DNA from: an uncultured Methanosarcinaceae archaeon
GTDB taxonomy: Archaea; Halobacteriota; Methanosarcinia; Methanosarcinales; Methanosarcinaceae
Direction of reading: 5' to 3'
Assembly: GCA_963847185.1 (NCBI GenBank)
Contig: CAWJYV010000010.1
Coordinates: 256,001-320,000, forward strand
DNA length: 64,000 nt
In this document: positions 1-64,000 of the stretch, in pieces
How the letters are laid out: every line of letters starts with the position of its first letter
How positions within the stretch are numbered: the stretch's first letter is position 1
The notes under the pieces: model-generated
What the model saw: only the letters and a program-made list of their open reading frames with translations
Databases searched by the model: none
What the model was told of the DNA's origin: nothing
Translations under genes and position numbers: made by a program

Positions 1-858
1 CTATTTCTTTGATGTAATAAAAGGCACTCAAAATTTTTAAGTGATTTATCGCCTAGTATACTAAAATTTCCCGCGGACAAAGCCCCAATTATTTTCTTCG
101 CCCTTGAAATGCCAGCTTCAATTAAAATTAGCCAGCTTTAAAGAAAAGATATTTATATAAGGAAGTTCAAACGAGTGAGGCTATATTTTCTTATCGCTTC
201 ATCCGTTTAGCTTACATTTCTATATCTTTTATTATCTTTCTAATTCTTTATCCTTTCTATATTCCTCAACAATATAAAAATTTTGCTATTATCCCTTCTC
301 CTAATGGATACTTATATCTTTATGTGTACTTATGTCTTCATAGCATATTACACTTTCTTTATCCATTTGTGAGCAATGCTGGTGATGGGGACCCTCCAAT
401 TGAAAACCTCAAGGTATCCTTATCTGTGAATCCTTTTCATGAAGAAGAGAAAGGATATTCTAGAACAGTTGCCGGTATGACAAGTCATGTTCTGCAGAGA
501 ATTCCTAATACTGGGGATCATTATATTCAGGATACTTCTATGAAGTAGTTGACATAAACGATAATAGAATAGATAAATTTCTAGTCACGAAACTTCCTGA
601 TAATTGAACCCCTTTGAACTCCTGATAACAGAATCCCAGAAGCAGGACAGTAAATTGAAAAAAGGACTGCGTATTTTAACCGAAGGTTAAAGATTTGAAG
701 ATTTAGACAGAAATGATAAAAATGCCGGTGTATCTAGCCTGTACCCGGCTGGAGTAATCTGGTTTCGGGGCTTATGAGTTAAAAGTTTAAGGGATTTAAG
801 GGATTTAATCCCCGGAAGACTATTCTTCCTTTTCCCTTGAATATGCGCTTATTTGCGC

Positions 859-1314
859 TTATCTGCTGCAGCTTGAGCTTGAACAGCTTGAACACTTATA
901 ATTAATTATAACCTTTGCTGTAGCGGTTTTTCCGTATTTGTTTGTTACTTTGTAGGTAAAGCTGTCTGTAATGGTACCAGTCTTACAGGAAACCGGATAA
1001 TAACAGAAGTAACCGTTGCTCTTCATAGCTACTTTTGCACCTTTTGCAGTTTTGATGGATCCGGTAGTAGTGACTTTGAGGCCGCATCCTTTGTCATTGG
1101 ATAATACATTACCGCACTTTTTAGAAGGAGTGAATTTGAATGTATCTGCTTTTGCAACAGTCTTGCATGCGCTGCAAGAACTTGAACAGCCACTTGAACA
1201 GCTACTGCACGAACCTGTACTACATGAACTTTTACTGCATGCAGCTGCTCCTGTCATGGACATGACAAAGAAGATTAACGTGAAAATACATAATGTTTTC
1301 ATTATAGTTTTCAT
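859..1314 (-). CDS. Secreted Cys/Ser-rich protein with an Ig-like (Big_9/cadherin-like) domain
   Basis: Signal peptide ending GAAA-C; NVLSND...DSFTYKV...TATAKVII Ig-like signature; CSS-rich N- and C-terminal arms; GGAGG upstream. Confidence 0.75.
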   Translation of the reverse strand: MKTIMKTLCIFTLIFFVMSMTGAAACSKSSCSTGSCSSCSSGCSSSCSACKTVAKADTFKFTPSKKCGNVLSNDKGCGLKVTTTGSIKTAKGAKVAMKSNGYFCYYPVSCKTGTITDSFTYKVTNKYGKTATAKVIINYKCSSCSSSSCSR

Positions 1315-2319
1315 TGTTTACGTCCTCCGTAATATTTCTTAAATCAATTAGATATAAATTTCAATTTTCAATCTTGCTTTTTCTCAAAGTTAATCAGTTT
1401 GATCACAGGCCTATTCGCAATCTTGAAGTCAGTCTGACTTACAAAATTGACGTTTTATAAATCACTTTTTTCTCTCTTGCTTATGTTTATTTGAGAACGC
1501 CTGTAAGCGAGAACAACTGGGAAAATTTAACATATAAACATACTTATTTTTATGACGGTGAATAAAAATCAAAAAGTCCATTTAAAGCTTTATAATACTT
1601 TATTTTTCAACCTGAAAGATGATGCCATTTTAAATAACCTTTAATTGTATCTTTTATCAGTTAAAAAGTGAATGTAAGTCTTTTAAACATGTTTAATCAT
1701 TTAAGATCTTCAGATAGTCTTTTATATTACAGCCTGTCCCCTGGTTGGGGTTATTTCCCCAGACATGGACTTTTAAGCTTCCATATTTTTCTATGGGTAC
1801 ATATTTACATGATTTTAAGGCAAAAAAAGTCTCTTACTGCTTCAAAATCTGTATATTTTGAACCTCAAGTTTTTTTGAGTTCCCGAGTTCAGCACTTATA
1901 CCCCCCTGCCTATCAGCAGGATACCCGCTTTGGAAGATTTTACCTGTATTTTCTATTAAATCATCATCAAGTGCCTTTTCAAGTCGAGTAATACTATTTT
2001 CAATGATGATGAAGGTAAAGATGCCAATCATGTTCCGGTAGTCAAAACTCTTTTCGTTATCTGATAAAGGATCTTGTAAATGGCTCGGATACCAGATAAT
2101 TTTTAAGATTCAGACAATTCTTCAGCGTATATGAAGCTTTTATACACCTCCTGGTTCAGAAAAAATTAAAGGTTCAGAAAATGTTTCCAGGTAAAGATTC
2201 AAACTTCAGAAGCTTCAGTTAGCTCCAAGATATGAAATATTTCCAGGCAGCCTAAATGGATATTACGAAAATGAATCTGGCTGAGGCAGTGTAATAGAAG
2301 AAAAACCAGCCGAATGGAC

Positions 2320-2378
2320 TGGAAGAAAAAATAGAAGAAAAAATAGAAGAAAAAATAGAAGAAAAAATAGAAGAAAAA
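2320..2378. repeat. Tandem 12-mer (AGAAGAAAAAAT) about x4-5
   Basis: Direct reading; it explains the spurious FFFY ORF on the minus strand. Confidence 0.9.
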
Positions 2379-2456
2379 GTGATAATGAGAAAATAAGCCT
2401 GGTCTATGCGGTGACTTCATTTTCTCTTCACCACCTGCCCATTTTCTTTTATCTTT

Positions 2457-3944
2457 TCACTTCTCCTCTCTGGTATGCTCGGAAATCCAGTTTCCTATCA
2501 GCTCCAGAGCATCTGGTGAAATGGTTTCTTCAATCTTTGCATACTCGGAGGGCGATCCTGTCTGAGCAGTCTGGAATAAATGATTGAGCCCTGGCATCTC
2601 TTTTACTGTATAATCTGTGTTTCCTCCTGCTTTCAGAGTTTCCTCAATAGCATTCAGGTTCTCTTCAGGGGAGACCTGGAGATCTTTTTCTCCGTTTATT
2701 GCCAGGACAGGGCATTTCACATTCTTAAGTGTCGGGACCGGATCGTATGTCAGGAAAAAGCGCATCCAAGGCGACAGGAGTGACTGGATTTGAGGATCAA
2801 GGTCAGCTTCTGAGAAATCTGAATATTGTTTTTCATTTTCACTCATATTTGCCAGTTCAGCATTTAGAAACGTTCGAAGTTTTTCCCTGGCAATAGTATC
2901 ATTTTTCTCTTCTTTTACTACGGAGAACAGGTTTTTCATAAGAGCATCATTTCTGACTATTGTCTTGTTATCTGCCCCCTCTGCTCTGAGAATCAACTCA
3001 CTCTGTGACAGAATTATTTCTTCTCCGGTTACACCAGGACCTGCCATCAATACAATAAATGCAATATCTGGAGATTTCACTGCTACAAGCGGGGCGATCA
3101 GACCTCCTTCACTATGTCCGATAAGGCCAATCCGTGAGGAATCTATTTCCTTACGGCTTTGCAGATAATCAACGCCTGCAAGCACATCTCCTGCAAAATC
3201 CTCGGTTGTGGCCTGAGAGAAGTTTGACAAATTCCCTGTTGATCCTCCCGTACCCCGATCGTCGACTCTAAGCACAGCTATACCCTGGCGTGTCAGATAA
3301 TCCGAAAGTACGAGGAACGGACGGTGGCCAAGGATCTCTTCATCTCGATTTTGAGGGCCGGAACCTGTTATGAGTATTACAGCCGGAAAAGGTCCTTCCG
3401 ATTCAGGGAGGGTTAAAGTCCCTGCGAGCTTTATTCCTGCCTCTTTATTTTCATAAACAATTTCTTCTTCAGTATATGGATAAGGTTTTACAGGGTCCTG
3501 CTTTCTGCTCAGATCAGGTGTCTTATCAATACGGGTAAGCACAAGTGGAAAAACTGAACCTAACTGTGTCCATTCCCCTTCAATGTTTTTATCGTCTTCC
3601 TTAAGTTTCCCTTCAAAGACACCTTTTATGGATTTCACGCCAAGGATCAGATTCTCATCTTTATAAGTAACCGTGTCCACGGGTATACCGCTGACTCCCT
3701 GATCAAGGCTGTCCATGGTGGCGTTGACCGAGCCATCGGGTTTGGCGGAAATATTGAACATAAGTCTCAATTCTCCACCTGGTATCTGAAGGCTCCCAAG
3801 CCAGAGACCTTCGATTTCTTCTATATTTTCAATATTTTGATCATTTACAACGTCAATCTGTGAACTGCCCGATTGAGAGATACATCCAGGGCTAGCTACA
3901 GCCACAATCAGTAAGACTACATATATTAAGTTTTTATTATTCAT
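2457..3944 (-). CDS. Alpha/beta hydrolase (peptidase S9/S15-like) lipoprotein
   Basis: GHSEGG nucleophile motif, GEKDLQV, LNHLFQ; lipobox-like SPGC. Confidence 0.9.
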   Translation of the reverse strand: MNNKNLIYVVLLIVAVASPGCISQSGSSQIDVVNDQNIENIEEIEGLWLGSLQIPGGELRLMFNISAKPDGSVNATMDSLDQGVSGIPVDTVTYKDENLILGVKSIKGVFEGKLKEDDKNIEGEWTQLGSVFPLVLTRIDKTPDLSRKQDPVKPYPYTEEEIVYENKEAGIKLAGTLTLPESEGPFPAVILITGSGPQNRDEEILGHRPFLVLSDYLTRQGIAVLRVDDRGTGGSTGNLSNFSQATTEDFAGDVLAGVDYLQSRKEIDSSRIGLIGHSEGGLIAPLVAVKSPDIAFIVLMAGPGVTGEEIILSQSELILRAEGADNKTIVRNDALMKNLFSVVKEEKNDTIAREKLRTFLNAELANMSENEKQYSDFSEADLDPQIQSLLSPWMRFFLTYDPVPTLKNVKCPVLAINGEKDLQVSPEENLNAIEETLKAGGNTDYTVKEMPGLNHLFQTAQTGSPSEYAKIEETISPDALELIGNWISEHTREEK

Positions 3945-4093
3945 ATTAGATCCTTGCCAGTTTGTTATTTTTCATGCCTTCACTTATTTTCATTATTTCC
4001 TTCTAATTATTTTCTTTATCATTATAAATCTCTCGAATTAATTTGATAGGTGTTCCGCCAAATTCTTTAATCTGAAAGCCTTCTACTCGTCCT

Positions 4094-5029
4094 ATGTTTC
4101 AGGTGTTTCAGCTGAAAAAAGATGCCCGTCTGGCAGTGCTGGTTGGCTGTGTACTCTATGGGATGACAGGTATGTTCCTGTCCCTTATCCATGACATGCC
4201 CATCACCTCAATCATTTTTTATAGGTTACTTTTTGGACTTTGCCTGATTTTCTCCTTTCTTCTGGGAATGGACAGGGTGGAAGAGCTAAAACCCGGAAAA
4301 GGGAAAGTTCGCCTTTTCGTACAGGGCATTTTTGTCCTTGTGAATATGTTCTTTTATTTTCTGTGCGTAAAAAAAACATGCTTTTCCATAGCTATCCTGC
4401 TTGAATACACTGCTCCGATCTATGTAATGCTGGCTTCTCCTTTCATTTTGAAAGAAAAGGTAGGAAAAGAGAATATTTCAGCGCTTTTTCTGGCAATTGC
4501 AGGTGTTTATCTGGTTATCCGTCCGGATGGTGGTTTTGAGACTCTGGATTTTTCGGGCGGTCATCTTATAGGGATTGCATCCGGGCTCTTTGCAGGCTTG
4601 ATTCTTGCGATTATTATTATGAACGTGAGGGCCCTGAAGGAAGACCATTCCGAATTTGCCATTGCTTTCTGGAGCACTGCAATCAGTTGCCTTCTTATGA
4701 CGCCTTTTGCTTTTGAGACATCTTTTTCGATCTTAGCAACCAATATGTTTCCTCTTATGGCCTTCGGGGTTGTTTCTGTGGGAATCGGCGGGATTCTGAC
4801 TACAATAGGTTTTGCAAACCTTCAATCTCAATCAGGAAGCCTGCTTGCTCTTATAGAACCTGTTGCAGGTGTTTTCTTTGATCTTGTGTTCCTGGGAGTA
4901 ACCCTCTCAACAGGAACCCTTGCAGGTTGTTTTCTTGTTCTGGTTTCGTCTTTGATTGTTAGCTATGGCAATTCTTCAAAACCTGCATCAAAAAGTAAGG
5001 ATTGTATTGAGAACTTTGAAAACTGTTAA
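4094..5029 (+). CDS. EamA/DMT family transporter
   Basis: About 10 TM helices; YTAPIYV and LIEPV motifs. Confidence 0.85.
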   Translation: MFQVFQLKKDARLAVLVGCVLYGMTGMFLSLIHDMPITSIIFYRLLFGLCLIFSFLLGMDRVEELKPGKGKVRLFVQGIFVLVNMFFYFLCVKKTCFSIAILLEYTAPIYVMLASPFILKEKVGKENISALFLAIAGVYLVIRPDGGFETLDFSGGHLIGIASGLFAGLILAIIIMNVRALKEDHSEFAIAFWSTAISCLLMTPFAFETSFSILATNMFPLMAFGVVSVGIGGILTTIGFANLQSQSGSLLALIEPVAGVFFDLVFLGVTLSTGTLAGCFLVLVSSLIVSYGNSSKPASKSKDCIENFENC

Positions 5030-5192
5030 AGAAACTCCGCCTAGAATAAGAAAGACCCCTATCCTTTTGGGCTTAGGATAAAGAAAACAAGAGAGAATAT
5101 AAGAAAAATGAAGAAAAATGAAGAAAATTAAAGAAAATTAAAGAGGTTAAAAATATATAAAAAATGACTAAGAGGCCGTAATAGATAAAGCC

Positions 5193-5882
5193 TTATCTCC
5201 TGAGAATCATACTTCTCAGCCTGTCAGCAGAACTTGCTGACTTATCCGCAATGCCTCCTACTCTTTCTACCAGTCCCATAAGGTGGCAGACACCTGCACC
5301 TCCTATAACGTCTTCATATTTGAAGATCTTTTTTAAAAGGGCAGTTTCAATGACATCCACATCATGTTCCAGTTTTTCAACCTGAGGAATGATATCCATG
5401 GTCTCTTTTATCTCTTCCTTGCTGAAAGAGGTTGCAAGGAGCTTGTAAATCTCACCTGCAAGCTCATCATACTTCCTTGTGGCCTTCAGGGAAGTTCCCA
5501 TCAGTTCCAGAAAACCAGTTTTTACTTCTTCAGGTACGTTTTTACAGGGCCGAAGGGTCATCCAGTAAGCTGAAGCCTGGGCAAAATCGGCAATCGAATC
5601 CTGCTGTTTAAGAAAAGAAAGCAGGTCCTTCTTATCTACTGGCAGTTTTACTGAGGAGGGTATGCCTGCCCTTATCTTCTGTTTGAGTTTGTCAGCGTCA
5701 TGTTCCAGTTCGTCAATCTCATTTGTTCTTTCTTCAAGAAGAGCCTGATTTCCTGAGCAGTAGGCGTCCATTGCTTCAGCCAGTTTTTCAACTGCAAGGA
5801 CTCCCTTTTTAGCATGTGCCTCCAGTGGGACAAAGGGAGATTCGGTAACTACGTCAAGGACGGAACGAATGTAGTCTTTCAT
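5193..5882 (-). CDS. DUF47/TIGR00153 PhoU-like phosphate transport regulator
   Basis: LEHDADKLK, QQDSIAD and LEHDVD motifs; overlaps the stop of the pit gene. Confidence 0.9.
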   Translation of the reverse strand: MKDYIRSVLDVVTESPFVPLEAHAKKGVLAVEKLAEAMDAYCSGNQALLEERTNEIDELEHDADKLKQKIRAGIPSSVKLPVDKKDLLSFLKQQDSIADFAQASAYWMTLRPCKNVPEEVKTGFLELMGTSLKATRKYDELAGEIYKLLATSFSKEEIKETMDIIPQVEKLEHDVDVIETALLKKIFKYEDVIGGAGVCHLMGLVERVGGIADKSASSADRLRSMILRR

Positions 5883-6907
5883 AAAAAGATCACCTCAAGC
5901 CCCACAAAGATCAGTGCCGATGTAAGGGCAGCTATAGGAACTGTTGCTATCCAGGAAGATATAATCCTCCAGATCACACGCAGGTCGACAGCTGCAATCC
6001 CACCTGCAAGTCCGACACCTATAACCGAACCAACAAGTGTATGGGTAGTCGAAATAGGAAGGGAACTGTAGCTGTGGAGCAGAACAACTGAGGCTGTTGC
6101 AAACTCAGCAGAAAAACCACGTGTCGGTGTAAGTTCTGTGATTTTTGAACCAATAGTTTCAACCACTTTATAACCCCAGGTTGCCATCCCTATTACCATG
6201 CCAAGACCTCCCAATACAAGTATCGATATGGGTACCTGGTCTCCCAGTACACCCATAACTTTAAGTGCGGCAGCGAGAGGACCAACGGCGTTTGCCACAT
6301 CGTTTGACCCGTGTGCAAATGCCATGTAACAGGCAGTTATGAGCTGTAGAGATATGAATTTTTTCTCAACCAATGGCATGTCACTAGCCCTATGAAGGAA
6401 TATTTTTCTTATTATAGAGAAAGTAACATAAGCAAAAACAGCCCCAAGAGCCGGAGATATAAACCAGCTGGCAACAATTCTTGAAAGTTCTCCCCAGTGG
6501 ATGTCAGAATAAGAGATAGTTCCGTTATAAGCCACAATCAGCCCAAAGCCGAGTACTGAACCAACGATAGAATGGCTGGTTGAGACGGGAAGATTATAAA
6601 AAGTCGTAAGGGTTACCCAGAATCCTGCTGCAAGAATTGCAGCCAGCATCCCAAGCGCTACAATATCCGGATGGATATTTCCTATTTTATCAATGGGAAC
6701 GATTCCTTTTGCAATTGTAGAGGTAACTCGTCCTCCAAAGAACACGGCACCTAGAAATTCAAAGACGGCAGCAATGACAATTACCTTTTTTATTGACAAA
6801 GCTCCTGTTCCTACTGAAGTTCCCATAGCATTTGCGAGGTCATTTGCCCCTATGTTCCAGGCCATATAAAGGCCCGCTAAAATTAGCGCTATGACAAGTA
6901 AGTCCAT
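5879..6907 (-). CDS. pit: PiT family inorganic phosphate transporter
   Basis: GANDLANAMGT, PVSTSHSIVG, HGSNDVANA and PISTTH motifs. Confidence 0.95.
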   Translation of the reverse strand: MDLLVIALILAGLYMAWNIGANDLANAMGTSVGTGALSIKKVIVIAAVFEFLGAVFFGGRVTSTIAKGIVPIDKIGNIHPDIVALGMLAAILAAGFWVTLTTFYNLPVSTSHSIVGSVLGFGLIVAYNGTISYSDIHWGELSRIVASWFISPALGAVFAYVTFSIIRKIFLHRASDMPLVEKKFISLQLITACYMAFAHGSNDVANAVGPLAAALKVMGVLGDQVPISILVLGGLGMVIGMATWGYKVVETIGSKITELTPTRGFSAEFATASVVLLHSYSSLPISTTHTLVGSVIGVGLAGGIAAVDLRVIWRIISSWIATVPIAALTSALIFVGLEVIFL

Positions 6908-7749
6908 TTTTTCCTACTCCAGGTTCTAAACAGCAAAATTATTATAATTATATGAAAGTCAAATAAGTATTATAAAGATTAAATAATTATTAGAAAGTCA
7001 ACTTTATTCAAAGAAGCTAAATCTTTGTATAATTTCTGAAGACTTCATTTAATACTTCTTTAAATTTGAAGATTTAATGATATTCCAGACCATTTCATTA
7101 TATTTCATATTTTCCATATATTTTATAGTACTCTATATAACCTATAGGCCTATATATGACTCTTTATAGTATATACTATGTTTCAGATTTATGTTTTGAT
7201 ATGAAAAATCTGGTTCATGATCAACTTTATTTCCATACTTTGCTTAATCATCTGAGTTTTCAAGATATAACAGCCATATTTTAAGCAGGGTTCAGAAGCT
7301 GCAAGTTTTCTGACTGAAAATGAAGTAAATAAGTTTTGGATTAAAAACGCGTAGATGGTAATTAAAAAACGCAAAATTTTTATTTTAGTATGCCTTCACC
7401 TCAACCTAATATGAAAAATTATAAAGATGCGACAGTAAAAAAATAGAGTATGTCAGGTGAAAATACATTAGGTAACAAATTAAAAAGTAAAATCATTATC
7501 TTCGGTTTAACTATTGAGTTTATAAGTGCTAATAGCTGGTTAATAACTGGTTGGTTATAAAGTAGTTTTTAGAGAATATATTGAAGTTTTTGTGGAAAGA
7601 GCAGAATAAGGCACAAGACTATACAGAAGGGTAAAAAGTAGGCAAAACATTTCCCTTCATATAAATTCTGGTTTATTGTAAATTCTGGTTTTTGGAACAT
7701 AACTTTTAGCCTCGGCTTTAGCCGTTTACTCAAAAAGTTTCCCTTAAAT

Positions 7750-8418
7750 TCAGGTTCCAGGTTCACTAAATCTATGGTTTTTCAGATCCTCTTTCCTTAT
7801 ATTTTCCCTGAGAAGGTCAAGCACCTCTTCGTCCGAGACATCATACCAATTTTCATAAGCCTGAGCAACAGCCCTGAAATATGAAGGAATTTCAAGCACA
7901 ATGAGTTCATCGATTTTTTTCTTAATCTCTTCTGCGACCTCTCTTCCAGCTACAGGTACTGCAACCACAATTTTTTCAGCTCCCTTTTTTTTGCAAAGTT
8001 CAATTGCTGCCCGCATTGTAGAACCCATTGCGATGCCGTCATCTATAAGGATCACGGTTTTTCCTCTGATCTCAGGCAGAGGGTTTCCTCCCCTGAGAGT
8101 TTTTACACGCCTCTCGATCTCGTCAATCTGCTCGTGTTTGATTCTCTCAATAGTTTCCTCCGGAAGCCAGGAATGCACATTTTCAATAATGAAAGTGCTG
8201 CCGTTCTCAGCTACTGCTCCGAAACCGGCTTCTGGATTATCCGGAAAAGGCATCTTCCTTGCGATAACGAGAAAAATGTCTGCATCCAGCTTCTTTGCAA
8301 CCTGCAGTCCAACTTCCACTCCTCCGCGTGGAATAGCAAGAATAAGAGGATTTTCTGCCCTGTACTTCTCAAGAGCGCTCGCAAGCTTTTCTCCTGCATC
8401 TTTACGGTTTTTGAACAT
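7750..8418 (-). CDS. Phosphoribosyltransferase family protein
   Basis: FKNRKDAG..LA, AIPRGG and VILIDDGIAMG (PRPP-binding); ATG at 8418 preferred as start. Confidence 0.9.
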   Translation of the reverse strand: MFKNRKDAGEKLASALEKYRAENPLILAIPRGGVEVGLQVAKKLDADIFLVIARKMPFPDNPEAGFGAVAENGSTFIIENVHSWLPEETIERIKHEQIDEIERRVKTLRGGNPLPEIRGKTVILIDDGIAMGSTMRAAIELCKKKGAEKIVVAVPVAGREVAEEIKKKIDELIVLEIPSYFRAVAQAYENWYDVSDEEVLDLLRENIRKEDLKNHRFSEPGT

Positions 8419-8475
8419 ACTTCCCACCTTTACATTCAAAAATAATTCTACTTCTCAGTAGCAAAAACACCAATA

Positions 8476-9186
8476 TTACACAATCCTAATCGAACGCCTG
8501 TAAACCTCGACTGAAGAACCTGAAGGAAGAGTCGTTTCGGGCAAACAGAGTTCCAGAACTTTTCTTGCAACATCTTCGGGCTTGAGGACAGGTTCATCCG
8601 AATGCAATGATCGATACATACGTGTATCCACACTTGCAGGGCAGACTGCATACACCTGAAGCCCGCCTCCTACTTCATAAGCAAGAGCTTCTGTGAAACC
8701 AATCACTGCAAATTTTGAAGCACAATATATTGAAAGCTTCGGTATACCATGCTTTCCTGCCCCTGAAGAAATATTTACTATCCTGCCTTCTCCCCTTTTA
8801 AGCAGATAGGGTAAAGCGTACTTTGTACAGAAGAACATACCTTTTACATTTGTATCCATAATTCTATCGTATTCTTCTGTTGAAGTATCTACAAGGTGCT
8901 TCCTGTATGCCACTCCGGCATCGTTCACAAGGATGTCAATTCTTCCAAAGGCGTTTACTGTCTGTGATATCATATTTACGACTTCCTCTTCTTTTCGGAT
9001 GTCAGTGCTTACTGCAAGAGACTTTCGCCCTTCGTTTTCCACCAACCTGGCAGTTTCTCGAATTTCTTTTTCGGTTCTTGCGGCGATTACAATGTCTGCT
9101 CCCTCTTTCGCGAGCATCAGACATATTGCCCTCCCAATCCCTCTTCCTCCACCTGTTACAATGGCTGTCTGACCTTTTAGTTTCAT
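8476..9186 (-). CDS. Short-chain dehydrogenase/reductase (SDR)
   Basis: TGGGRGIG and YCASK motifs; ATG at 9186 (MKLKGQ). Confidence 0.92.
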   Translation of the reverse strand: MKLKGQTAIVTGGGRGIGRAICLMLAKEGADIVIAARTEKEIRETARLVENEGRKSLAVSTDIRKEEEVVNMISQTVNAFGRIDILVNDAGVAYRKHLVDTSTEEYDRIMDTNVKGMFFCTKYALPYLLKRGEGRIVNISSGAGKHGIPKLSIYCASKFAVIGFTEALAYEVGGGLQVYAVCPASVDTRMYRSLHSDEPVLKPEDVARKVLELCLPETTLPSGSSVEVYRRSIRIV

Positions 9187-9463
9187 AGCAGTCACTTTGC
9201 TATAGCCCCCACTGTGAGAATCAAAACATAGCAAACTAAAAAGAATCCATTACTTTATCTTAAAAAGCGTAACTCATGAGTTTAATATAAATATCGAGCA
9301 ATATAGGGATATATTTTTGGAAACAAAGCTTCTGAAACTGGATTTTTAGCCATGCCTCTAAAAAATAGTCTTTCTTCTCAATAGAATGGGATTAAAGCGG
9401 TTAGAATTGCAAAAGTGGATAAATATATTTTCCCTGGGCAAATATATTTACCCTAATATTATT

Positions 9464-9671
9464 TTAGAGCTGAGAGACTGGAGGAGCCTGTATCTCTATT
9501 ATTTTGCCGGATGCCGATGTTGAATCCGGAAAGGCAAGTTTCAGAAACTTTTGTTCAACGTATTCAGGTTTGAGTGCGTGCCCTTCAGGATAAATATCCG
9601 CACCGGGCATATAATTACATTCGTCTGTACGCGAGTCATTATCAATTCCGGAAAAGAGAGTAAATCCTCAT
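9464..9671 (-). pseudogene. Remnant of an SDR C-terminus, paralogous to the adjacent SDR
   Basis: Manual translation LKPEYVEQKFLKLAFPDSTSASGKIIEI versus neighbour LKPEDVARKVLELCLPETTLPSGSSVEV. Confidence 0.5.
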
Positions 9672-9792
9672 ATTTGAGAAAAATATTGAGAGATTCTTAT
9701 GCTTTCGGTTTTCAATGACTCATATCCATCACCATTTCTCCTTCCATTTATTTTTTAATCTTTCAATTCTTAGTCCTTTTATGATCTCTTTA

Positions 9793-10074
9793 TTACAAAT
9801 ATTCTTCATCAATATAGCAGTACTTCCAATCTTCCCCAGGCTGATAAGATTGAATTACAGGATGTCCCGCTTCCACAAAATGCTTTGTGGCATGCTTGTT
9901 TTTTGACTGATCACAGCATCCAATGTGCCCACAGGTCAGGCAGATTCTCAGGTGTACCCAGGTGTCCCCTATTCTCAAGCATTCTTCGCATCCTTTTGAA
10001 CCAGGCTCAACGTCTGTTATTTCTATCATATTTTTGTGTGTACATACCATAGAATTCCCTCGTTTGTTACTCAT
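9793..10074 (-). CDS. UBP-type zinc finger protein
   Basis: CEECL..WVHLRICLTCGHIGCCD.S..KHATKH. Confidence 0.9.
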   Translation of the reverse strand: MSNKRGNSMVCTHKNMIEITDVEPGSKGCEECLRIGDTWVHLRICLTCGHIGCCDQSKNKHATKHFVEAGHPVIQSYQPGEDWKYCYIDEEYL

Positions 10075-10093
10075 AAATAAAAGAACAGATTAA

Positions 10094-10930
10094 TCATGTA
10101 ACTGTAACTTTTTTAAATCTCCATTTTGCAATAAAAAACATTATTCCTGCAAAAGCTAGCAAAGCCAGAAATGAGACGAGAACTTCACCCTGGGTATAGG
10201 TGTAACGGATCCCTATTGCCGAAAAATCATCTCCTATTGCGAAATATCTTATTCCGCTGACAAGATGCGTTAGCGGGTTAATTAAGGAGAGGGCTTGGAG
10301 CACAGGAGGAAACGAGTTCACAGGATAAAGTGCATTACTCGTAAAAAAGAAAGGCATGGTTAGCAGGGTTATTACTGCCTGCATCCCTTCAGGGCTTTCC
10401 ATGGTTATTGCGATTGCAGCCGAAAGGAAAAGAAACCCCAGAGAAAACGCGCCTATGAAAAGAATTATTCCTATTAATGAACCAAAAACCTGCACAAGGG
10501 TGTAACCCTCAAAAAACTGGACTCCTAAAAGAAGTCCGAATCCCATGATAACTGCTGCCTGAATAAAAGATTTTGTCATTCCCGAAAGCCCTATTCCTAT
10601 AATGATATGGATTCTGGGGAGGGGGCTTGAAAGGGTTTCTCGCATAAGCCCCCAGTTTTTATCAAAAAGCAGCACTGTACCTCCGAAAAGACTCGTAAAA
10701 AGCGTGGTCATGGCAATAACGCCTGCACCTATGAAAGTAAGATAACCTACAGTCTTGATGCCTGGGACTACTGGCAGGGTTGCAGTCAGTCTTTCAAAGT
10801 TGTTTGACATTGCAATTCCGAAAAAGGCCAGCCAGAGAGCAGGCTGTACAAGAGAAGCAAAGAGGAGGGTTCGGAACCGGACAAACCTCAGCATGTCCCG
10901 CCAGTATATAGTAAGAAACCCTGTATGCAT
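10094..10930 (-). CDS. ABC-2 type exporter permease (DrrB-like)
   Basis: 6 TM helices; NPLTHLVSGIR; adjacent to the ATPase gene. Confidence 0.9.
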   Translation of the reverse strand: MHTGFLTIYWRDMLRFVRFRTLLFASLVQPALWLAFFGIAMSNNFERLTATLPVVPGIKTVGYLTFIGAGVIAMTTLFTSLFGGTVLLFDKNWGLMRETLSSPLPRIHIIIGIGLSGMTKSFIQAAVIMGFGLLLGVQFFEGYTLVQVFGSLIGIILFIGAFSLGFLFLSAAIAITMESPEGMQAVITLLTMPFFFTSNALYPVNSFPPVLQALSLINPLTHLVSGIRYFAIGDDFSAIGIRYTYTQGEVLVSFLALLAFAGIMFFIAKWRFKKVTVT

Positions 10931-10933
10931 CTC

Positions 10934-11911
10934 TTAACGTCCCCCTGGTCTCAAGAGAACCTTTTCTGTCCCAGTGTCCCTCAGCTCTCTTCCGGTATAG
11001 TGGACAAAAACATCATCCATTGACGGTTTTTTGAGGTTTACGGCCTTAATCCTGATGCCCCCATTTCGAAGTTTATCCATAATCTCAGGCAGCAGATAGG
11101 TACCATCCACGTTGACCATGACAACTATCCCTTTTGTTTTTTCCCTTACCCCTTTCACGCTTTCGAGTTTATTCAGCAAATCGGTAGCTGCCAGGTTGTC
11201 ACTGGTTTCCAGATATATAAGATCCTCGCCGAGTGCGTTTTTTAGCTCCCACGGTTTTCCTGTAACAATAATTTTCCCGTGATCTATTATGCTTATCCTG
11301 TCGCTGAGCTGGTCGGCTTCGTCCATATAATGTGTTGTCAGGAAAATAGTTGTTCCCTGCCGGTTAATGTCCCTCACATAATCCCAGATCCTTATTCGTG
11401 TCTGGGGGTCAAGCCCTATTGTAGGCTCGTCCATGAAAAGCACTTTAGGGCGGGTCATAAGCCCTCGTGCGATCTCAAGCCTGCGCTTCATCCCTCCACT
11501 CAGGTGCCTTGTCAGGGTATCACGCTTTCCTTCAAGCTCAACCAGGCCAAGAAGCTCCTCAATCCGTTCCTTCCTTTCAGCTTTTGGCATGGAATAGAGC
11601 CTTCCATGATATTCCAGAATTTCCTGCGCAGTCATATCCCTATCAAGAGTCAGCTCCTGAAAGACAATCCCTATGGATTCCCTGACCTTTTCTGGCTCGG
11701 TTTTCAAATCAAACCCCGCAATTTTTGCGCTTCCTCTCTGAACAGGCAGGAGAGTGATAAGAACATTGATTACAGTACTCTTTCCTGCTCCATTTGGCCC
11801 GAGAAATGAGAATATCTCTCCTTCAGTAACTGCAAAGCTGATATTATCGACTGCTTTTACCTCGCCGAAAAAGTACTCAAGGCTGTTTACTTCAATGATA
11901 TTGTTTTCCAG
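10934..11911 (-). CDS. ABC exporter ATP-binding protein (DrrA-like), probable CTG start
   Basis: The frame stays open upstream of the track ORF through Walker A GPNGAGKS to CTG at 11911 (ENNIIEV...); LSGGMKRR and DEPT motifs. Confidence 0.88.
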   Translation of the reverse strand: MENNIIEVNSLEYFFGEVKAVDNISFAVTEGEIFSFLGPNGAGKSTVINVLITLLPVQRGSAKIAGFDLKTEPEKVRESIGIVFQELTLDRDMTAQEILEYHGRLYSMPKAERKERIEELLGLVELEGKRDTLTRHLSGGMKRRLEIARGLMTRPKVLFMDEPTIGLDPQTRIRIWDYVRDINRQGTTIFLTTHYMDEADQLSDRISIIDHGKIIVTGKPWELKNALGEDLIYLETSDNLAATDLLNKLESVKGVREKTKGIVVMVNVDGTYLLPEIMDKLRNGGIRIKAVNLKKPSMDDVFVHYTGRELRDTGTEKVLLRPGGR

Positions 11912-12205
11912 AATCAGTACCCCATCTGCCTTTTCCCATTAGGAAATTGAACCTTCAATGATAAATCGTTTTTTATAGACGTTTTTACAGAAAGGATATG
12001 GCTGATGAATCTGGATAAATATGGATAAATCTAAGAAGCCTTTGTGCAGGGCCTTTCAGGTGGATCCTTGAATCAAAGCAGGTGAATCTTTGAATCAAAG
12101 GCTATAGAACTAGAAATTGAAGAATAAAAATTAAAGAGAGAATAAAGCAGTGAAAAAGCACTGTAGCTTCTTTGCTATTCCCGGATCTTTTCTATGTCTG
12201 GCTCT

Positions 12206-12813
12206 TTACTGAGGCGGCATTAAAACCTTATCTATCTGGTGAATCACACCATTGCTGGCCTTAATATCTGCTTCTGTTATATTTGCGCCTCCAACCTGAA
12301 CGCCGTTAGCTGTCACATTGATAGTGAGTTCCGCTCCTTCAAGTGTCTTTACACTTGTCATATTTTCAAGATCGTTTTTCATCAGTATTTTATCCCCGAC
12401 AACGTGGTAAGTCAGGACTTTTGTGAGCTCCTTGGTATTATTTTCAAGTGCAGGAACTGCATTTTCAGGAAGTTCGGCAAAGGCTTCATCAGTCGGAGCA
12501 AAAACAGTATAAAATCCGTTCTCCGGCCAGAGACCTTTTCAAGTCCTGCAGAATTGATAAGTTCAACTAAGGTTACGAAATTTCTGTCAGCTAATACTTG
12601 CATAACGTTTCTATCGCTTTTCTCTACAACATTTGTAACTTCTTGAGGAACCCCTTCAGCTTCCTTAGTCAAATTCTCGCTTTTATTTTCCACTTTTTTG
12701 GTTTCATTATATGCTCTTTCAGTTTCATTTTTCTCTGTTTTTTGAGCACAACCGGAAGCAAATACTAGTGAAATGACCAGCAATACGATAAGCACAGCTC
12801 CGAAAAGTTTCAT
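12206..12813 (-). pseudogene. Fasciclin (FAS1) domain lipoprotein, frameshifted near 12525
   Basis: Lipobox ASGC; the second frame gives YTVFAPTDEAF...YHVV...NGVIHQIDKVLMP*; net +2 nt. Confidence 0.85.
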
Positions 12814-13205
12814 TTTCCTGATAATTTCTACCCCCTTTCATTTCATACAATATGCAAAATAGAAATGCACATAATAGAAATGTACATCTATAGATTAATA
12901 TATATCAAGCTTTATATAATTTGTCTCTGACACGCTGCACATTTCCCGCAGAGATTTCTTAAAAAACAGCTTCGTTGGATAAATGGAATCTCTGAAATGA
13001 AGCATCAAATGCCCAAGATTAGCAAAAGCCGGTAACGTAACATAGGCACTGGAAGAAAATAATGAGCTATCATCCTAATGAGCTATCATCCTGAAACTCA
13101 GAAGGAAAAAAGCGGTGATTCTCATAGTAAAGAGTGGTGATTCTCACATTGGAGTTTTCAAATCACCCTTTTTGTCAAATAATTCGATTATATGCTTACA
13201 TTAAT

Positions 13206-13604
13206 TTATTGAGAAAACAAACTGGCTACAAGATAAGAGCCCAGCATGAAGTTCATAATCCATAAAATTGCAAGAGTTTGCATATTCCTTTTATTTTTCC
13301 ATGCTCTTTTGATTTTCAAGCTTCCTTTGTTTATCACAAAGATAAATCCAATAAACAAGACAATAATTCCTGTTAAACTATGGATTAAAACCAAAGGAGA
13401 AACATTACCAGAAACTACAGAATAATATACAAACGATAACATCCGAGGAAGAGATAAAATCACAAGCAGATATGAAAATGTAAGTATTGTATCATGGATT
13501 TTTAATTTATACTTCTTAAATTTACCTAGTCTCATTTTCATCGCAATGGATCCTGCTATTACAAGAATTAAGGCTATCACTTGAAAAGAACCTGGGATCA
13601 ACAC
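13206..13604 (-). CDS. Small 4-TM membrane protein (His-containing helices)
   Basis: Hydrophobic 132-aa ORF. Confidence 0.65.
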   Translation of the reverse strand: MLIPGSFQVIALILVIAGSIAMKMRLGKFKKYKLKIHDTILTFSYLLVILSLPRMLSFVYYSVVSGNVSPLVLIHSLTGIIVLFIGFIFVINKGSLKIKRAWKNKRNMQTLAILWIMNFMLGSYLVASLFSQ

Positions 13605-13729
13605 CCCTCCATAGATAATTATTTTTATCGAAGTTTCAGGGCTACTAACATATTAGGTTTTTGTGTAATATTATTTTTATAATTCGGTTTTTACTTCGGT
13701 TTCTAAAAAAACGGATTAAAATATATTTA

Positions 13730-14227
13730 GGGTCCTTCAAAATCAATGTGTAACTTAAGATCCCAGAATGCTTATTTCAAGCTATATACATATAATTAAA
13801 GTTCCCAAACTAAAAATACGCTCCAAAAATCAAAATTTTAAGTAACTTAAGATCCCAGAATGCTTATTTCAAGCTATATACATATAATTAAAGTTCCCAA
13901 ACTAAAAATACGCTCCAAAAATCAAAATTTTAAGATAATAAATGAAATTAAGCTCTGAAATCGATAACTGAATATAATAGGAGCTTCATTTTTTACAAAC
14001 TATATTTATTTGGAACTACGACATCCAACTACATTTTTCTATATGCTAAGTTTAACATTAAAAAAGATTAATAAGCTTTTAAAAATTAAATTGAGTGTAT
14101 TACTCTTTTTAAATACAAAATAGACTATTTTACGTCTGTATTTTACTCTGGGGAACAATGAAAAAACATCTAATCTAGAAAATAAGGTCTATTAATCCTT
14201 AAAAAGTGAACTAATTTTTAAGAACCC
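13730..14227. mobile_element. MITE-like element with imperfect terminal inverted repeats and a TA duplication
   Basis: TTAGGGTCCTTCAAAATCA at 13727 versus TAATTTTTAAGAACCCTAA ending 14230 (16/19 match); flanked by TA on both sides; no ORF. Confidence 0.6.
13750..13934. repeat. Perfect 92-bp tandem duplication (x2)
   Basis: GTAACTTAAGATCCCAGAATG... starts at 13750 and again at 13842. Confidence 0.95.
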
Positions 14228-14344
14228 TAACATATATGTAAAGAAAAAAAGCTTATTTTTAGCTAAGGCAACTTTAGGAAGAGAGAATAATTAGTTTTTG
14301 ACTTGATAACTTCTGAAAATTGGTTGTGCATTATTTATAAAAAC

Positions 14345-14377
14345 GTGCGTTGCATTTTTTCACGTTACCTATACCCC
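14345..14377. mobile_element. Probable casposon terminal inverted repeat (element end)
   Basis: Reverse complement GGGGTATAGGTAACGTGAAAAAATGCAACGCAC resembles the M. mazei casposon TIR as recalled (GGGATATAGGTAACTCAAAAAACGCAACG); 400 bp from a casposase tail; not database-verified. Confidence 0.55.
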
Positions 14378-14385
14378 GCGCTAAA

Positions 14386-14428
14386 CAGGCTGTCCGACAA
14401 CTACCAAAGGTAATTGTCGGACAGCCTG
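14386..14428. repeat. 43-bp near-perfect palindrome made of IS1182-like ends
   Basis: CAGGCTGTCCGACAA...TTGTCGGACAGCCTG; resembles CAGGCTGTCTCATAA at the IS1182 end at 59234. Confidence 0.7.
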
Positions 14429-14451
14429 ACATATAGGGGTTTACTGTATAG

Positions 14452-14577
14452 ATGCTTGAAATCGAAAGTGGTACTCAGCCGGTTTGGTATAAAAACAAAT
14501 TATTCATTAGAGTTGGGGCAGGTCAAAAGGAAGTTACAGGGGAAGAAACAAATTCGGTATACAATCTGTTTAAATAA
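14452..14577 (+). pseudogene. C-terminal remnant of a Schlafen/AlbA_2-like protein
   Basis: MLEIESGTQPVWYKNKLFIRVGAGQKEVTGEETNSVYNLFK* fits the PV.Y...F.IR.G.....G.E...Y pattern; 5' part lost. Confidence 0.5.
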
Positions 14578-14687
14578 ACTCCTTAAATAACCCTTTCCAG
14601 TATTGAAATATATCACGAATTTTACTAAGAGGTGGAAAATAATTAGTATTTTACACATATTTTACACCTCCTATTGATGCTGTTTTA

Positions 14688-14791
14688 TTATTTACTGTAA
14701 AATTTGCAATTTCTTTTGATACCGTTTTACTATTTTACTTGTAAAATTTACATTTTACAGTAAAAGTGTGCGCATTTTTACTTTTGGCCTG
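14688..14791 (-). mobile_element. Casposase last codons plus conserved downstream palindromic block (relic 1)
   Basis: GGC CAA AAG TAA (GQK*) followed by TTTTAC-N-GTAAAA blocks homologous to 47450-47515 and 52606-52670. Confidence 0.6.
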
Positions 14792-14875
14792 CTTGACCGT
14801 TAAAAAGGGGATTATCTTAAAATCAGAGTATGTTTAAACTTTATTGACATACTACCTAAAGATAATATAAGGAGT

Positions 14876-15280
14876 ATGATACTATTGAACGAAGCTCTAC
14901 TCATCGCTCCCTGCGGAATGAATTGTTGCATTTGCGTGGCTTACTTAAGGAAGAAAAATAAATGTCCAGGATGTAGAATTGATGCTAACAAACCTATTAC
15001 TCGAGTCATATGCAAAATAAAAACATGTGAAACTTTAACAAAAAACGAATTAACATTTTGTTTTGAATGTGAAAGCTTTCCTTGCAAAAATTTAAAGCAT
15101 CTGGACAAAAGGTATCGTACCAGATACAGTATGAGTATGATTGAAAATTTTGAAAACATTAAAAAACTTGGCATAGAGGAATTTCTAAGAAATGAAAAAA
15201 TAAGATGGACATGCACCGAATGCGGCGGCACAATCTGTGTTCATAAAGGCTATTGTTATAACTGCGGGAGAAAAATTTGA
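14876..15280 (+). CDS. DUF3795 Cys-rich (Zn/Fe-S) protein, copy 1
   Basis: IAPCGMNC..C.AY....CPGC...C.IK.C.....FC.EC..FPC; C-terminal CxxC..C.H...CxxC. Confidence 0.88.
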   Translation: MILLNEALLIAPCGMNCCICVAYLRKKNKCPGCRIDANKPITRVICKIKTCETLTKNELTFCFECESFPCKNLKHLDKRYRTRYSMSMIENFENIKKLGIEEFLRNEKIRWTCTECGGTICVHKGYCYNCGRKI

Positions 15281-15337
15281 ATTAAAAATTTTGCCTCTGG
15301 AGGTTTGACGAACTCTAATTTACCGTATATTATGTGC

Positions 15338-15408
15338 ATAATAATTGCTCACTTCAATTATTGCTCACATAATAATTGCTCACATCAATTATTGCTCACA
15401 TCAATTGC
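15338..15408. repeat. ATTGCTCAC x4 at about 15-16 bp spacing
   Basis: Direct reading. Confidence 0.8.
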
Positions 15409-15494
15409 CTTCACTTCTAATATTTTTAAGGCATAAGGAAACTTTTCATACTGGTGCGGAGATATTAGCTATTTAAATAAAATAAAGGGGACTA

Positions 15495-16097
15495 TTGGAA
15501 TTGGTTTCTTCCAAAATTACTACTGTTTTTTCTCTGATCGCATTTGCAGCTATTCATAGCCTGACTGCGAGCCTGCCCTTCAAACGCTTAATCATGAGGG
15601 TTACTGGTCCCGGAGCAGAAAAGCTCTATCTGCCGGCATACAGCCTCCTTACAGTGCTGACGATATTCCCGCTTGTTTATCAGCTATTTAAAAATCCGGG
15701 GCGGGTTCTCTACAAAATACCTTCGCCCTGGCGCTGGCTCATGGTAGGAGGGCAATTAATTGCCGGAATTCTTGCCCCCATGGCTTTTCGGGATGCTCCG
15801 CATCGGTTCGAAATTCGCTCGCAGCTATCCGGCCCACAGGCTTCCGAAAAAGGTTCCCTGAAAATTAGAGGTATTTACCGCTGGGTAAGGGACCCCTTTT
15901 TACTATCGGGACTGGTCATGATCTGGTTCACTCCCATTATGACCGTCAATCTGCTTATCGTATACCTTTTGACCACTATCTATCTGTTTCTTGGGTCCCT
16001 GCACTGGGAGACAAGGCTGGTGGCGCAATTCGGTGACGAATACCGGGAGTACCAGAAAAGAGTTCACAGAATAATTCCCATTAAGGGGAAGCGTTAA
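15495..16097 (+). CDS. Isoprenylcysteine carboxyl methyltransferase / NnrU-like membrane protein
   Basis: GIYRWVRDP...E.RLVAQFGDEYREYQKRV. Confidence 0.85.
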   Translation: MELVSSKITTVFSLIAFAAIHSLTASLPFKRLIMRVTGPGAEKLYLPAYSLLTVLTIFPLVYQLFKNPGRVLYKIPSPWRWLMVGGQLIAGILAPMAFRDAPHRFEIRSQLSGPQASEKGSLKIRGIYRWVRDPFLLSGLVMIWFTPIMTVNLLIVYLLTTIYLFLGSLHWETRLVAQFGDEYREYQKRVHRIIPIKGKR

Positions 16098-16216
16098 AGA
16101 ATCGATTAATCCCTAGTATAATATATAACGCTAAATATAATTAAAGCACAATTTAACGTAAATCTCGGAAATACCATAAACCATACCCGGGCGAAACCGG
16201 CAGGCTGGCAAAGCTT

Positions 16217-16699
16217 ATGATAAAAGCAGGCAGTTCCTTTTTTCATAATGGAAAACGCGGTACTATTGGCGCTGTAATCTCGCTCAAAGGAGTGCTTTAC
16301 ATGGTCACGGTTTCTCATGTTTTTCGGAAGGAAGGAGATCGCCTGACAGTTGACGGAGATAAATTTGTCGTTACGCGAATCTTGAAAGACCACGATTTAG
16401 CCCTTATAGCTCTCCCTCCTGATACTTCGGTTGAAATCACGGAATTTGGCAGCCCGATCGAACTGGAACTGGCTGAGCTTATTAATGATACCCGTGTTAT
16501 CCATTACTGCAGGGTGGTTAATTCCGGGGCCTTATTGCTTTTTCTGGGCTTCCAGTGTCATGATATGCCGGGACCGGAAGATAGCGGCTCTCCTATCGTG
16601 CAGGCAGGGAAGGTAATAGGAATAATGTCCTCGACAACGCTGGACACCTGCATGGGAATGGCGTTTTCATCTAAATTTCTCCGCAGTCTGGAATTATAA
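16217..16699 (+). CDS. Small trypsin-like serine protease domain protein
   Basis: VTVSHV (His), HDLALI (Asp), EDSGSPIV..GKVIGI (Ser). Confidence 0.75.
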   Translation: MIKAGSSFFHNGKRGTIGAVISLKGVLYMVTVSHVFRKEGDRLTVDGDKFVVTRILKDHDLALIALPPDTSVEITEFGSPIELELAELINDTRVIHYCRVVNSGALLLFLGFQCHDMPGPEDSGSPIVQAGKVIGIMSSTTLDTCMGMAFSSKFLRSLEL

Positions 16700-16773
16700 G
16701 AATGCTAAGACAAGATGCTAAGATGCTGAAAATTAATTTCACATGCGATTTTACTTCATATTTTATCCTAAAT

Positions 16774-17841
16774 TCACTCTTTCTGCAGGTAAAAAGCAAT
16801 TGGAAAGCCAACTAAAGTAGGAATCCAGAATGAAAAAACCCTGTAACTGAGTATGGCAACAACCGCAATCGAACCAGGAACTCCAAGGCCCGTGTAAAGG
16901 GCAGCCATTGTACTCTCCACTATGCCTATTCCTCCCGGAAGGAGAAAAGCCATTTTTCCAAAGAGAAGGGGAAGGCCATATCCCACCAGCAGTATTTCGG
17001 GTCCAATTGGATATCCTGCAGCTATGAAAAAGAAGTAAAGAGTGAGCATATCAAAACCCGTGGAAATACCAGTTCCCAGTGCAGGCCTCTGCCAGCCTCC
17101 ATTACCCAGCATCTCGAGAGCTGCAAACATCCTGCCTGCTAAGATTTCGGCTGGAGCAGGGTCATAGGGTTTATGCAGGATCCGGGAAAAGTACGCTCCT
17201 ATCCTTACAATCATGCGTGTGAAACCTGCCCTGTTTCCTTTTCCCCAGCTGACAGCCAGGAGGCAAAGGCTAAGTAAAGCCAGGATCAGAAGAAAGATAA
17301 AGAACTGAACTGAAGAAAGCTTGTGGACTAATAAGAGATGCAGCATTCCGGCTATAGACAGTAACATTAAAGTTGCATTATTGAAAATTGTGGGCAGGGT
17401 GCCTGCAAGCCCAGAACCTTCTGCGCTGACGCCATGTTTCCTTACCCAGCGATAAGTGGCAGCCGCATTCCCAAAGGTGCCTCCTGCAAGCATTCCTATA
17501 CTTGAAGCTGCGAGTGTTATCAAAACTCCTTTTAACACTGAGAGGCGCTGGTCTACAATTGATACAACCGAATGCATGAGATAGCCAGTCCCCAGGTAAC
17601 TGATGATCTGGGCAAGAGCTGCAAGCAGCACAGCCCATAAAGTCATTGTCTTGATGACGTTAAGGGATGCTTCGACTGAGGCAAGTTGAGGGAGAATCAG
17701 GTGAACGGCCAATCCCGTCAGGATAAGGGTTGGAAGGTAACGGCCTGCCTTTAAAACCAGAGGTGGAGGAGATGTCAAGATTCTATAATTACGTTTTTCG
17801 TTTTTTTGTTCAACTCCATTTTCATTCCTGAAGCTATCCAT
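16774..17841 (-). CDS. Lysylphosphatidylglycerol synthase TM / UPF0104 flippase-like protein
   Basis: PGGIGIVE and YRVFSFWIP motifs; multi-TM. Confidence 0.88.
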   Translation of the reverse strand: MDSFRNENGVEQKNEKRNYRILTSPPPLVLKAGRYLPTLILTGLAVHLILPQLASVEASLNVIKTMTLWAVLLAALAQIISYLGTGYLMHSVVSIVDQRLSVLKGVLITLAASSIGMLAGGTFGNAAATYRWVRKHGVSAEGSGLAGTLPTIFNNATLMLLSIAGMLHLLLVHKLSSVQFFIFLLILALLSLCLLAVSWGKGNRAGFTRMIVRIGAYFSRILHKPYDPAPAEILAGRMFAALEMLGNGGWQRPALGTGISTGFDMLTLYFFFIAAGYPIGPEILLVGYGLPLLFGKMAFLLPGGIGIVESTMAALYTGLGVPGSIAVVAILSYRVFSFWIPTLVGFPIAFYLQKE

Positions 17842-18037
17842 TTTTCATTCCTCTTATCCTGAACACGTTTATTTTATTCATCTCTCAAAGTCATTTTTTA
17901 ATATTATGGGTATCATTATAGGCTCAAAGTTTATACGTGAAAGACAAGATACTCTTGAAAAATTATAATTAATTTCTTAAAATATTTTATAGTAAAATAT
18001 CACAGCTTTTAATAATTATTAAGGATAATTCATTCCC

Positions 18038-18310
18038 ATGGCAGAGAGAGTATATATTCTTATTCCTATTATTTATGCTGTTCTCAACGCAGTTTCTTTT
18101 GCTCTATATGGTATGGATAAATTCAAGGCAAAAAGGGATAAATGGAGAGTTTCAGAACAGACTTTACTTGTTGTCTCTCTTTTCGGGCCAATCGGTGCCT
18201 GGCTTGGTATGCAATATTTCAGGCATAAGACTCAGAAACCCATGTTCAGATATCTGATTCCTTTATTTATAGGAGTTCACATTATCTTTGTGTTCTGGAA
18301 TAGTCTGTAA
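18038..18310 (+). CDS. DUF1294 membrane protein
   Basis: YGMDK.KA...WRVSE..L...FRHKTQK. Confidence 0.9.
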   Translation: MAERVYILIPIIYAVLNAVSFALYGMDKFKAKRDKWRVSEQTLLVVSLFGPIGAWLGMQYFRHKTQKPMFRYLIPLFIGVHIIFVFWNSL

Positions 18311-18733
18311 GCCAAAGAAAATTGGTTCCAGGCTTTTTGGTTGCTGAGTTTTCGGAGATTTCTTCAAAATATAACATTTCTCTTGTTATCGTTTTTGGAG
18401 AGTTATTCGAAAATTTGCATTTATTATCTCAACTGAAGCTTAGAAAAATAGCTGATGAAGTTTTCAATGAAGGCAAAATGCAGAAAATTTTAGGAAATTT
18501 CAAAAATATTTGTTTGAGTAAACAAGATTGTTTTCAGAAAAAACGATAGCAAGAAAAATTGTGAAAATTGAAGACCTGCGGAAAGTCGGATTATGATAAG
18601 TTTTAGGAAAAAGAGTTGTAATAAAAGAACTATTACCGAAAGGAGTAAAAAAAGTATTTTAAGATAAAAAGTTAAATTTCAGATAGATTATAAAAAATTC
18701 AAAATTTCGGAAATTTCGGAGATTTGAATGGAA

Positions 18734-19018
18734 TCACTTGGATAATTCCTCTTCTACCTCTTCAGCTCCTTCTTCAAGTTCCTTCTTTTGCTGGGGGTCA
18801 AACCGAAGTAAGAGAGCCTGAAACTCGCCTATGTGTGTTTTTTCTTCCTTTGCGATATCCAGAAGGATGGTTCTGATATCTGGATTCTTGGTCAGATTTG
18901 CCATCTGTTCATAAAGGTTTATGGCATCGAGCTCTGCTATCATCCCTGCTCTGAGAATTTCTTTATCAAGGTCTTCTGCAGATATGCTTTTAAGGTCGAT
19001 CGGTATTTGAGACAACAT
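18734..19018 (-). CDS. Ferritin-like protein (encapsulin-associated ferritin/rubrerythrin type)
   Basis: AELDAINLYEQ...EEKTHIGEF di-iron motif. Confidence 0.85.
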   Translation of the reverse strand: MLSQIPIDLKSISAEDLDKEILRAGMIAELDAINLYEQMANLTKNPDIRTILLDIAKEEKTHIGEFQALLLRFDPQQKKELEEGAEEVEEELSK

Positions 19019-19161
19019 ATATTACTTACTCCTTCTTTTTTATATGCATATCAAGTAATAAATATTTTACCAAACTGAATAATTTTTTAAGTTTTTGAAG
19101 CTTTCATTCTTAAAACTTTTACATTCATTGACCTTTCCGGGACCAGGATAATATCTATGGC

Positions 19162-20310
19162 TTATCCTGGGTAGTTGATCCTGTAAATCGCATTGTTTTT
19201 ATCATCCGATACAAGCAGAGCTCCGTCAGGCATTACAAGAACATCAACAGGCCTTCCCCAGGCTGCAAGCCCCTGCAGCCATCCCTCGGCAAAGGGCTCG
19301 TAACTCACAGCTTTTCCGTTTTCCATTTTTACAAGGGTAACTCTGTATCCGATTGGGATTTTCCTGTTCCAGGAACCGTGCTCGGCAATAAAGATCTGGT
19401 TTCTGTACTCTTCAGGAAACATTGTGCCTGTGTAAAAGGTCATCCCAAGAGCAGCCACATGAGGACCCAGTTTAATCTCAGGAGCTGTGAATTCCGAACA
19501 GTTCCTAAGTCCTCCGAATTCAGGGTCAGGAATATCACCTGCATGGCAGTAGGGGAATCCAAAATGCATTCCCTGTACGGGTGCCCTGTTCAGTTCATCA
19601 GGAGGTAAATCATCTCCCAGCCAGTCTCGCCCATTATCCGTAAACCATAACTCCCCCGTTTCAGGGTTCCAGTCAAAACCTACTGTGTTCCTGATCCCCT
19701 TTGCAAAAATCTCAGGCTGGCTTCCGTCAGGCTCCATCCTCATAATCGTCCCGTAGCGTTCATCTTCCCCTTCTTTATTACAGACATTGCAGGGCATTCC
19801 CACAGGAACGTACAGCTTTCCGTCAGGTCCGAACTTGATATATTTCCAGCCGTGTGCCTGGTCTGATGGGAAATTATCATTAACGACAACGGGATCAGGC
19901 GGGTTTTCAAGCCTTGATTCTATATTATCGTAGCGAAGTACCCTGGAAATTTCGGCAACATATAGCGAACCGTTCCTGAAAGCAACGCCATTTGGCATAT
20001 TCAGGTCTTCAGCAAGCACAAGCACGTTATCAGCTTTACTGTCGTTGTTCCTGTCAAGAACTGCATAAACCTTTCCTGCATCCCTGCTTCCGACAAAAAG
20101 AGTGCCGTCAGGACTCAGGGCCATTGACCTTGCACCTTCAATATTTTCTGCATAATAATCGATGGAAAAACCTGGCGGAAGCCTGATACAGGCAGGACCT
20201 GTTCCGTTTTCTCCGCAATCGTTTAATGGAATGGTTCTCAGGACGGCATAAGTTGCGAAAATAAGGAAAATTAAGACAAAAAGCCCAAGTATTATATTTC
20301 TCCCTTTCAT
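19162..20310 (-). CDS. PQQ-dependent sugar/sorbosone dehydrogenase family beta-propeller
   Basis: GIRNTVGFDW, PPDELN, EHGSWNR and GRPVDV motifs; N-terminal anchor. Confidence 0.9.
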   Translation of the reverse strand: MKGRNIILGLFVLIFLIFATYAVLRTIPLNDCGENGTGPACIRLPPGFSIDYYAENIEGARSMALSPDGTLFVGSRDAGKVYAVLDRNNDSKADNVLVLAEDLNMPNGVAFRNGSLYVAEISRVLRYDNIESRLENPPDPVVVNDNFPSDQAHGWKYIKFGPDGKLYVPVGMPCNVCNKEGEDERYGTIMRMEPDGSQPEIFAKGIRNTVGFDWNPETGELWFTDNGRDWLGDDLPPDELNRAPVQGMHFGFPYCHAGDIPDPEFGGLRNCSEFTAPEIKLGPHVAALGMTFYTGTMFPEEYRNQIFIAEHGSWNRKIPIGYRVTLVKMENGKAVSYEPFAEGWLQGLAAWGRPVDVLVMPDGALLVSDDKNNAIYRINYPG

Positions 20311-20394
20311 TTTCCCCTCCAGTTAGCTCTAGATTGATTGTTACCATCTAGCTCTAAATTGATTTTTTAAAACTAATTGTCATTAAATTAGTTG

Positions 20395-20946
20395 TCATAC
20401 GAGAACTTTTGCAGCTTCAAAAAGTTCTCTTTCAACCTCAGGTTTCGAATACCCATCCCCTCTCCAGCGTATGATTCCCTTCCCGTCCAGCAAAAATACA
20501 TAGGCGGAATTCGTATTCTCCATCACGAGGGTTTTCTGATAGCCTGAGTAGTTCCCATAAAATGTAACCACATTATCGTGCTTCTCTATGGGAATTCCAC
20601 CTCTCATTCCTGAGTCAATTATCCAGGAGAAAACCTTCCATGCCGCGTTTATCATCGGGATTTCGTAGACAATAAACCTGCTGTCTTTTCCGAATTCCTT
20701 TTCAAATGGCTGAACCCATGAATCAATCATGCTCTGGGCACTTCGTATAAAAGCAATGCATATGAGTGTCACCTTTCCTTCCACGTCCTTTGGAAGGGTT
20801 ACAACCCTGCCTGCAAGGGATTTTGATCTAATCTCAGGAAAAGGTTGCCCTATAATATTTCGTTCGACTCTCTCAGGAACCGTACCTCCTTTTAAAGTAG
20901 CCTGCTTTAAAGTACCCCACTTTAAAGTGCCCTGCTCTTCTTTTAT
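20395..20946 (-). CDS. ATP10-like thioredoxin-fold protein; start uncertain (possibly ATA at 20946)
   Basis: Frame open upstream via IGQPFPEIRSKSLAGRVVTLP; AQSMIDSW..PF and YVFLLDGKGIIRW. Confidence 0.75.
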   Translation of the reverse strand: MKEEQGTLKWGTLKQATLKGGTVPERVERNIIGQPFPEIRSKSLAGRVVTLPKDVEGKVTLICIAFIRSAQSMIDSWVQPFEKEFGKDSRFIVYEIPMINAAWKVFSWIIDSGMRGGIPIEKHDNVVTFYGNYSGYQKTLVMENTNSAYVFLLDGKGIIRWRGDGYSKPEVERELFEAAKVLV

Positions 20947-21515
20947 GAAATTCCCTCCATCACGAATTCAGAATAAAAAGCCTTGAACAAAAAATGAGCT
21001 CATTGTTATTATAATATTTCTCAACTATATGGAAATGCTTTTTTAAGCCAAATACAGGATCAGGCAATCACGGAAAAAAACGTGTTTTTATGAAATTGAA
21101 GATGATGAGAAGATAACTCATGGCTTGTAAATGAATATACAATATAACTTTTATAATTTCAAATAAGTAAAGGGTTTAATTTATACCCATTATTATTTAT
21201 AAAAAGCTTATTTTGTATAACTTTTAGCGAAATAATTCAAAAAAAAGAAAAGCTTATATTTTTTTATCTCAATACTGTTTAAAGTATTATGAATTAGCAT
21301 CTCCCTCAAAGAGATATGCTGAGATCTCGAATAAGATCATGGAATAATTAAAGCGTCTAAGAATTGCAGTTTTTCTGAAAATGTGAAGCCTTTTATTAAG
21401 AAAATCAGATTGCCTCTGGTTCTATCTTGATTTTATCTTTAAGGCTCCGTATTTAACTATTCTCAGAATTTGAATCTAGTAACCATAAATCAAAGATTGA
21501 AATCCTTTCTGGAGA

Positions 21516-22634
21516 ATGAGCAGTGTGATCACAATTAAAGTACTCAAATCCTTTCTCTTGTTGCTCTGCATAACTTTTGCTTTCTTTGTTTCAGGCTGTG
21601 CAGAAAAAGATCTCAGTGCAGATGAAATTGCAACTCAGGTGATGGAGAAAGAGAACAGTATTGAAGATTATTCGTATATAATGGACGTGACCTACTACTA
21701 CGGAGAAAAGACAACAACAACTGAATTTAAGACCATGTTCAAAAAGCCAAACCTGATTAAAAATATAGCGATAGAATCAGGAAAAGAGAACGGGACATTA
21801 CTTGTTTCGGATGGAGAGTTCACGTGGACCTATGCTCCGGATACAAATACAGTTATAAAAACAAAAATTCCTGAAGCTCAGAAATTAGGTAAAAGTGACT
21901 ACGCTCAGTTCATAAGTGGATTACTAAATGATACAAATGTAACGCTACTTGGTATTGAAGAAGTAGACAATAGATCTACCTTCTTACTGGAAACAACCCC
22001 TAAAAAAACAGCTGAGGATTATCAGCTTGTAAGCAGAACAAAAATCTGGGTAGACAAGGAAACATGGATGCCTTTAAAGTATGAAATATACGATAGCAAC
22101 AAAAATCTAACTATAAAGATTGAAATCCGAGATCTAAAAGTCAATATAGGAATTCCGGACTCTGAATTTATGTTCGACATACCTGAAGGAGCAAAAATAA
22201 AAACTGTGGACCTGGAGGAAGTTCTTGAACCGCCTGAAGAATTAACCCTTGAAGAAGCCAGAGAGCAAGCAAGCTTTGAAATTCTTACCCCAGAATACGT
22301 ACCTGAAGGCTACACATTTAATTATTCTACAGTCCACAATAACAGTGAAATTGTCCCTGATGGCCAGGCAGCCGAAACAGTCATCCTGACATACACAAAA
22401 GAGGAAGCCAGCATAATTCTTGCAGAAACTCTATATGAAGGCAAGCCAGAAGATTCTACAACTGTTGATTTTGGAGAAGATATTGAGATTAACGGGATAG
22501 AAGGAAAATACCTTGTCCTTGGGGATATGAAAATTTTAAGGTGGAAAATGGTAAATATTGATCTTAGCCTTAATGCTCCTCTGGAAAAAGCTGAGCTTTT
22601 GAAAATAGCAGAGTCAGTGTCGGTAAAAGAATAA
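21516..22634 (+). CDS. LolA-like lipoprotein with a C-terminal DUF4367-like domain
   Basis: Lipobox VSGC; VSDGEFTWTY.P, KIWVDKETWMP, IPDSEF.F..PEGA and P.YVPEGY. Confidence 0.85.
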   Translation: MSSVITIKVLKSFLLLLCITFAFFVSGCAEKDLSADEIATQVMEKENSIEDYSYIMDVTYYYGEKTTTTEFKTMFKKPNLIKNIAIESGKENGTLLVSDGEFTWTYAPDTNTVIKTKIPEAQKLGKSDYAQFISGLLNDTNVTLLGIEEVDNRSTFLLETTPKKTAEDYQLVSRTKIWVDKETWMPLKYEIYDSNKNLTIKIEIRDLKVNIGIPDSEFMFDIPEGAKIKTVDLEEVLEPPEELTLEEAREQASFEILTPEYVPEGYTFNYSTVHNNSEIVPDGQAAETVILTYTKEEASIILAETLYEGKPEDSTTVDFGEDIEINGIEGKYLVLGDMKILRWKMVNIDLSLNAPLEKAELLKIAESVSVKE

Positions 22635-22864
22635 TATTCTAATTCAGATCAAAAACGGATAAGATCGATAAAAAAATCAAATATAAAATCGAAGCAAGAA
22701 TAAAGGAGTAAAGCCCTGAAGCCTTTACCATCCTTTAAGATTATTTTTTCCATTGGTATCCGTACATCTGTGTTTTACTGATTGGTCTTGGATCTAAAAA
22801 GCATATTAATACTTTCACCCTACATTCTCAAGCCTTTTTTACCTGTTTTATCCTATCTTAGGTA

Positions 22865-23983
22865 ATGCAAGCCTCCAATTCTAAAAAAAGCAACCCTGAA
22901 AGGCGCATTACCTTTCATGTGGATATGGACAGCTTTTTTGCATCCATAGAGGTCAGAGAGAAACCAGAACTGAAAGGAATGCCTGTTATTGTTGGTTCTG
23001 ACCCTAAAAGGGGGTCAGGAAGAGGAGTTGTGAGCACCTGCTCGTACGAGGCAAGAAGCTATGGTATCCATTCTGCAATGCCTATCTCACAGGCCTACAG
23101 GCTCTGTCCAGATGCAGTCTTTTTGCCTGTGAACATGAAACTATATGCTGGGGTTTCTGCGAGAGTAATGGAACTTTTGAAGGAGTTTGCAGAAAAATTT
23201 CAGCAGACCAGTGTTGACGAAGCCTATCTTGTACCAGGGCCGGAGATAAGGAATTTTGAAGAGGCTGCCCTTTATGCCCTGAGCATAAAAGACGAAGTCC
23301 ATAAACAGGAAAGAATTACCTGTTCCGTAGGGGTTGGACCAAATAAGCTAATTGCAAAGATCGCGTCAGGCTTTCAGAAGCCCGATGGGCTTACAGTTGT
23401 CAGGCCTGCAGATGTTAGAGATTTTCTTTTTCCTTTGCATGTTTCAAAAATTCCTGGAATAGGAGAAAAAACAACAGAAACCCTGGAAGAGATGGGAATT
23501 ACCAGGGTTGAAGAGCTTGCAAACTTCGACATCCAGTTGCTTTCGCAAAGGTTTGGAAAAATGGGGTTTCGGATGAAGCAGATGGCAAATGGACTTGATT
23601 TTGAGGACGTTAAGGAGAAGGAGGGAGTAAAGTCCATAAGCAGGCACGGGACCTTTGAGGAAGACACAAATGACCCTGTAAAGATTGGGAAGACTCTGGA
23701 TATGCTTGCTGAGAGTGTGCACGATTCTCTCCTTAAACACAGTTATCTTTTCAAAACCGTGACACTAATAGTGCGTTTTGAGGACTTTTCCACGTATACA
23801 CGCTCAAAAACAGTCCCTATCTGGACTTCGGATCTCTTTGTGATTAAGAGAACAGCCATACAGCTCCTTTTGGAATTTCTCGGGAGACAAAAATTCAGGC
23901 TTGTAGGTATAGGAGTTACAAAACTCAGAGAAAGAGATGAGAGGCAGAGCCTTATTACGGACTTTATTACTGATTTTGCATGA
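22865..23983 (+). CDS. dinB: DNA polymerase IV (Y-family)
   Basis: HVDMDSFFAS, STCSYEAR, SVDEAY, AKIAS..KPDG and IPGIG. Confidence 0.96.
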   Translation: MQASNSKKSNPERRITFHVDMDSFFASIEVREKPELKGMPVIVGSDPKRGSGRGVVSTCSYEARSYGIHSAMPISQAYRLCPDAVFLPVNMKLYAGVSARVMELLKEFAEKFQQTSVDEAYLVPGPEIRNFEEAALYALSIKDEVHKQERITCSVGVGPNKLIAKIASGFQKPDGLTVVRPADVRDFLFPLHVSKIPGIGEKTTETLEEMGITRVEELANFDIQLLSQRFGKMGFRMKQMANGLDFEDVKEKEGVKSISRHGTFEEDTNDPVKIGKTLDMLAESVHDSLLKHSYLFKTVTLIVRFEDFSTYTRSKTVPIWTSDLFVIKRTAIQLLLEFLGRQKFRLVGIGVTKLRERDERQSLITDFITDFA

Positions 23984-24157
23984 CATTCTTTATTGTTCAA
24001 TCCTGTACTCTTTAGTGGTCGATTCTATTCTTTAGTGGTCGATTCTGCGTCCGATCTTCAGTTTCAAATCCGAATTATGCAGATGAGACTCAAAATAAGT
24101 TTTCCAGGGTAGACAAAATGGAATGTTTATATATTTTAAAAAGACCTTATTAGATCA

Positions 24158-25189
24158 ATGGAAAGACTTGTAAAAATGGCTTTAGCCCTTCTCATTATCA
24201 TTATCCTGACTGCGGTTATTGTTTATGCCTCACTTCCATATCTAAATTATTTTTTTGGAGCTTTCATCCTTTATATTATATTCAGATCTCTTTATCAGTT
24301 TCTCGTAAAAAAAGTGCGGATTCGAAAGCAATTTGCAGCAGTTATGGTAATAATTGTTTCGATCTTTGTTGTAATGATTCCTTTTTATTACCTTATAAGT
24401 ACAATTGTCGGAGAAATCCAGCAGCTTTTAGTTAATAGAGAATCTATCATCGTGTCTATTCAGATAGGAGGCAAATTTCTAACTCATTATATCTCAAGCC
24501 TTGATATTCCTCTTGAGACCCTCCAGACTAAGATACAGGAAAAAATAATGGATATTGCTTCTGAGTCTGTCAATTATACAAGCAAGTTTGTTCTGGGTTC
24601 TATCCAGAGTCTGAGCAGGCAATCTATAGGCTTACTGATCATGTATTTTTTGCTTTATTATCTTTTGACAGGAGAAGACTCGGATTTTGCACATAAAGTA
24701 CATCTCGCAATTCCATTCAATGAAGAAAATACAGCCACTCTTCTGGATGAGTTTAAAAGAATTGTCCGGACAACTCTTACGGCCAGCGGGGCTGTAGCCT
24801 TTGTCCAAGGAGGGATTCTGACCATCACTTTTCTCTTTTTTGATGTCCAGGGAGCTTTTCTCTGGGGTTCTATTGCAGCAATCCTTTCTTTTTTGCCTGT
24901 TGTCGGAGCTCCTCTGGTCTGGGTTCCTGCAGCCATCATACAGTTCCTTCAGGCGGATTACATTGCAGGAATTGCTATCCTTGCAGCAGGAGTCTTTGTA
25001 AGTGTTATAGACAACTTCCTGAGGCCTGTTATCCAGAAAAAAGTCGGGGAAATCCATCCTCTTCTTTCCCTTCTCGGGATTGTAATAGGTGTGTCCCTTT
25101 TCGGCTTAATAGGAATTGTTATAGGCCCCCTTTTACTGTCTTACTTCATCCTGACCGTTGAAATGTTTTCAAGAGAGTATCTTTCTTAG
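24158..25189 (+). CDS. AI-2E family transporter
   Basis: PVVGAPLVWVP, IDNFLRP and G..G...GP motifs. Confidence 0.9.
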   Translation: MERLVKMALALLIIIILTAVIVYASLPYLNYFFGAFILYIIFRSLYQFLVKKVRIRKQFAAVMVIIVSIFVVMIPFYYLISTIVGEIQQLLVNRESIIVSIQIGGKFLTHYISSLDIPLETLQTKIQEKIMDIASESVNYTSKFVLGSIQSLSRQSIGLLIMYFLLYYLLTGEDSDFAHKVHLAIPFNEENTATLLDEFKRIVRTTLTASGAVAFVQGGILTITFLFFDVQGAFLWGSIAAILSFLPVVGAPLVWVPAAIIQFLQADYIAGIAILAAGVFVSVIDNFLRPVIQKKVGEIHPLLSLLGIVIGVSLFGLIGIVIGPLLLSYFILTVEMFSREYLS

Positions 25190-25219
25190 ACGGAGCGAAT
25201 TTCTTAGAAGGAACGAAAT

Positions 25220-26129
25220 GTGCAGATAGAAATCCTGGGATGCGAATCTTTTGGGGCAAGATCTCTTGCCTGCGTTGTAAAGACTGATGAAAGAAAGGTT
25301 CTAATTGATCCGGGGGTCGCCCTTGCACGTTTACGTTCCGGGCTACTCCCTCACCCTTTGGAAGTTGCTGCTGCCTTAAGGATAAGAGAAAAAATCCTTT
25401 TTGCGTTTGAAGAAGCAACAGACCTTGTTATCAGCCATTACCACGGGGATCATATGCCAATGAAGTCTGAAGATCCATACCAGCTACCTGTGGAATCCCT
25501 TCCTTCCCTTGGAGGAATAAGTTTCTGGTGCAAAGGTTCTGAAAAAATTTCAGGCCTTTCTGCAAGGCGAAGAAACGAATTCGTCTGATTTTCTAGGTTT
25601 CTCTCTTCCTGCTTCTGAAGGCAGGAGTTCTGAAAATATTGATTTTTCATTTCCTGTCCCGCACGGGGTCCGAGGCAAGGGTTTTGGAACCGTAATGATG
25701 ACCCGTATCTATGAAGGAGATGAGGTTTTTGTTCACGCTTCGGACATCCAGCTGCTGGACAGGGAAGCAGTCCTTGAGGTGCTTGCCTGGAAACCTACAA
25801 TTGTTTTTGCCTCAGGCCCTCCTCTTTATCTTTCTCAGCGTGTTCCTGAGGTCAGAAAAGAAGCCTTTGAAAACGCCCTTCTTCTTGCAAGAAGTGTAGA
25901 CACATTGATTCTGGATCATCACCTGCTAAGGTCTTTTGAGGGCTACACGTGGTTAAAAGAGCTTGCTGAAAAGGTGGAGAACAGAGTTCTGTGTGCTGCG
26001 GAGTTTATGGGAAAAAAACCTGAGCTTCTTGAAGCTCAAAGAAAAATCCTTTATGAAAAATTGCACGTGCCTTCAGGATGGCATGAAGCCTATGCAAATG
26101 GTAAGGCGGGTTTTGAGAAATATGTCTGA
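25220..26129 (+). pseudogene. MBL-fold metallo-hydrolase (UPF0282-like), +1 frameshift near 25583
   Basis: ESFGARS, IDPG and SHYHGDH in frame 1; SDFLG..PVPHG, HASDIQ and DHHLLR in the next frame. Confidence 0.85.
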
Positions 26130-26354
26130 CAGGGTTTTGGGGAATATATCCTCTCGTGTTGTGTCAGCGATAAAATATCGTATAATTCGATTATAACAAT
26201 TCAGAATTTTTCAACTCTTGATGATTGACGAGACACTAGGACTTTGAGGATATGTCTGATAGAAATTTGAGAAGATATCTTACAGGCTGTCATTATCTGC
26301 CAGTATACAGAATTCTCTTCAAACCTCGTGCTTTTTGGTCAGAAGGCAGCTGTT

Positions 26355-27173
26355 TCAGATAGATCGATCGCTGTAGTTATTTATATCTTGAATCCGTCTG
26401 GAGAATCGCTCGTAGTAATCATACAGTTCTTTTCCCCAGGCCAGAGCACCGGGCTCAAAGCTAATAAGATATTTCCGGTCAAAGACAGTATTTTTCGGGA
26501 AAAGAGCAATTGCCATAAAATTGTCTGCCGATAAGACAGCAGGAATTCTTTCGCAGTCAGAGCAGACGAAAAGTCTGGCATTTTCTAATTGTATAAATTT
26601 TTCAGTTTGTTCTCTGTAGTCTTCAACCCACCTTTTCAGGACAGCTTCAGGAAGAACGAGTGATATAGGCACTCCTTTTTCGGCAATTCCGAGATAGAAG
26701 GAAGGAAAGAGAGGATGAAAATAAGGAAGTGCAATTTCCAGCTTTTTTGCCATTTCCGCATTTTTAACGTACTCTGGAATCAGCTCAAATATCTGGTCTA
26801 TCTGTGGTTCGATTGTAGTGGAGTGCCCAATCTCATTGATGCGCCGCAAAAGAAAAAGAGGAATCTCGCTTATTTCTCTGTTAGCCCAGTAATCTGCGTT
26901 TTCTTCTAGAACAGAAAGAGTATCTACAAGAGGTTTCATTTTATCCGCAATAATTTTTCCTATCTCACTGAGCCTGTAGAGACCTTTATCCTGAACCACA
27001 AGGTGCTTTTCTTTGAGCATCTTTACCTGCGGCTGAAGTGAGGTTGCACTGGCATTGAGAGCTTTTTTAATTGTTTCTATATCCTTTGGCCCTTCAAGCA
27101 GGAGGAGAAGCACATTTTTCCTTTTTTCGGAGAGGAGAATGAGATCAAGTAAAGAGTTTTCCATATTATGCAC
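26355..27173 (-). CDS. Winged HTH transcriptional regulator (Methanosarcina DUF1724-type)
   Basis: SEKRKNVLLLL.EGPK...Y.LS.IG; ALAWGKELYDYY C-terminus. Confidence 0.88.
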   Translation of the reverse strand: MHNMENSLLDLILLSEKRKNVLLLLLEGPKDIETIKKALNASATSLQPQVKMLKEKHLVVQDKGLYRLSEIGKIIADKMKPLVDTLSVLEENADYWANREISEIPLFLLRRINEIGHSTTIEPQIDQIFELIPEYVKNAEMAKKLEIALPYFHPLFPSFYLGIAEKGVPISLVLPEAVLKRWVEDYREQTEKFIQLENARLFVCSDCERIPAVLSADNFMAIALFPKNTVFDRKYLISFEPGALAWGKELYDYYERFSRRIQDINNYSDRSI

Positions 27174-27474
27174 CTAAACCAGACGCTTATAGTCTCATAG
27201 TAATTAAGATACTGAACTTGTGTAATTATAAAGGATACACGACAAATCCAAGATCTGCTAGTGTACCGAAATGTGCTCGTACATTGACTTATGCTTGTAC
27301 ATGAAGTATACTCGTGAACCTGTAGATTTATACTCGTGAACCTGTAGACCTGAAGATTTGTTATTGATATATTATTCCTTCCAGTTATAAACCCATACAT
27401 TTTAATTTTTCATTTTTTATAAAATAATTTTTGTGAGTGTTATTTTACTCTTAGGAATTTTTTATTAAAAAATT

Positions 27475-28298
27475 GTATCCTCTTCAAATTGAGTGGAAAG
27501 CTCTCACTTTCAACTTAATGGCTTTTTTCTCCGAGCAGTTGAACCAGAGACGGCATTCCAAATGTGTTTCCGACTCTCTCACATATATACTCATATGCAC
27601 TTGCACCCAGTTTCTTTGCTGTCTGGACAATCGTCGTAAATGTATCATTTGCCTTTGTTCCTTTCTCTGTTATGGTTTGAAGGCTCACATCTCTTTTCCT
27701 GACCTTTGCCCTCGCCGCTAGTTCCGCTGCATAACAATGCAGCGGAACATCTGGCAAAACCACTACCTTCAATAAATGTTCCTTTTTCTCTTTCGTCTGC
27801 CGATTCTTTTATCCAGCTGTTCATATCCTGTCATAGTCGAAAATTCTCCCATCATGAATCCAGCAAAGAGCATGGTGATATGCAATTCACTTGAATTGAC
27901 GTGCATCATCACTCAGAAGCGTGGTAACCACAGGTATGTCTGTACTTTGATGATGTGCCGCAATTGCACAGGCTTCAAGAACTTTCTTCTTGGAGCCACG
28001 AATATTAGGTTTGGTTTGTTCACCTTTGAGTAGGTTGATTTCGTCTCGAAGTTTTTGGTTATCTGCCTTGATAAATTCAATCTCCTCATTCTGTTTTTCA
28101 ATGATATAAAACAGAATGCGAAAAGCTGTGGCATATATTTCATCCTTAATTTCATCAGGATTGATGTCCAGTAAAGCCAGTAATTGTTTTAAAGCTTCGA
28201 ATTTTCCATTTTTTACTCCAAAATAGGATAAGGGGAAATGGAACAACTATTATATTTTTCATGTAATTGAAAAAAAATATCTAATTTGAAGAGGATAC
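27475..28298 (-). mobile_element. Internally deleted IS66-family element
   Basis: Perfect TIR GTATCCTCTTCAAATT / AATTTGAAGAGGATAC; transposase N-terminal (LRDEINLLKGEQ) and C-terminal (AAELAARAKVRKRDVS) fragments. Confidence 0.88.
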
Positions 28299-28339
28299 AG
28301 TGAAATCCTTTAATACCTTGTCAAGGGTTTAACACGAGC

Positions 28340-28873
28340 ATGAAGAAAATTGTTTTGTTGCGTCTGGGGCACCGCCCTGAAAGGGATAAAAGGATCACCA
28401 CACATGTGGGCTTAACAGCCCGGCTCCTTGGCGCAGACGGTATGCTCCTTGCCTCTGATGACTCAGGTATAGTGCAGACTATTGAGGATGTTGTCAGGCG
28501 CTGGGGCGGGAATTTTTATGTAAAAAATAATGTCAATTTTAAGCAGGAAATCAGGGAATGGAAAGCTGAAGGGGGAAAAGTCTGCCACCTTTCCATGTAC
28601 GGAGTCAATCTTCCAGATGTTACTGCTGAACTTAAAAAGTGCGAAAAACTTATGATTGTCGTAGGTGCGGAGAAAGTTCCTCCGGAAATTTACCAGCTTG
28701 CAGACTGGAACGTTGCTGTTGGCAGTCAGCCCCATTCCGAAGTTGCGGCTGTCGCGATTACTATGGACAGAATTGCAGATGCTGAACCGCTCGAAAAGGA
28801 ATTCACTAATGCTGAACTGACAATTGTTCCTACCGAAAGAGGCAAACAGGTTATAGAAAATATGAAGGATTAA
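28340..28873 (+). CDS. trm56: tRNA (cytidine(56)-2'-O)-methyltransferase
   Basis: LRLGHRPERDKRITTHV, VVGAEKVP and QPHSEVAA. Confidence 0.96.
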   Translation: MKKIVLLRLGHRPERDKRITTHVGLTARLLGADGMLLASDDSGIVQTIEDVVRRWGGNFYVKNNVNFKQEIREWKAEGGKVCHLSMYGVNLPDVTAELKKCEKLMIVVGAEKVPPEIYQLADWNVAVGSQPHSEVAAVAITMDRIADAEPLEKEFTNAELTIVPTERGKQVIENMKD

Positions 28874-29149
28874 GCCTGCTCCTTTTTACTCCTCTTCACA
28901 GCCCGTATTCTTTAATTTTTCAGGGTTTCTTATGTTGACACAATTCCATAATTTAGTGATTTCTCATTTTTTCCTTCCTTAAAACTTCTCTTTTCTCTGC
29001 GAAGTGCTTAAATAAACTTTAATAATCTTTGAGAAGCAATTTATTTGGCATTCCTGCCAAAGAATTCTTTCATTGATGTTTTCATGATTAATTTTCCAAT
29101 AGTACGCTTACACTTTTCATCAATAGCACTGTTAGCGATCTTCAACCTA

Positions 29150-29430
29150 CACTGAATACCTTACTGATATTGCAAGAACCTGAAACAGTATGGAATGCCT
29201 TTAATTCCGGAACAGATTTCATTGCTTAATAACACAAATGAAAATCTTCTTCTGAGGAAAGGAGTGAAATCAGAAAATATCAGGGACGAGAATTCAATGT
29301 TCAAGAACAATAAAGCTTTTTGTGGAGAATAATGGCAAAATCTTTGCATGTGGAACTTGTCTGAAAACAAGGAAATGGAAGGAAGAGAGTTTGTCCGATC
29401 TCAACCATGCGTGATATGCTCCATATAGTT
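29150..29430 (+). pseudogene. Degraded DsrE family gene
   Basis: Fragments PETVWNAF, KGVKSENIRDE and KLFVENNGKIFACGTCLK in shifting frames. Confidence 0.6.
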
Positions 29431-29549
29431 GAAGAATCTGACAAAATTTTGACATTTGGTTAAGCCAATTCCCAAATTTATTTTTTAAAAACAAAAGCAT
29501 CCAATTACGGGAAAACAGCGATAAGGCATTCGTCAACATCGAGTAAGTA

Positions 29550-30542
29550 TTATTTCTTCAATCCTTTTATCAGCTCTGCGACGTTACCCATAAATTCTAG
29601 GCCAGCGTTTCTCCCTGTCCCTGAATAGATAGGCTCCACTCTAGGACCATTTTTCCGTAATAAAGTTACATTGATACTGGAATGTAGCGACTCGTTGACC
29701 TTTGCCGTCATATCTCCCAGTCTTGGTGCTGGTAGCTCGACACCTTCCGACCTATCCGCATCGATGTCGAGCCGGTATACCTTATTTTCCAGCCGGACCC
29801 GAATGTTATCGTCAGTTACATCGAGACAGGTGACCCTTGTTCCGGAATAAGTAGTAAATTTGTACAATTTTTTGTCATATAAGAAGCCAAAGATATAACC
29901 TGTGAAATAATTGCCTAGCCAAGGAATCTTCGCGATCGAGCCCGAAAGTGATACCCCCTCTCGATCAAAATGGTTTGTCTGCATCCAAATCCAAGAGGAA
30001 GGCATTGAAGATCCCCAATCCTTTTCTATGTAGCCCCTACCACAGCTGAGGTCCGTCCTTATGCTATCAGCTTCAATGAACCCCTCTATGGTATGGTCCA
30101 TACTCAGTATGCCGTGATAGCATTCCATACCTGGAACGAATGCATACCAGCCCATCACTCCAGGAGACAGCAATTTCACGGGCCAGGGATGCGTGTCCTT
30201 GAAACTGATTTGGGCAGATATTCGGTCTCCACCCTGCTCAATATTGAGACTCATCTCGTGAATACTGAACGAAGATCTGCCAATCGTAAGCTCGAAATTC
30301 TTATCACTCGTCTTAAGCTCATCAAGAGGATACCTAAAATAATGCATTCGCTTCTCTCTGGCATCCAGGAACATAACAAATGCATGGGACTTCAACGGAT
30401 CTCTGGTTATAGAGACACCTGGGATAACAGCATAGGCATTCTTTTCGCTGCGATCCACCATCTTAAAATACCAACCCTCAAAAAAATCCTTCTTCTTTTT
30501 CCTGCCGTGGAATATTTCTGGCTTCCAGATATCGAACATCAT
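29550..30542 (-). CDS. Tocopherol cyclase family protein
   Basis: FFEGWYFK, MECYHGILSM and GYIEKDWGSSMP..WIWMQ; start placed at MMFDIW. Confidence 0.85.
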   Translation of the reverse strand: MMFDIWKPEIFHGRKKKKDFFEGWYFKMVDRSEKNAYAVIPGVSITRDPLKSHAFVMFLDAREKRMHYFRYPLDELKTSDKNFELTIGRSSFSIHEMSLNIEQGGDRISAQISFKDTHPWPVKLLSPGVMGWYAFVPGMECYHGILSMDHTIEGFIEADSIRTDLSCGRGYIEKDWGSSMPSSWIWMQTNHFDREGVSLSGSIAKIPWLGNYFTGYIFGFLYDKKLYKFTTYSGTRVTCLDVTDDNIRVRLENKVYRLDIDADRSEGVELPAPRLGDMTAKVNESLHSSINVTLLRKNGPRVEPIYSGTGRNAGLEFMGNVAELIKGLKK

Positions 30543-31405
30543 ATATGGCAGGAAGGGTATCGTTAAAAACCTTATTGATAATCTCTGCTCTCGTACGCCT
30601 AAATAAGTACGGAAACCTAATGTACGCAAGAAAAGGAGATAGGGATATATCCAGGTTTACATCCCTCCGCTCCTAGTAATAGCTTCAATTACTTCAAATC
30701 GGTAGCAAATTAATTCCTCTTCCCTCTCCATCAACTCTTCAATCAATCGCAAATTGTCCGTTTTAGGATTCCACTTTGCAATTTTCGATTCTTGAAGTTT
30801 GACCACGGTTTTCGTCAATTACTTTAATTGTTTATGGGTTTAGTGTCAAGCCCGTACACACTTTCTTGTTTGAAACTATTTTTCCTCCCATAATAATATC
30901 CATCTTAGATGTAGGGTTGAATGTAAAAGTGCATACAGTTGAAGTCTGCGTCTAATACAGGGTTTCCACCCAGACCAAAGGCGGTAGGTTCAGAGAGCTC
31001 ATTCTCATAGGTATTCGTGCGTTCAAATTGCATACTCGTACCGATATAAGTAATTACTATTCTTTACTCAGATCATTTGTTTTCAAATAAACATTAGAAT
31101 AATGACGAAAATATGAAATCCATTTATATTTGAAAATATATATAAATATAAACTAAACTTATTAAATCTTAAATATGATTATAGATAACTAATAACCACT
31201 ATTGTCTATAATAAACTCTAGAATATGCAAAATAGCATCAGGAACTGCCCCTTATTTTAATATTATGTATGGAGAAAGTGTAAATCACAATTACTTCTTT
31301 TACTTGCTGATAAATAATGAGAGTATTCAATTTACGAAGATTGGAGAGAATGTTCAAAAGTTCATAAAAAATAGGGCTAGTTGCTGAATTAAAGAGGACA
31401 ATTGA

Positions 31406-33121
31406 ATGATTGGAGAAACGAGCACAGGATTAAAAGAAAAATCTCTGGAGAAAGCTCCAACTGGCATAAATGGTCTGGATGATATCACTTACGGAGGGCT
31501 ACCGAAAGGCCGTCCGACTTTGGTAACAGGAAGTGCGGGCTCAGGAAAGACCCTTATGTCTATGGAGTTCCTCGTCAAGGGAGCCCAAAAGTACTACGAG
31601 CCAGGGGTCTTCATGGCTTTTGAGGAAACAGCTGAGGATCTGACAAAGAATTTTGCCTCTCTAGGATTCGATCTGGATGAACTGGAAACCAGGAACAAGC
31701 TTGTAGTCGATTATGTCTATATTGATAAAAGCGAAATTGAGGAAACTGGGGAGTATGATCTGGAAGGCCTTTTTATAAGGCTTGGGTTAGCTATAGATTC
31801 CATAGGTGCCAAACGCGTGGTTTTGGATACATTAGAAGTCCTGTTCTCAGGATTTCAGAACGAGGCTATACTGCGCTCTGAGCTACGCAGGCTCTTCCGC
31901 TGGCTGAAAGAAAAGGGTGTGACAGCTATAGTTACCGGTGAACGGGGAGAAGCTTCTCTTACAAGATACGGATTAGAGGAGTATGTCGCAGACTGTGTTA
32001 TCCTCCTTGATAACAGGATGGAGAAACAGATAGCTACCAGGCGCCTGAGGATCATCAAGTACAGGGGATCCAGGCATGGCACCAACGAGTATCCCTTCAT
32101 GATAGAAAAAGATGGAATATCAGTTTTGCCCATCACGTCCCTGAGTCTGGAGCACGAGACTTCTACAGAAAGGATATCAACTGGTATAAAATCCCTGGAT
32201 ACAATGCTTGGAGGACAGGGATACTATTGTGGTAGCACCATACTTATTTCGGGAACAGCAGGAACAGGCAAGACCAGTTTTGCAGCTGAATTTGCCAAAG
32301 CTGCCTGTGACAGGGGAGAACGCTGTCTATATTTCGCATTTGAAGAATCCCCAAGCCAGATAATAAGGAACATGAGATCTATAGGCATAGACTTCCAGCC
32401 CTACATAGATACCGGACTCATGAAAATCAGTGCCTTCCGGCCAATGGCTTACGGCCTTGAGATGCATTTAATAGCCATGCGTAGGCTTATAGACACATTT
32501 GAACCATCCATTATAATTATAGATCCCATTTCGAACCTGACTAACGTGGGAACCCAAAGCGATGTCCAGATGACACTTACCAGGCTAATCGACTATTTGA
32601 AGCTTAAAAATATTACCGCTTTATGCACCAGCTTGATAGAGCTAGAGCACGAAAACATCGAGGGAATGTATGCCCAGGGCGTGTCTTCCCTTATGGATAC
32701 CTGGATCAACCTGCGCTTTTTCGAAAATAATAATGAGCGTAACCGTGGTATTTCAGTCATCAAGTCAAGGGGTATGGAGCATTCCAATCAGATCAGGGAA
32801 TACCTGCTAACTGATCATGGAGTGGAGATTCAGGATGTTTACCTTGGACCTTCAGGAGGCCTGCTTATGGGCTCGGCTAGGGTTGCCCAGGAGGCTAAGG
32901 ATATAGTTGAGATTACAGCTCAAAGACAGAATGTGGACCGGAGGAAGAGAGAGCTTGAGAGCAAGCTAAAATCTCTGGACGCTCAGATAACAGCGATAAA
33001 CTCTGAGTTTGAGGTGCATAAAGGAGAGCTTAATAAACTCATCTCCGAGGATGAACTCAGGACTAAGGCGCTGGCAAAGGACAGAAGTGACATGGCCCGA
33101 ATAAGAGGAGCGGACATATAA
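31406..33121 (+). CDS. kaiC: Circadian clock ATPase/kinase KaiC (double domain, KaiC2-like)
   Basis: Two P-loops GSAGSGKT and GTAGTGKT; EEYVADCV; GVSSLMDTWI phosphosite region; KSRGMEHS; long C-terminal coiled coil. Confidence 0.96.
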   Translation: MIGETSTGLKEKSLEKAPTGINGLDDITYGGLPKGRPTLVTGSAGSGKTLMSMEFLVKGAQKYYEPGVFMAFEETAEDLTKNFASLGFDLDELETRNKLVVDYVYIDKSEIEETGEYDLEGLFIRLGLAIDSIGAKRVVLDTLEVLFSGFQNEAILRSELRRLFRWLKEKGVTAIVTGERGEASLTRYGLEEYVADCVILLDNRMEKQIATRRLRIIKYRGSRHGTNEYPFMIEKDGISVLPITSLSLEHETSTERISTGIKSLDTMLGGQGYYCGSTILISGTAGTGKTSFAAEFAKAACDRGERCLYFAFEESPSQIIRNMRSIGIDFQPYIDTGLMKISAFRPMAYGLEMHLIAMRRLIDTFEPSIIIIDPISNLTNVGTQSDVQMTLTRLIDYLKLKNITALCTSLIELEHENIEGMYAQGVSSLMDTWINLRFFENNNERNRGISVIKSRGMEHSNQIREYLLTDHGVEIQDVYLGPSGGLLMGSARVAQEAKDIVEITAQRQNVDRRKRELESKLKSLDAQITAINSEFEVHKGELNKLISEDELRTKALAKDRSDMARIRGADI

Positions 33122-33133
33122 GTGAGGAATTTT

Positions 33134-33487
33134 ATGGAAAATGTGGCACAAAATAATTTCGAGCCTGTATCAGCTCAGCCTGATGATGTGTCTGATGAGA
33201 AGACTTACACTTTAAGGTTATATGTTGCTGGACAGACAAAAAAGAGCTTGGCTGCCTTTGCCAATTTAAAAAAGATTTGTGAGGAACATCTAAAAGGAAG
33301 ATATAAAATTGAAGTTGTAGATCTCCTGGAGAACCCACAATTAGCCAAAGGAGATCAGATATTAGCAATCCCTACGCTGGTTAGAAAACTTCCACAGCCG
33401 ATTAAAAAGATCATAGGTGACCTCTCAAATACGGAGCGTGTCTTGGTAGGTCTGGACCTGCTCCCTACGGAAAGTGATACTCAATGA
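33134..33487 (+). CDS. kaiB: KaiB
   Basis: [13 protein letters not shown]...C...[16 protein letters not shown]...IIGDLS. Confidence 0.95.
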
Positions 33488-33855
33488 CTGAGAACGAAGA
33501 AAACAAAGAGAATATTATTCTGAGGTTAAGGACTCTACAAAGCCTCGAAAAAACCCTGGAAAAGACAGAAAATGACAAATACGTTCTACGTCTATATGTT
33601 GCTGGGATGGGGCCCAAATCAATACAGGCAATAGACAATATTAAGCGTATACTTGAGGAGTATCTGCCTGGTAAGTACCAACTAGATATTATTGACATTT
33701 ACCAGTACCCCATTTTCGCTAAAGATGGTCAGATAGTAGCAGCTCCTACTCTCATAAAGGAACTTCCACCACCCTTGAGAAAGCTAATAGGCAGCATGTC
33801 GGATACTGAGAGGGTTCTAGTTGGAATGGATCTTTGGAAAAATAATAAAAAGTAA
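33484..33855 (+). CDS. kaiB: Second KaiB-like protein
   Basis: YVLRLYVAG...S..AI.N...[20 protein letters not shown]; ATGA overlap with the upstream kaiB. Confidence 0.92.
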
Positions 33856-33862
33856 TTAACTT

Positions 33863-35152
33863 TTGGAAAATAATATAGATTATGAGAGAAACAGTATAAA
33901 TATGACTTATGAAGAGACAAAAGGTAAATGGGGGCCATTATTGGGTAAAAATCAAGCCTTAGAAGACGAAATACATGACCTGAAAGACGAGATAAAGGAT
34001 CTTAGAGCACGTCTAGCAGAAGCTGAAGAACTCAGGCGTGCCATCAATGAGGGGGACCTGGATGCACTGGTGATACCTGGTTCAAGGGGCGAGATGATTT
34101 TTACCCTGGATAGTGCAGATCGTGCATACCGTGTCCTGGTGGAGACAATGAACGAGGGCACTGCCACTATAGCATACGATGGCACAATTCTTTACTGTAA
34201 CCATCACTTTGCAGAGATCATGAATATGCCTTCACATGCCATAGTAGGTACTTCGATCTATCAATTTATTGATCCTGCAGATAGGATTAACTTTGAAACA
34301 CTTCTGGAGCAGGGAAAAGGGAAAGATGAAATTAACTTTCGGATTGAAGGGAGAGCAATTCTTCCAGTCTACCTGTCCATCAGCTCGCTGCAGGTAGAGG
34401 GATCTCCAGATGCCTGGTGTCTTGTGGTCACAGACCTGACAGAGAAAAAGAAGAATGAAGAAACTCTTGCAAATGTCGAGATCATCCGTAAAAAGGAAAT
34501 TCATCACAGGATTAAAAATAACCTGCAGGTAATATCATCCCTTCTGGACCTGCAAGCTGAGAAATTCAATAACAGAAAATGCATTGAGGAATCTGAAGTT
34601 CTTGAAGCCTTCAGGGAAAGCCAGGACAGAGTGATGTCTATTGCACTTGTTCATGAGGAATTACACGAAGGTGAAGGAGCCGATACACTTAACTTCTCAT
34701 TATATCTTAAGAAGCTCGTTGAAAACCTTTTCCAGACTTATAGGCTTGGAAATACCAATATTAAATTAAATCTGGATCTTAGAGAAAATATTTTCTTTGA
34801 TATGGATACTGCTGTCCCACTGGGGATGGTTGTAAATGAACTTGTATCTAATTCCCTCAAGTATGCATTTCCAGATATGGATAAAGGTACAATTCAAGTT
34901 AAACTCTTTAGTGAAGAGGCTAGAGACGAGCCAAATTACTGCAAGGAGCCTACTGAACCTATTGAAAAATGTACAAAGTATACAATGATAGTCTGTGATA
35001 ATGGAATTGGCATTTCTGAAGAAATTGACTTTGAAAACACAGAAACGCTTGGTCTGCAGCTTGTAAACATTCTGGTTGACCAATTAGACGGTGAGATCGA
35101 ACTTAATAGGAATAATGGAACTGAATTTGTCATAGGATTCAGTACAGAATAA
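33863..35152 (+). CDS. PAS-domain sensor histidine kinase (HisKA_2)
   Basis: Coiled coil plus PAS (MNEG...DGTILYCN), EIHHRIKNNLQVISSLL, NELVSNSLKYAF, DNGIG and LGLQLV. Confidence 0.93.
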   Translation: MENNIDYERNSINMTYEETKGKWGPLLGKNQALEDEIHDLKDEIKDLRARLAEAEELRRAINEGDLDALVIPGSRGEMIFTLDSADRAYRVLVETMNEGTATIAYDGTILYCNHHFAEIMNMPSHAIVGTSIYQFIDPADRINFETLLEQGKGKDEINFRIEGRAILPVYLSISSLQVEGSPDAWCLVVTDLTEKKKNEETLANVEIIRKKEIHHRIKNNLQVISSLLDLQAEKFNNRKCIEESEVLEAFRESQDRVMSIALVHEELHEGEGADTLNFSLYLKKLVENLFQTYRLGNTNIKLNLDLRENIFFDMDTAVPLGMVVNELVSNSLKYAFPDMDKGTIQVKLFSEEARDEPNYCKEPTEPIEKCTKYTMIVCDNGIGISEEIDFENTETLGLQLVNILVDQLDGEIELNRNNGTEFVIGFSTE

Positions 35153-35724
35153 AAAGAGAATTAATAAAAAGACACAATTTCTCTACTTCTGTTGGTGTAA
35201 CATCCCGTATATACTTTTATTTTCCCTTGTATGAACTGTCTATAGATTCCACAGTATGTCTTATCTACTTCTTTTGTGCATGTATAAGAATCGTTTCGAT
35301 ACGCGGCACATTTCAAAGCATATTCGCATTCATTTGTCATCGATTAAGACTTAATTTCCTTCTTCTCTTACTCTTTCTGACCTTCCGCAGATGTCTTCAA
35401 AAAAATAACATTTTTCTTATTCTCGTTTTTGGAAAATTATTCGAAACTCTTCAGTTAGTATATCAACTGGAATCTCGGAATATCCGTAACCAGCCTGATT
35501 ACTTCTGCTTCAGAATATTTTTCGGTAACTGGAACCTTCGAATTTTACAAAATTCGGGATAGTTCTTTGTCAAAAAGGGCACGTGGGAGACATTCTTCAA
35601 CGTATCTCTCCCTTATATTAAAAGTAGTATTCTGGCGTTGTAGATAAAAAATGAAAGAATGGGTTTGAAATTACATATATTAGCCAGAGCTTGAATTTGC
35701 TTTAACATCCCTTTTCCTTTTACC

Positions 35725-37220
35725 TTAGTCCTTCGGGTCAAACTTTATAGCTCGATCGTACACAATCTCTGAGTAGGCTGGCCCGGTCTTTGTTGCGTTT
35801 TCCAGATAGGCTCTCCAGCCAATGAAGAGCGGCTGATCCGGTTCTATGCCGTGAACTCCCACACCGTAAGGAACCTCATAGCAGTATTGATCACCTTCGC
35901 TGCAGTTCCTGGCGAGCTTGTAGACATAGAGGTATTTCGCATTAGGACTGTTCGGGAGATATTCCTCGGCAGACCCACTGAAATCTGCATCTGTGATTGC
36001 TCTAACGCCATTCCACACATCCGCTCCATATATGGCGAAGTTCGAGTACGTTGCTTTTCCTGTAGCTACATGGTTTACTCCATAGACAATTATGAATTCA
36101 TTGGTATCATTGCCCAGAGTAATTGCCGGATCTCGCAGGAAAGGATAGTACAGCGAGGTGTTAAAGAAAGGAGGTGTAGGTGAAGAAGCAGTCTGATTTG
36201 CTGTCCATAGATAACACGCATCGTTGTTTGGACCTACTCCATTGATTCCTCTCTGGATAGCATCACTCCCTACAGGAACTGCCTGACTGATCGGAAGCTC
36301 TGTGGCATTCGACTCATTATACTTTTGGAGAATCGCATTCCTTAGCTCTTCGAGATCATCTTTAAGCTCAAACTCTGTTTGCCCGGTTCCACGGACTCTT
36401 AGCTCTGGATAATTATAAGGATCCAGCTCCGTAGATGTTGTTGGGGAGTAATCCGGAAAACAGTTGCAGGTGTATTATTTATGTAATCTTCGCCAGCCTG
36501 CGTGTCATTGAATAAGGCTGGGCGGACAAATGTAGCAAATGTATCGGAACCATTCTCCAGGCCCATGTTTAATATAGTTGAGGGAAGCACCTGGGTGTTA
36601 ATTATGCCATCCGAATACCCCGCTGATTGGGCAGCAGCCCGGATGCGTTGATCAATGCCTCTGTCGGCTGTAATGATTATTATCGTAGTTTGGTTGAAAG
36701 GATTTCCAGACGACCCGTTTGGAGTTCCTTCGGTTTTGATAACCAGGTTGTTCACTGTGTCTGCTATGTTGGAAAAAATCCATTTCCTCTCATTCCCAAT
36801 TATCCTGTGCATTATGAAATTATCGTAGCTGAAGTACCTGCATTCCGACGGTGTTCTTCCCACGAAAACAACAGCTTCATCAGGACGAAGGTTCCAGAAT
36901 GGAGTTGTATTTCCGCTCATCCCAAGCGCACTTGTTATTTTAGAGATCCGTGCATCTACTTCATAACCACTTGCCGCTGGAACAAAGAATGCCACATATT
37001 TTGTGGTTGGATTGTTTCCGTATGCAGAAGGCAATACTCCTTTCTCTAATAAACCTATTAAATCAAAGTAACCCAATTCACCTTCCTTTACGGTAAATCC
37101 GTCCTGTTCCAAAGCTTGCTGAAAAACTTCAGCTTCATACGTTTCATTCTCTGCGAGTCCAGTCCCTGTTAACACAGTGAACAAGACGCCAAGCAGTATA
37201 AGTAGCATATAATTTTTCAT
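35725..37220 (-). pseudogene. Secreted hypothetical protein of about 500 aa, split by one frameshift near 36440
   Basis: Signal peptide; the second frame runs ELDPYNYPELRVRGTG... unbroken into ORF 35725..36018. Confidence 0.8.
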
Positions 37221-37499
37221 ATACCATATCCCCATTAACAAATATCTTATCAAATCTTTAGTTTTGGATGTAATGTGTCAAAATTTTGCCAGCCAGTGAG
37301 TATATTATAATGTAGTTGTAGATTATATATAACGAATAGAATAATTTATCCTTAATAATAAACAGCCTTAAATTCCGGATAAAAGGTGTGTTCTTAGTGA
37401 AAACGGCAGGATGGAAAGAGACTGGCAGAAATGGAACTGCAGATCAACAATCCAATTTTGATTTTGTTTTTCAAACAGCATCTTGGTTGAAAATATCGC

Positions 37500-37596
37500 T
37501 TTTTAGGTCCCCGGGCTGCTCCACGCTCGACGAAGGAGAGCGGCCTTTTCCGTAAAGTCCGAAAAAAAACTGGAATTCCTGGATTTTATCAAACTA
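37500..37596. repeat. Dispersed ~95-bp repeat, inverted copy at 47776-47868
   Basis: CCACGCTCGACGAAGGAGAGCGGCCTTT versus AAAGGTCGCTCTACTTCGTCGATCGTGG. Confidence 0.8.
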
Positions 37597-37892
37597 TATT
37601 ATAAATAAACCTGAACCTCAAGACTTTCTATTTTAATCAATATAAATAACAAAGTAAAGCCCAAAAAGTAATCATTCAAAAAACAAACTTCAATTTTCGA
37701 CTAAAAAAATCAGAAAGCAGATTGAAAAGCCAAAATCAAAATAATTAAAATTTCGTTATCAAGACATAAGTAGAATCAAAAGCCCAAAACCAATAAACTA
37801 TTAAGTAAGCAATCACAAACGTTAACTGTTATTTTTACCGGATTTGAATTTCTTAACAATCATATTTTTGATCGATTTTGAAAGGTGTAATC

Positions 37893-38741
37893 ATGCCCCA
37901 TATAATGGAATTAGTCGGAAAAACAAGAGTAGTCATAAAGGATGGAAAAGTCATTGAAGTCGGAGAACCTGAAGTAGGATGGTGTCCTATCTTTGCCAAG
38001 GTGCGTGGAATTCAGAAGATAACTCCTGAAGAAGTCAAGAAGAACATGGAGTTTAGAATAAGTGATTTCGGGATGTTTACTGACAAACGCAAGCTGGAAC
38101 TTGAAGATTTTGTAGGATTCGGAGCTTCAGAAGTTATGATGACAGGTCTGAGCAGAGGTTTACTTGACACAACAGTAACAGCCTGCGAAGGCGCAGGAAC
38201 AGTTATTTCCAATAATCCTACCCTTGTTCAGGGTATGGGCGGCAGGATGTCAGGTCTTGTAGAAACCGAGCCTATCGAAGGCATCATAAAAGGGATCACA
38301 GAACGCGGCGGAATTGTACTTGACCCTTCAACTGCAAAAATGGATCCTGTTGCAGGCGTGAAAAAGGCAGCTGAACTCGGTAACAAAAAGATTGCAGTAA
38401 CTGCAGCCTTTGCCGAAACCGCAAAAGAGTTACGGAAGCTTGAAGCCGAACTCGGGCTTGATTTGATAATAATTGGAGTTCACGTTACGGGCTTAAGCAA
38501 GGAAGATGCCCAGACTCTTGTCGAAAATGCAGACATTACAACCAGCTGCGCTTCAAAGTACATGAGGGATCTTGTAAAGCCTCTTGCCCAGGTAGGAACG
38601 GCAGTTCCGCTTTTTGCCCTTACCCAGAAAGGAAAGGAACTTGTGATCGAAAGAGCAAAGGATATCAAAAGTCCAATTCTGATCAATACCATGCCTCTGC
38701 CTGTTCTGCCTGAAGAAAAGCAGCCCAGAGAACTAAAGTAA
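37893..38741 (+). CDS. Methanogenesis marker protein 8 (DUF2099)
   Basis: H.ME..GK.RV...CP.F, FGASE, CEGAGTV, QGMGGRMSGL, HVTG and CASK. Confidence 0.93.
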   Translation: MPHIMELVGKTRVVIKDGKVIEVGEPEVGWCPIFAKVRGIQKITPEEVKKNMEFRISDFGMFTDKRKLELEDFVGFGASEVMMTGLSRGLLDTTVTACEGAGTVISNNPTLVQGMGGRMSGLVETEPIEGIIKGITERGGIVLDPSTAKMDPVAGVKKAAELGNKKIAVTAAFAETAKELRKLEAELGLDLIIIGVHVTGLSKEDAQTLVENADITTSCASKYMRDLVKPLAQVGTAVPLFALTQKGKELVIERAKDIKSPILINTMPLPVLPEEKQPRELK

Positions 38742-39141
38742 AAAAACAAATAAAACAGGTTTTGAAATAACTTTAAATAGGCTTTATAAGCCTCTATTAT
38801 TCTTTTTTTCATTTTTCTTTATTTCTTTTTCCTCTTTTACTTTTTTCTTTTTAGCAGTGGGCTGGGAACTTTGGTCGATAAAATATAATGATCGCAATTA
38901 GTAGGCAGTTTCTTTTTTGAGACTCCATGTTGCCAGCGCAAAGCTACCACAGTACATCACTGCAAATAGCGCAATATTGGGTTAAGAGGTAAGAAATCAA
39001 AAAATTAGGTGTAAACTCGATATGGCAAATACAAAACTTGAGAATTGAGAAGAATTCCTGTCAAAAAATGAGAAACACTTCTTAGAACTATATATAGAGA
39101 TTCACACGATTAGAGACGTATCTAAAAATAAAGGTAATTTA

Positions 39142-39426
39142 ATGGCAACAAAAGATGAAGAAATGGAAGAAATAATCAAAAAAGCAAAAGAGCAAGTATT
39201 AAACTGGTATAACCCTGAAACAGATCGTGCTTTTATAGAAACTTCTATCTGGAGTGCTTCACCAGATTATGGAGAAGGTTCAGGGAATCTTACTAAATTA
39301 TTTATCTTACAGGGAGGGGAATCTAAAGGAACTATTTTAGCGGATTACTTTAATGGTACTGTTATTGCTTATGATAGGACTTTTAGCCAAACTCGCATAT
39401 GGAGAACCATTTTTAGGGAACAATAA
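39142..39426 (+). CDS. Hypothetical protein
   Basis: 94-aa ORF with AGGT RBS and plausible composition. Confidence 0.6.
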   Translation: MATKDEEMEEIIKKAKEQVLNWYNPETDRAFIETSIWSASPDYGEGSGNLTKLFILQGGESKGTILADYFNGTVIAYDRTFSQTRIWRTIFREQ

Positions 39427-39606
39427 CCAAATACTCAACTTATTTACTATCAACTTCCCATTTTGCTCAACATTCAGTAAGATATGTTGAGAATTTAAAA
39501 ATGAATTTTTTAGCCAGTTAACTACATAACAATTATGCTAATTTTCACGCAGGTCTTATCGCTACTTGGTACTTCAATTGCTTCCTAATTAATAATATTT
39601 CTCTCC

Positions 39607-39651
39607 AAAAATGGTATCAGAAACATGTATCTCATATTTCTGATACCATTT
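39607..39651 (-). terminator. Long hairpin downstream of the small ORF
   Basis: AAAATGGTATCAGAAA ... TTTCTGATACCATTTT. Confidence 0.6.
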
Positions 39652-39666
39652 TTTTATATAATTGAG

Positions 39667-39744
39667 TTAGGTATACACAGTTGGAATCTGAATTAGAAGA
39701 CCGTTATATATTATTGCCCTAATCAAACGCGGATCGATATACAT
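39667..39744 (-). CDS. Putative 25-aa small protein MYIDPRLIRAIIYNGLLIQIPTVYT
   Basis: GGAGG RBS, upstream TATA-like box, downstream hairpin 39607-39651. Confidence 0.45.
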   Translation of the reverse strand: MYIDPRLIRAIIYNGLLIQIPTVYT

Positions 39745-40068
39745 ACCAATTTCCTCCCCTTCTTAGCTGCTCTTTTTCTATGTAATATTTTAAGAAGGTT
39801 AGACATTTAATATTTTGTAAGTGTAAAACGAAATTTTAAGATGTGAAAACTAGTATTACAAAAACTTGTATGGAGGCTTCTTACTTCCAGTGCCTACATA
39901 ACCTTCTGATTAATCAACATCTTAACTCAAAATTAATCTAAAAAATAGAGTACTAAGAAACATGAAGTACATGTCTCCGATAAAGATATTTATCACAGTG
40001 CCTGATGAGTTTCTCAATCCCTTTTTAATCTATCGCGGCATTATGATTAAGTTCTAAATATAACAACT

Positions 40069-40146
40069 TCAATTTCCACGACGACAGCGGCCGGCGTTTC
40101 TACCGGGGAATGGACATCGATGATACATATGTAATGGTATAAACAT
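40069..40146 (-). CDS. Putative 25-aa small protein MFIPLHMYHRCPFPGRNAGRCRRGN
   Basis: GAGGTGA RBS; leader paralogous to that of 39667..39744. Confidence 0.4.
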   Translation of the reverse strand: MFIPLHMYHRCPFPGRNAGRCRRGN

Positions 40147-40487
40147 ATTATCTTCACCTCATATTAACTGCTCTTTTTTTATGATGTGCTTTAAGAGTGA
40201 TATGTACTTAATTACTTTTGTGTGTTAAGATGTTACAACTTGAGAATAGACATTGCCAAAACTTATATCGTAACTTTTTAACTGAATGTTACCTTTGTAT
40301 TTACTTTTACGAGATTTACAATTTCAACTGTTATTCTATAGCGAATGTTTATGCTTCCGCTGTAAAATTTTACACTTAAAGAATTTATAAGATACTTTGT
40401 CGTCCATGTGTGCCAAACTCCGTTGTCGATCCAAGCAAATGAGACCTTCTCCACTTTAAGTATTGAGAACGCGTTGCTCTTCATATA

Positions 40488-40615
40488 GAACAGATCCCAA
40501 AACTCAAACTTGCTTTTCTAAGTCCCTTATTCTAATAATCAATCTAGTTTCTGATCGTGAAAAATGATTCTAAAACTTTCTGATTTGAGAATAAAATTGG
40601 TTTTGGGATGAGCTC
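40488..40615. mobile_element. ~130-bp MITE, copy 1
   Basis: Ends GAACAGATCCCAAAAC / GTTTTGGGATGAGCTC; homologous to 55353-55483. Confidence 0.7.
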
Positions 40616-40698
40616 ATCCATAAATAGAAAAAAGAAAAAATTGCAGCGAGAATGAGGTTAGCTTTGGTATGGTTTTTCCCTTCATTTTTCCCATCCAC

Positions 40699-41013
40699 TC
40701 AGCTTCTTTTCAGTAAAAGTCCTGCTTCAAGATACTTGATTTCAGTTTCCATTTCCGCAAGTTTCATCCAAGTAAGATAAACATCTCTTAACAGTAAATA
40801 AAATGCAATTCCAACCATCAAATAGAAAGGAAATCCAAAGTGCGTTCCGATAGCAATCAATCCCAGAAGAAGAATAGCAAGATATAAAAGCTCTTTTTTC
40901 ATATCCATCATGTCTCGCCTCAGAATCATGGCTTTAGCTTCACGGTGGCTTATATCTCCTCTTTGCACCATAAACCAAATGTCAAAATCACGTATAACCT
41001 TCGAACGTTGCAT
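40699..41013 (-). CDS. 104-aa two-TM membrane protein, copy 1
   Basis: GAGGA RBS; near-identical copy at 55567..55881. Confidence 0.75.
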   Translation of the reverse strand: MQRSKVIRDFDIWFMVQRGDISHREAKAMILRRDMMDMKKELLYLAILLLGLIAIGTHFGFPFYLMVGIAFYLLLRDVYLTWMKLAEMETEIKYLEAGLLLKRS

Positions 41014-41375
41014 ATTTCCTCACTGATTAGGAATAAATAGTCAGCATACAAACCTCGACCCCGGCTATACGGCTATATATCCATTCAAATTTATTGCACC
41101 ACTACTATATATTCCAAGTCCTGTAAGTAGTACAAAACAGGACTGTTGAAGGCTCTTAGAGCAGTGTAAATCTGTCCGAATTAAAAGTAGAGAAGATCTG
41201 AAAGTGTCGCAAAGGTCATAAAACGATCGGAAATAGCCAGTACATGATTCTTATAACAAGTGGCTTTCAAAACATCCCAAACGACTTGATGGCAAGAAAT
41301 AAAGCTATGACTGAATCTGTTAATAATTTTTTAGTGGTATTTATTTACCCAAATTAGTCAAAAAGGGAAGGATGG

Positions 41376-41606
41376 TTAATATGCATACTGCCCTTCCACA
41401 TAAAAAATCTTACCTTTTTTATTTTCATCCTGAAATCGCATATTGTCCTTTTTATATGGTGTCATTTCTCCACAATGTGGACAATGTGCTACGCTGCCAT
41501 TTGTTGCTGATTCAAAAAATGATTTAGCATCTCCGAATTGAATAGGGGCGCGAAACCATCCACGACACGAAAGGCATTTAATCTCACAATTAACATATCT
41601 TACCAT
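41376..41606 (-). CDS. Zinc-ribbon small protein
   Basis: CLSC...CPHCG; GGTGGGG RBS. Confidence 0.75.
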   Translation of the reverse strand: MVRYVNCEIKCLSCRGWFRAPIQFGDAKSFFESATNGSVAHCPHCGEMTPYKKDNMRFQDENKKGKIFYVEGQYAY

Positions 41607-42332
41607 ATTTACCCCACCTTGGAATACTAATATGCAATGATTTGTATAAATACATTAGTATTGATTTTGGGGTTGACATTTTTTTCTTTGGTAATTTCTT
41701 GGTTTCATAAGATGTTTTCCAGAGGAATGTACTGCGAGTATTATGAAAGTTGTTTGTTTACTCAGCCATTACAAACTATGCAGGAATAGACAAGTTCTGG
41801 TCGATAAATCCCCGCTTCAATGTCAAAAAGCCAAGACCAATTATATAGCGCCGTCGCTTACTAAGGCCTTATAAAATGCTCAATATGCTTGCTCAGGAGA
41901 AGGCAGTGTAATCTGCTTCATTCAGAATTTAGAGATAGTTAAAACAGTCTTCACCTATTTACCAGAACTCCCAACATGACTTTTTTATATTATATTCTCC
42001 GAAAGTAATTTAATGTTTAACTTGCTATATTCCCATTTCTCCTGGATCAAGCTTTTAATATGAACTCTTGTATGTATATTCTCTTTTTATCTGGCAGTTC
42101 TTAATGTGCATCTGATCTTTGACAGGCAAAGTCCTCTGGATTGCTAACAACTCACCCAGAGCCTCTATACTTGATTAAAAATAGCTTTCTTGTCCCTCTT
42201 TATCCCCTCTCTTTATCCTAAAAATTCATTATTGAAGAGCTAGTTTAAAGGTACATTTAAGACGATTTGGTGGAAAATGTAAGGAAAAATAGTATTTAAC
42301 TTCATAGAATTTCCACCACATGTAATGCCAAT

Positions 42333-42405
42333 AGAAGCCCAGGGTCACTGCATCCGTTCACTGTATCCCCAATACAGTCTTTTTGACCATTAAGCTCCCC
42401 AAAAC
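42333..42405 (-). ncRNA. Structured non-coding motif, partial copy A
   Basis: Shares ~75 nt with copy B, including the CTGTAT-TGGGG-ATACAG hairpin. Confidence 0.45.
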
Positions 42406-42417
42406 AATTCAGAATCT

Positions 42418-42558
42418 TCACCCATAAACCATTATTGAATCAAGTCTTGCAGTACCTATTTTTGTCCAGTATCTGCAAATGTTGCAATACTGAGTCTCGC
42501 CATCTGTATGCAGTTTCAGATTAGAGTGACATTTTGGACATATTTTTAGATGCTTCAT
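42418..42558 (-). CDS. 46-aa zinc-ribbon protein (missed by the ORF track)
   Basis: MKHLKICPKCHSNLKLHTDGETQYCNICRYWTKIGTARLDSIMVYG*; CPxC...CxxC; AAGG upstream. Confidence 0.75.
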   Translation of the reverse strand: MKHLKICPKCHSNLKLHTDGETQYCNICRYWTKIGTARLDSIMVYG

Positions 42559-42621
42559 AAATAAAACCTTTTGAATTCCCTTTTTAAATTGATAGAGGTT
42601 CTTAAGAATTGGAATTTAAGA

Positions 42622-42780
42622 AGAAGCCCAGGATTGCTGCATTTATTCACTGTATCCCCCAATACAGTCTCTTCGACCATTAAGCTCCCCCAAGCATATT
42701 GGTTCGAAGAAGGATCAGCAATCCCAGGCGATTCTTTCATTGTGGTAGATGATTCCCCAGTTATTTCCCAACTCCAGCAT
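42622..42780 (-). ncRNA. Structured non-coding motif, copy B (possible 5' leader of the zinc-ribbon gene)
   Basis: Homologous to copies A and C; conserved AT-rich promoter block upstream. Confidence 0.5.
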
Positions 42781-43151
42781 AACTAATTGGATAAATTATT
42801 TATAATAAATTATATCAAAAATTGTATTTAAACGAAAAAATGTTTAATTCATTTTGTTTTAAGGACATTAAAATTATCAATATACTATAATTTTTCAATT
42901 ATATTTAAAATTCAAACCAGAAACAATCTTTCGTATCGGTTATGATATATATCTCTGAGGCCTTATAAATGTCCAGATTAAGAGAAATAGGGTTCCTCTT
43001 AATCTTTGGGTTGGATCGCGGGTAGGGTTTGAGAATAGGGACTCAAAACTCTACCATCTACTTCTTAGCTAACCAGACTTACTCTCATTTCGTTGAAAAC
43101 TCTATATTTGCTAGAGCTTGTTCTTCTTCTACTCTCAATAGAGTTATACTA

Positions 43152-43218
43152 TTACTGCTTCGTTATCTTACTGCTTCGTTATCTTACTGCTTCGTTATCT
43201 TACTGCTTCGTTATCTTC
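43152..43218. repeat. Tandem 16-mer TTACTGCTTCGTTATC x4
   Basis: Direct reading; no spacers. Confidence 0.9.
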
Positions 43219-43294
43219 CCGTTGTTCGTAGATATCTTTTTTTGGTTTGCAACGGTAAAATGTTATGAGAACGTATGACAAACGAAACAAAAAA

Positions 43295-43489
43295 ACAAGC
43301 AAAAAAGAGGAGGAGAAGGATCTTGTGAGATTCACATTATAGAACGAGTGTAAGGACACGTTATCCTTCCTGCATCTCTAATACAGTCTTCGAAGATTAA
43401 GCGTTCCCAAACATAATTCATCAAAGAAGGATTTGTGACCTTCAGAGGTTGTTTATTGATATTCGAAATCCCAGTTTGATCCCAACTCT
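43295..43489 (-). ncRNA. Candidate ~190-nt sRNA, motif copy C
   Basis: Same promoter block and motif as copy B; ends in CCTTCTCCTCCTC followed by a poly-T tract. Confidence 0.5.
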
Positions 43490-44064
43490 TATTTTTATAT
43501 ATTCATATAAATATATTAAATTAATTATATGAAAAATTGTTTTTAATTAAAACATAGTTTTATATTAAAAAATTTAGTCGTGTACATGAGTCATGGATCA
43601 ATTCTGAAAAAAGAGCACTATTGACTTGTTTGAGAAAAGTACAGAGAGTTTCTATAGAGTATGGTTTTCGACAACTCGCACCCACGACCAAAAATTTAAA
43701 CAAAGATTATTCCATATAAAAATGATTTTCAATTTTAAGTAATTCAATTTATAAAGTTAAACTAATTTATCGATTCCAAAATGAATCCATTGATCGATGG
43801 TAAAATTTGAAAGTCCAGGTTTGTGAGCATATTTTGGGATCGAAACACTATTTCTGAAACAAGTTTAGGAACGTAGTCTATGAAATCTTGTCAAGTCACA
43901 TTTATTTTATATGACTTTATTTTTATATAAAAAGATGCATATTACTAATTTACATATGAGAGTATATCACTCATATGGCTTCAATTGAACTTGATTTGCC
44001 AAAAAACAGAAAACTTATTTAAAATGACATCCAAATCGAATTCACGAATGGGGGAATGTAAACA

Positions 44065-44253
44065 ATGGAAGTAAGTCCTGTGGAAGTACAGAAAGCTTTA
44101 AAGGATATGGACTATCCTGCACAGAAGAAAGAAATAATTCAGCATGCTAAAAAGCATAACGCCAGCAAAGGAGTATTGGACGAGCTTGAAAGAATAGAGG
44201 ATAAAGAATATAAAAATGCGGCCGAAGTGAGCAAAGAGTTTAAAGGCGAATAA
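44065..44253 (+). CDS. DUF2795 domain protein
   Basis: VQKALKDMDYPA.K.EII.HA...A...VL..L..I.D.EY....EV. Confidence 0.88.
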   Translation: MEVSPVEVQKALKDMDYPAQKKEIIQHAKKHNASKGVLDELERIEDKEYKNAAEVSKEFKGE

Positions 44254-44486
44254 AGTAAGAACTTCTATCACTAGCAATCGAACTGCCGGGCTTGTTATAT
44301 GTAGAGACGAGAGGAGATTCTCAGAGAGTCGACTTTCTTTCTATTTAAATCTAATTTTTTGGTTATATATATTCATTGAATTTTCACGTGATTTATTGGA
44401 TTTCTGTGCAGGGTAAAAAACATACTGCTTTTCTTTTATTATACTTTCGGATTTGTGTTATAGCGTATATTGCACCAGCTATTACT

Positions 44487-45831
44487 TTAGTGCCTAGTTA
44501 TTTTCCCATTGCTAAGTTGACGATAAGCGCAACTCCCAGCCAGGGTCATAATCAGCGTGATAGTCCATCCCAGGATGTTGCTCGCCCTCGAGTTGACGAA
44601 TTGACCCATGACGTCTTTTCTGTTCGCTATCATGATTATCAGAGCCATCAGCGGTGGTGCAGCCAGGCCATTCAATGCAGCTGCGTAGTAAAGGGCAGTT
44701 ATCGGGTTGATGTCGAGCCAGTAAAAGGACATGCCTATCAATGTAGATACAACGATCACCATGTAAAACCCCGGAGCCCTACAGGCTTTTTACAAGTCCC
44801 TCCTTAAGTCCGGCAGTCTCTGCTACAGCATATGCTGACGCACCGGCGAGTACAGGGACTGCAAGTGATCCCGTACCGATGATACCAGCCGCGAAGAGTA
44901 AATAGGAGAGGTCGCCAGCCAGCGGGCGTAGAGCTTCAGCCGCCTGCGAAGCAGTCTGAATTGTGGTAATTCCTCCAGCATGTAGGGTGGCAGCAGTAGT
45001 GACGATGATGAAGAACATAATAACCTGAGAGAAAAGCATCCCAATAATAGTATCCAAGTTCATTTCGACTACACCTCGCAGCGTCACCCGAGGTTTTCCT
45101 GCTCCCATATCGGGAATCTGGCCATCCACAATCTCTTCCTCGACCTCCTGAGATGCCTGCCAGAGAATAGGTAAGGGGAGATTGTTGTGCCCAAAACCGC
45201 AACGATATTAAGCAGGTAATCCGCAGAGAAATCGAGATGTGGAACCATTGTGAAGTAAAAAATAAATTCCCATTTCGGGCTGACAATGAGGGCAGCCAAG
45301 ATGTATGAGAAGAGGGTCAGTGTCAGGTACTTAAGGATTCTCGAATAGGTTCTGTATGGAACGAAGACTTCTAGGATGATGATAGATGCCGTTATGAAAA
45401 TCAGCCAGAAAAGAAAAGGCAATCCTAGCAGCATCTGTGCCGAAGAGGCCATTGCACCTAGATCTGCGCCTATATTGATCGTGTTCGCAGTTACAAGCAG
45501 CAAGACTGCTAAGTACAGTACCCTCTTTGAGTAATGCTCAAGGATGACGTCGGCCAGCCCTTTTCCAGTTACCATCCCTATCCGCCCACACATCTGCTGA
45601 ATAACAATCATGAATGGACCGGTGAACCAGACAAGCCAGAGCTGACCGTACCCGAAGATCGCACCTGTCTGCTTATAGGTCGCAATACCAGAGGGATCAT
45701 CATCGGCGGCTCCAGTAATAAATCCGGGACCTATTTTTCCCAGTAGCCACTTCAGGGTTTTTTATGGGCCATAGACCTTTATCCCCTTTGAATTGCTTTA
45801 CTGATTGTAACTCTGATTGTGACGCGGTCAT
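44487..45831 (-). pseudogene. NRAMP family divalent metal transporter with at least 3 frameshifts
   Basis: GPGFITGAADDDPSGIATY, GTTISPYLF and AAEALRPLAG in different frames. Confidence 0.9.
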
Positions 45832-46243
45832 GCTTCCTTCGAGGACAAAAAACCGGCTATAGGGGCAATGAGAATATTCAACCGGATTCCTATTTTAGTA
45901 TTGTTATATCAAGGAGCCTATAGGATATTCATTGGTCATTTGTTAAGGTTTAAAATGTCATTCCTGTCATTTATTTTATGTCACTCTTATATAAAAGGCG
46001 ATTAATAGAATTCTACAAAATTACCTGAAAAATAATGATGCATTATCTGAATCTAATAGAATAACTAAATACACGCCATAACACAAAATCACGCTCAATC
46101 TCACATCTAGAACTCGTTTTTAAAGATAACCAGCAATATTAAAAATTACTTAAGTTAGTAGTTAATTTTAAGCCAAGTTTTTTCTGTCAAATACTCGGAA
46201 TCAGAAAATAGTAATTTTTTCAGCATAATAATAACTTTTGATA

Positions 46244-46552
46244 TTATTGGATTTTACAGGAATTTTGGTATTTCATCCTTATTTTAGTAGATCTTGCTCT
46301 CGAATCTCTAATGAATAATCTGTCAATACGATCCCATACAATAACCCATAAAAATTTAGCATAAGAGAAAGGATAATTCATCCAAAAAACCAATTTCCTG
46401 AAAAGCGATAGATTTCTATAGTCCTCTACCCACATAGATTCGCTTAGAAATCCTCTCCAGACAAGAGATTTTTGCATATGTTTCCATCGCTTGAATATAT
46501 GACCTATTATGAATAAGAAGGTACAAGTGATTGCAAATAATCTTTTAGCCAT
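46244..46552 (-). CDS. Hypothetical basic/aromatic membrane-associated protein
   Basis: GAGGGTGA RBS before ATG at 46552. Confidence 0.55.
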   Translation of the reverse strand: MAKRLFAITCTFLFIIGHIFKRWKHMQKSLVWRGFLSESMWVEDYRNLSLFRKLVFWMNYPFSYAKFLWVIVWDRIDRLFIRDSRARSTKIRMKYQNSCKIQ

Positions 46553-46675
46553 ATTTTTCACCCTCGACGACTCAATAAACTTAATAAAAATGGATGAACA
46601 GGAAAATGCATTAAAAGTAACACATTTCTTACAGATCGTATATTTAACCGAATACAAATGAGTATCTTTTCAAAA

Positions 46676-46849
46676 TTATACTTTCTTTCTTCCCATTTTC
46701 TTTCGTACATACCGTAAAACCCCATAAGAACAACCCAATAGAAGCATAATCTTAAAGGGTTTCTCACCTGCTTTGAGGAGTTCTTCGATTTTTTCATGAT
46801 CGAATTTTGGTTTCTGACCTTTTCTTTTTGGAGGAAATTGGCGACTCAT
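46676..46849 (-). CDS. 57-aa resolvase-type HTH protein (missed by the ORF track)
   Basis: MSRQFPPKRKGQKPKFDHEKIEELLKAGEKPFKIMLLLGCSYGVLRYVRKKMGRKKV; GAGGTGA RBS. Confidence 0.65.
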   Translation of the reverse strand: MSRQFPPKRKGQKPKFDHEKIEELLKAGEKPFKIMLLLGCSYGVLRYVRKKMGRKKV

Positions 46850-47449
46850 TAAGATTTCACCTCTTCATACAATTTACTGTACTTTCAAGCTATGAGGGCT
46901 GATTATTTTATAGGCTCAACTGTAGCTGAAAAAAACTTCTTAGCTTCCATAGACTTGACAGAACCTCAAGGAAACTGAAAAAAATCACTTAGCAATCCCA
47001 TATTATCATTCCCCACAATATAAGCATATCATAACAAAAATACAAAAGCTTTTCGGATTACTTATTAATATAAACTATTAATATTTGTTGTATACAATTT
47101 TTCCAAAAGATTGTGTGCTGAATATTTTGTTCATTCTAGTGGTCTCTGTATATTATTCTCTACTGCAAAAAACGGTTCTGTTGTAAAAATAATAAATATA
47201 GAAGTAAAAATTTAGTTGTCAATGCAATGAACATTTGAAAAGCAGAATATTCCCAAGAAAACAGCTAATGTAAACAGCTATTCCGAATAACTTGTTCATA
47301 AAATTGGCTTCAACAAGAACACATTAGCAGCAGGGAAAGCGCTGAACCCATGTAAGAACTGACATTTCTATTTTATTAATGAATCTAAAAAAACCTTCTG
47401 CTTACATAGTTATTTACATTATGCATCCGTTTTTCAATTGCTCTTGTTG

Positions 47450-47620
47450 TCGTTTTACTGATTTTACCTGTAAAATTTGCACTTTTATATTTTGCAGTAA
47501 AAAGATACACGTTTTTACTTTTGTCTTGAAAAAACGCTTCCTATTTATTCACTATTACAGAACAAGAGCATTAAGAGTAAAGAGCTGATCTGACCTGGCA
47601 TTCTGATTCATGTAATGTAA
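47450..47620 (-). pseudogene. cas1: Casposase (Cas1-like) 3' remnant plus downstream block (relic 2)
   Basis: LHYMNQNARSDQLFTLNALVL then stops; homologous to 52606-52778. Confidence 0.75.
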
Positions 47621-47775
47621 ACATGGAGCGTATCTGTTAAGACTAAAACAGCACATTCAATTTCGGGCGTGGAGCAAGAGTTATGGAAAACTGAAAGCAT
47701 AAGAATCTCTCTACATATTTCATGAAGAGTTCAAATTGTTCTACCGATTCAGGTTTTAGCTTTTTTATGTCTTCA

Positions 47776-47868
47776 TTTGATAAAATTCATGAGTTCCAGC
47801 TTTTTTTCAGCTTTCGCGCAAAGGTCGCTCTACTTCGTCGATCGTGGACGTACCTTGGGTTCAGAAAA
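47776..47868. repeat. Dispersed ~95-bp repeat, inverted relative to 37500-37596
   Basis: Manual alignment. Confidence 0.8.
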
Positions 47869-48010
47869 ATGACTCTCTCTACTCTGCCAGCTGGAAAATA
47901 TAATCTGAAATCAGCTAAAAGGGGCTACTAAAAAATAATCAAAAAAAGATTAAAGAAAGGTCAGAGAATAAGTTTTCTCTGATTAATTATTGGTTGGTTG
48001 TCCCTCTTGT

Positions 48011-49312
48011 TTAGAGCTGCTGGCGCCTGTCAATAATTCTCTTTGCCTTTCCTGCAGTCCTCTCGATACTGCCTTTTTCAAGGAGTTCGACATTTGTACG
48101 GATATTCAGGACGGCTTTGAGTTCATGCTGGACGTGGTTCTGGACGGCTTTGAGGTCGTTGAGTTCGCCTGTGAAGGCATTTTCTTCTAGCTCAACTTCG
48201 ATTGTGAGTTCGTCGAGCATGTGTTTATTGCGGTCGAGGATCAACTGGAAATGTTCGCCGACCTGGGGGATTCTTGAGATTACGTCCTGGATCTGGGAAG
48301 GGAATACGTTGATGCCTCTTACGATAAGCATATCGTCGGCTCGACCAAGGAGACGGGAGATTCTTGTGGTTGTCCTGCCGCAGTCACATTCGGATTCGAG
48401 GAGTCTGGTCATGTCGCCTGTGCGGTATCTGATGTTGCAGAAGCCTTCTTTGTTGATTGAGGTGAGGACAAGTTCGCCTTTTTCGCCTTCTGAAACCTGT
48501 TCTCCGTTTTCGTCGAGGACTTCGACCAGGAAGTTGTCGCTCCAGATGTGCAGACCGTTCTGTTCCTGGCATTCGAAACCGACCCCAGGGCCGAACATTT
48601 CTGAAAGGCCGTAACAGTCATAGGCTTTGAGATTGAGCCTTTTTTCAAGTTGCTTCCGCGTATTTTCAGACCAGGGTTCACCTCCGAAGATGGCTGCTTT
48701 TAAGGAGAGTTTGTCTACAAGGTCGAGTTCTTCTGCGGTTTCGGCAAGATAGAAGGCGTAGGAAGGGGTACAGTGGACTGCTGTTACCCCGAAATCGATC
48801 ATCATCTCAAGCTGCCTGGCAGTATTTCCGGTTGCAGCAGGCACGATCATGGATCCCATCCTCTCTACACCGTAGTGGAAGCCCAGGCCGCCTGTAAAAA
48901 GACCGTAGTTCATGGAATTCTGGACAATGTCGCCTTTCGAAAGCCCTATCATTGTTAGGCTCCGTGCAATCATATCCGACCATGTTTCAATGTCTTTTGC
49001 AGTGTACCCGACAACCGTAGGTTTTCCGCTTGTTCCCGAGGATGCATGAATACGCACTATGTCTTCTTTTTTGGCAGCAAATAGCCCGAATGGATAGTTG
49101 TCCCGAAGGTCCGTTTTCCGCGTAAAAGGCAGTTTACGGACATCTTCGAGAGTTTTTATGTCATCAGGAGTGACTCCAGCCTCCTTAAACTTCTGCCTGT
49201 AGAAGGGAACATTGTCATAGACCAGCTTTGCACTGTGTTGAAGACGTTTTAGCTGAAGTCTCTTCAGTTCTTCGGAATCCATTGTTTCGTATTTCGGCTG
49301 CCAGTAATTCAT
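48011..49312 (-). CDS. paaK: Phenylacetate--CoA ligase
   Basis: HASSGTSGKPTVVGYT, YGLSE, RYRTGD and GRADDMLIVRGINVFPSQ. Confidence 0.95.
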   Translation of the reverse strand: MNYWQPKYETMDSEELKRLQLKRLQHSAKLVYDNVPFYRQKFKEAGVTPDDIKTLEDVRKLPFTRKTDLRDNYPFGLFAAKKEDIVRIHASSGTSGKPTVVGYTAKDIETWSDMIARSLTMIGLSKGDIVQNSMNYGLFTGGLGFHYGVERMGSMIVPAATGNTARQLEMMIDFGVTAVHCTPSYAFYLAETAEELDLVDKLSLKAAIFGGEPWSENTRKQLEKRLNLKAYDCYGLSEMFGPGVGFECQEQNGLHIWSDNFLVEVLDENGEQVSEGEKGELVLTSINKEGFCNIRYRTGDMTRLLESECDCGRTTTRISRLLGRADDMLIVRGINVFPSQIQDVISRIPQVGEHFQLILDRNKHMLDELTIEVELEENAFTGELNDLKAVQNHVQHELKAVLNIRTNVELLEKGSIERTAGKAKRIIDRRQQL

Positions 49313-50147
49313 AAAAAGAACCTTCTTTTATTTTGTAAGACCATTTTTAGCTCATGATGTTTTTATGAACAAACCCTATTCTTACTAAACCTACTCATGC
49401 CATGTCTCTACATGTCACGACATATTAAGTAATCCTATGAATAATATAAAATGTTTGGAAAAATCCTTCTGTACTGTAATCTTCCCACATATAAAGATTG
49501 TTGAATGAATTTTATATTGGAGAGTTAGGAAAATTAGTGGGTTCAAATTAAACCCCTGCATAAACTATAGGATTATAGGGAAGTCAAATTTTTTGTACGC
49601 AAGTGTAAGAATAATGCACAATCTCTTATCTTAGAAAACTGCCTTGAATAAAATTATACTACTTTTAAAATAAAATTTGAATAAAAAGTCTTTTTTGTAC
49701 ATCCTTTAGTAGAGATTTGTAAAGATGATGTACAAAATTGTATAGAGTTGCCCATCTCATCTTAATTTATGTTTTATAAAAACAGATTAATAAAAAATTA
49801 AAGTCTTTTCGCATTTACTCACGAGGGTATCGATAGGAAAAATATGCTTTAAAATAAAGGGTTATCCAGTAGCTATTTTTTAAAAAGCGTTACATAGTCT
49901 TTGGGATGATCATAAACGAAAACAGATAAGCATATTTTATATCGTATTTGCATATCAATTACATCATTTAAAATTAATAGCTTATACAATTGTAAATCTA
50001 TTTTAACAGATCTAAAGAAGAAATTAACTTTTCAAGCAGACCAAAGGGTTCGTCATGCGAATTAGAGGATACTCAGGAGTAAAAATATACTGACAAAAGT
50101 GAGAAATTATTTTTCCATAGTTTTTATCTTAAACCTAGCAACGAAGT

Positions 50148-52301
50148 CTATCTTTTATCATTTTTCAGTTCCTCAAGCTGTCTCTTACAAGAATTAATTA
50201 ATTCTTGTTCCCCATGTTCTTGAGCAATTTTCAGTGCCTTTTCATGACACTCAATTGCTTTTCTCGACTCTCCAAGATCATTATATGCTAGACCCATATC
50301 TCCAAGGTTATCTACTTCTTTTCGCCGGTACCCAAGCTCTTGAGCAATTTTCAGTGCCTTTTCATGACACTCAATTGCTTTTCTCGACTCTCCAAGATCA
50401 TTATATTCTTTCCCCAGATATCCAAGGGTAGCCCCTTCATTTCGCCGCTGCCCAATTTCTTGATAAATTTTCAGTGCCTTTTCATATTTTTCAATTGCTT
50501 TTCTCGATTCTCCACTATTACGGTATGCCATCGCTGTACCCCTAAAAATTGCAGCATGAATTTCGTCTTCTACTTCCCTAACAAAAGGATTTTTAGCAAA
50601 TTGTTCTACGAATAAATTAAAATATTTTAACATAGTATAATAATCAAATTCAAAATGGGGATTCTCACGAAGGATGTTGTCAGCCTGATCGTATTCTTCT
50701 GCCATATTTGCATGGTAAAAGGCTTCAAACGCAAGATTATTATATTCTTTTTCTCCAAGCTCATCTGTAATTAGGAAACGGTAATATTCCATTGCAAGTT
50801 TATGGACTTCTTTTTTATTTTTTAGATCAATATAAGAAAATTTTTCCACTTGATTTTGAAGCCAGTACCTCCCTTTATGGTCAGTTTCCAATAATGATTT
50901 GTCTATCAAATTATCTACAGCATCTATGGGAGTCTTATCTGTAAACATAATTTTAATTGCATTCATAGTTTCAGCCCGACGATAGACTGATATGCGCTCT
51001 AATAGCTCCTTTTCGTTCCCCGCCAATTTATCAAACATTTTTCTGGTTTTCTTGATGGTGCTTTCTTTGAGGTCTCTATATCGAGTCAGATCGTTTAATG
51101 TATCAGATACTCCAAACTTTTTAACAAGGCCTACTAAAAGCTTTAGTGCCAGAGGATGCCCATCTATGTCCTTAGCTAGTATTTTTAATTCGTCAAGCGT
51201 TAAACTATCAAGTCCATTTTTGGCGAGATAATCAACTGCAAAATCCGTTCTCAACCCATTTAGATGCTGTTTCTCCTCCTCAACTACGTCGATAAGACTT
51301 TCTCCATTTTTAAAATTGGGAAGAACACGGCTTGTGATAATGATCTTTGCATTATGGGTACGGTATCGTAAAGAAGAAAAAAGAAGTTCAATTCCCTTAT
51401 CATTAAATTTTGTATTTTCAAGTATAATGCTTAGATCATCAAAAAAGAGCCAGATTTCGCTTCTGTCATTGAGCACGCCTGTGAACTTATCCACATCATT
51501 TTTTCCGGGTTCTCTCCTGTCTGATTTAAATTCTGTAATTTCAGGAGCTCTCATATATGCTGCAAGTTCTTCAAGGATATCACCCAGTTTTGCGTCCTGG
51601 TTATCATAAAAGCTAAACCAAAAAGGTTCTGGGACATTTATAGGTCTGAGATCAACAAGAGCTCTTGCAAGCGTAGTTTTCCCCACACCTCCAATACCAC
51701 TAATAAGTAAAATTTTGTGTTTTTCAAGATATGTAAGGGCTTTTCTTAACTCATCAGCCCTGTTATTAGTAACGAATTCCTTTAACCTTTCAGGGTAAGC
51801 TGGAAGAGCTGAAGAATTATATCGGTGCATAATTTCTTGGTTTTCTGCTTCTTTTCTTCTTTCATCCAGATATTCAATGATTTTGATATACTCATCATCA
51901 GAAGGAGTTTCAATATTGAAAAATGTATTATAGCTTCCCAAGGCGAGATGATTAATATTCTCCACGTTGAGATTTATAGTAAGATCAATTTTCCTTGCTA
52001 GATCACGGTCTTCACTTAGCAATTTCAAGATTCCCTGTTGAAGCTCTTCTTTTGCTATTGTGTCTTCTGAGTTTTTGGACAATTTCTCAAGGGCTATTTC
52101 TATGGGTTTGCTCTTTTTTAACCTTATTTTATCAAATACAATTTTAGCTTTATTTAAAGATTTAGAGCCCAATTTTTCGATACCTTTCTCAAGAAGCATA
52201 TCGTGAACTTTCGCCGTTACAACCTCTCTTTCCGCATAGATGAACGGCAGGGCAGGAGCGAGAACATCTGTTGCTTGATGAGCAAGAGAGATTAGATCCA
52301 T
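50148..52301 (-). CDS. STAND/NB-ARC ATPase with C-terminal TPR repeats (NLR-like)
   Basis: GIGGVGKT Walker A, LFFDDL Walker B, IITSR and GHPLAL; three 40-aa TPRs (120-bp DNA repeats at 50221-50520). Confidence 0.9.
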   Translation of the reverse strand: MDLISLAHQATDVLAPALPFIYAEREVVTAKVHDMLLEKGIEKLGSKSLNKAKIVFDKIRLKKSKPIEIALEKLSKNSEDTIAKEELQQGILKLLSEDRDLARKIDLTINLNVENINHLALGSYNTFFNIETPSDDEYIKIIEYLDERRKEAENQEIMHRYNSSALPAYPERLKEFVTNNRADELRKALTYLEKHKILLISGIGGVGKTTLARALVDLRPINVPEPFWFSFYDNQDAKLGDILEELAAYMRAPEITEFKSDRREPGKNDVDKFTGVLNDRSEIWLFFDDLSIILENTKFNDKGIELLFSSLRYRTHNAKIIITSRVLPNFKNGESLIDVVEEEKQHLNGLRTDFAVDYLAKNGLDSLTLDELKILAKDIDGHPLALKLLVGLVKKFGVSDTLNDLTRYRDLKESTIKKTRKMFDKLAGNEKELLERISVYRRAETMNAIKIMFTDKTPIDAVDNLIDKSLLETDHKGRYWLQNQVEKFSYIDLKNKKEVHKLAMEYYRFLITDELGEKEYNNLAFEAFYHANMAEEYDQADNILRENPHFEFDYYTMLKYFNLFVEQFAKNPFVREVEDEIHAAIFRGTAMAYRNSGESRKAIEKYEKALKIYQEIGQRRNEGATLGYLGKEYNDLGESRKAIECHEKALKIAQELGYRRKEVDNLGDMGLAYNDLGESRKAIECHEKALKIAQEHGEQELINSCKRQLEELKNDKR

Positions 52302-52669
52302 AAAACTCCTCAGATTTTTCTTTAATATTGGAAGCTGGTAAAATAAGTTTTTTTATTTAATACGGTCAGAAATGAATTTTTGGGTTTATTATCCAGAATA
52401 TCTGTTAATTGTTTAACTAACGGACTCTGTAGAAGTCCTTATTTTGATGTAAATTATTTCTTCAACACTTTGTTTGGTTACCCACTAACAGTTTAATTTT
52501 TATTTATTTGACTTGTTCATAGAACTTTTTTGCCCTTAGTACTTCTCAAGACTTCCTTTTGGCAACAGAAAATGTTGTTTGCGCTATATTCCGTTTATTT
52601 TTTTCTATTTTACTGTAAATTTTACATTTTTTTACGATTTTTACATTTTATAGTAAAAGCATACACATT

Positions 52670-53058
52670 TTACTTTTGACCTGAAACCAACGCCTCCCAC
52701 TTATTCACTCTTTCCAGAACATGTGCATTAAGAGTAAACGGCTTATCACTTTTGGCATTTTGTTTCATGTAATGCAAAGTACCCTTAGAAAACCCTAATT
52801 TTCTCCAATCAACATGAGAAATGCTCAGGATCTTTCTCCTAATTTCATGGGAATCAACCCTATTAACCCCAAATTCAGGGCTAACGAAATCTAATTCCTT
52901 GGATTTTCCTGTAAGATTATGGGCTAACTCTCTGGCCTTTATTAGTAATATAGACCCCAGATTGTCTGTTTCTCCTCATAATTTGCAGTCTGATTCATCA
53001 TACTAAAGAACTTATTAGCTACTTTCTTTCTCCCAGGACCTCTTGATCTCAGGTTGTA
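52670..53058 (-). pseudogene. cas1: Casposase (Cas1-like integrase) C-terminal ~130 codons, one frameshift (relic 3)
   Basis: YNLR...KKVANKF...WG/ILLIKARELAHNLTGKSKELDFVSPEF...RKILSISHVDWRKLGFSKGTLHYMKQNAKSDKPFTLNAHVLERVNKWEALVSGQK*; matches the recalled M. mazei casposase C-terminus. Confidence 0.88.
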
Positions 53059-53347
53059 AACACGTTTATTATCAGGCTCCTGAAGGCTGAGAAATGAGTC
53101 GGCCACGCTTTTTCAAACAATACATAACTTATGGAAAATGGTTCAAAGCTCAATCAAGAGATAAAAAATATGAAAAAGAAGTCTTGTTAAGGAATGGCTC
53201 AGGGGAAGATTAAGGATTCAATTACTGGTAGATTTTTTTAGGTAGATCAATGGCAGTAGATATAAAAATAAGGGAAATTTTGAGAAGTGCCGAATTTAAT
53301 AACCTCGAAATATAAGTCGTTGACTATAGAAATATCTAAATACAGAT

Positions 53348-54610
53348 ATGGGGTATAAATTTACTATGATATTTATGAAAGGAAAAAAATGTTTTTTAAT
53401 AGGCTTATTACTTATAGTAATTCTCTGGTCGGGTTGTATTGAATCTACCGGAGAAGCTACCAGTGAATCTGAGAACATAACCATAGGAGCTCTTTTACCG
53501 CTTACGGGAAGCGTTGCTTCTATCGGAGAAGCAAGCCAGACAGCACTTGAAGTATCGACTGAGGATATCAATGGCTATTTCTCGGCACTTGGTTCCGGAA
53601 AGAATGTGAAAGTAATTGTTAAGGATACTGAGAGTGATCCTGCAACTGCTCTGGAACAGCTCAAAGAACTTGATAAAATGGGGATAAGGATAGTTATCGG
53701 TCCGCAGGGAAGCAGTGAGGCAGAAGCCGTTCTGGATTATGCAAACCAGAATGGCATTATTCTTCTGAGTACTGCATCAACAGCCTCATCTTTAGCGATT
53801 CCGGACGATAATCTATTCAGGCTTGTGCCTGACGACACCAACCAGGGAATGATACTGGCCACGTTGATGAATGATGAAGGGATAAAAACTGTAATTCCGA
53901 TATACAGGAATGACCTGTGGGGTAAAGGACTCGCTAGTGACATCGAAAAGAATTTTAAGGCCCTTAATGTCACAGTGCTTGAGGGAGTTGCCTATCAAAC
54001 CGAAAATGTGAACCTTTCCGCAGAAGTAGAGGTACTCAATGAAAAAGTAGTAGCAGCCTCTTCAGAAAATGGGAAGGGATCAATAGCAGTGGTTCTTTGC
54101 TCCTATGGAGAAGCAAGGGAGATCTTTGCTTTAGCCAAGAGCTATCCTGCTCTGTCAAAGGTCAAATGGTATGGCACTGACGGTATAGCGCTAAACAAGG
54201 AACTGATTAACGATGCTAATTCAGCCAGTTTTGCTGCAGCAACCAATGTCAAAGCGCCGATTTACGGATACGTGAGTGAAAATGACATGTGTCAGGTGGC
54301 TGAACCAAAAATTGAAGAACGACTTGGAAGAATTCCTGAGTCTTACGCATTGACTGCATATGACGCTCTCTGGATAGCTACATTTGTTGATCTAGATGCC
54401 ATTTCAGATAATGATAAAAGTGTAAAACTGGCAATGGATGTCATTACAGACACTTATCATGGAATTAGTGGATGGACAATACTCAATGAGAACGGAGACC
54501 GAAAATACTGGGATTACGGCATCTGGAATGTCACTGAAGAAAACGGAACTTACCAGTGGGAAAAGGAGAAAACCGTTATTATGAGGGGTGAAAAGTTAAA
54601 ATCTGTTTAA
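53348..54610 (+). CDS. Branched-chain amino acid ABC-type substrate-binding lipoprotein (orphan)
   Basis: Lipobox WSGC; IGALLPLTG, FRLVPDD..QG and AYDA. Confidence 0.9.
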   Translation: MGYKFTMIFMKGKKCFLIGLLLIVILWSGCIESTGEATSESENITIGALLPLTGSVASIGEASQTALEVSTEDINGYFSALGSGKNVKVIVKDTESDPATALEQLKELDKMGIRIVIGPQGSSEAEAVLDYANQNGIILLSTASTASSLAIPDDNLFRLVPDDTNQGMILATLMNDEGIKTVIPIYRNDLWGKGLASDIEKNFKALNVTVLEGVAYQTENVNLSAEVEVLNEKVVAASSENGKGSIAVVLCSYGEAREIFALAKSYPALSKVKWYGTDGIALNKELINDANSASFAAATNVKAPIYGYVSENDMCQVAEPKIEERLGRIPESYALTAYDALWIATFVDLDAISDNDKSVKLAMDVITDTYHGISGWTILNENGDRKYWDYGIWNVTEENGTYQWEKEKTVIMRGEKLKSV

Positions 54611-54739
54611 TAAATGGTGGTGTCTTCACACCATCAATTATGTTTTTATTATCTGGAATTTTGTCATTTTCTACAAAACTCCTTATTTTCCAATGATCTT
54701 TTATAATAAAGTTTATTTTGTAAAAAATTTGTTTATCCT

Positions 54740-54887
54740 TATTTATGGGAATCAACTCTCTGAACCCCAAATTCAGGGCTAACAAAGTTCAATTCCTTGG
54801 ATTTTCCAGTAAGATTATGGGCTAATTCTCTGGCCTCTAGGAGTAATACAGACCCCCAAGTTGTCTGTTCACCTCATAACTGTCAGT
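54740..54887 (-). pseudogene. cas1: Casposase internal fragment (relic 4)
   Basis: EQTTWGSVLLLEARELAHNLTGKSKELNFVSPEFGVQRVDSH; direct repeat of 52846-52990. Confidence 0.82.
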
Positions 54888-54934
54888 GTGTGTTTAAATT
54901 TTATTGGCATACTACCTAAAGATAGTACAGGAGT

Positions 54935-55354
54935 ATGACATTATTGAACGAAGCTCTGCTCATTGCTCCCTGCGGAATGAATTGTTGCACTTGTGCGGCT
55001 TATTTAAGGAAGAGAAATAAATGCTCAGGCTGTAGAATTGATGCTAACAAACCTGTTACTCGGGTTATATGCAAAATGAAAACATGTGGAACTTTTACAG
55101 AAAACAAATTAACATTTTGTTTTGAATGTAAAGATTTTCCCTGCAAGAATTTAAAGCATCTGGATAAAAGATATCGTACGAAATACAGTATGAGTATGAT
55201 TGAAAATCTTGAAAACATTAAAAAACTTGGCATAGAGGAATTTCTAAATAATGAAAAAATAAGATGGACATGTACCAAATGCGGCGGCACAATCTGTGTT
55301 CATAAAGGCTATTGTTATAACTGCAGGAGAAAAGGCATCGATGATACATATTGA
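54935..55354 (+). CDS. DUF3795 Cys-rich protein, copy 2
   Basis: Close paralogue of 14876..15280, including ~50 bp of upstream sequence. Confidence 0.88.
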   Translation: MTLLNEALLIAPCGMNCCTCAAYLRKRNKCSGCRIDANKPVTRVICKMKTCGTFTENKLTFCFECKDFPCKNLKHLDKRYRTKYSMSMIENLENIKKLGIEEFLNNEKIRWTCTKCGGTICVHKGYCYNCRRKGIDDTY

Positions 55355-55483
55355 GCCTATCCCAGAACCCGAAAACTGCTTTTCGAATCTCGATTTTGAA
55401 ATAATCAGTCGAGCTACTGATCATAAAAGTAGTTATGAAATTCCTATGAATATGGAAACAAAAATTGGTTTTGGGATGAGCTC
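55353..55483. mobile_element. ~130-bp MITE, copy 2
   Basis: GAGCCTATCCCAGAACC ... GGTTTTGGGATGAGCTC terminal inverted repeats. Confidence 0.72.
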
Positions 55484-55566
55484 ATCCATAAATAGAAAAA
55501 AGAAAAAATTGCAGCGAGAATGAGGTTAGTTTTAGTATGATTTTTCCCTTCATTGTTCCCATCCAC

Positions 55567-55881
55567 TCAGCTTCTTTTCAGTAAAAGTCCTGCTTCAAGA
55601 TACTTGATTTCAGTTTCCATTTCCGCAAGTTTCATCCAAGTAAGATAAACGTCTCTTAACAGTAAATAAAATGCAATTCCAACCATCAAATAGAAAGGAA
55701 ATCCAAAATGTGTTCCGATAGCAATCAATCCCAGAAGGAGAACAACAAGATATAAAGGCTCTTTTTTCATATCCATCATGTCTCGCCTCAGAGTCATGGC
55801 TTTAGCTTCACGGTGGCTTATATCTCCTCGTTGCACCATAAACCAAATGTCAAAATCACGTATAACCTTCGAACGTTGCAT
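55567..55881 (-). CDS. 104-aa two-TM membrane protein, copy 2
   Basis: Differs from copy 1 by 4 residues. Confidence 0.75.
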   Translation of the reverse strand: MQRSKVIRDFDIWFMVQRGDISHREAKAMTLRRDMMDMKKEPLYLVVLLLGLIAIGTHFGFPFYLMVGIAFYLLLRDVYLTWMKLAEMETEIKYLEAGLLLKRS

Positions 55882-56269
55882 ATTTCCTCATTGATTAGGA
55901 ATAAATAGTCAGCATACAAACCGCGGCCCCGGCTATACGGCTATATATCCATTCAAATTTATTGCACCAATACTATATATTTCAAGTCCTGTAAGTAGTA
56001 CAAAAGCTCCAGCATAAGCTTGTTTTAGACTCATCTTGTCTCGCCTCCTCCCTAGAACTCAACTTCCAATTAATGATTTTCATCATATTAACAAATGAAA
56101 CAAAAAAGGGAAATGCGCTCGCACCTGCCAGAAATGCTCTATAATTAACAAACGCCAATCCAGCTGTGGTAGTTAATAACCCACAGTTAAAACACCGCAT
56201 GGAATATCCAAAAGTAACAAGCAATGTGATACATCTCAACAGTTCTTTTGCCTTCATGCTGTCACCTAC

Positions 56270-56620
56270 ATAGGTTTTCCCTACTCCGCTATCGACCCCG
56301 TGACCCTGATACACTCAAGGTCATCAAGACAAACTTCTGTCTTTTCTGAGACGGTTTTGAACAGTCCATTCTTAATTTGGATCTCAAAAATCAGGCATGT
56401 AATGATATCTCAAATGAGATTTCTAACAAAGACATCGACCCCAAACATGTCCCTGGTCCACTCATCAAGAAGGATCTTCCATTCCTCAGATCATACCCCA
56501 GTTTCTCATAGAGAATGTCATAGAGAATGTCAGGGTTGCTTAGATCTTGGTAGCTCCAATGTCAGGAGATTTCGAGCAGAATGGATCATATACCGCATCT
56601 TATTGTTCCAGGCTTTGTAT
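56270..56620 (-). pseudogene. Degraded hypothetical gene
   Basis: Protein-like fragments (ILLDEWTRDMFGVDVFVRNLI*DIITCLIFEIQ) with a stop and a 13-bp duplication. Confidence 0.35.
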
Positions 56621-57000
56621 ATTAAAAAAATAGACATTTTGTCACCAATATAATTTAAACAGTTCAATGATCTTGTCAGACTGAACCTATTTACGTCTCT
56701 TAATACTCATAAATTGCAAATTCTATCTGTAAGCCGGATTTATCGTCTTCTTTCTCAACTATGGATTCCTCTAAGGCAGTTGCAGTTTCATCCATTATCA
56801 GGTCCTTGATACTCTCAGTTTTTAATATCGAAGATAATGAAGAATCCTGATAGGGAGTCTTTTAGAAAGATACCACCTTACTTAGAGAAAAATATATTAA
56901 TGTATGAGAATTACACAGTATATTTATTACAATATTATTTTTAGAATCTATTAAAGTCCTGTTTCTAAAAAGCATTACTTACAGGTTAAGAGGCGATTAA

Positions 57001-58176
57001 ATGGCTGTTACACTAGATGAGAAAGAGCCTACTAAAAACATAAATCTTGAAGAGAAAATCAGAATCGAAAAAGACAGGCTTTTAAATTTCATAAAAGAAA
57101 GAAATGATTATATCAAAAGTTTACCTGAGATTGAAAAGAAAGCATTTATCGCTTCAATAGAAAAGGTAAAAGAAGGTACAGGTAAAATAGAAAGATTACT
57201 GCTGAAAAAGGGAACCAGCAAAGGCATTGATGACCTTCTTTTTTCTTTTGAAGAACTCCCTCTTTTCGGGAAAGAATACTGGTTCATGAAATTCACGTCA
57301 AATGACGGGTCCAGACGCCAGTTTTTTCTTATGTTCGGCAGGAGCGCAGGGGATATCGAGGTCAATGACAAGTATATAGAAAACAGCAGGATAATAGACA
57401 ATAGAACAGAGGGATATTGTATCTCCTGGGCCTATGACGAAATCCAGAGAAATATTACAGATGATCTTGGGATTATTCAAGTGAAAGATGAGAAGGTAAC
57501 CTGCTCTACCAGAGATATTCAGGCTGACTTCTATGGGTCCTTTCCGAAATATATGCTTGAGATTTCAAACGATGGAAAAAAGATTTGCTGTTTGGATATC
57601 AAAGAGCCAGCAGACGATAACTATGATTGCGAATTGTCTGAAGATTTCAAAAGCTTATTCGGGTACAGGCTTGCTAATCTGTATTTCGATTTTGGGGGTA
57701 TGTTGTTTGACAAGGATTTCTCCGGAAAGTGCTATGCCCAGAAAGTAATTGTTGTAGGGCCGTTTATACCCTGGAAATGGTCAAGAATTGTTTTCAGAAA
57801 CGGATCAATCCTGACCTACTACATACCTAATATCGAGATTGGAGGAGTAGAATACAATATACATAATTCCATGGACTTCTATGATGCAGAAACGAAGAAA
57901 ATGCATCACTTCAAAAAAGCCAAAGTGCATGAATACCCCTCTGAAAAAGGAGATAAAAGGTGGATTATTACCGCTGAAGAAGGAAAAGTGTTCATGGTTA
58001 CGAAGAGCTATTGTAAGGAATCGTTCAGTTTCATAAATAACTTCAATTTCAATTATATAGAAAATCTTGTCGACGTTGTTGATTTCCAGATCGAAATTGA
58101 TGATAAGGTTATAACACTGGAGGAAACCGGAAGTGGATTGGGTATGGTTGAAGATACTTCAGGATTCGTAATATAA
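57001..58176 (+). CDS. Hypothetical beta-rich protein, possibly tocopherol-cyclase/CrtC/AttH-like fold
   Basis: KEYWFMKF and GKCYAQKV...PWKWSR pattern; GAGG RBS. Confidence 0.7.
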   Translation: MAVTLDEKEPTKNINLEEKIRIEKDRLLNFIKERNDYIKSLPEIEKKAFIASIEKVKEGTGKIERLLLKKGTSKGIDDLLFSFEELPLFGKEYWFMKFTSNDGSRRQFFLMFGRSAGDIEVNDKYIENSRIIDNRTEGYCISWAYDEIQRNITDDLGIIQVKDEKVTCSTRDIQADFYGSFPKYMLEISNDGKKICCLDIKEPADDNYDCELSEDFKSLFGYRLANLYFDFGGMLFDKDFSGKCYAQKVIVVGPFIPWKWSRIVFRNGSILTYYIPNIEIGGVEYNIHNSMDFYDAETKKMHHFKKAKVHEYPSEKGDKRWIITAEEGKVFMVTKSYCKESFSFINNFNFNYIENLVDVVDFQIEIDDKVITLEETGSGLGMVEDTSGFVI

Positions 58177-58340
58177 ACCAGAGGCTACATTCTATAATTC
58201 AGAGATTGTCTTTTACAAATTCAGAAACTGCTTTACTCATGGATTAAGCTCTTAATTTGAGCATCTCAGGTGCTGAGCATGACGTTCTTTAAGTCCTATT
58301 TTCTTTCATTTTTTCGTTTCCTGTTTCCAATTTTTCTACA

Positions 58341-58526
58341 TTAACAATTTTGTTTTTTTGAATATTTTCTGGCAAATACCGATAATAAGACAAATATCAC
58401 TACCAGAGTTGATAAGTAAAAACTTGGTTTATCCTCAAACCATTCAAGGTACGCATTATATAACGCTATAAAGATGGCTATCAATGCGAATACACGCGAT
58501 ACAGCATCAGCAGAAATTGTACTCAT
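58341..58526 (-). CDS. Small two-TM membrane protein
   Basis: GGAG RBS; two hydrophobic segments. Confidence 0.65.
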   Translation of the reverse strand: MSTISADAVSRVFALIAIFIALYNAYLEWFEDKPSFYLSTLVVIFVLLSVFARKYSKKQNC

Positions 58527-58761
58527 CTTAACTCCATGAAAATTAAGTTATTGATTGTAAACTGGCTTGAAACAATTTAAGGTTTTTCTAATACACTGGA
58601 GTGTATTTACTATATTTCAATGCCTATTAAGTATATATCAATAACCTGACAATAAAGAGATTGTTGAATAATTCTCCGGAGAATATCAGGCTGTAGAACA
58701 CCAGACTGAAATATAAAAACAATAAGTCAAAAAGAAAAAGGAAAAGATCTGAGGGATAAAA

Positions 58762-59001
58762 ATGATTGTGAGAGATGATATTCATTCACAGATTGTTGCA
58801 GGCCTTAAAGGCGCAAAGTTTCCTATAAACACACCCGAAGCACTGCTAGCTGCTTTTCCTGCCGGTGCAGCTACTACATGCAAGTCAGGAGACCTCGAAG
58901 TTACTGCAGGAGAAGCAGGCAAACTGCTTACTGCGGAAGATTTCTCGTTCAAAGATGCAAAACAGGTAGCAGACACAATAGTTGACAGAGCAGGACTCTA
59001 A
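58762..59001 (+). CDS. MTH865 family protein
   Basis: GA.FPI.TPE.LL.AFP.G..TTC.SG..E.TA. Confidence 0.9.
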   Translation: MIVRDDIHSQIVAGLKGAKFPINTPEALLAAFPAGAATTCKSGDLEVTAGEAGKLLTAEDFSFKDAKQVADTIVDRAGL

Positions 59002-59233
59002 ATCCTGCTTTCTTTATTTCAGTTTGTTTATTTACTTTGTCTGACTTTTATTTGTAAATTGTTTTTATATCTGTTCTCCTAAGCCACCTTCTGAGTCTAC
59101 TTCTTAGTTTACTTCTTAGTTTACTTCTTAGTGTCCTGACTTATACAAGTTTAAAATCCTTAGTACCCTACTTCGATACTCAGCAGCCTGCTGAACGAAG
59201 AAATACTTTATGAAAAATTGAAAGCAATTACCA

Positions 59234-59927
59234 CAGGCTGTCTCATAACCATTTTGAATTCTACAATTGGGTAATACCCATTTCAATTTTTAATTCATTT
59301 CCTACAAATAGATTAATTTTTATCAATCAACATAGCGTATTTGCTATTCTCTCTCGAGTTCCCCCTTTATTCCAGCCTTTACTTCCTCCCCCAACTATCA
59401 TTTTCAGCATATCTTTCAGGTTTTTCTCTTCTCTTTTTATGATGTCTGCTATTTTTCTTATATTATGTACAGTACACATCATAACAAATTCAATTCCTGT
59501 TTTCCTTTTTCCTCTCAACAGAAATTCCCTAAATCCTCTATCCTGTTTCATCTGTCCAAACACAGGTTCTACGGTAGACATTCTTTTCTGATACTTTTCC
59601 GTACCTTCCTCTGTGTTCAGTTTAGCCCTCATATTCTCCATTAAATGTTCTCGAGGATCTCTTGTTATCGTCCTTTTTTCACTCTTAGTACATGCATTTT
59701 TCAACACACACTGAGAACAATAATTGCAGACATAATATCGTAAATCAGGTTCTCCTATCCTCTTTTGTATTCTTGAAAAGGGAATTTCAAATGCAGCAGG
59801 ACAATAATAGCAGTCTTTTTCTTCATCATATTTAAAAAGAGATTTCCTGAATTTCCTGGTTTTTCCTTCTTTTTCAGCTTTATAGAAGTTGTCAGGAATA
59901 TAGGCATCAATTTCTTCTTTCTGTAAA
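59234..59927 (-). mobile_element. 5'-truncated IS1182-family transposase with one end
   Basis: FKYDEEKDCYYCP, C..C.LK..C and YQKRMSTVEPVFGQMK..RGFREF.LRG; end sequence CAGGCTGTCTCATAA. Confidence 0.88.
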
Positions 59928-60258
59928 TCTCGTCATTGGAGAGATGAAAACAAAAGAAAATAGAAATTAAGTAGACAGAAAAAGGAGAAAGAGAAAAGAA
60001 GAGGAAGAGAAAAGAAAAGAAAAGAAAAGAAGAGAAAGGAAGTAGGATTTTGAGTGTATAATAGCGCTACCCATATTAATTAAACATAGGCAGCACATAT
60101 TTTTGATTTAAAAGCAGTAGCTTATCAGCCTTTTCTGAGATGTTACATTTGATTTATTTTTATTTGGATTATACATATACAGATTTAAATTTTTGTGCTC
60201 ATGTTTTCGGATGTTGATAATAAAGATAAGCTACTGCTAAGAGGGTTGTTTATCTTTA

Positions 60259-60384
60259 TTACTTTGCCTTTTTAGCTGGCTTTGCCGGTTTTGCTTCCTT
60301 CTTTGCAGGCTTTTCTGCTGCCGAAGCTTTTGCTTTCCCACAAGCAGCTCCTGCCTTTTGTGTATCACTCATTGCTTTTGGCAT
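60259..60384 (-). CDS. 41-aa Lys/Ala/Pro-rich basic protein (missed by the ORF track)
   Basis: MPKAMSDTQKAGAACGKAKASAAEKPAKKEAKPAKPAKKAK*; GAGGTG RBS. Confidence 0.75.
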   Translation of the reverse strand: MPKAMSDTQKAGAACGKAKASAAEKPAKKEAKPAKPAKKAK

Positions 60385-60785
60385 AGTTAAACACCTCTTT
60401 ACTTATATATTATATAAGTATTTAATTAAACTGTGTTAAACATATATATAAGTTTTTAGTCAAAATATTCGCTTATTCAATAAATTATTAGTAGACTAAT
60501 TAACCAAAATATTACTTAGATTACCAATATATGATAACGATACAATAGTATACTGGTTCTAGATGAATAGTTGCAAAAATACAAAAGGTTAAACAGAACT
60601 TGAAATACCAAAAGGAGTGAGAAATAGAAAAATGCTGGATTCACCATTATTCATTAATATTGACGGTCATCTAATTTATGTTGGATTAAACGTAGATATC
60701 TAATGTTTGAAATTCATAAATGCTTTTAATAGGCTTTATTGACCAACCTGATTAGTTTTCTTTAAGATCTATGAAACTACAAGTT

Positions 60786-61205
60786 TTACTTCTTTTTCTC
60801 TCTACTCAACTTTCCAACTATGCCAGAAAAATCATATTCATTTTCAGAAATCTCTCTTTCCTTCTTTTTCTTTTCTACATTTTCAAGCCTCTGATCAACT
60901 ATGAGTTCTCCGATAGTAGTGACAAAACCTACCAGAAATCCCAATCCTACAAAAATATATACTATAGTAAAAGTTTTTCCAATGTCAGTTTTCGGAGTAA
61001 AATCCCCATATCCCACAGTTGTAAGGGTAATGACTGAAAAATAAAGTGAGTCAAGCCACCTCCAGCCTTCAACGCTGTGATAAAAGAAAGTGCCCATAGC
61101 AAGAGTCAGCGCAGCGATATACAGGAGAGCCCGAAACTTCTGGTCCTGAAGCAGCTTTTTGAGCACTCTTATAAACGTCAGTACCGTAAAAAGAAAAGGA
61201 ATCGT
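60786..61205 (-). CDS. Two-TM potassium channel (Ion_trans_2); start ACG 61205 or GTG 61166
   Basis: TTVGYGD selectivity filter; GGAGGGG RBS before the ACG. Confidence 0.9.
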   Translation of the reverse strand, partial: TIPFLFTVLTFIRVLKKLLQDQKFRALLYIAALTLAMGTFFYHSVEGWRWLDSLYFSVITLTTVGYGDFTPKTDIGKTFTIVYIFVGLGFLVGFVTTIGELIVDQRLENVEKKKKEREISENEYDFSGIVGKLSREKKK

Positions 61206-61483
61206 GGTCTTTCCCCTCCGAGAAACTACGTCACTAAACTTTCAGTCCGCCAGAGTGAGAGAGAAACAAAAAGCTCACCAAAAACATAGATTTGCTGAAG
61301 AAAATAGCCTGTAACTACTCCTCTATTATATATTTCCAATACATGGTTAAAAAGACATCTGTGAGAATTACTCCAGATTCTGTTTCCTTACTCTTGAAAG
61401 AAATACTATTCTAAACCATAAATAGTCCTGTTGAGTGAAACAGAGAGAAAAAGGCCGCGTACCCCCGAGATGCAACTCGGGCA

Positions 61484-62899
61484 TTAGAAGAGCTGACTCT
61501 CTCCCCTATCCCACTTCCAGAAGCTCTGCTTGAGCATGTAGAAAGAAAAAGGAATTAGCAGAAGGTCTGCAAGCACGTAATAAGGGCCAAACATCGAGAG
61601 GATGATATTGATTATCAGGAGAGGCATGACTGAAAGGGCGTAAAGAGCAAAGATCCTTCCGTTGTAGAGGTTTATAGAGGGAGAAAGCCCTGTCAGATAA
61701 ACAAGTATGGAAACCATGTAAAATGAGATCGAAATGAAGAGCAGTAGTGATGGAATCAAGGATGTGGGTTCTTTATTAAGGACAAGCAGAGTAAGAATCA
61801 GAAGCGGGATTAGATTAAGGAAAAAGTAACTATTGAGCTTGCTCTTTATCATGTCTGAGGGCCTGATGGGAAAAAATGCATAAGAAGCAAAGATATCGTA
61901 TTCTGTGAGCCAGTTATACATTGAAGATGAAAGTACTCCCAATACCAGGGAAAAAAGGACTAGAGTATTCAAAGCCGGGATAACCTGTCCAAGGGCTGAC
62001 AGCAGCATCCATATAAGGGCTACGGGGAGCAAAAATGAGAAAATAACTTTTCCGAGTCCTCCTTCGCTCCTTTTCAGGTCAAGAAAATCTTTTGCAACGA
62101 AAGCGGCATACCTGTACGATTCCAAATGTTCGCAAAGCCTGGAAAATGAGTTTGAAAAGCTCTTTTTAGTCTGGGGATAATCTACCTTCAGGAAAACGAG
62201 AGAAAAGGAAGAGGGGATGATTATAAGGGCAAAGGAAAGCAAAAACTGATCTTTTGAGGGATTCAGGAAAAGAGACAGGCTCGGCAGTCTATAGAATACA
62301 TTTGAATTCAGATTTTCGGAAGCAAAGAGCAAGAAAACGAATACAGCCAGCAAACCCGAAAGTAACAGTTTTCCCGAATGTGCATAAACAGTAGACAGGA
62401 AAAAAACCAGAGACAACCCTATCATGAAAGAAAGAGAGAGGGTTACGAGGAGAACAAGCAGAGTGTAAGGAAGCTGAAAGTCGCCTGAAGGAACAAGTTC
62501 TGCAGCAAGAGCAAAACCAGAAATGAAAGGCAGGACATAAAGTACAAAATAGTATAGAACGTCTTTTATAAGGAAGTTTGCAAAGATTTCTCTCTGGGAA
62601 ACAGGAAGTGTCCTCGAAGAATAAGCTATAAGGCTTGCCTGCCCGAAGCGCCTGTTCATAAATTCACGCCCCATGAGTCCGAAAGCTCCGACCATGCTAC
62701 CCAAAAGCAAAAAAACATAATGCATCCCTAGAGCTATCTGGGCATCGGTAAAAATTTCCCTGAAAACAGGTAGAACAAGGCTTACAAAAAAAGTGAACAG
62801 AAAGATGAAAACAGGAAAGAGGGAAAAGCCTCCGCTTCCAAAAATATTTGAGTGCATTCGCCATTCTTCTTTAATCATACTTTTGAATATGTCAAACAT
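61484..62899 (-). CDS. Multi-TM ABC permease-like membrane protein
   Basis: About 12 TM helices; downstream of the ABC ATPase. Confidence 0.8.
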   Translation of the reverse strand: MFDIFKSMIKEEWRMHSNIFGSGGFSLFPVFIFLFTFFVSLVLPVFREIFTDAQIALGMHYVFLLLGSMVGAFGLMGREFMNRRFGQASLIAYSSRTLPVSQREIFANFLIKDVLYYFVLYVLPFISGFALAAELVPSGDFQLPYTLLVLLVTLSLSFMIGLSLVFFLSTVYAHSGKLLLSGLLAVFVFLLFASENLNSNVFYRLPSLSLFLNPSKDQFLLSFALIIIPSSFSLVFLKVDYPQTKKSFSNSFSRLCEHLESYRYAAFVAKDFLDLKRSEGGLGKVIFSFLLPVALIWMLLSALGQVIPALNTLVLFSLVLGVLSSSMYNWLTEYDIFASYAFFPIRPSDMIKSKLNSYFFLNLIPLLILTLLVLNKEPTSLIPSLLLFISISFYMVSILVYLTGLSPSINLYNGRIFALYALSVMPLLIINIILSMFGPYYVLADLLLIPFSFYMLKQSFWKWDRGESQLF

Positions 62900-63109
62900 A
62901 AAAATTCCCTGCTACAATCTGCTTATAGGATTCCTGCTGTAATTAGTCCATAAAATCCGTCAATAGAATCTTTCAATAGAGTCACAATGATCTATTTGTA
63001 GAACTGCTGCTGTAATTAATGAACTCCTGCTATAATCCATTACTTTTCATTCTTGGCTGTATACGTGTTCCAGGCACTACATTTTTTGAAAACACGGATT
63101 GACAGCTGC

Positions 63110-63838
63110 TTAAGCCAGCACAGACGTCTCACCTGGCCTGCTCACCAGTTCTAGGAAAAACTCTTCGAAGTTTCTGCCCTGAAGAATAGGATCATCAAGG
63201 CGACCTGTATGAACCAGTTTTCCTTTGTAAATGATTCCAATGCTGGTACAGATCTGTCTTGCAATTTCAAGGATATGAGTGGAAATAAAAATAGTTCCCC
63301 CGTTTTCCACATAACCTTTGAGAAAATCTTTGACTTTCCGCTGCATTACAGGGTCCAGGTTGATAAGAGGTTCGTCAATAATTGCGAGTTCCGGCTCATT
63401 CAGGAAAGCCTGGGCGAACATCAATTTTTGCCTTGTGCCTCTTGAAAGATCTTTGCACAATGAATTTTTCTGATATTCGAAATCAAAGAATTCAAACCAT
63501 TTTTCACAGACATCCTCATACTGTTCCATTTTCCTGATCTTTGCAACGAAATGAAGGTACTCTTCTGCAGTCAAAAAACTGGGTGGAGTTTCCTGTTCAG
63601 GAATGACGCCTACCAGCTCTCGAACCTTAATGGGATTTTTGAGTACATCCACGCCGTGCACTCTTATGGAACCGGATGTGGGTTTTATTTGTCCGGTAAT
63701 CATTTTGATCATAGTCGTTTTTCCTGAACCGTTCGGCCCCAGAAGACCAAAGAGTTCTCCTTTCCCAATGGAAAGGGAGACGTCATTTACTGCTTCTGTA
63801 CTTCCGTAAGATTTAGAAAGATTTCTTACCTCAATCAT
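63110..63838 (-). CDS. ABC transporter ATP-binding protein
   Basis: GPNGSGKT, LSRGTRQK, IIDEP and STHIL; GGAG RBS before ATG 63838. Confidence 0.93.
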   Translation of the reverse strand: MIEVRNLSKSYGSTEAVNDVSLSIGKGELFGLLGPNGSGKTTMIKMITGQIKPTSGSIRVHGVDVLKNPIKVRELVGVIPEQETPPSFLTAEEYLHFVAKIRKMEQYEDVCEKWFEFFDFEYQKNSLCKDLSRGTRQKLMFAQAFLNEPELAIIDEPLINLDPVMQRKVKDFLKGYVENGGTIFISTHILEIARQICTSIGIIYKGKLVHTGRLDDPILQGRNFEEFFLELVSRPGETSVLA

Positions 63839-64000
63839 ACTTAAGTCTCCTACAAAACAAAATTTTTCAGGCAAATAAAAGTACAATACCAATAATAGGG
63901 CTAGTAGAGTCAATCAGAGAATCAATTGTAGAATCAATCATAGAGTCAGTAATTTTCCCCGAAACAACGAAGATTCAAAGAATCGAGGTGAAAATTGGAG

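Follow-up and report, generated by a model that had tools for sequence, protein, structure and literature searches.

Casposase 3′ stubs and very probable casposon wreckage at a tRNA-like hot spot in a Methanosarcinaceae genome

The window, that is, the whole stretch of 64,000 nucleotides analysed here from an uncultured Methanosarcinaceae archaeon (genome G000), contains four short segments resembling the C-terminal part of a casposase. This raises the question of whether they are debris of whole casposons, small derivatives that still carry neighbouring genes, sequences kept by the host, or traces of a lost CRISPR-Cas locus.

Identity of the four casposase fragments

A sequence-only reading had described four same-strand, mutually diverged fragments, and all four were recovered on the minus strand, with 74-84% identity among the copies. 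They are 3′ stubs of a family-2 casposase or non-coding DNA directly downstream of casposase:

52673..53058, minus strand: relic 1, casposase aa ~277-405, shifting frame near 52954-52975 and lacking a start codon
54745..54873, minus strand: relic 2, casposase aa ~306-348, abutting host DNA at ~54880
47431..47623, minus strand: relic 3, casposase aa ~371-392 (47558-47623, with stops) and a post-casposase non-coding block (47431-47557)
14600..14791, minus strand: relic 4, the last casposase codons (~14778-14791) and a conserved post-casposase non-coding region

In relic 1, positions 52673-52975 translate to 101 stop-free residues, and the C-terminal string, which the sequence-only reading had recognised as casposase, matches the C-terminus of PDB 6opm_A exactly; homology extends in a different frame up to 53058 (tblastn E 1e-44 to 1.5e-53). 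Relic 2 reaches E 1.4e-18 and contains one internal stop, the casposase part of relic 3 gives E 1.6e-5 to 7e-5, and relics 1-3 match casposases from 6-8 reference elements (all tblastn). Including its non-coding block, relic 3 shows 82-82.5% DNA identity over 194 nt to the intact G014 element. Relic 4 is 78-79% identical to intact elements over 153-155 nt, and its non-coding region (14600-14786, ~190 nt) contains ~43-bp repeat modules. DNA identity to the G009 casposase is 91.7% for relic 2 and 81% for relic 1, which indicates several different source elements; thus repeated integration and decay, one of two possibilities raised from the sequence, is the correct reading.

Intact casposons in relatives and the half elements of the window

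The remains of at least four or five casposons of family 2 (Methanosarcina mazei type) very probably lie in the window, the elements having inserted repeatedly and then decayed. Intact elements in relatives share the order TIR, cargo arm (1.7-5 kb), repeat-rich non-coding region, casposase, ~320-aa gene, 212-aa gene, PolB, second arm and TIR. The TIR was defined from the G012 element abutting tRNA-Leu(CAG). A cargo arm of 1.7-5 kb separates the casposase stop codon from the true TIR of ~55-60 bp; casposase is not the terminal gene, and the relic stubs are therefore not element ends. Perfect 14-bp CGCA-led TSDs beside tRNA or tRNA-like 3′ ends flank four elements (G012b, G013:C17, the G006 hot-spot element and G014), and in G012a, G009 and G000:C4, where the tRNA-side end alone was examined, the TIR begins immediately after a CGCA-led 14-mer. 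Insertion is site-specific, just past the 3′ end of a tRNA gene or tRNA-like remnant, with a 14-bp CGCA-led target duplication. Adjacent elements are seen directly in G049:C54 (three) and G014 (two). Against this architecture, the following parts were recognised in the window:

49571..49639, plus strand: TIR of half-casposon E1, outer half degenerate
50148..52301, minus strand: intact STAND NTPase-TPR gene, 717 aa (Pfam TPR_12, nSTAND6, NB-ARC; weak PADLOC matches only)
52574..52672, minus strand: E1 post-casposase non-coding region, from alignments, with an arm junction common to G014
53094..53186, plus strand: opening 31 codons of a 212-aa gene conserved in casposons (58-68% identity to seven reference elements by tblastn, E 1e-9 to 2e-8)
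53348..54610, plus strand: intact periplasmic-binding-protein-like gene, 420 aa, between two stubs (Pfam ANF_receptor 3e-34, Peripla_BP_6 1.8e-29; no PADLOC match)
46199..47097, no strand assigned: arm of a third half-casposon, E3, with a conserved ~105-aa ORF (91.5% over 902 nt to G013:C17)
14322..14376, minus strand: solo TIR of element E5, interior toward lower coordinates
14377..14390, plus strand: TSD-like 14-mer, CGCG-led, adjoining the E5 TIR and resembling the TSD of the G014 element

E1 runs from its TIR through the STAND-TPR cargo and casposase aa 277-405 to 31 codons belonging to the 212-aa gene. That gene normally lies ~2 kb away, past the 5′ part of casposase and its upstream gene, so the fusion of relic 1 to its start points to an internal deletion of ~2 kb. 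Over 2468 nt, positions 50211-52658 share 96.5% identity with the arm of a TIR-bounded casposon in another species (G014), against a genome background of roughly 80%; the STAND-TPR gene, already suspected to be cargo, is genuine cargo of the casposase-side arm of E1 and is predicted to be defence-like. The E1 casposase stub shares just 78% identity with the casposase of G014, so that either E1 is a mosaic or its arm and stub have different histories. E2 contains casposase aa 306-348 and perhaps the binding-protein gene, which may be its arm. E3 comprises the arm and relic 3, on the other side of the PaaK-like gene described below; the counterpart of this arm in G013:C17 (L070 5355-6249) lies directly inside a TIR (6341-6406), and the window copy has no detectable TIR. 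E2, E3 and relic 4 yielded no TIR, so divergence and position are the grounds for assigning them to separate elements.

The E5 TIR differs at 4 of 26 positions from the TIR core of the G012 tRNA-Leu casposon (fuzzy match) and was aligned with seven other TIRs; a 43-nt hairpin (14386-14428) overlaps the adjoining 14-mer. The E1 TIR lies at the same position as TIRs in G006, G041 and G060. The nhmmer E-values of the two (2.4e-15 for E5 and 5.6e-11 for E1) are circular, since both copies, with the C4 TIR, were part of the model; independent support comes from the fuzzy match for E5 and from alignment and position only for E1.

A hot spot between host genes

The sequence-only reading considered the relics scattered and counted DUF3795 among their cargo, and neither point stood. 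The features that define the site are:

49536..49560, plus strand: tRNA 3′-end-like remnant with a T-arm-like motif
49557..49570, plus strand: degenerate TSD-like 14-mer, TGCA-led, between the tRNA remnant and the E1 TIR
48011..49312, minus strand: AMP-binding (PaaK-like) host gene (Pfam AMP-binding_C_2 8.8e-30, AMP-binding 1.1e-15)
54883..55354, plus strand: DUF3795 copy b and upstream region, host-type gene (Pfam PF12675 1.8e-8)
14823..15280, plus strand: DUF3795 copy a and upstream region, host gene (Pfam PF12675 2.3e-8)

The casposon site is the interval between the PaaK-like gene and DUF3795, where the E1 TIR abuts the tRNA remnant and copy b forms the distal edge. Relics 1 and 2 both lie within this single site-specific hot spot, with E1 and E2 in tandem. 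Relic 3 is found on the opposite side of the PaaK-like gene, ~0.4 kb past its 3′ end, at a synteny break. Relic 4, together with the solo TIR, sits 40 kb away beside DUF3795 copy a, at the DUF3795-side edge of a second copy of the PaaK-DUF3795 hot spot, and its junction with the DUF3795-upstream region is common to G041 (78% over 119 nt, E 6e-22). The two DUF3795 copies are 90.5% identical over 452 nt; copy a shows 89-91.6% identity to orthologues in six relatives and is linked to a syntenic block at 15.4-27.2 kb, and copy b shows 86-89.5% to orthologues. The PaaK-like gene is 80-87% identical among the genus genomes listed.

A TIR or casposase stub occupies the hot-spot interval in 8 of the 11 relatives (G000, G006, G041, G060, G073, G066, G042 and, weakly, G012). 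The interval lacks casposon DNA in the other three examined (G046, G004 and G013), in which DUF3795 and the PaaK-like gene are neighbours, ruling out DUF3795 as casposon cargo; in G046 the gap between the two host blocks is just 14 nt. In G006, the tRNA-like remnant of the hot spot is occupied by an intact 10.7-kb element that has a perfect 14-bp CGCA TSD. The earlier statement that the window has no tRNA held as far as ARAGORN detects none; alignment with relatives, however, revealed the remnant at 49536-49560, which ARAGORN and Rfam do not recognise. It aligns with the 3′ end of an intact tRNA-Met in G041 and with tRNA-like remnants at the same position in G006 and G060, contains the sole T-arm-like motif in the window and is presumed to be the "leader" of the integration site. 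The 14-mer at 49557-49570 sits where G006, G041, G014 and G012 have their perfect CGCA-led TSDs. In E1 it begins TGCA, not CGCA, and has no partner.

Loss of the core and alternative explanations

No PolB fragment and no casposase N-terminus were found in the window, as reported earlier, or in the whole genome, which gives no PolB match and has casposase sequence only from aa 174 onward. Neither an intact casposase nor a casposon PolB is present in the genome (the Pfam Cas1 search gave three partial matches only), and the copies in the window consequently cannot move now. This absence of the core stands with the identity of the relics, the TIRs, the insertion site and the status of the cargo among what was shown. 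Two further stubs lie elsewhere in the genome, as open frames of 241 and 186-191 aa (186-215 aa from the first ATG).

The same pattern extends across the genus. Among the matches listed, casposase-like sequences occur in 51 of 59 genomes, and only 11 rows, from 7 genomes, cover aa 1 to at least 403. Of 95 casposase fragments with at least 50% identity, again among the matches listed, 70 extend to aa 390 or further, and 79 lie wholly in the C-terminal half as against 4 in the N-terminal half, a bias to be read with the caution that searches pick up the conserved C-terminal HTH more readily than the N-terminus. PolB fragments behave alike (31 of 35 in the C-terminal half), and casposase stubs are ~3 times commoner than PolB stubs, among the matches listed, which symmetrical core loss alone does not explain. 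These rows were copied by hand from the matches listed (140 others left out); some are pieces of one locus split by frameshifts, and related genomes are not independent. The pattern suggests that arms persist while the core is lost, casposase and PolB relics keeping their arm-proximal 3′ ends. Deletions, by abortive excision, gap repair or an ordinary route, would have taken the transposition and replication core and left an arm with the adjoining casposase 3′ stub, and arms may have been retained for useful cargo. Internally deleted DNA transposons, such as Ds derived from Ac, keep their ends and adjoining sequence and lose the middle, with variable break points; here, in contrast, usually one end survives, bearing an intact cargo gene.

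The second possibility raised earlier, that each stub and its neighbouring gene form a non-autonomous derivative whose cargo is still moved by casposase in trans, is very improbable. Mini-casposons require only TIRs and TSDs in vitro and in vivo, according to passages of PMC10359463 and PMC6977970, the STAND-TPR gene and its adjoining non-coding junction are shared with a distant species at the high identity given above, and many genomes, among the matches listed, contain the E3 arm at 82-93% identity. However, each unit has at most one TIR, the whole genome holds three (the next-best nhmmer match has E 0.14), no paired TSDs were found around the relic units, each arm is present once in G000, and the genome offers no source of casposase. 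The DUF3795 and PaaK-like genes are syntenic host genes in relic-free relatives, and the arm shared with G014 belongs there to a full TIR-bounded element, which explains its high identity without a mini-element. Domestication, with the stubs retained for their usefulness (an HTH-only peptide, for example, or the non-coding region rich in repeats might prevent further casposon integration or regulate the cargo), has a similarly slight chance. It would fit the strong genus-wide 3′ bias described above, the open frames of the two stubs outside the window, the requirement of the HTH domain for integration (in passages of PMC6977970) and the conservation of the relic 4 junction since the split from G041. 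Against it, each of the four window stubs either has no start codon or contains stops or frame changes, 5′ break points range from aa ~148 to ~378 with no common boundary, and many stubs of relatives contain several stops, among the matches listed; the same bias in PolB is more in keeping with linkage to the arms than with HTH selection.

That the fragments are CRISPR-associated Cas1 pseudogenes from a lost CRISPR-Cas locus has practically no probability left, even though Pfam and NCBIfam assign the longer stubs to Cas1 and no further Cas1 is present in the genome. The 215-aa paralogous stub of the same genome (Pfam Cas_Cas1 1.2e-29) matches the M. mazei casposase 6opm at 1.5e-105 over residues 211-419, as against 6.4e-17 for the best CRISPR Cas1 in PDB. 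The stubs carry a family-2-casposase-specific C-terminal extension past the Cas1 profile, the 212-aa gene stub and casposon TIRs and arms adjoin them, and no repeat array was found in the window.

Among known elements, the family-2 casposons of M. mazei (MetMaz-C1, MetMaz1FA1A3-C2) come closest, and among solved structures the M. mazei casposase 6opm, whose C-terminus relic 1 reproduces. Further shared features are the 14-bp CGCA-led TSD, integration just past a tRNA or tRNA-like 3′ end, a TIR length inside the published range of 31-59 bp and the core gene order (seen in relatives). In contrast, the window copies lack PolB, the catalytic part of casposase, one or both TIRs and a paired TSD. 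Their site, at the tRNA-like remnant of the PaaK-like/DUF3795 interval, is not the IR1 site; the MetMaz-C1 TSD given in PMC10359463 is the 14-mer of G012a, an element that sits elsewhere in its genome. Casposon remnants (solo-TIRs), tandem arrays and tRNA targeting have been in print since 2016 (Krupovic et al., PMC4779613), and that account describes M. mazei solo-TIRs as remnants at specific targets in strains without the full element. The TIR at 14322-14376 with its CGCG-led 14-mer is a solo-TIR of this kind, whereas most window relics are half elements (a TIR and/or arm with a casposase 3′ stub) and some are casposase stubs without any TIR; the available main text of PMC4779613 makes no mention of casposase pseudogene stubs. 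Tandem arrays in Methanosarcina spp. share one TSD (PMC4779613), and a mini-casposon integrates in tandem at the MetMaz-C1 TSD (PMC10359463), as these sources report. Such reuse of one target yields same-orientation neighbours, as in G049:C54 and G014, and E1 and E2 likely arose by tandem integration in this way, although both are stubs whose shared TSD and inner TIRs are gone. Casposon debris is already known as a type, and what is kept here is an intact cargo gene, predicted to be defence-like.

Identity of the casposase relics

The four casposase fragments that the sequence-only reading had placed on the minus strand of the window are present, and the string quoted there as the C-terminal region of the Methanosarcina casposase was correctly identified. 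Relic 1 (52673-53058, minus strand) contains a 101-residue stop-free stretch that ends with exactly this string, and the C-terminus of 6opm, the M. mazei casposase with bound integration product described in PMC6977970, is identical to relic 1 in the alignment. Used as a query against the window's own genome (G000), the 101-residue stretch matched 10 places, including two longer open fragments. These longer paralogous stubs were needed for family assignment, as relic 1 alone had no match in Pfam and NCBIfam. A 215-aa paralogous fragment matches Pfam Cas_Cas1 (1.2e-29, profile positions 186-282 of 283) and NCBIfam cas1; among solved structures it matches 6opm_A at 1.5e-105 over residues 211-419, followed by a CRISPR Cas1 at 6.4e-17. 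At the level of sequence, the closest relative of the fragments is the casposase, far ahead of CRISPR-associated Cas1.

Relics 2 and 3 match the casposases of six to eight reference elements, and relic 4 consists of the final casposase codons and conserved non-coding DNA 3' of the gene, with nothing more of the gene left. What survives of the casposase in the relics is 3' parts only, matching 6opm residues ~277-419 and the reference-element casposases, C-terminal HTH extension included. The copies are mutually diverged, as had been noticed (74-84% identity between them), and two of the reported absences hold genome-wide: the catalytic N-terminus was not found by a genome search, and PolB had no match in the window or in the whole of G000. 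No CRISPR repeat array was found in the window. A Pfam Cas1 search of G000 returned just three partial, casposase-type matches, so the assembly, which is 99.8% complete, seems to be without any CRISPR-type Cas1.

Intact casposons in relatives and remnants in the window

The layout of intact elements was established in relatives. In genome G012, one full-length casposase copy adjoins a tRNA-Leu(CAG) gene, from which a 14-bp CGCA-led repeat and then a terminal inverted repeat (TIR) of ~55-60 bp follow outward; its inverted counterpart is found at a distance of 13 kb, which is 4.3 kb past the casposase stop. The repeat-rich region after the casposase stop had been a candidate for the right element end, but inverted-repeat searches against the other side were empty, and it was dropped because this tRNA-Leu-flanked element put the true TIRs 4.3 kb further out. 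A profile built from eight TIRs was used to delimit complete elements, which were found in G006, G012 (two), G013 (contig C17), G014 and G049 (a tandem run of three). Perfect 14-bp CGCA-led target-site duplications (TSDs) flank four elements that were read at both ends (the hot-spot element of G006 among them), and the tRNA-side end, wherever read, is immediately preceded by the 3' end of a tRNA or by a tRNA-like remnant. The 14-mer at one G012 element is identical to the MetMaz-C1 TSD printed in PMC10359463.

Delimited by the TIR profile, TSDs and tRNA-side ends, the elements have the order TIR, arm of 1.7-5 kb with variable cargo, repeat-rich non-coding region, casposase, ~320-aa gene, 212-aa gene, PolB, second arm and TIR. 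The PolB gene of the G006 element matches Pfam PF00136 (3.7e-7), and the ~320-aa and 212-aa genes, which had no match in Pfam, are labelled HTH-HEAT and HNH in the figure legends of PMC4779613. The region after the casposase (window 14600-14777; about 16000-16360 in locus L033) carries 1-4 tandem modules of ~43 bp, each with a short palindrome, which could be binding sites. In G049, the three casposons lie head to tail (contig C54, loci L066/L067, 2922-23078) with about 10 nt between TIR envelopes, forming a natural tandem array.

The remnants in the window are assigned to decayed elements E1, E2 and E3, which correspond to relics 1, 2 and 3, and to a solo TIR.

Casposon remnants and flanking repeats in the window (coordinates, strand where assigned, feature)
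14322-14376, minus: well-preserved solo TIR with a CGCG-led 14-mer alongside
40482-41137 and 55347-56005: flanking direct repeats, 656 bp, 91% identical
46199-47097: 0.9-kb segment of E3, 91.5% identical to DNA just inside the TIR of the G013 (contig C17) element; followed by a non-coding block and relic 3
49571-49639, plus: TIR of E1
50148-52301: intact STAND NTPase-TPR gene, 717 aa, cargo of the E1 arm
52574-52672: non-coding region of E1
52673-53058, minus: relic 1 (E1), casposase aa ~277-405
53094-53186, strand opposite to relic 1: first 31 codons of the 212-aa gene (E1)
53348-54610: intact binding-protein gene, between relics 1 and 2
Junction at about 54880: relic 2 (E2), casposase aa ~306-348, joined straight to the upstream region of DUF3795 copy b

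In E1, relic 1 and the start of the 212-aa gene are 35 nt apart compared with about 2 kb in intact elements, and therefore an internal deletion took the 5' part of the casposase and the ~320-aa gene. Relics 1 and 2 derive from different elements, since their identity to the casposase of G009, the nearest relative, is 81% and 91.7%, respectively. A degenerate TSD considered at 54869-54882 was rejected, the sequence being casposase coding. The solo TIR is followed after about 200 nt by relic 4 and then by DUF3795 copy a; within the remnant behind this TIR, a 92-bp unit is perfectly duplicated in tandem (13750-13933).

Two readings of these units can be weighed. Each stub and its neighbouring gene could form a non-autonomous (mini-)casposon, for which two TIRs, paired TSDs and multiple copies of the non-core DNA would be expected. 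However, each unit has at most one TIR, only three TIRs are recognisable in the entire genome (two of them in the window, each single, so that no window element has both), and each arm is single-copy in G000; the TSD-like 14-mers are one-sided (TGCA-led at 49557-49570 and CGCG-led at 14377-14390). The alternative, that the window copies are decayed family-2 (M. mazei-type) casposons, agrees with the absence of PolB, which intact relatives sharing the arm and TIR, such as the G014 element, do have. Judged by gene content, the window copies are remnants and not complete family-2 casposons. An internal pseudo-end at casposase aa ~229 that would generate mini-casposons was also considered and rejected, as break points mapped at the DNA level in 28 loci range widely, between about aa 148 and about aa 378, and several of the apparent starts at 229-234 are frame changes. 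New casposons might insert into the 3' coding end of a casposase already in place; a comparison of ends gave one 20/20 match (the G012a element), one 11-nt match (relic 4) and none at three other ends.

Outside the window, a half-casposon on contig C4 of G000 (11185-16948) comprises a tRNA end, TSD, TIR, 5-kb arm and casposase aa ~218-407; the corresponding G009 site carries a full element. Three same-strand casposase stubs lie within 4.2 kb at 423955-428165 of contig C10.

An integration site between PaaK and DUF3795

A tRNA 3'-like remnant (49536-49560), the sole such motif in the window, directly precedes the TSD-like 14-mer and the E1 TIR. Its positional homologue is the 3' end of tRNA-Met in G041, where an intact tRNA-Met (ARAGORN) is followed at the same junction by a CGCA-led 14-mer and a TIR; in G006 and G060 tRNA-like remnants precede the CGCA-led 14-mer and TIR. 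E1 thus lies at a site of the family-2 kind, a tRNA gene 3' end or homologous intergenic site. Rfam gave no match over the whole window and chance-level matches only on the hot-spot region. At the G006 hot spot, a 10.7-kb casposon is intact and has a perfect TSD; behind it, on the DUF3795 side, is an older 197-aa casposase stub.

The interval between the PaaK-like gene and DUF3795, or its edges, was inspected in 11 of the 59 genus genomes. A TIR and/or casposase stub was found in eight (G000, G006, G041, G060, G073, G066, G042 and, weakly at 43% identity, G012), and no casposon DNA in the interval of the other three (G046, with 14 nt between host blocks, G004 and G013). From these occupied and empty intervals, the PaaK-like gene and DUF3795 are host genes flanking a site-specific integration site; DUF3795, earlier proposed as casposon cargo, is therefore not cargo. 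The junction of relic 4 with DUF3795 copy a is common to G041 (78% over 119 nt across the junction), so relic 4 is either old or was inherited along with the site.

The order in relatives is 391-aa gene, Z, TPR, Y, PaaK, DUF3795 and block R. In G000 this order is split, with block R and DUF3795 copy a at 14.8-27.2 kb and PaaK and DUF3795 copy b at 48-55 kb; the two copies are 91% identical to each other and 86-92% to orthologues, compatible with either an old duplication or a transfer. Synteny breaks are where relic 3, relic 4 and a stub in contig C122 of G009 are found. The PaaK/DUF3795b segment (41123-56005, 14.9 kb) is flanked by the 656-bp direct repeats and is missing from contig C148 (locus L040) of G009, a contig that joins window 37.6-41.1 kb directly to 56.7-58.2 kb; the G009 assembly is 81% complete. 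Dispersed repeats in the window include a MITE-like unit of ~125-135 bp (40480-40617 and 55344-55485) with dozens of copies genome-wide, two further families (9626-9733 / 47659-47721; 18350-18590 / 35371-35483) and an IS-like family at 34440-35150. An Nramp-like fragment at 44512-45755, whose 175-aa ORF covers profile positions 26-176 of 357, has a second copy on contig C1 at 73.6% identity and is probably a pseudogene.

Decay across the genus and casposon cargo

A full-length casposase query had matches in 51 of the 59 genomes. Among the matches listed, which were transcribed by hand and include rows that are pieces of one locus and genomes that are related and not independent, only 11 rows, from 7 genomes, cover the casposase from aa 1 to at least 403; of 95 fragments with at least 50% identity, 70 extend to aa 390 or beyond, and 79 lie wholly in the C-terminal half compared with 4 wholly in the N-terminal half. 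A PolB query matched 22 of the 59 genomes (0 in G000), with 31 of 35 fragments falling in the C-terminal half. There are about three times as many casposase as PolB stubs, an excess for which a simple symmetrical loss of the core does not account. As both genes point outward, with 3' ends adjoining the arms, the simplest reading is that deletions take the centre of the element and spare the arms. The central part would be lost by ordinary deletion, abortive excision or gap repair, and retention of the arms left behind may be aided by useful cargo.

Casposons are presumed to be ancestral to the CRISPR adaptation machinery, and to our knowledge descriptions of their natural insertion sites and decay products are few. 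The relics do not overturn current understanding; they add another tRNA-derived casposon hot spot used across the genus, a clear picture of decay in which the core is gone and one arm with a 3' stub is retained, an example of intact defence-like cargo outlasting its own transposon, and evidence for casposon relics located at synteny breaks. For annotation, such stubs are easily overlooked or mis-called Cas1 pseudogenes, and their recognition also aids surveys of casposon cargo. That casposons move in M. mazei, target tRNA-Leu and intergenic sites, leave CGCA-led TSDs of 14 bp and occur as tandem arrays and solo-TIRs was known from Krupovic et al. 2016 (PMC4779613); excision and tandem integration have been demonstrated in vivo in PMC10359463. 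In the published text that was searched, three features do not appear: the predominance of casposase 3' stubs among casposon relics, the PaaK-DUF3795 hot spot, and Lamassu or STAND genes carried on the arm next to the casposase. Supplementary files may contain some of these, and the coordinate, TIR/TSD and solo-TIR files S2-S4 of PMC4779613 may list the hot spot or such stubs. PADLOC annotation of 48 casposons has already been published (PMC11551731).

The STAND-TPR gene, also proposed as cargo, is genuinely so, because the window DNA at 50211-52658 shares 96.5% identity over 2468 nt (ordinary genes roughly 75-85%) with the arm of a complete, TIR-bounded and TSD-flanked casposon in G014. Identity between the E1 stub and the casposase of G014 reaches only 78%, so arms and cores are mosaic. 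PADLOC gave weak matches for the window STAND-TPR protein, and no match for the binding protein, the ORF of the C4 arm and the ORFs at 46244-46657 and 13206-13604. In G009, the casposase-to-TIR arm beside tRNA-Leu(TAA) (contig C55, locus L043, 5053-8760) holds a complete Lamassu set (LmuA 3.4e-51, LmuC 4.2e-16, LmuB 6.2e-91 by PADLOC), labelled by Pfam as ABC-3C components. The G006 arm encodes an Mrr-like nuclease and a protein with a weak TIR-domain match, and that of G012a a DUF4145 protein. With the Lamassu, Mrr-like/TIR-domain-like and STAND-TPR (G014 and G000) arms, and the intact STAND-TPR gene that adjoins a dead stub in the window, a tentative and rather doubtful reading is that Methanosarcina casposons might act as tRNA-targeted shuttles for defence genes in the casposase-side arm, with hosts repeatedly dropping the costly core and keeping the cargo; on this view half-casposons would amount to small, domesticated islets of defence genes, and the ubiquitous 3' stubs would be their scars. 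Within the TPR part of the window gene, three 120-bp tandem repeats are found at 50211-50570 (88% and 64% identical to the first), and the difference in length from the G014 protein (717 vs 762 aa) is explained by additional repeat sequence in G014.
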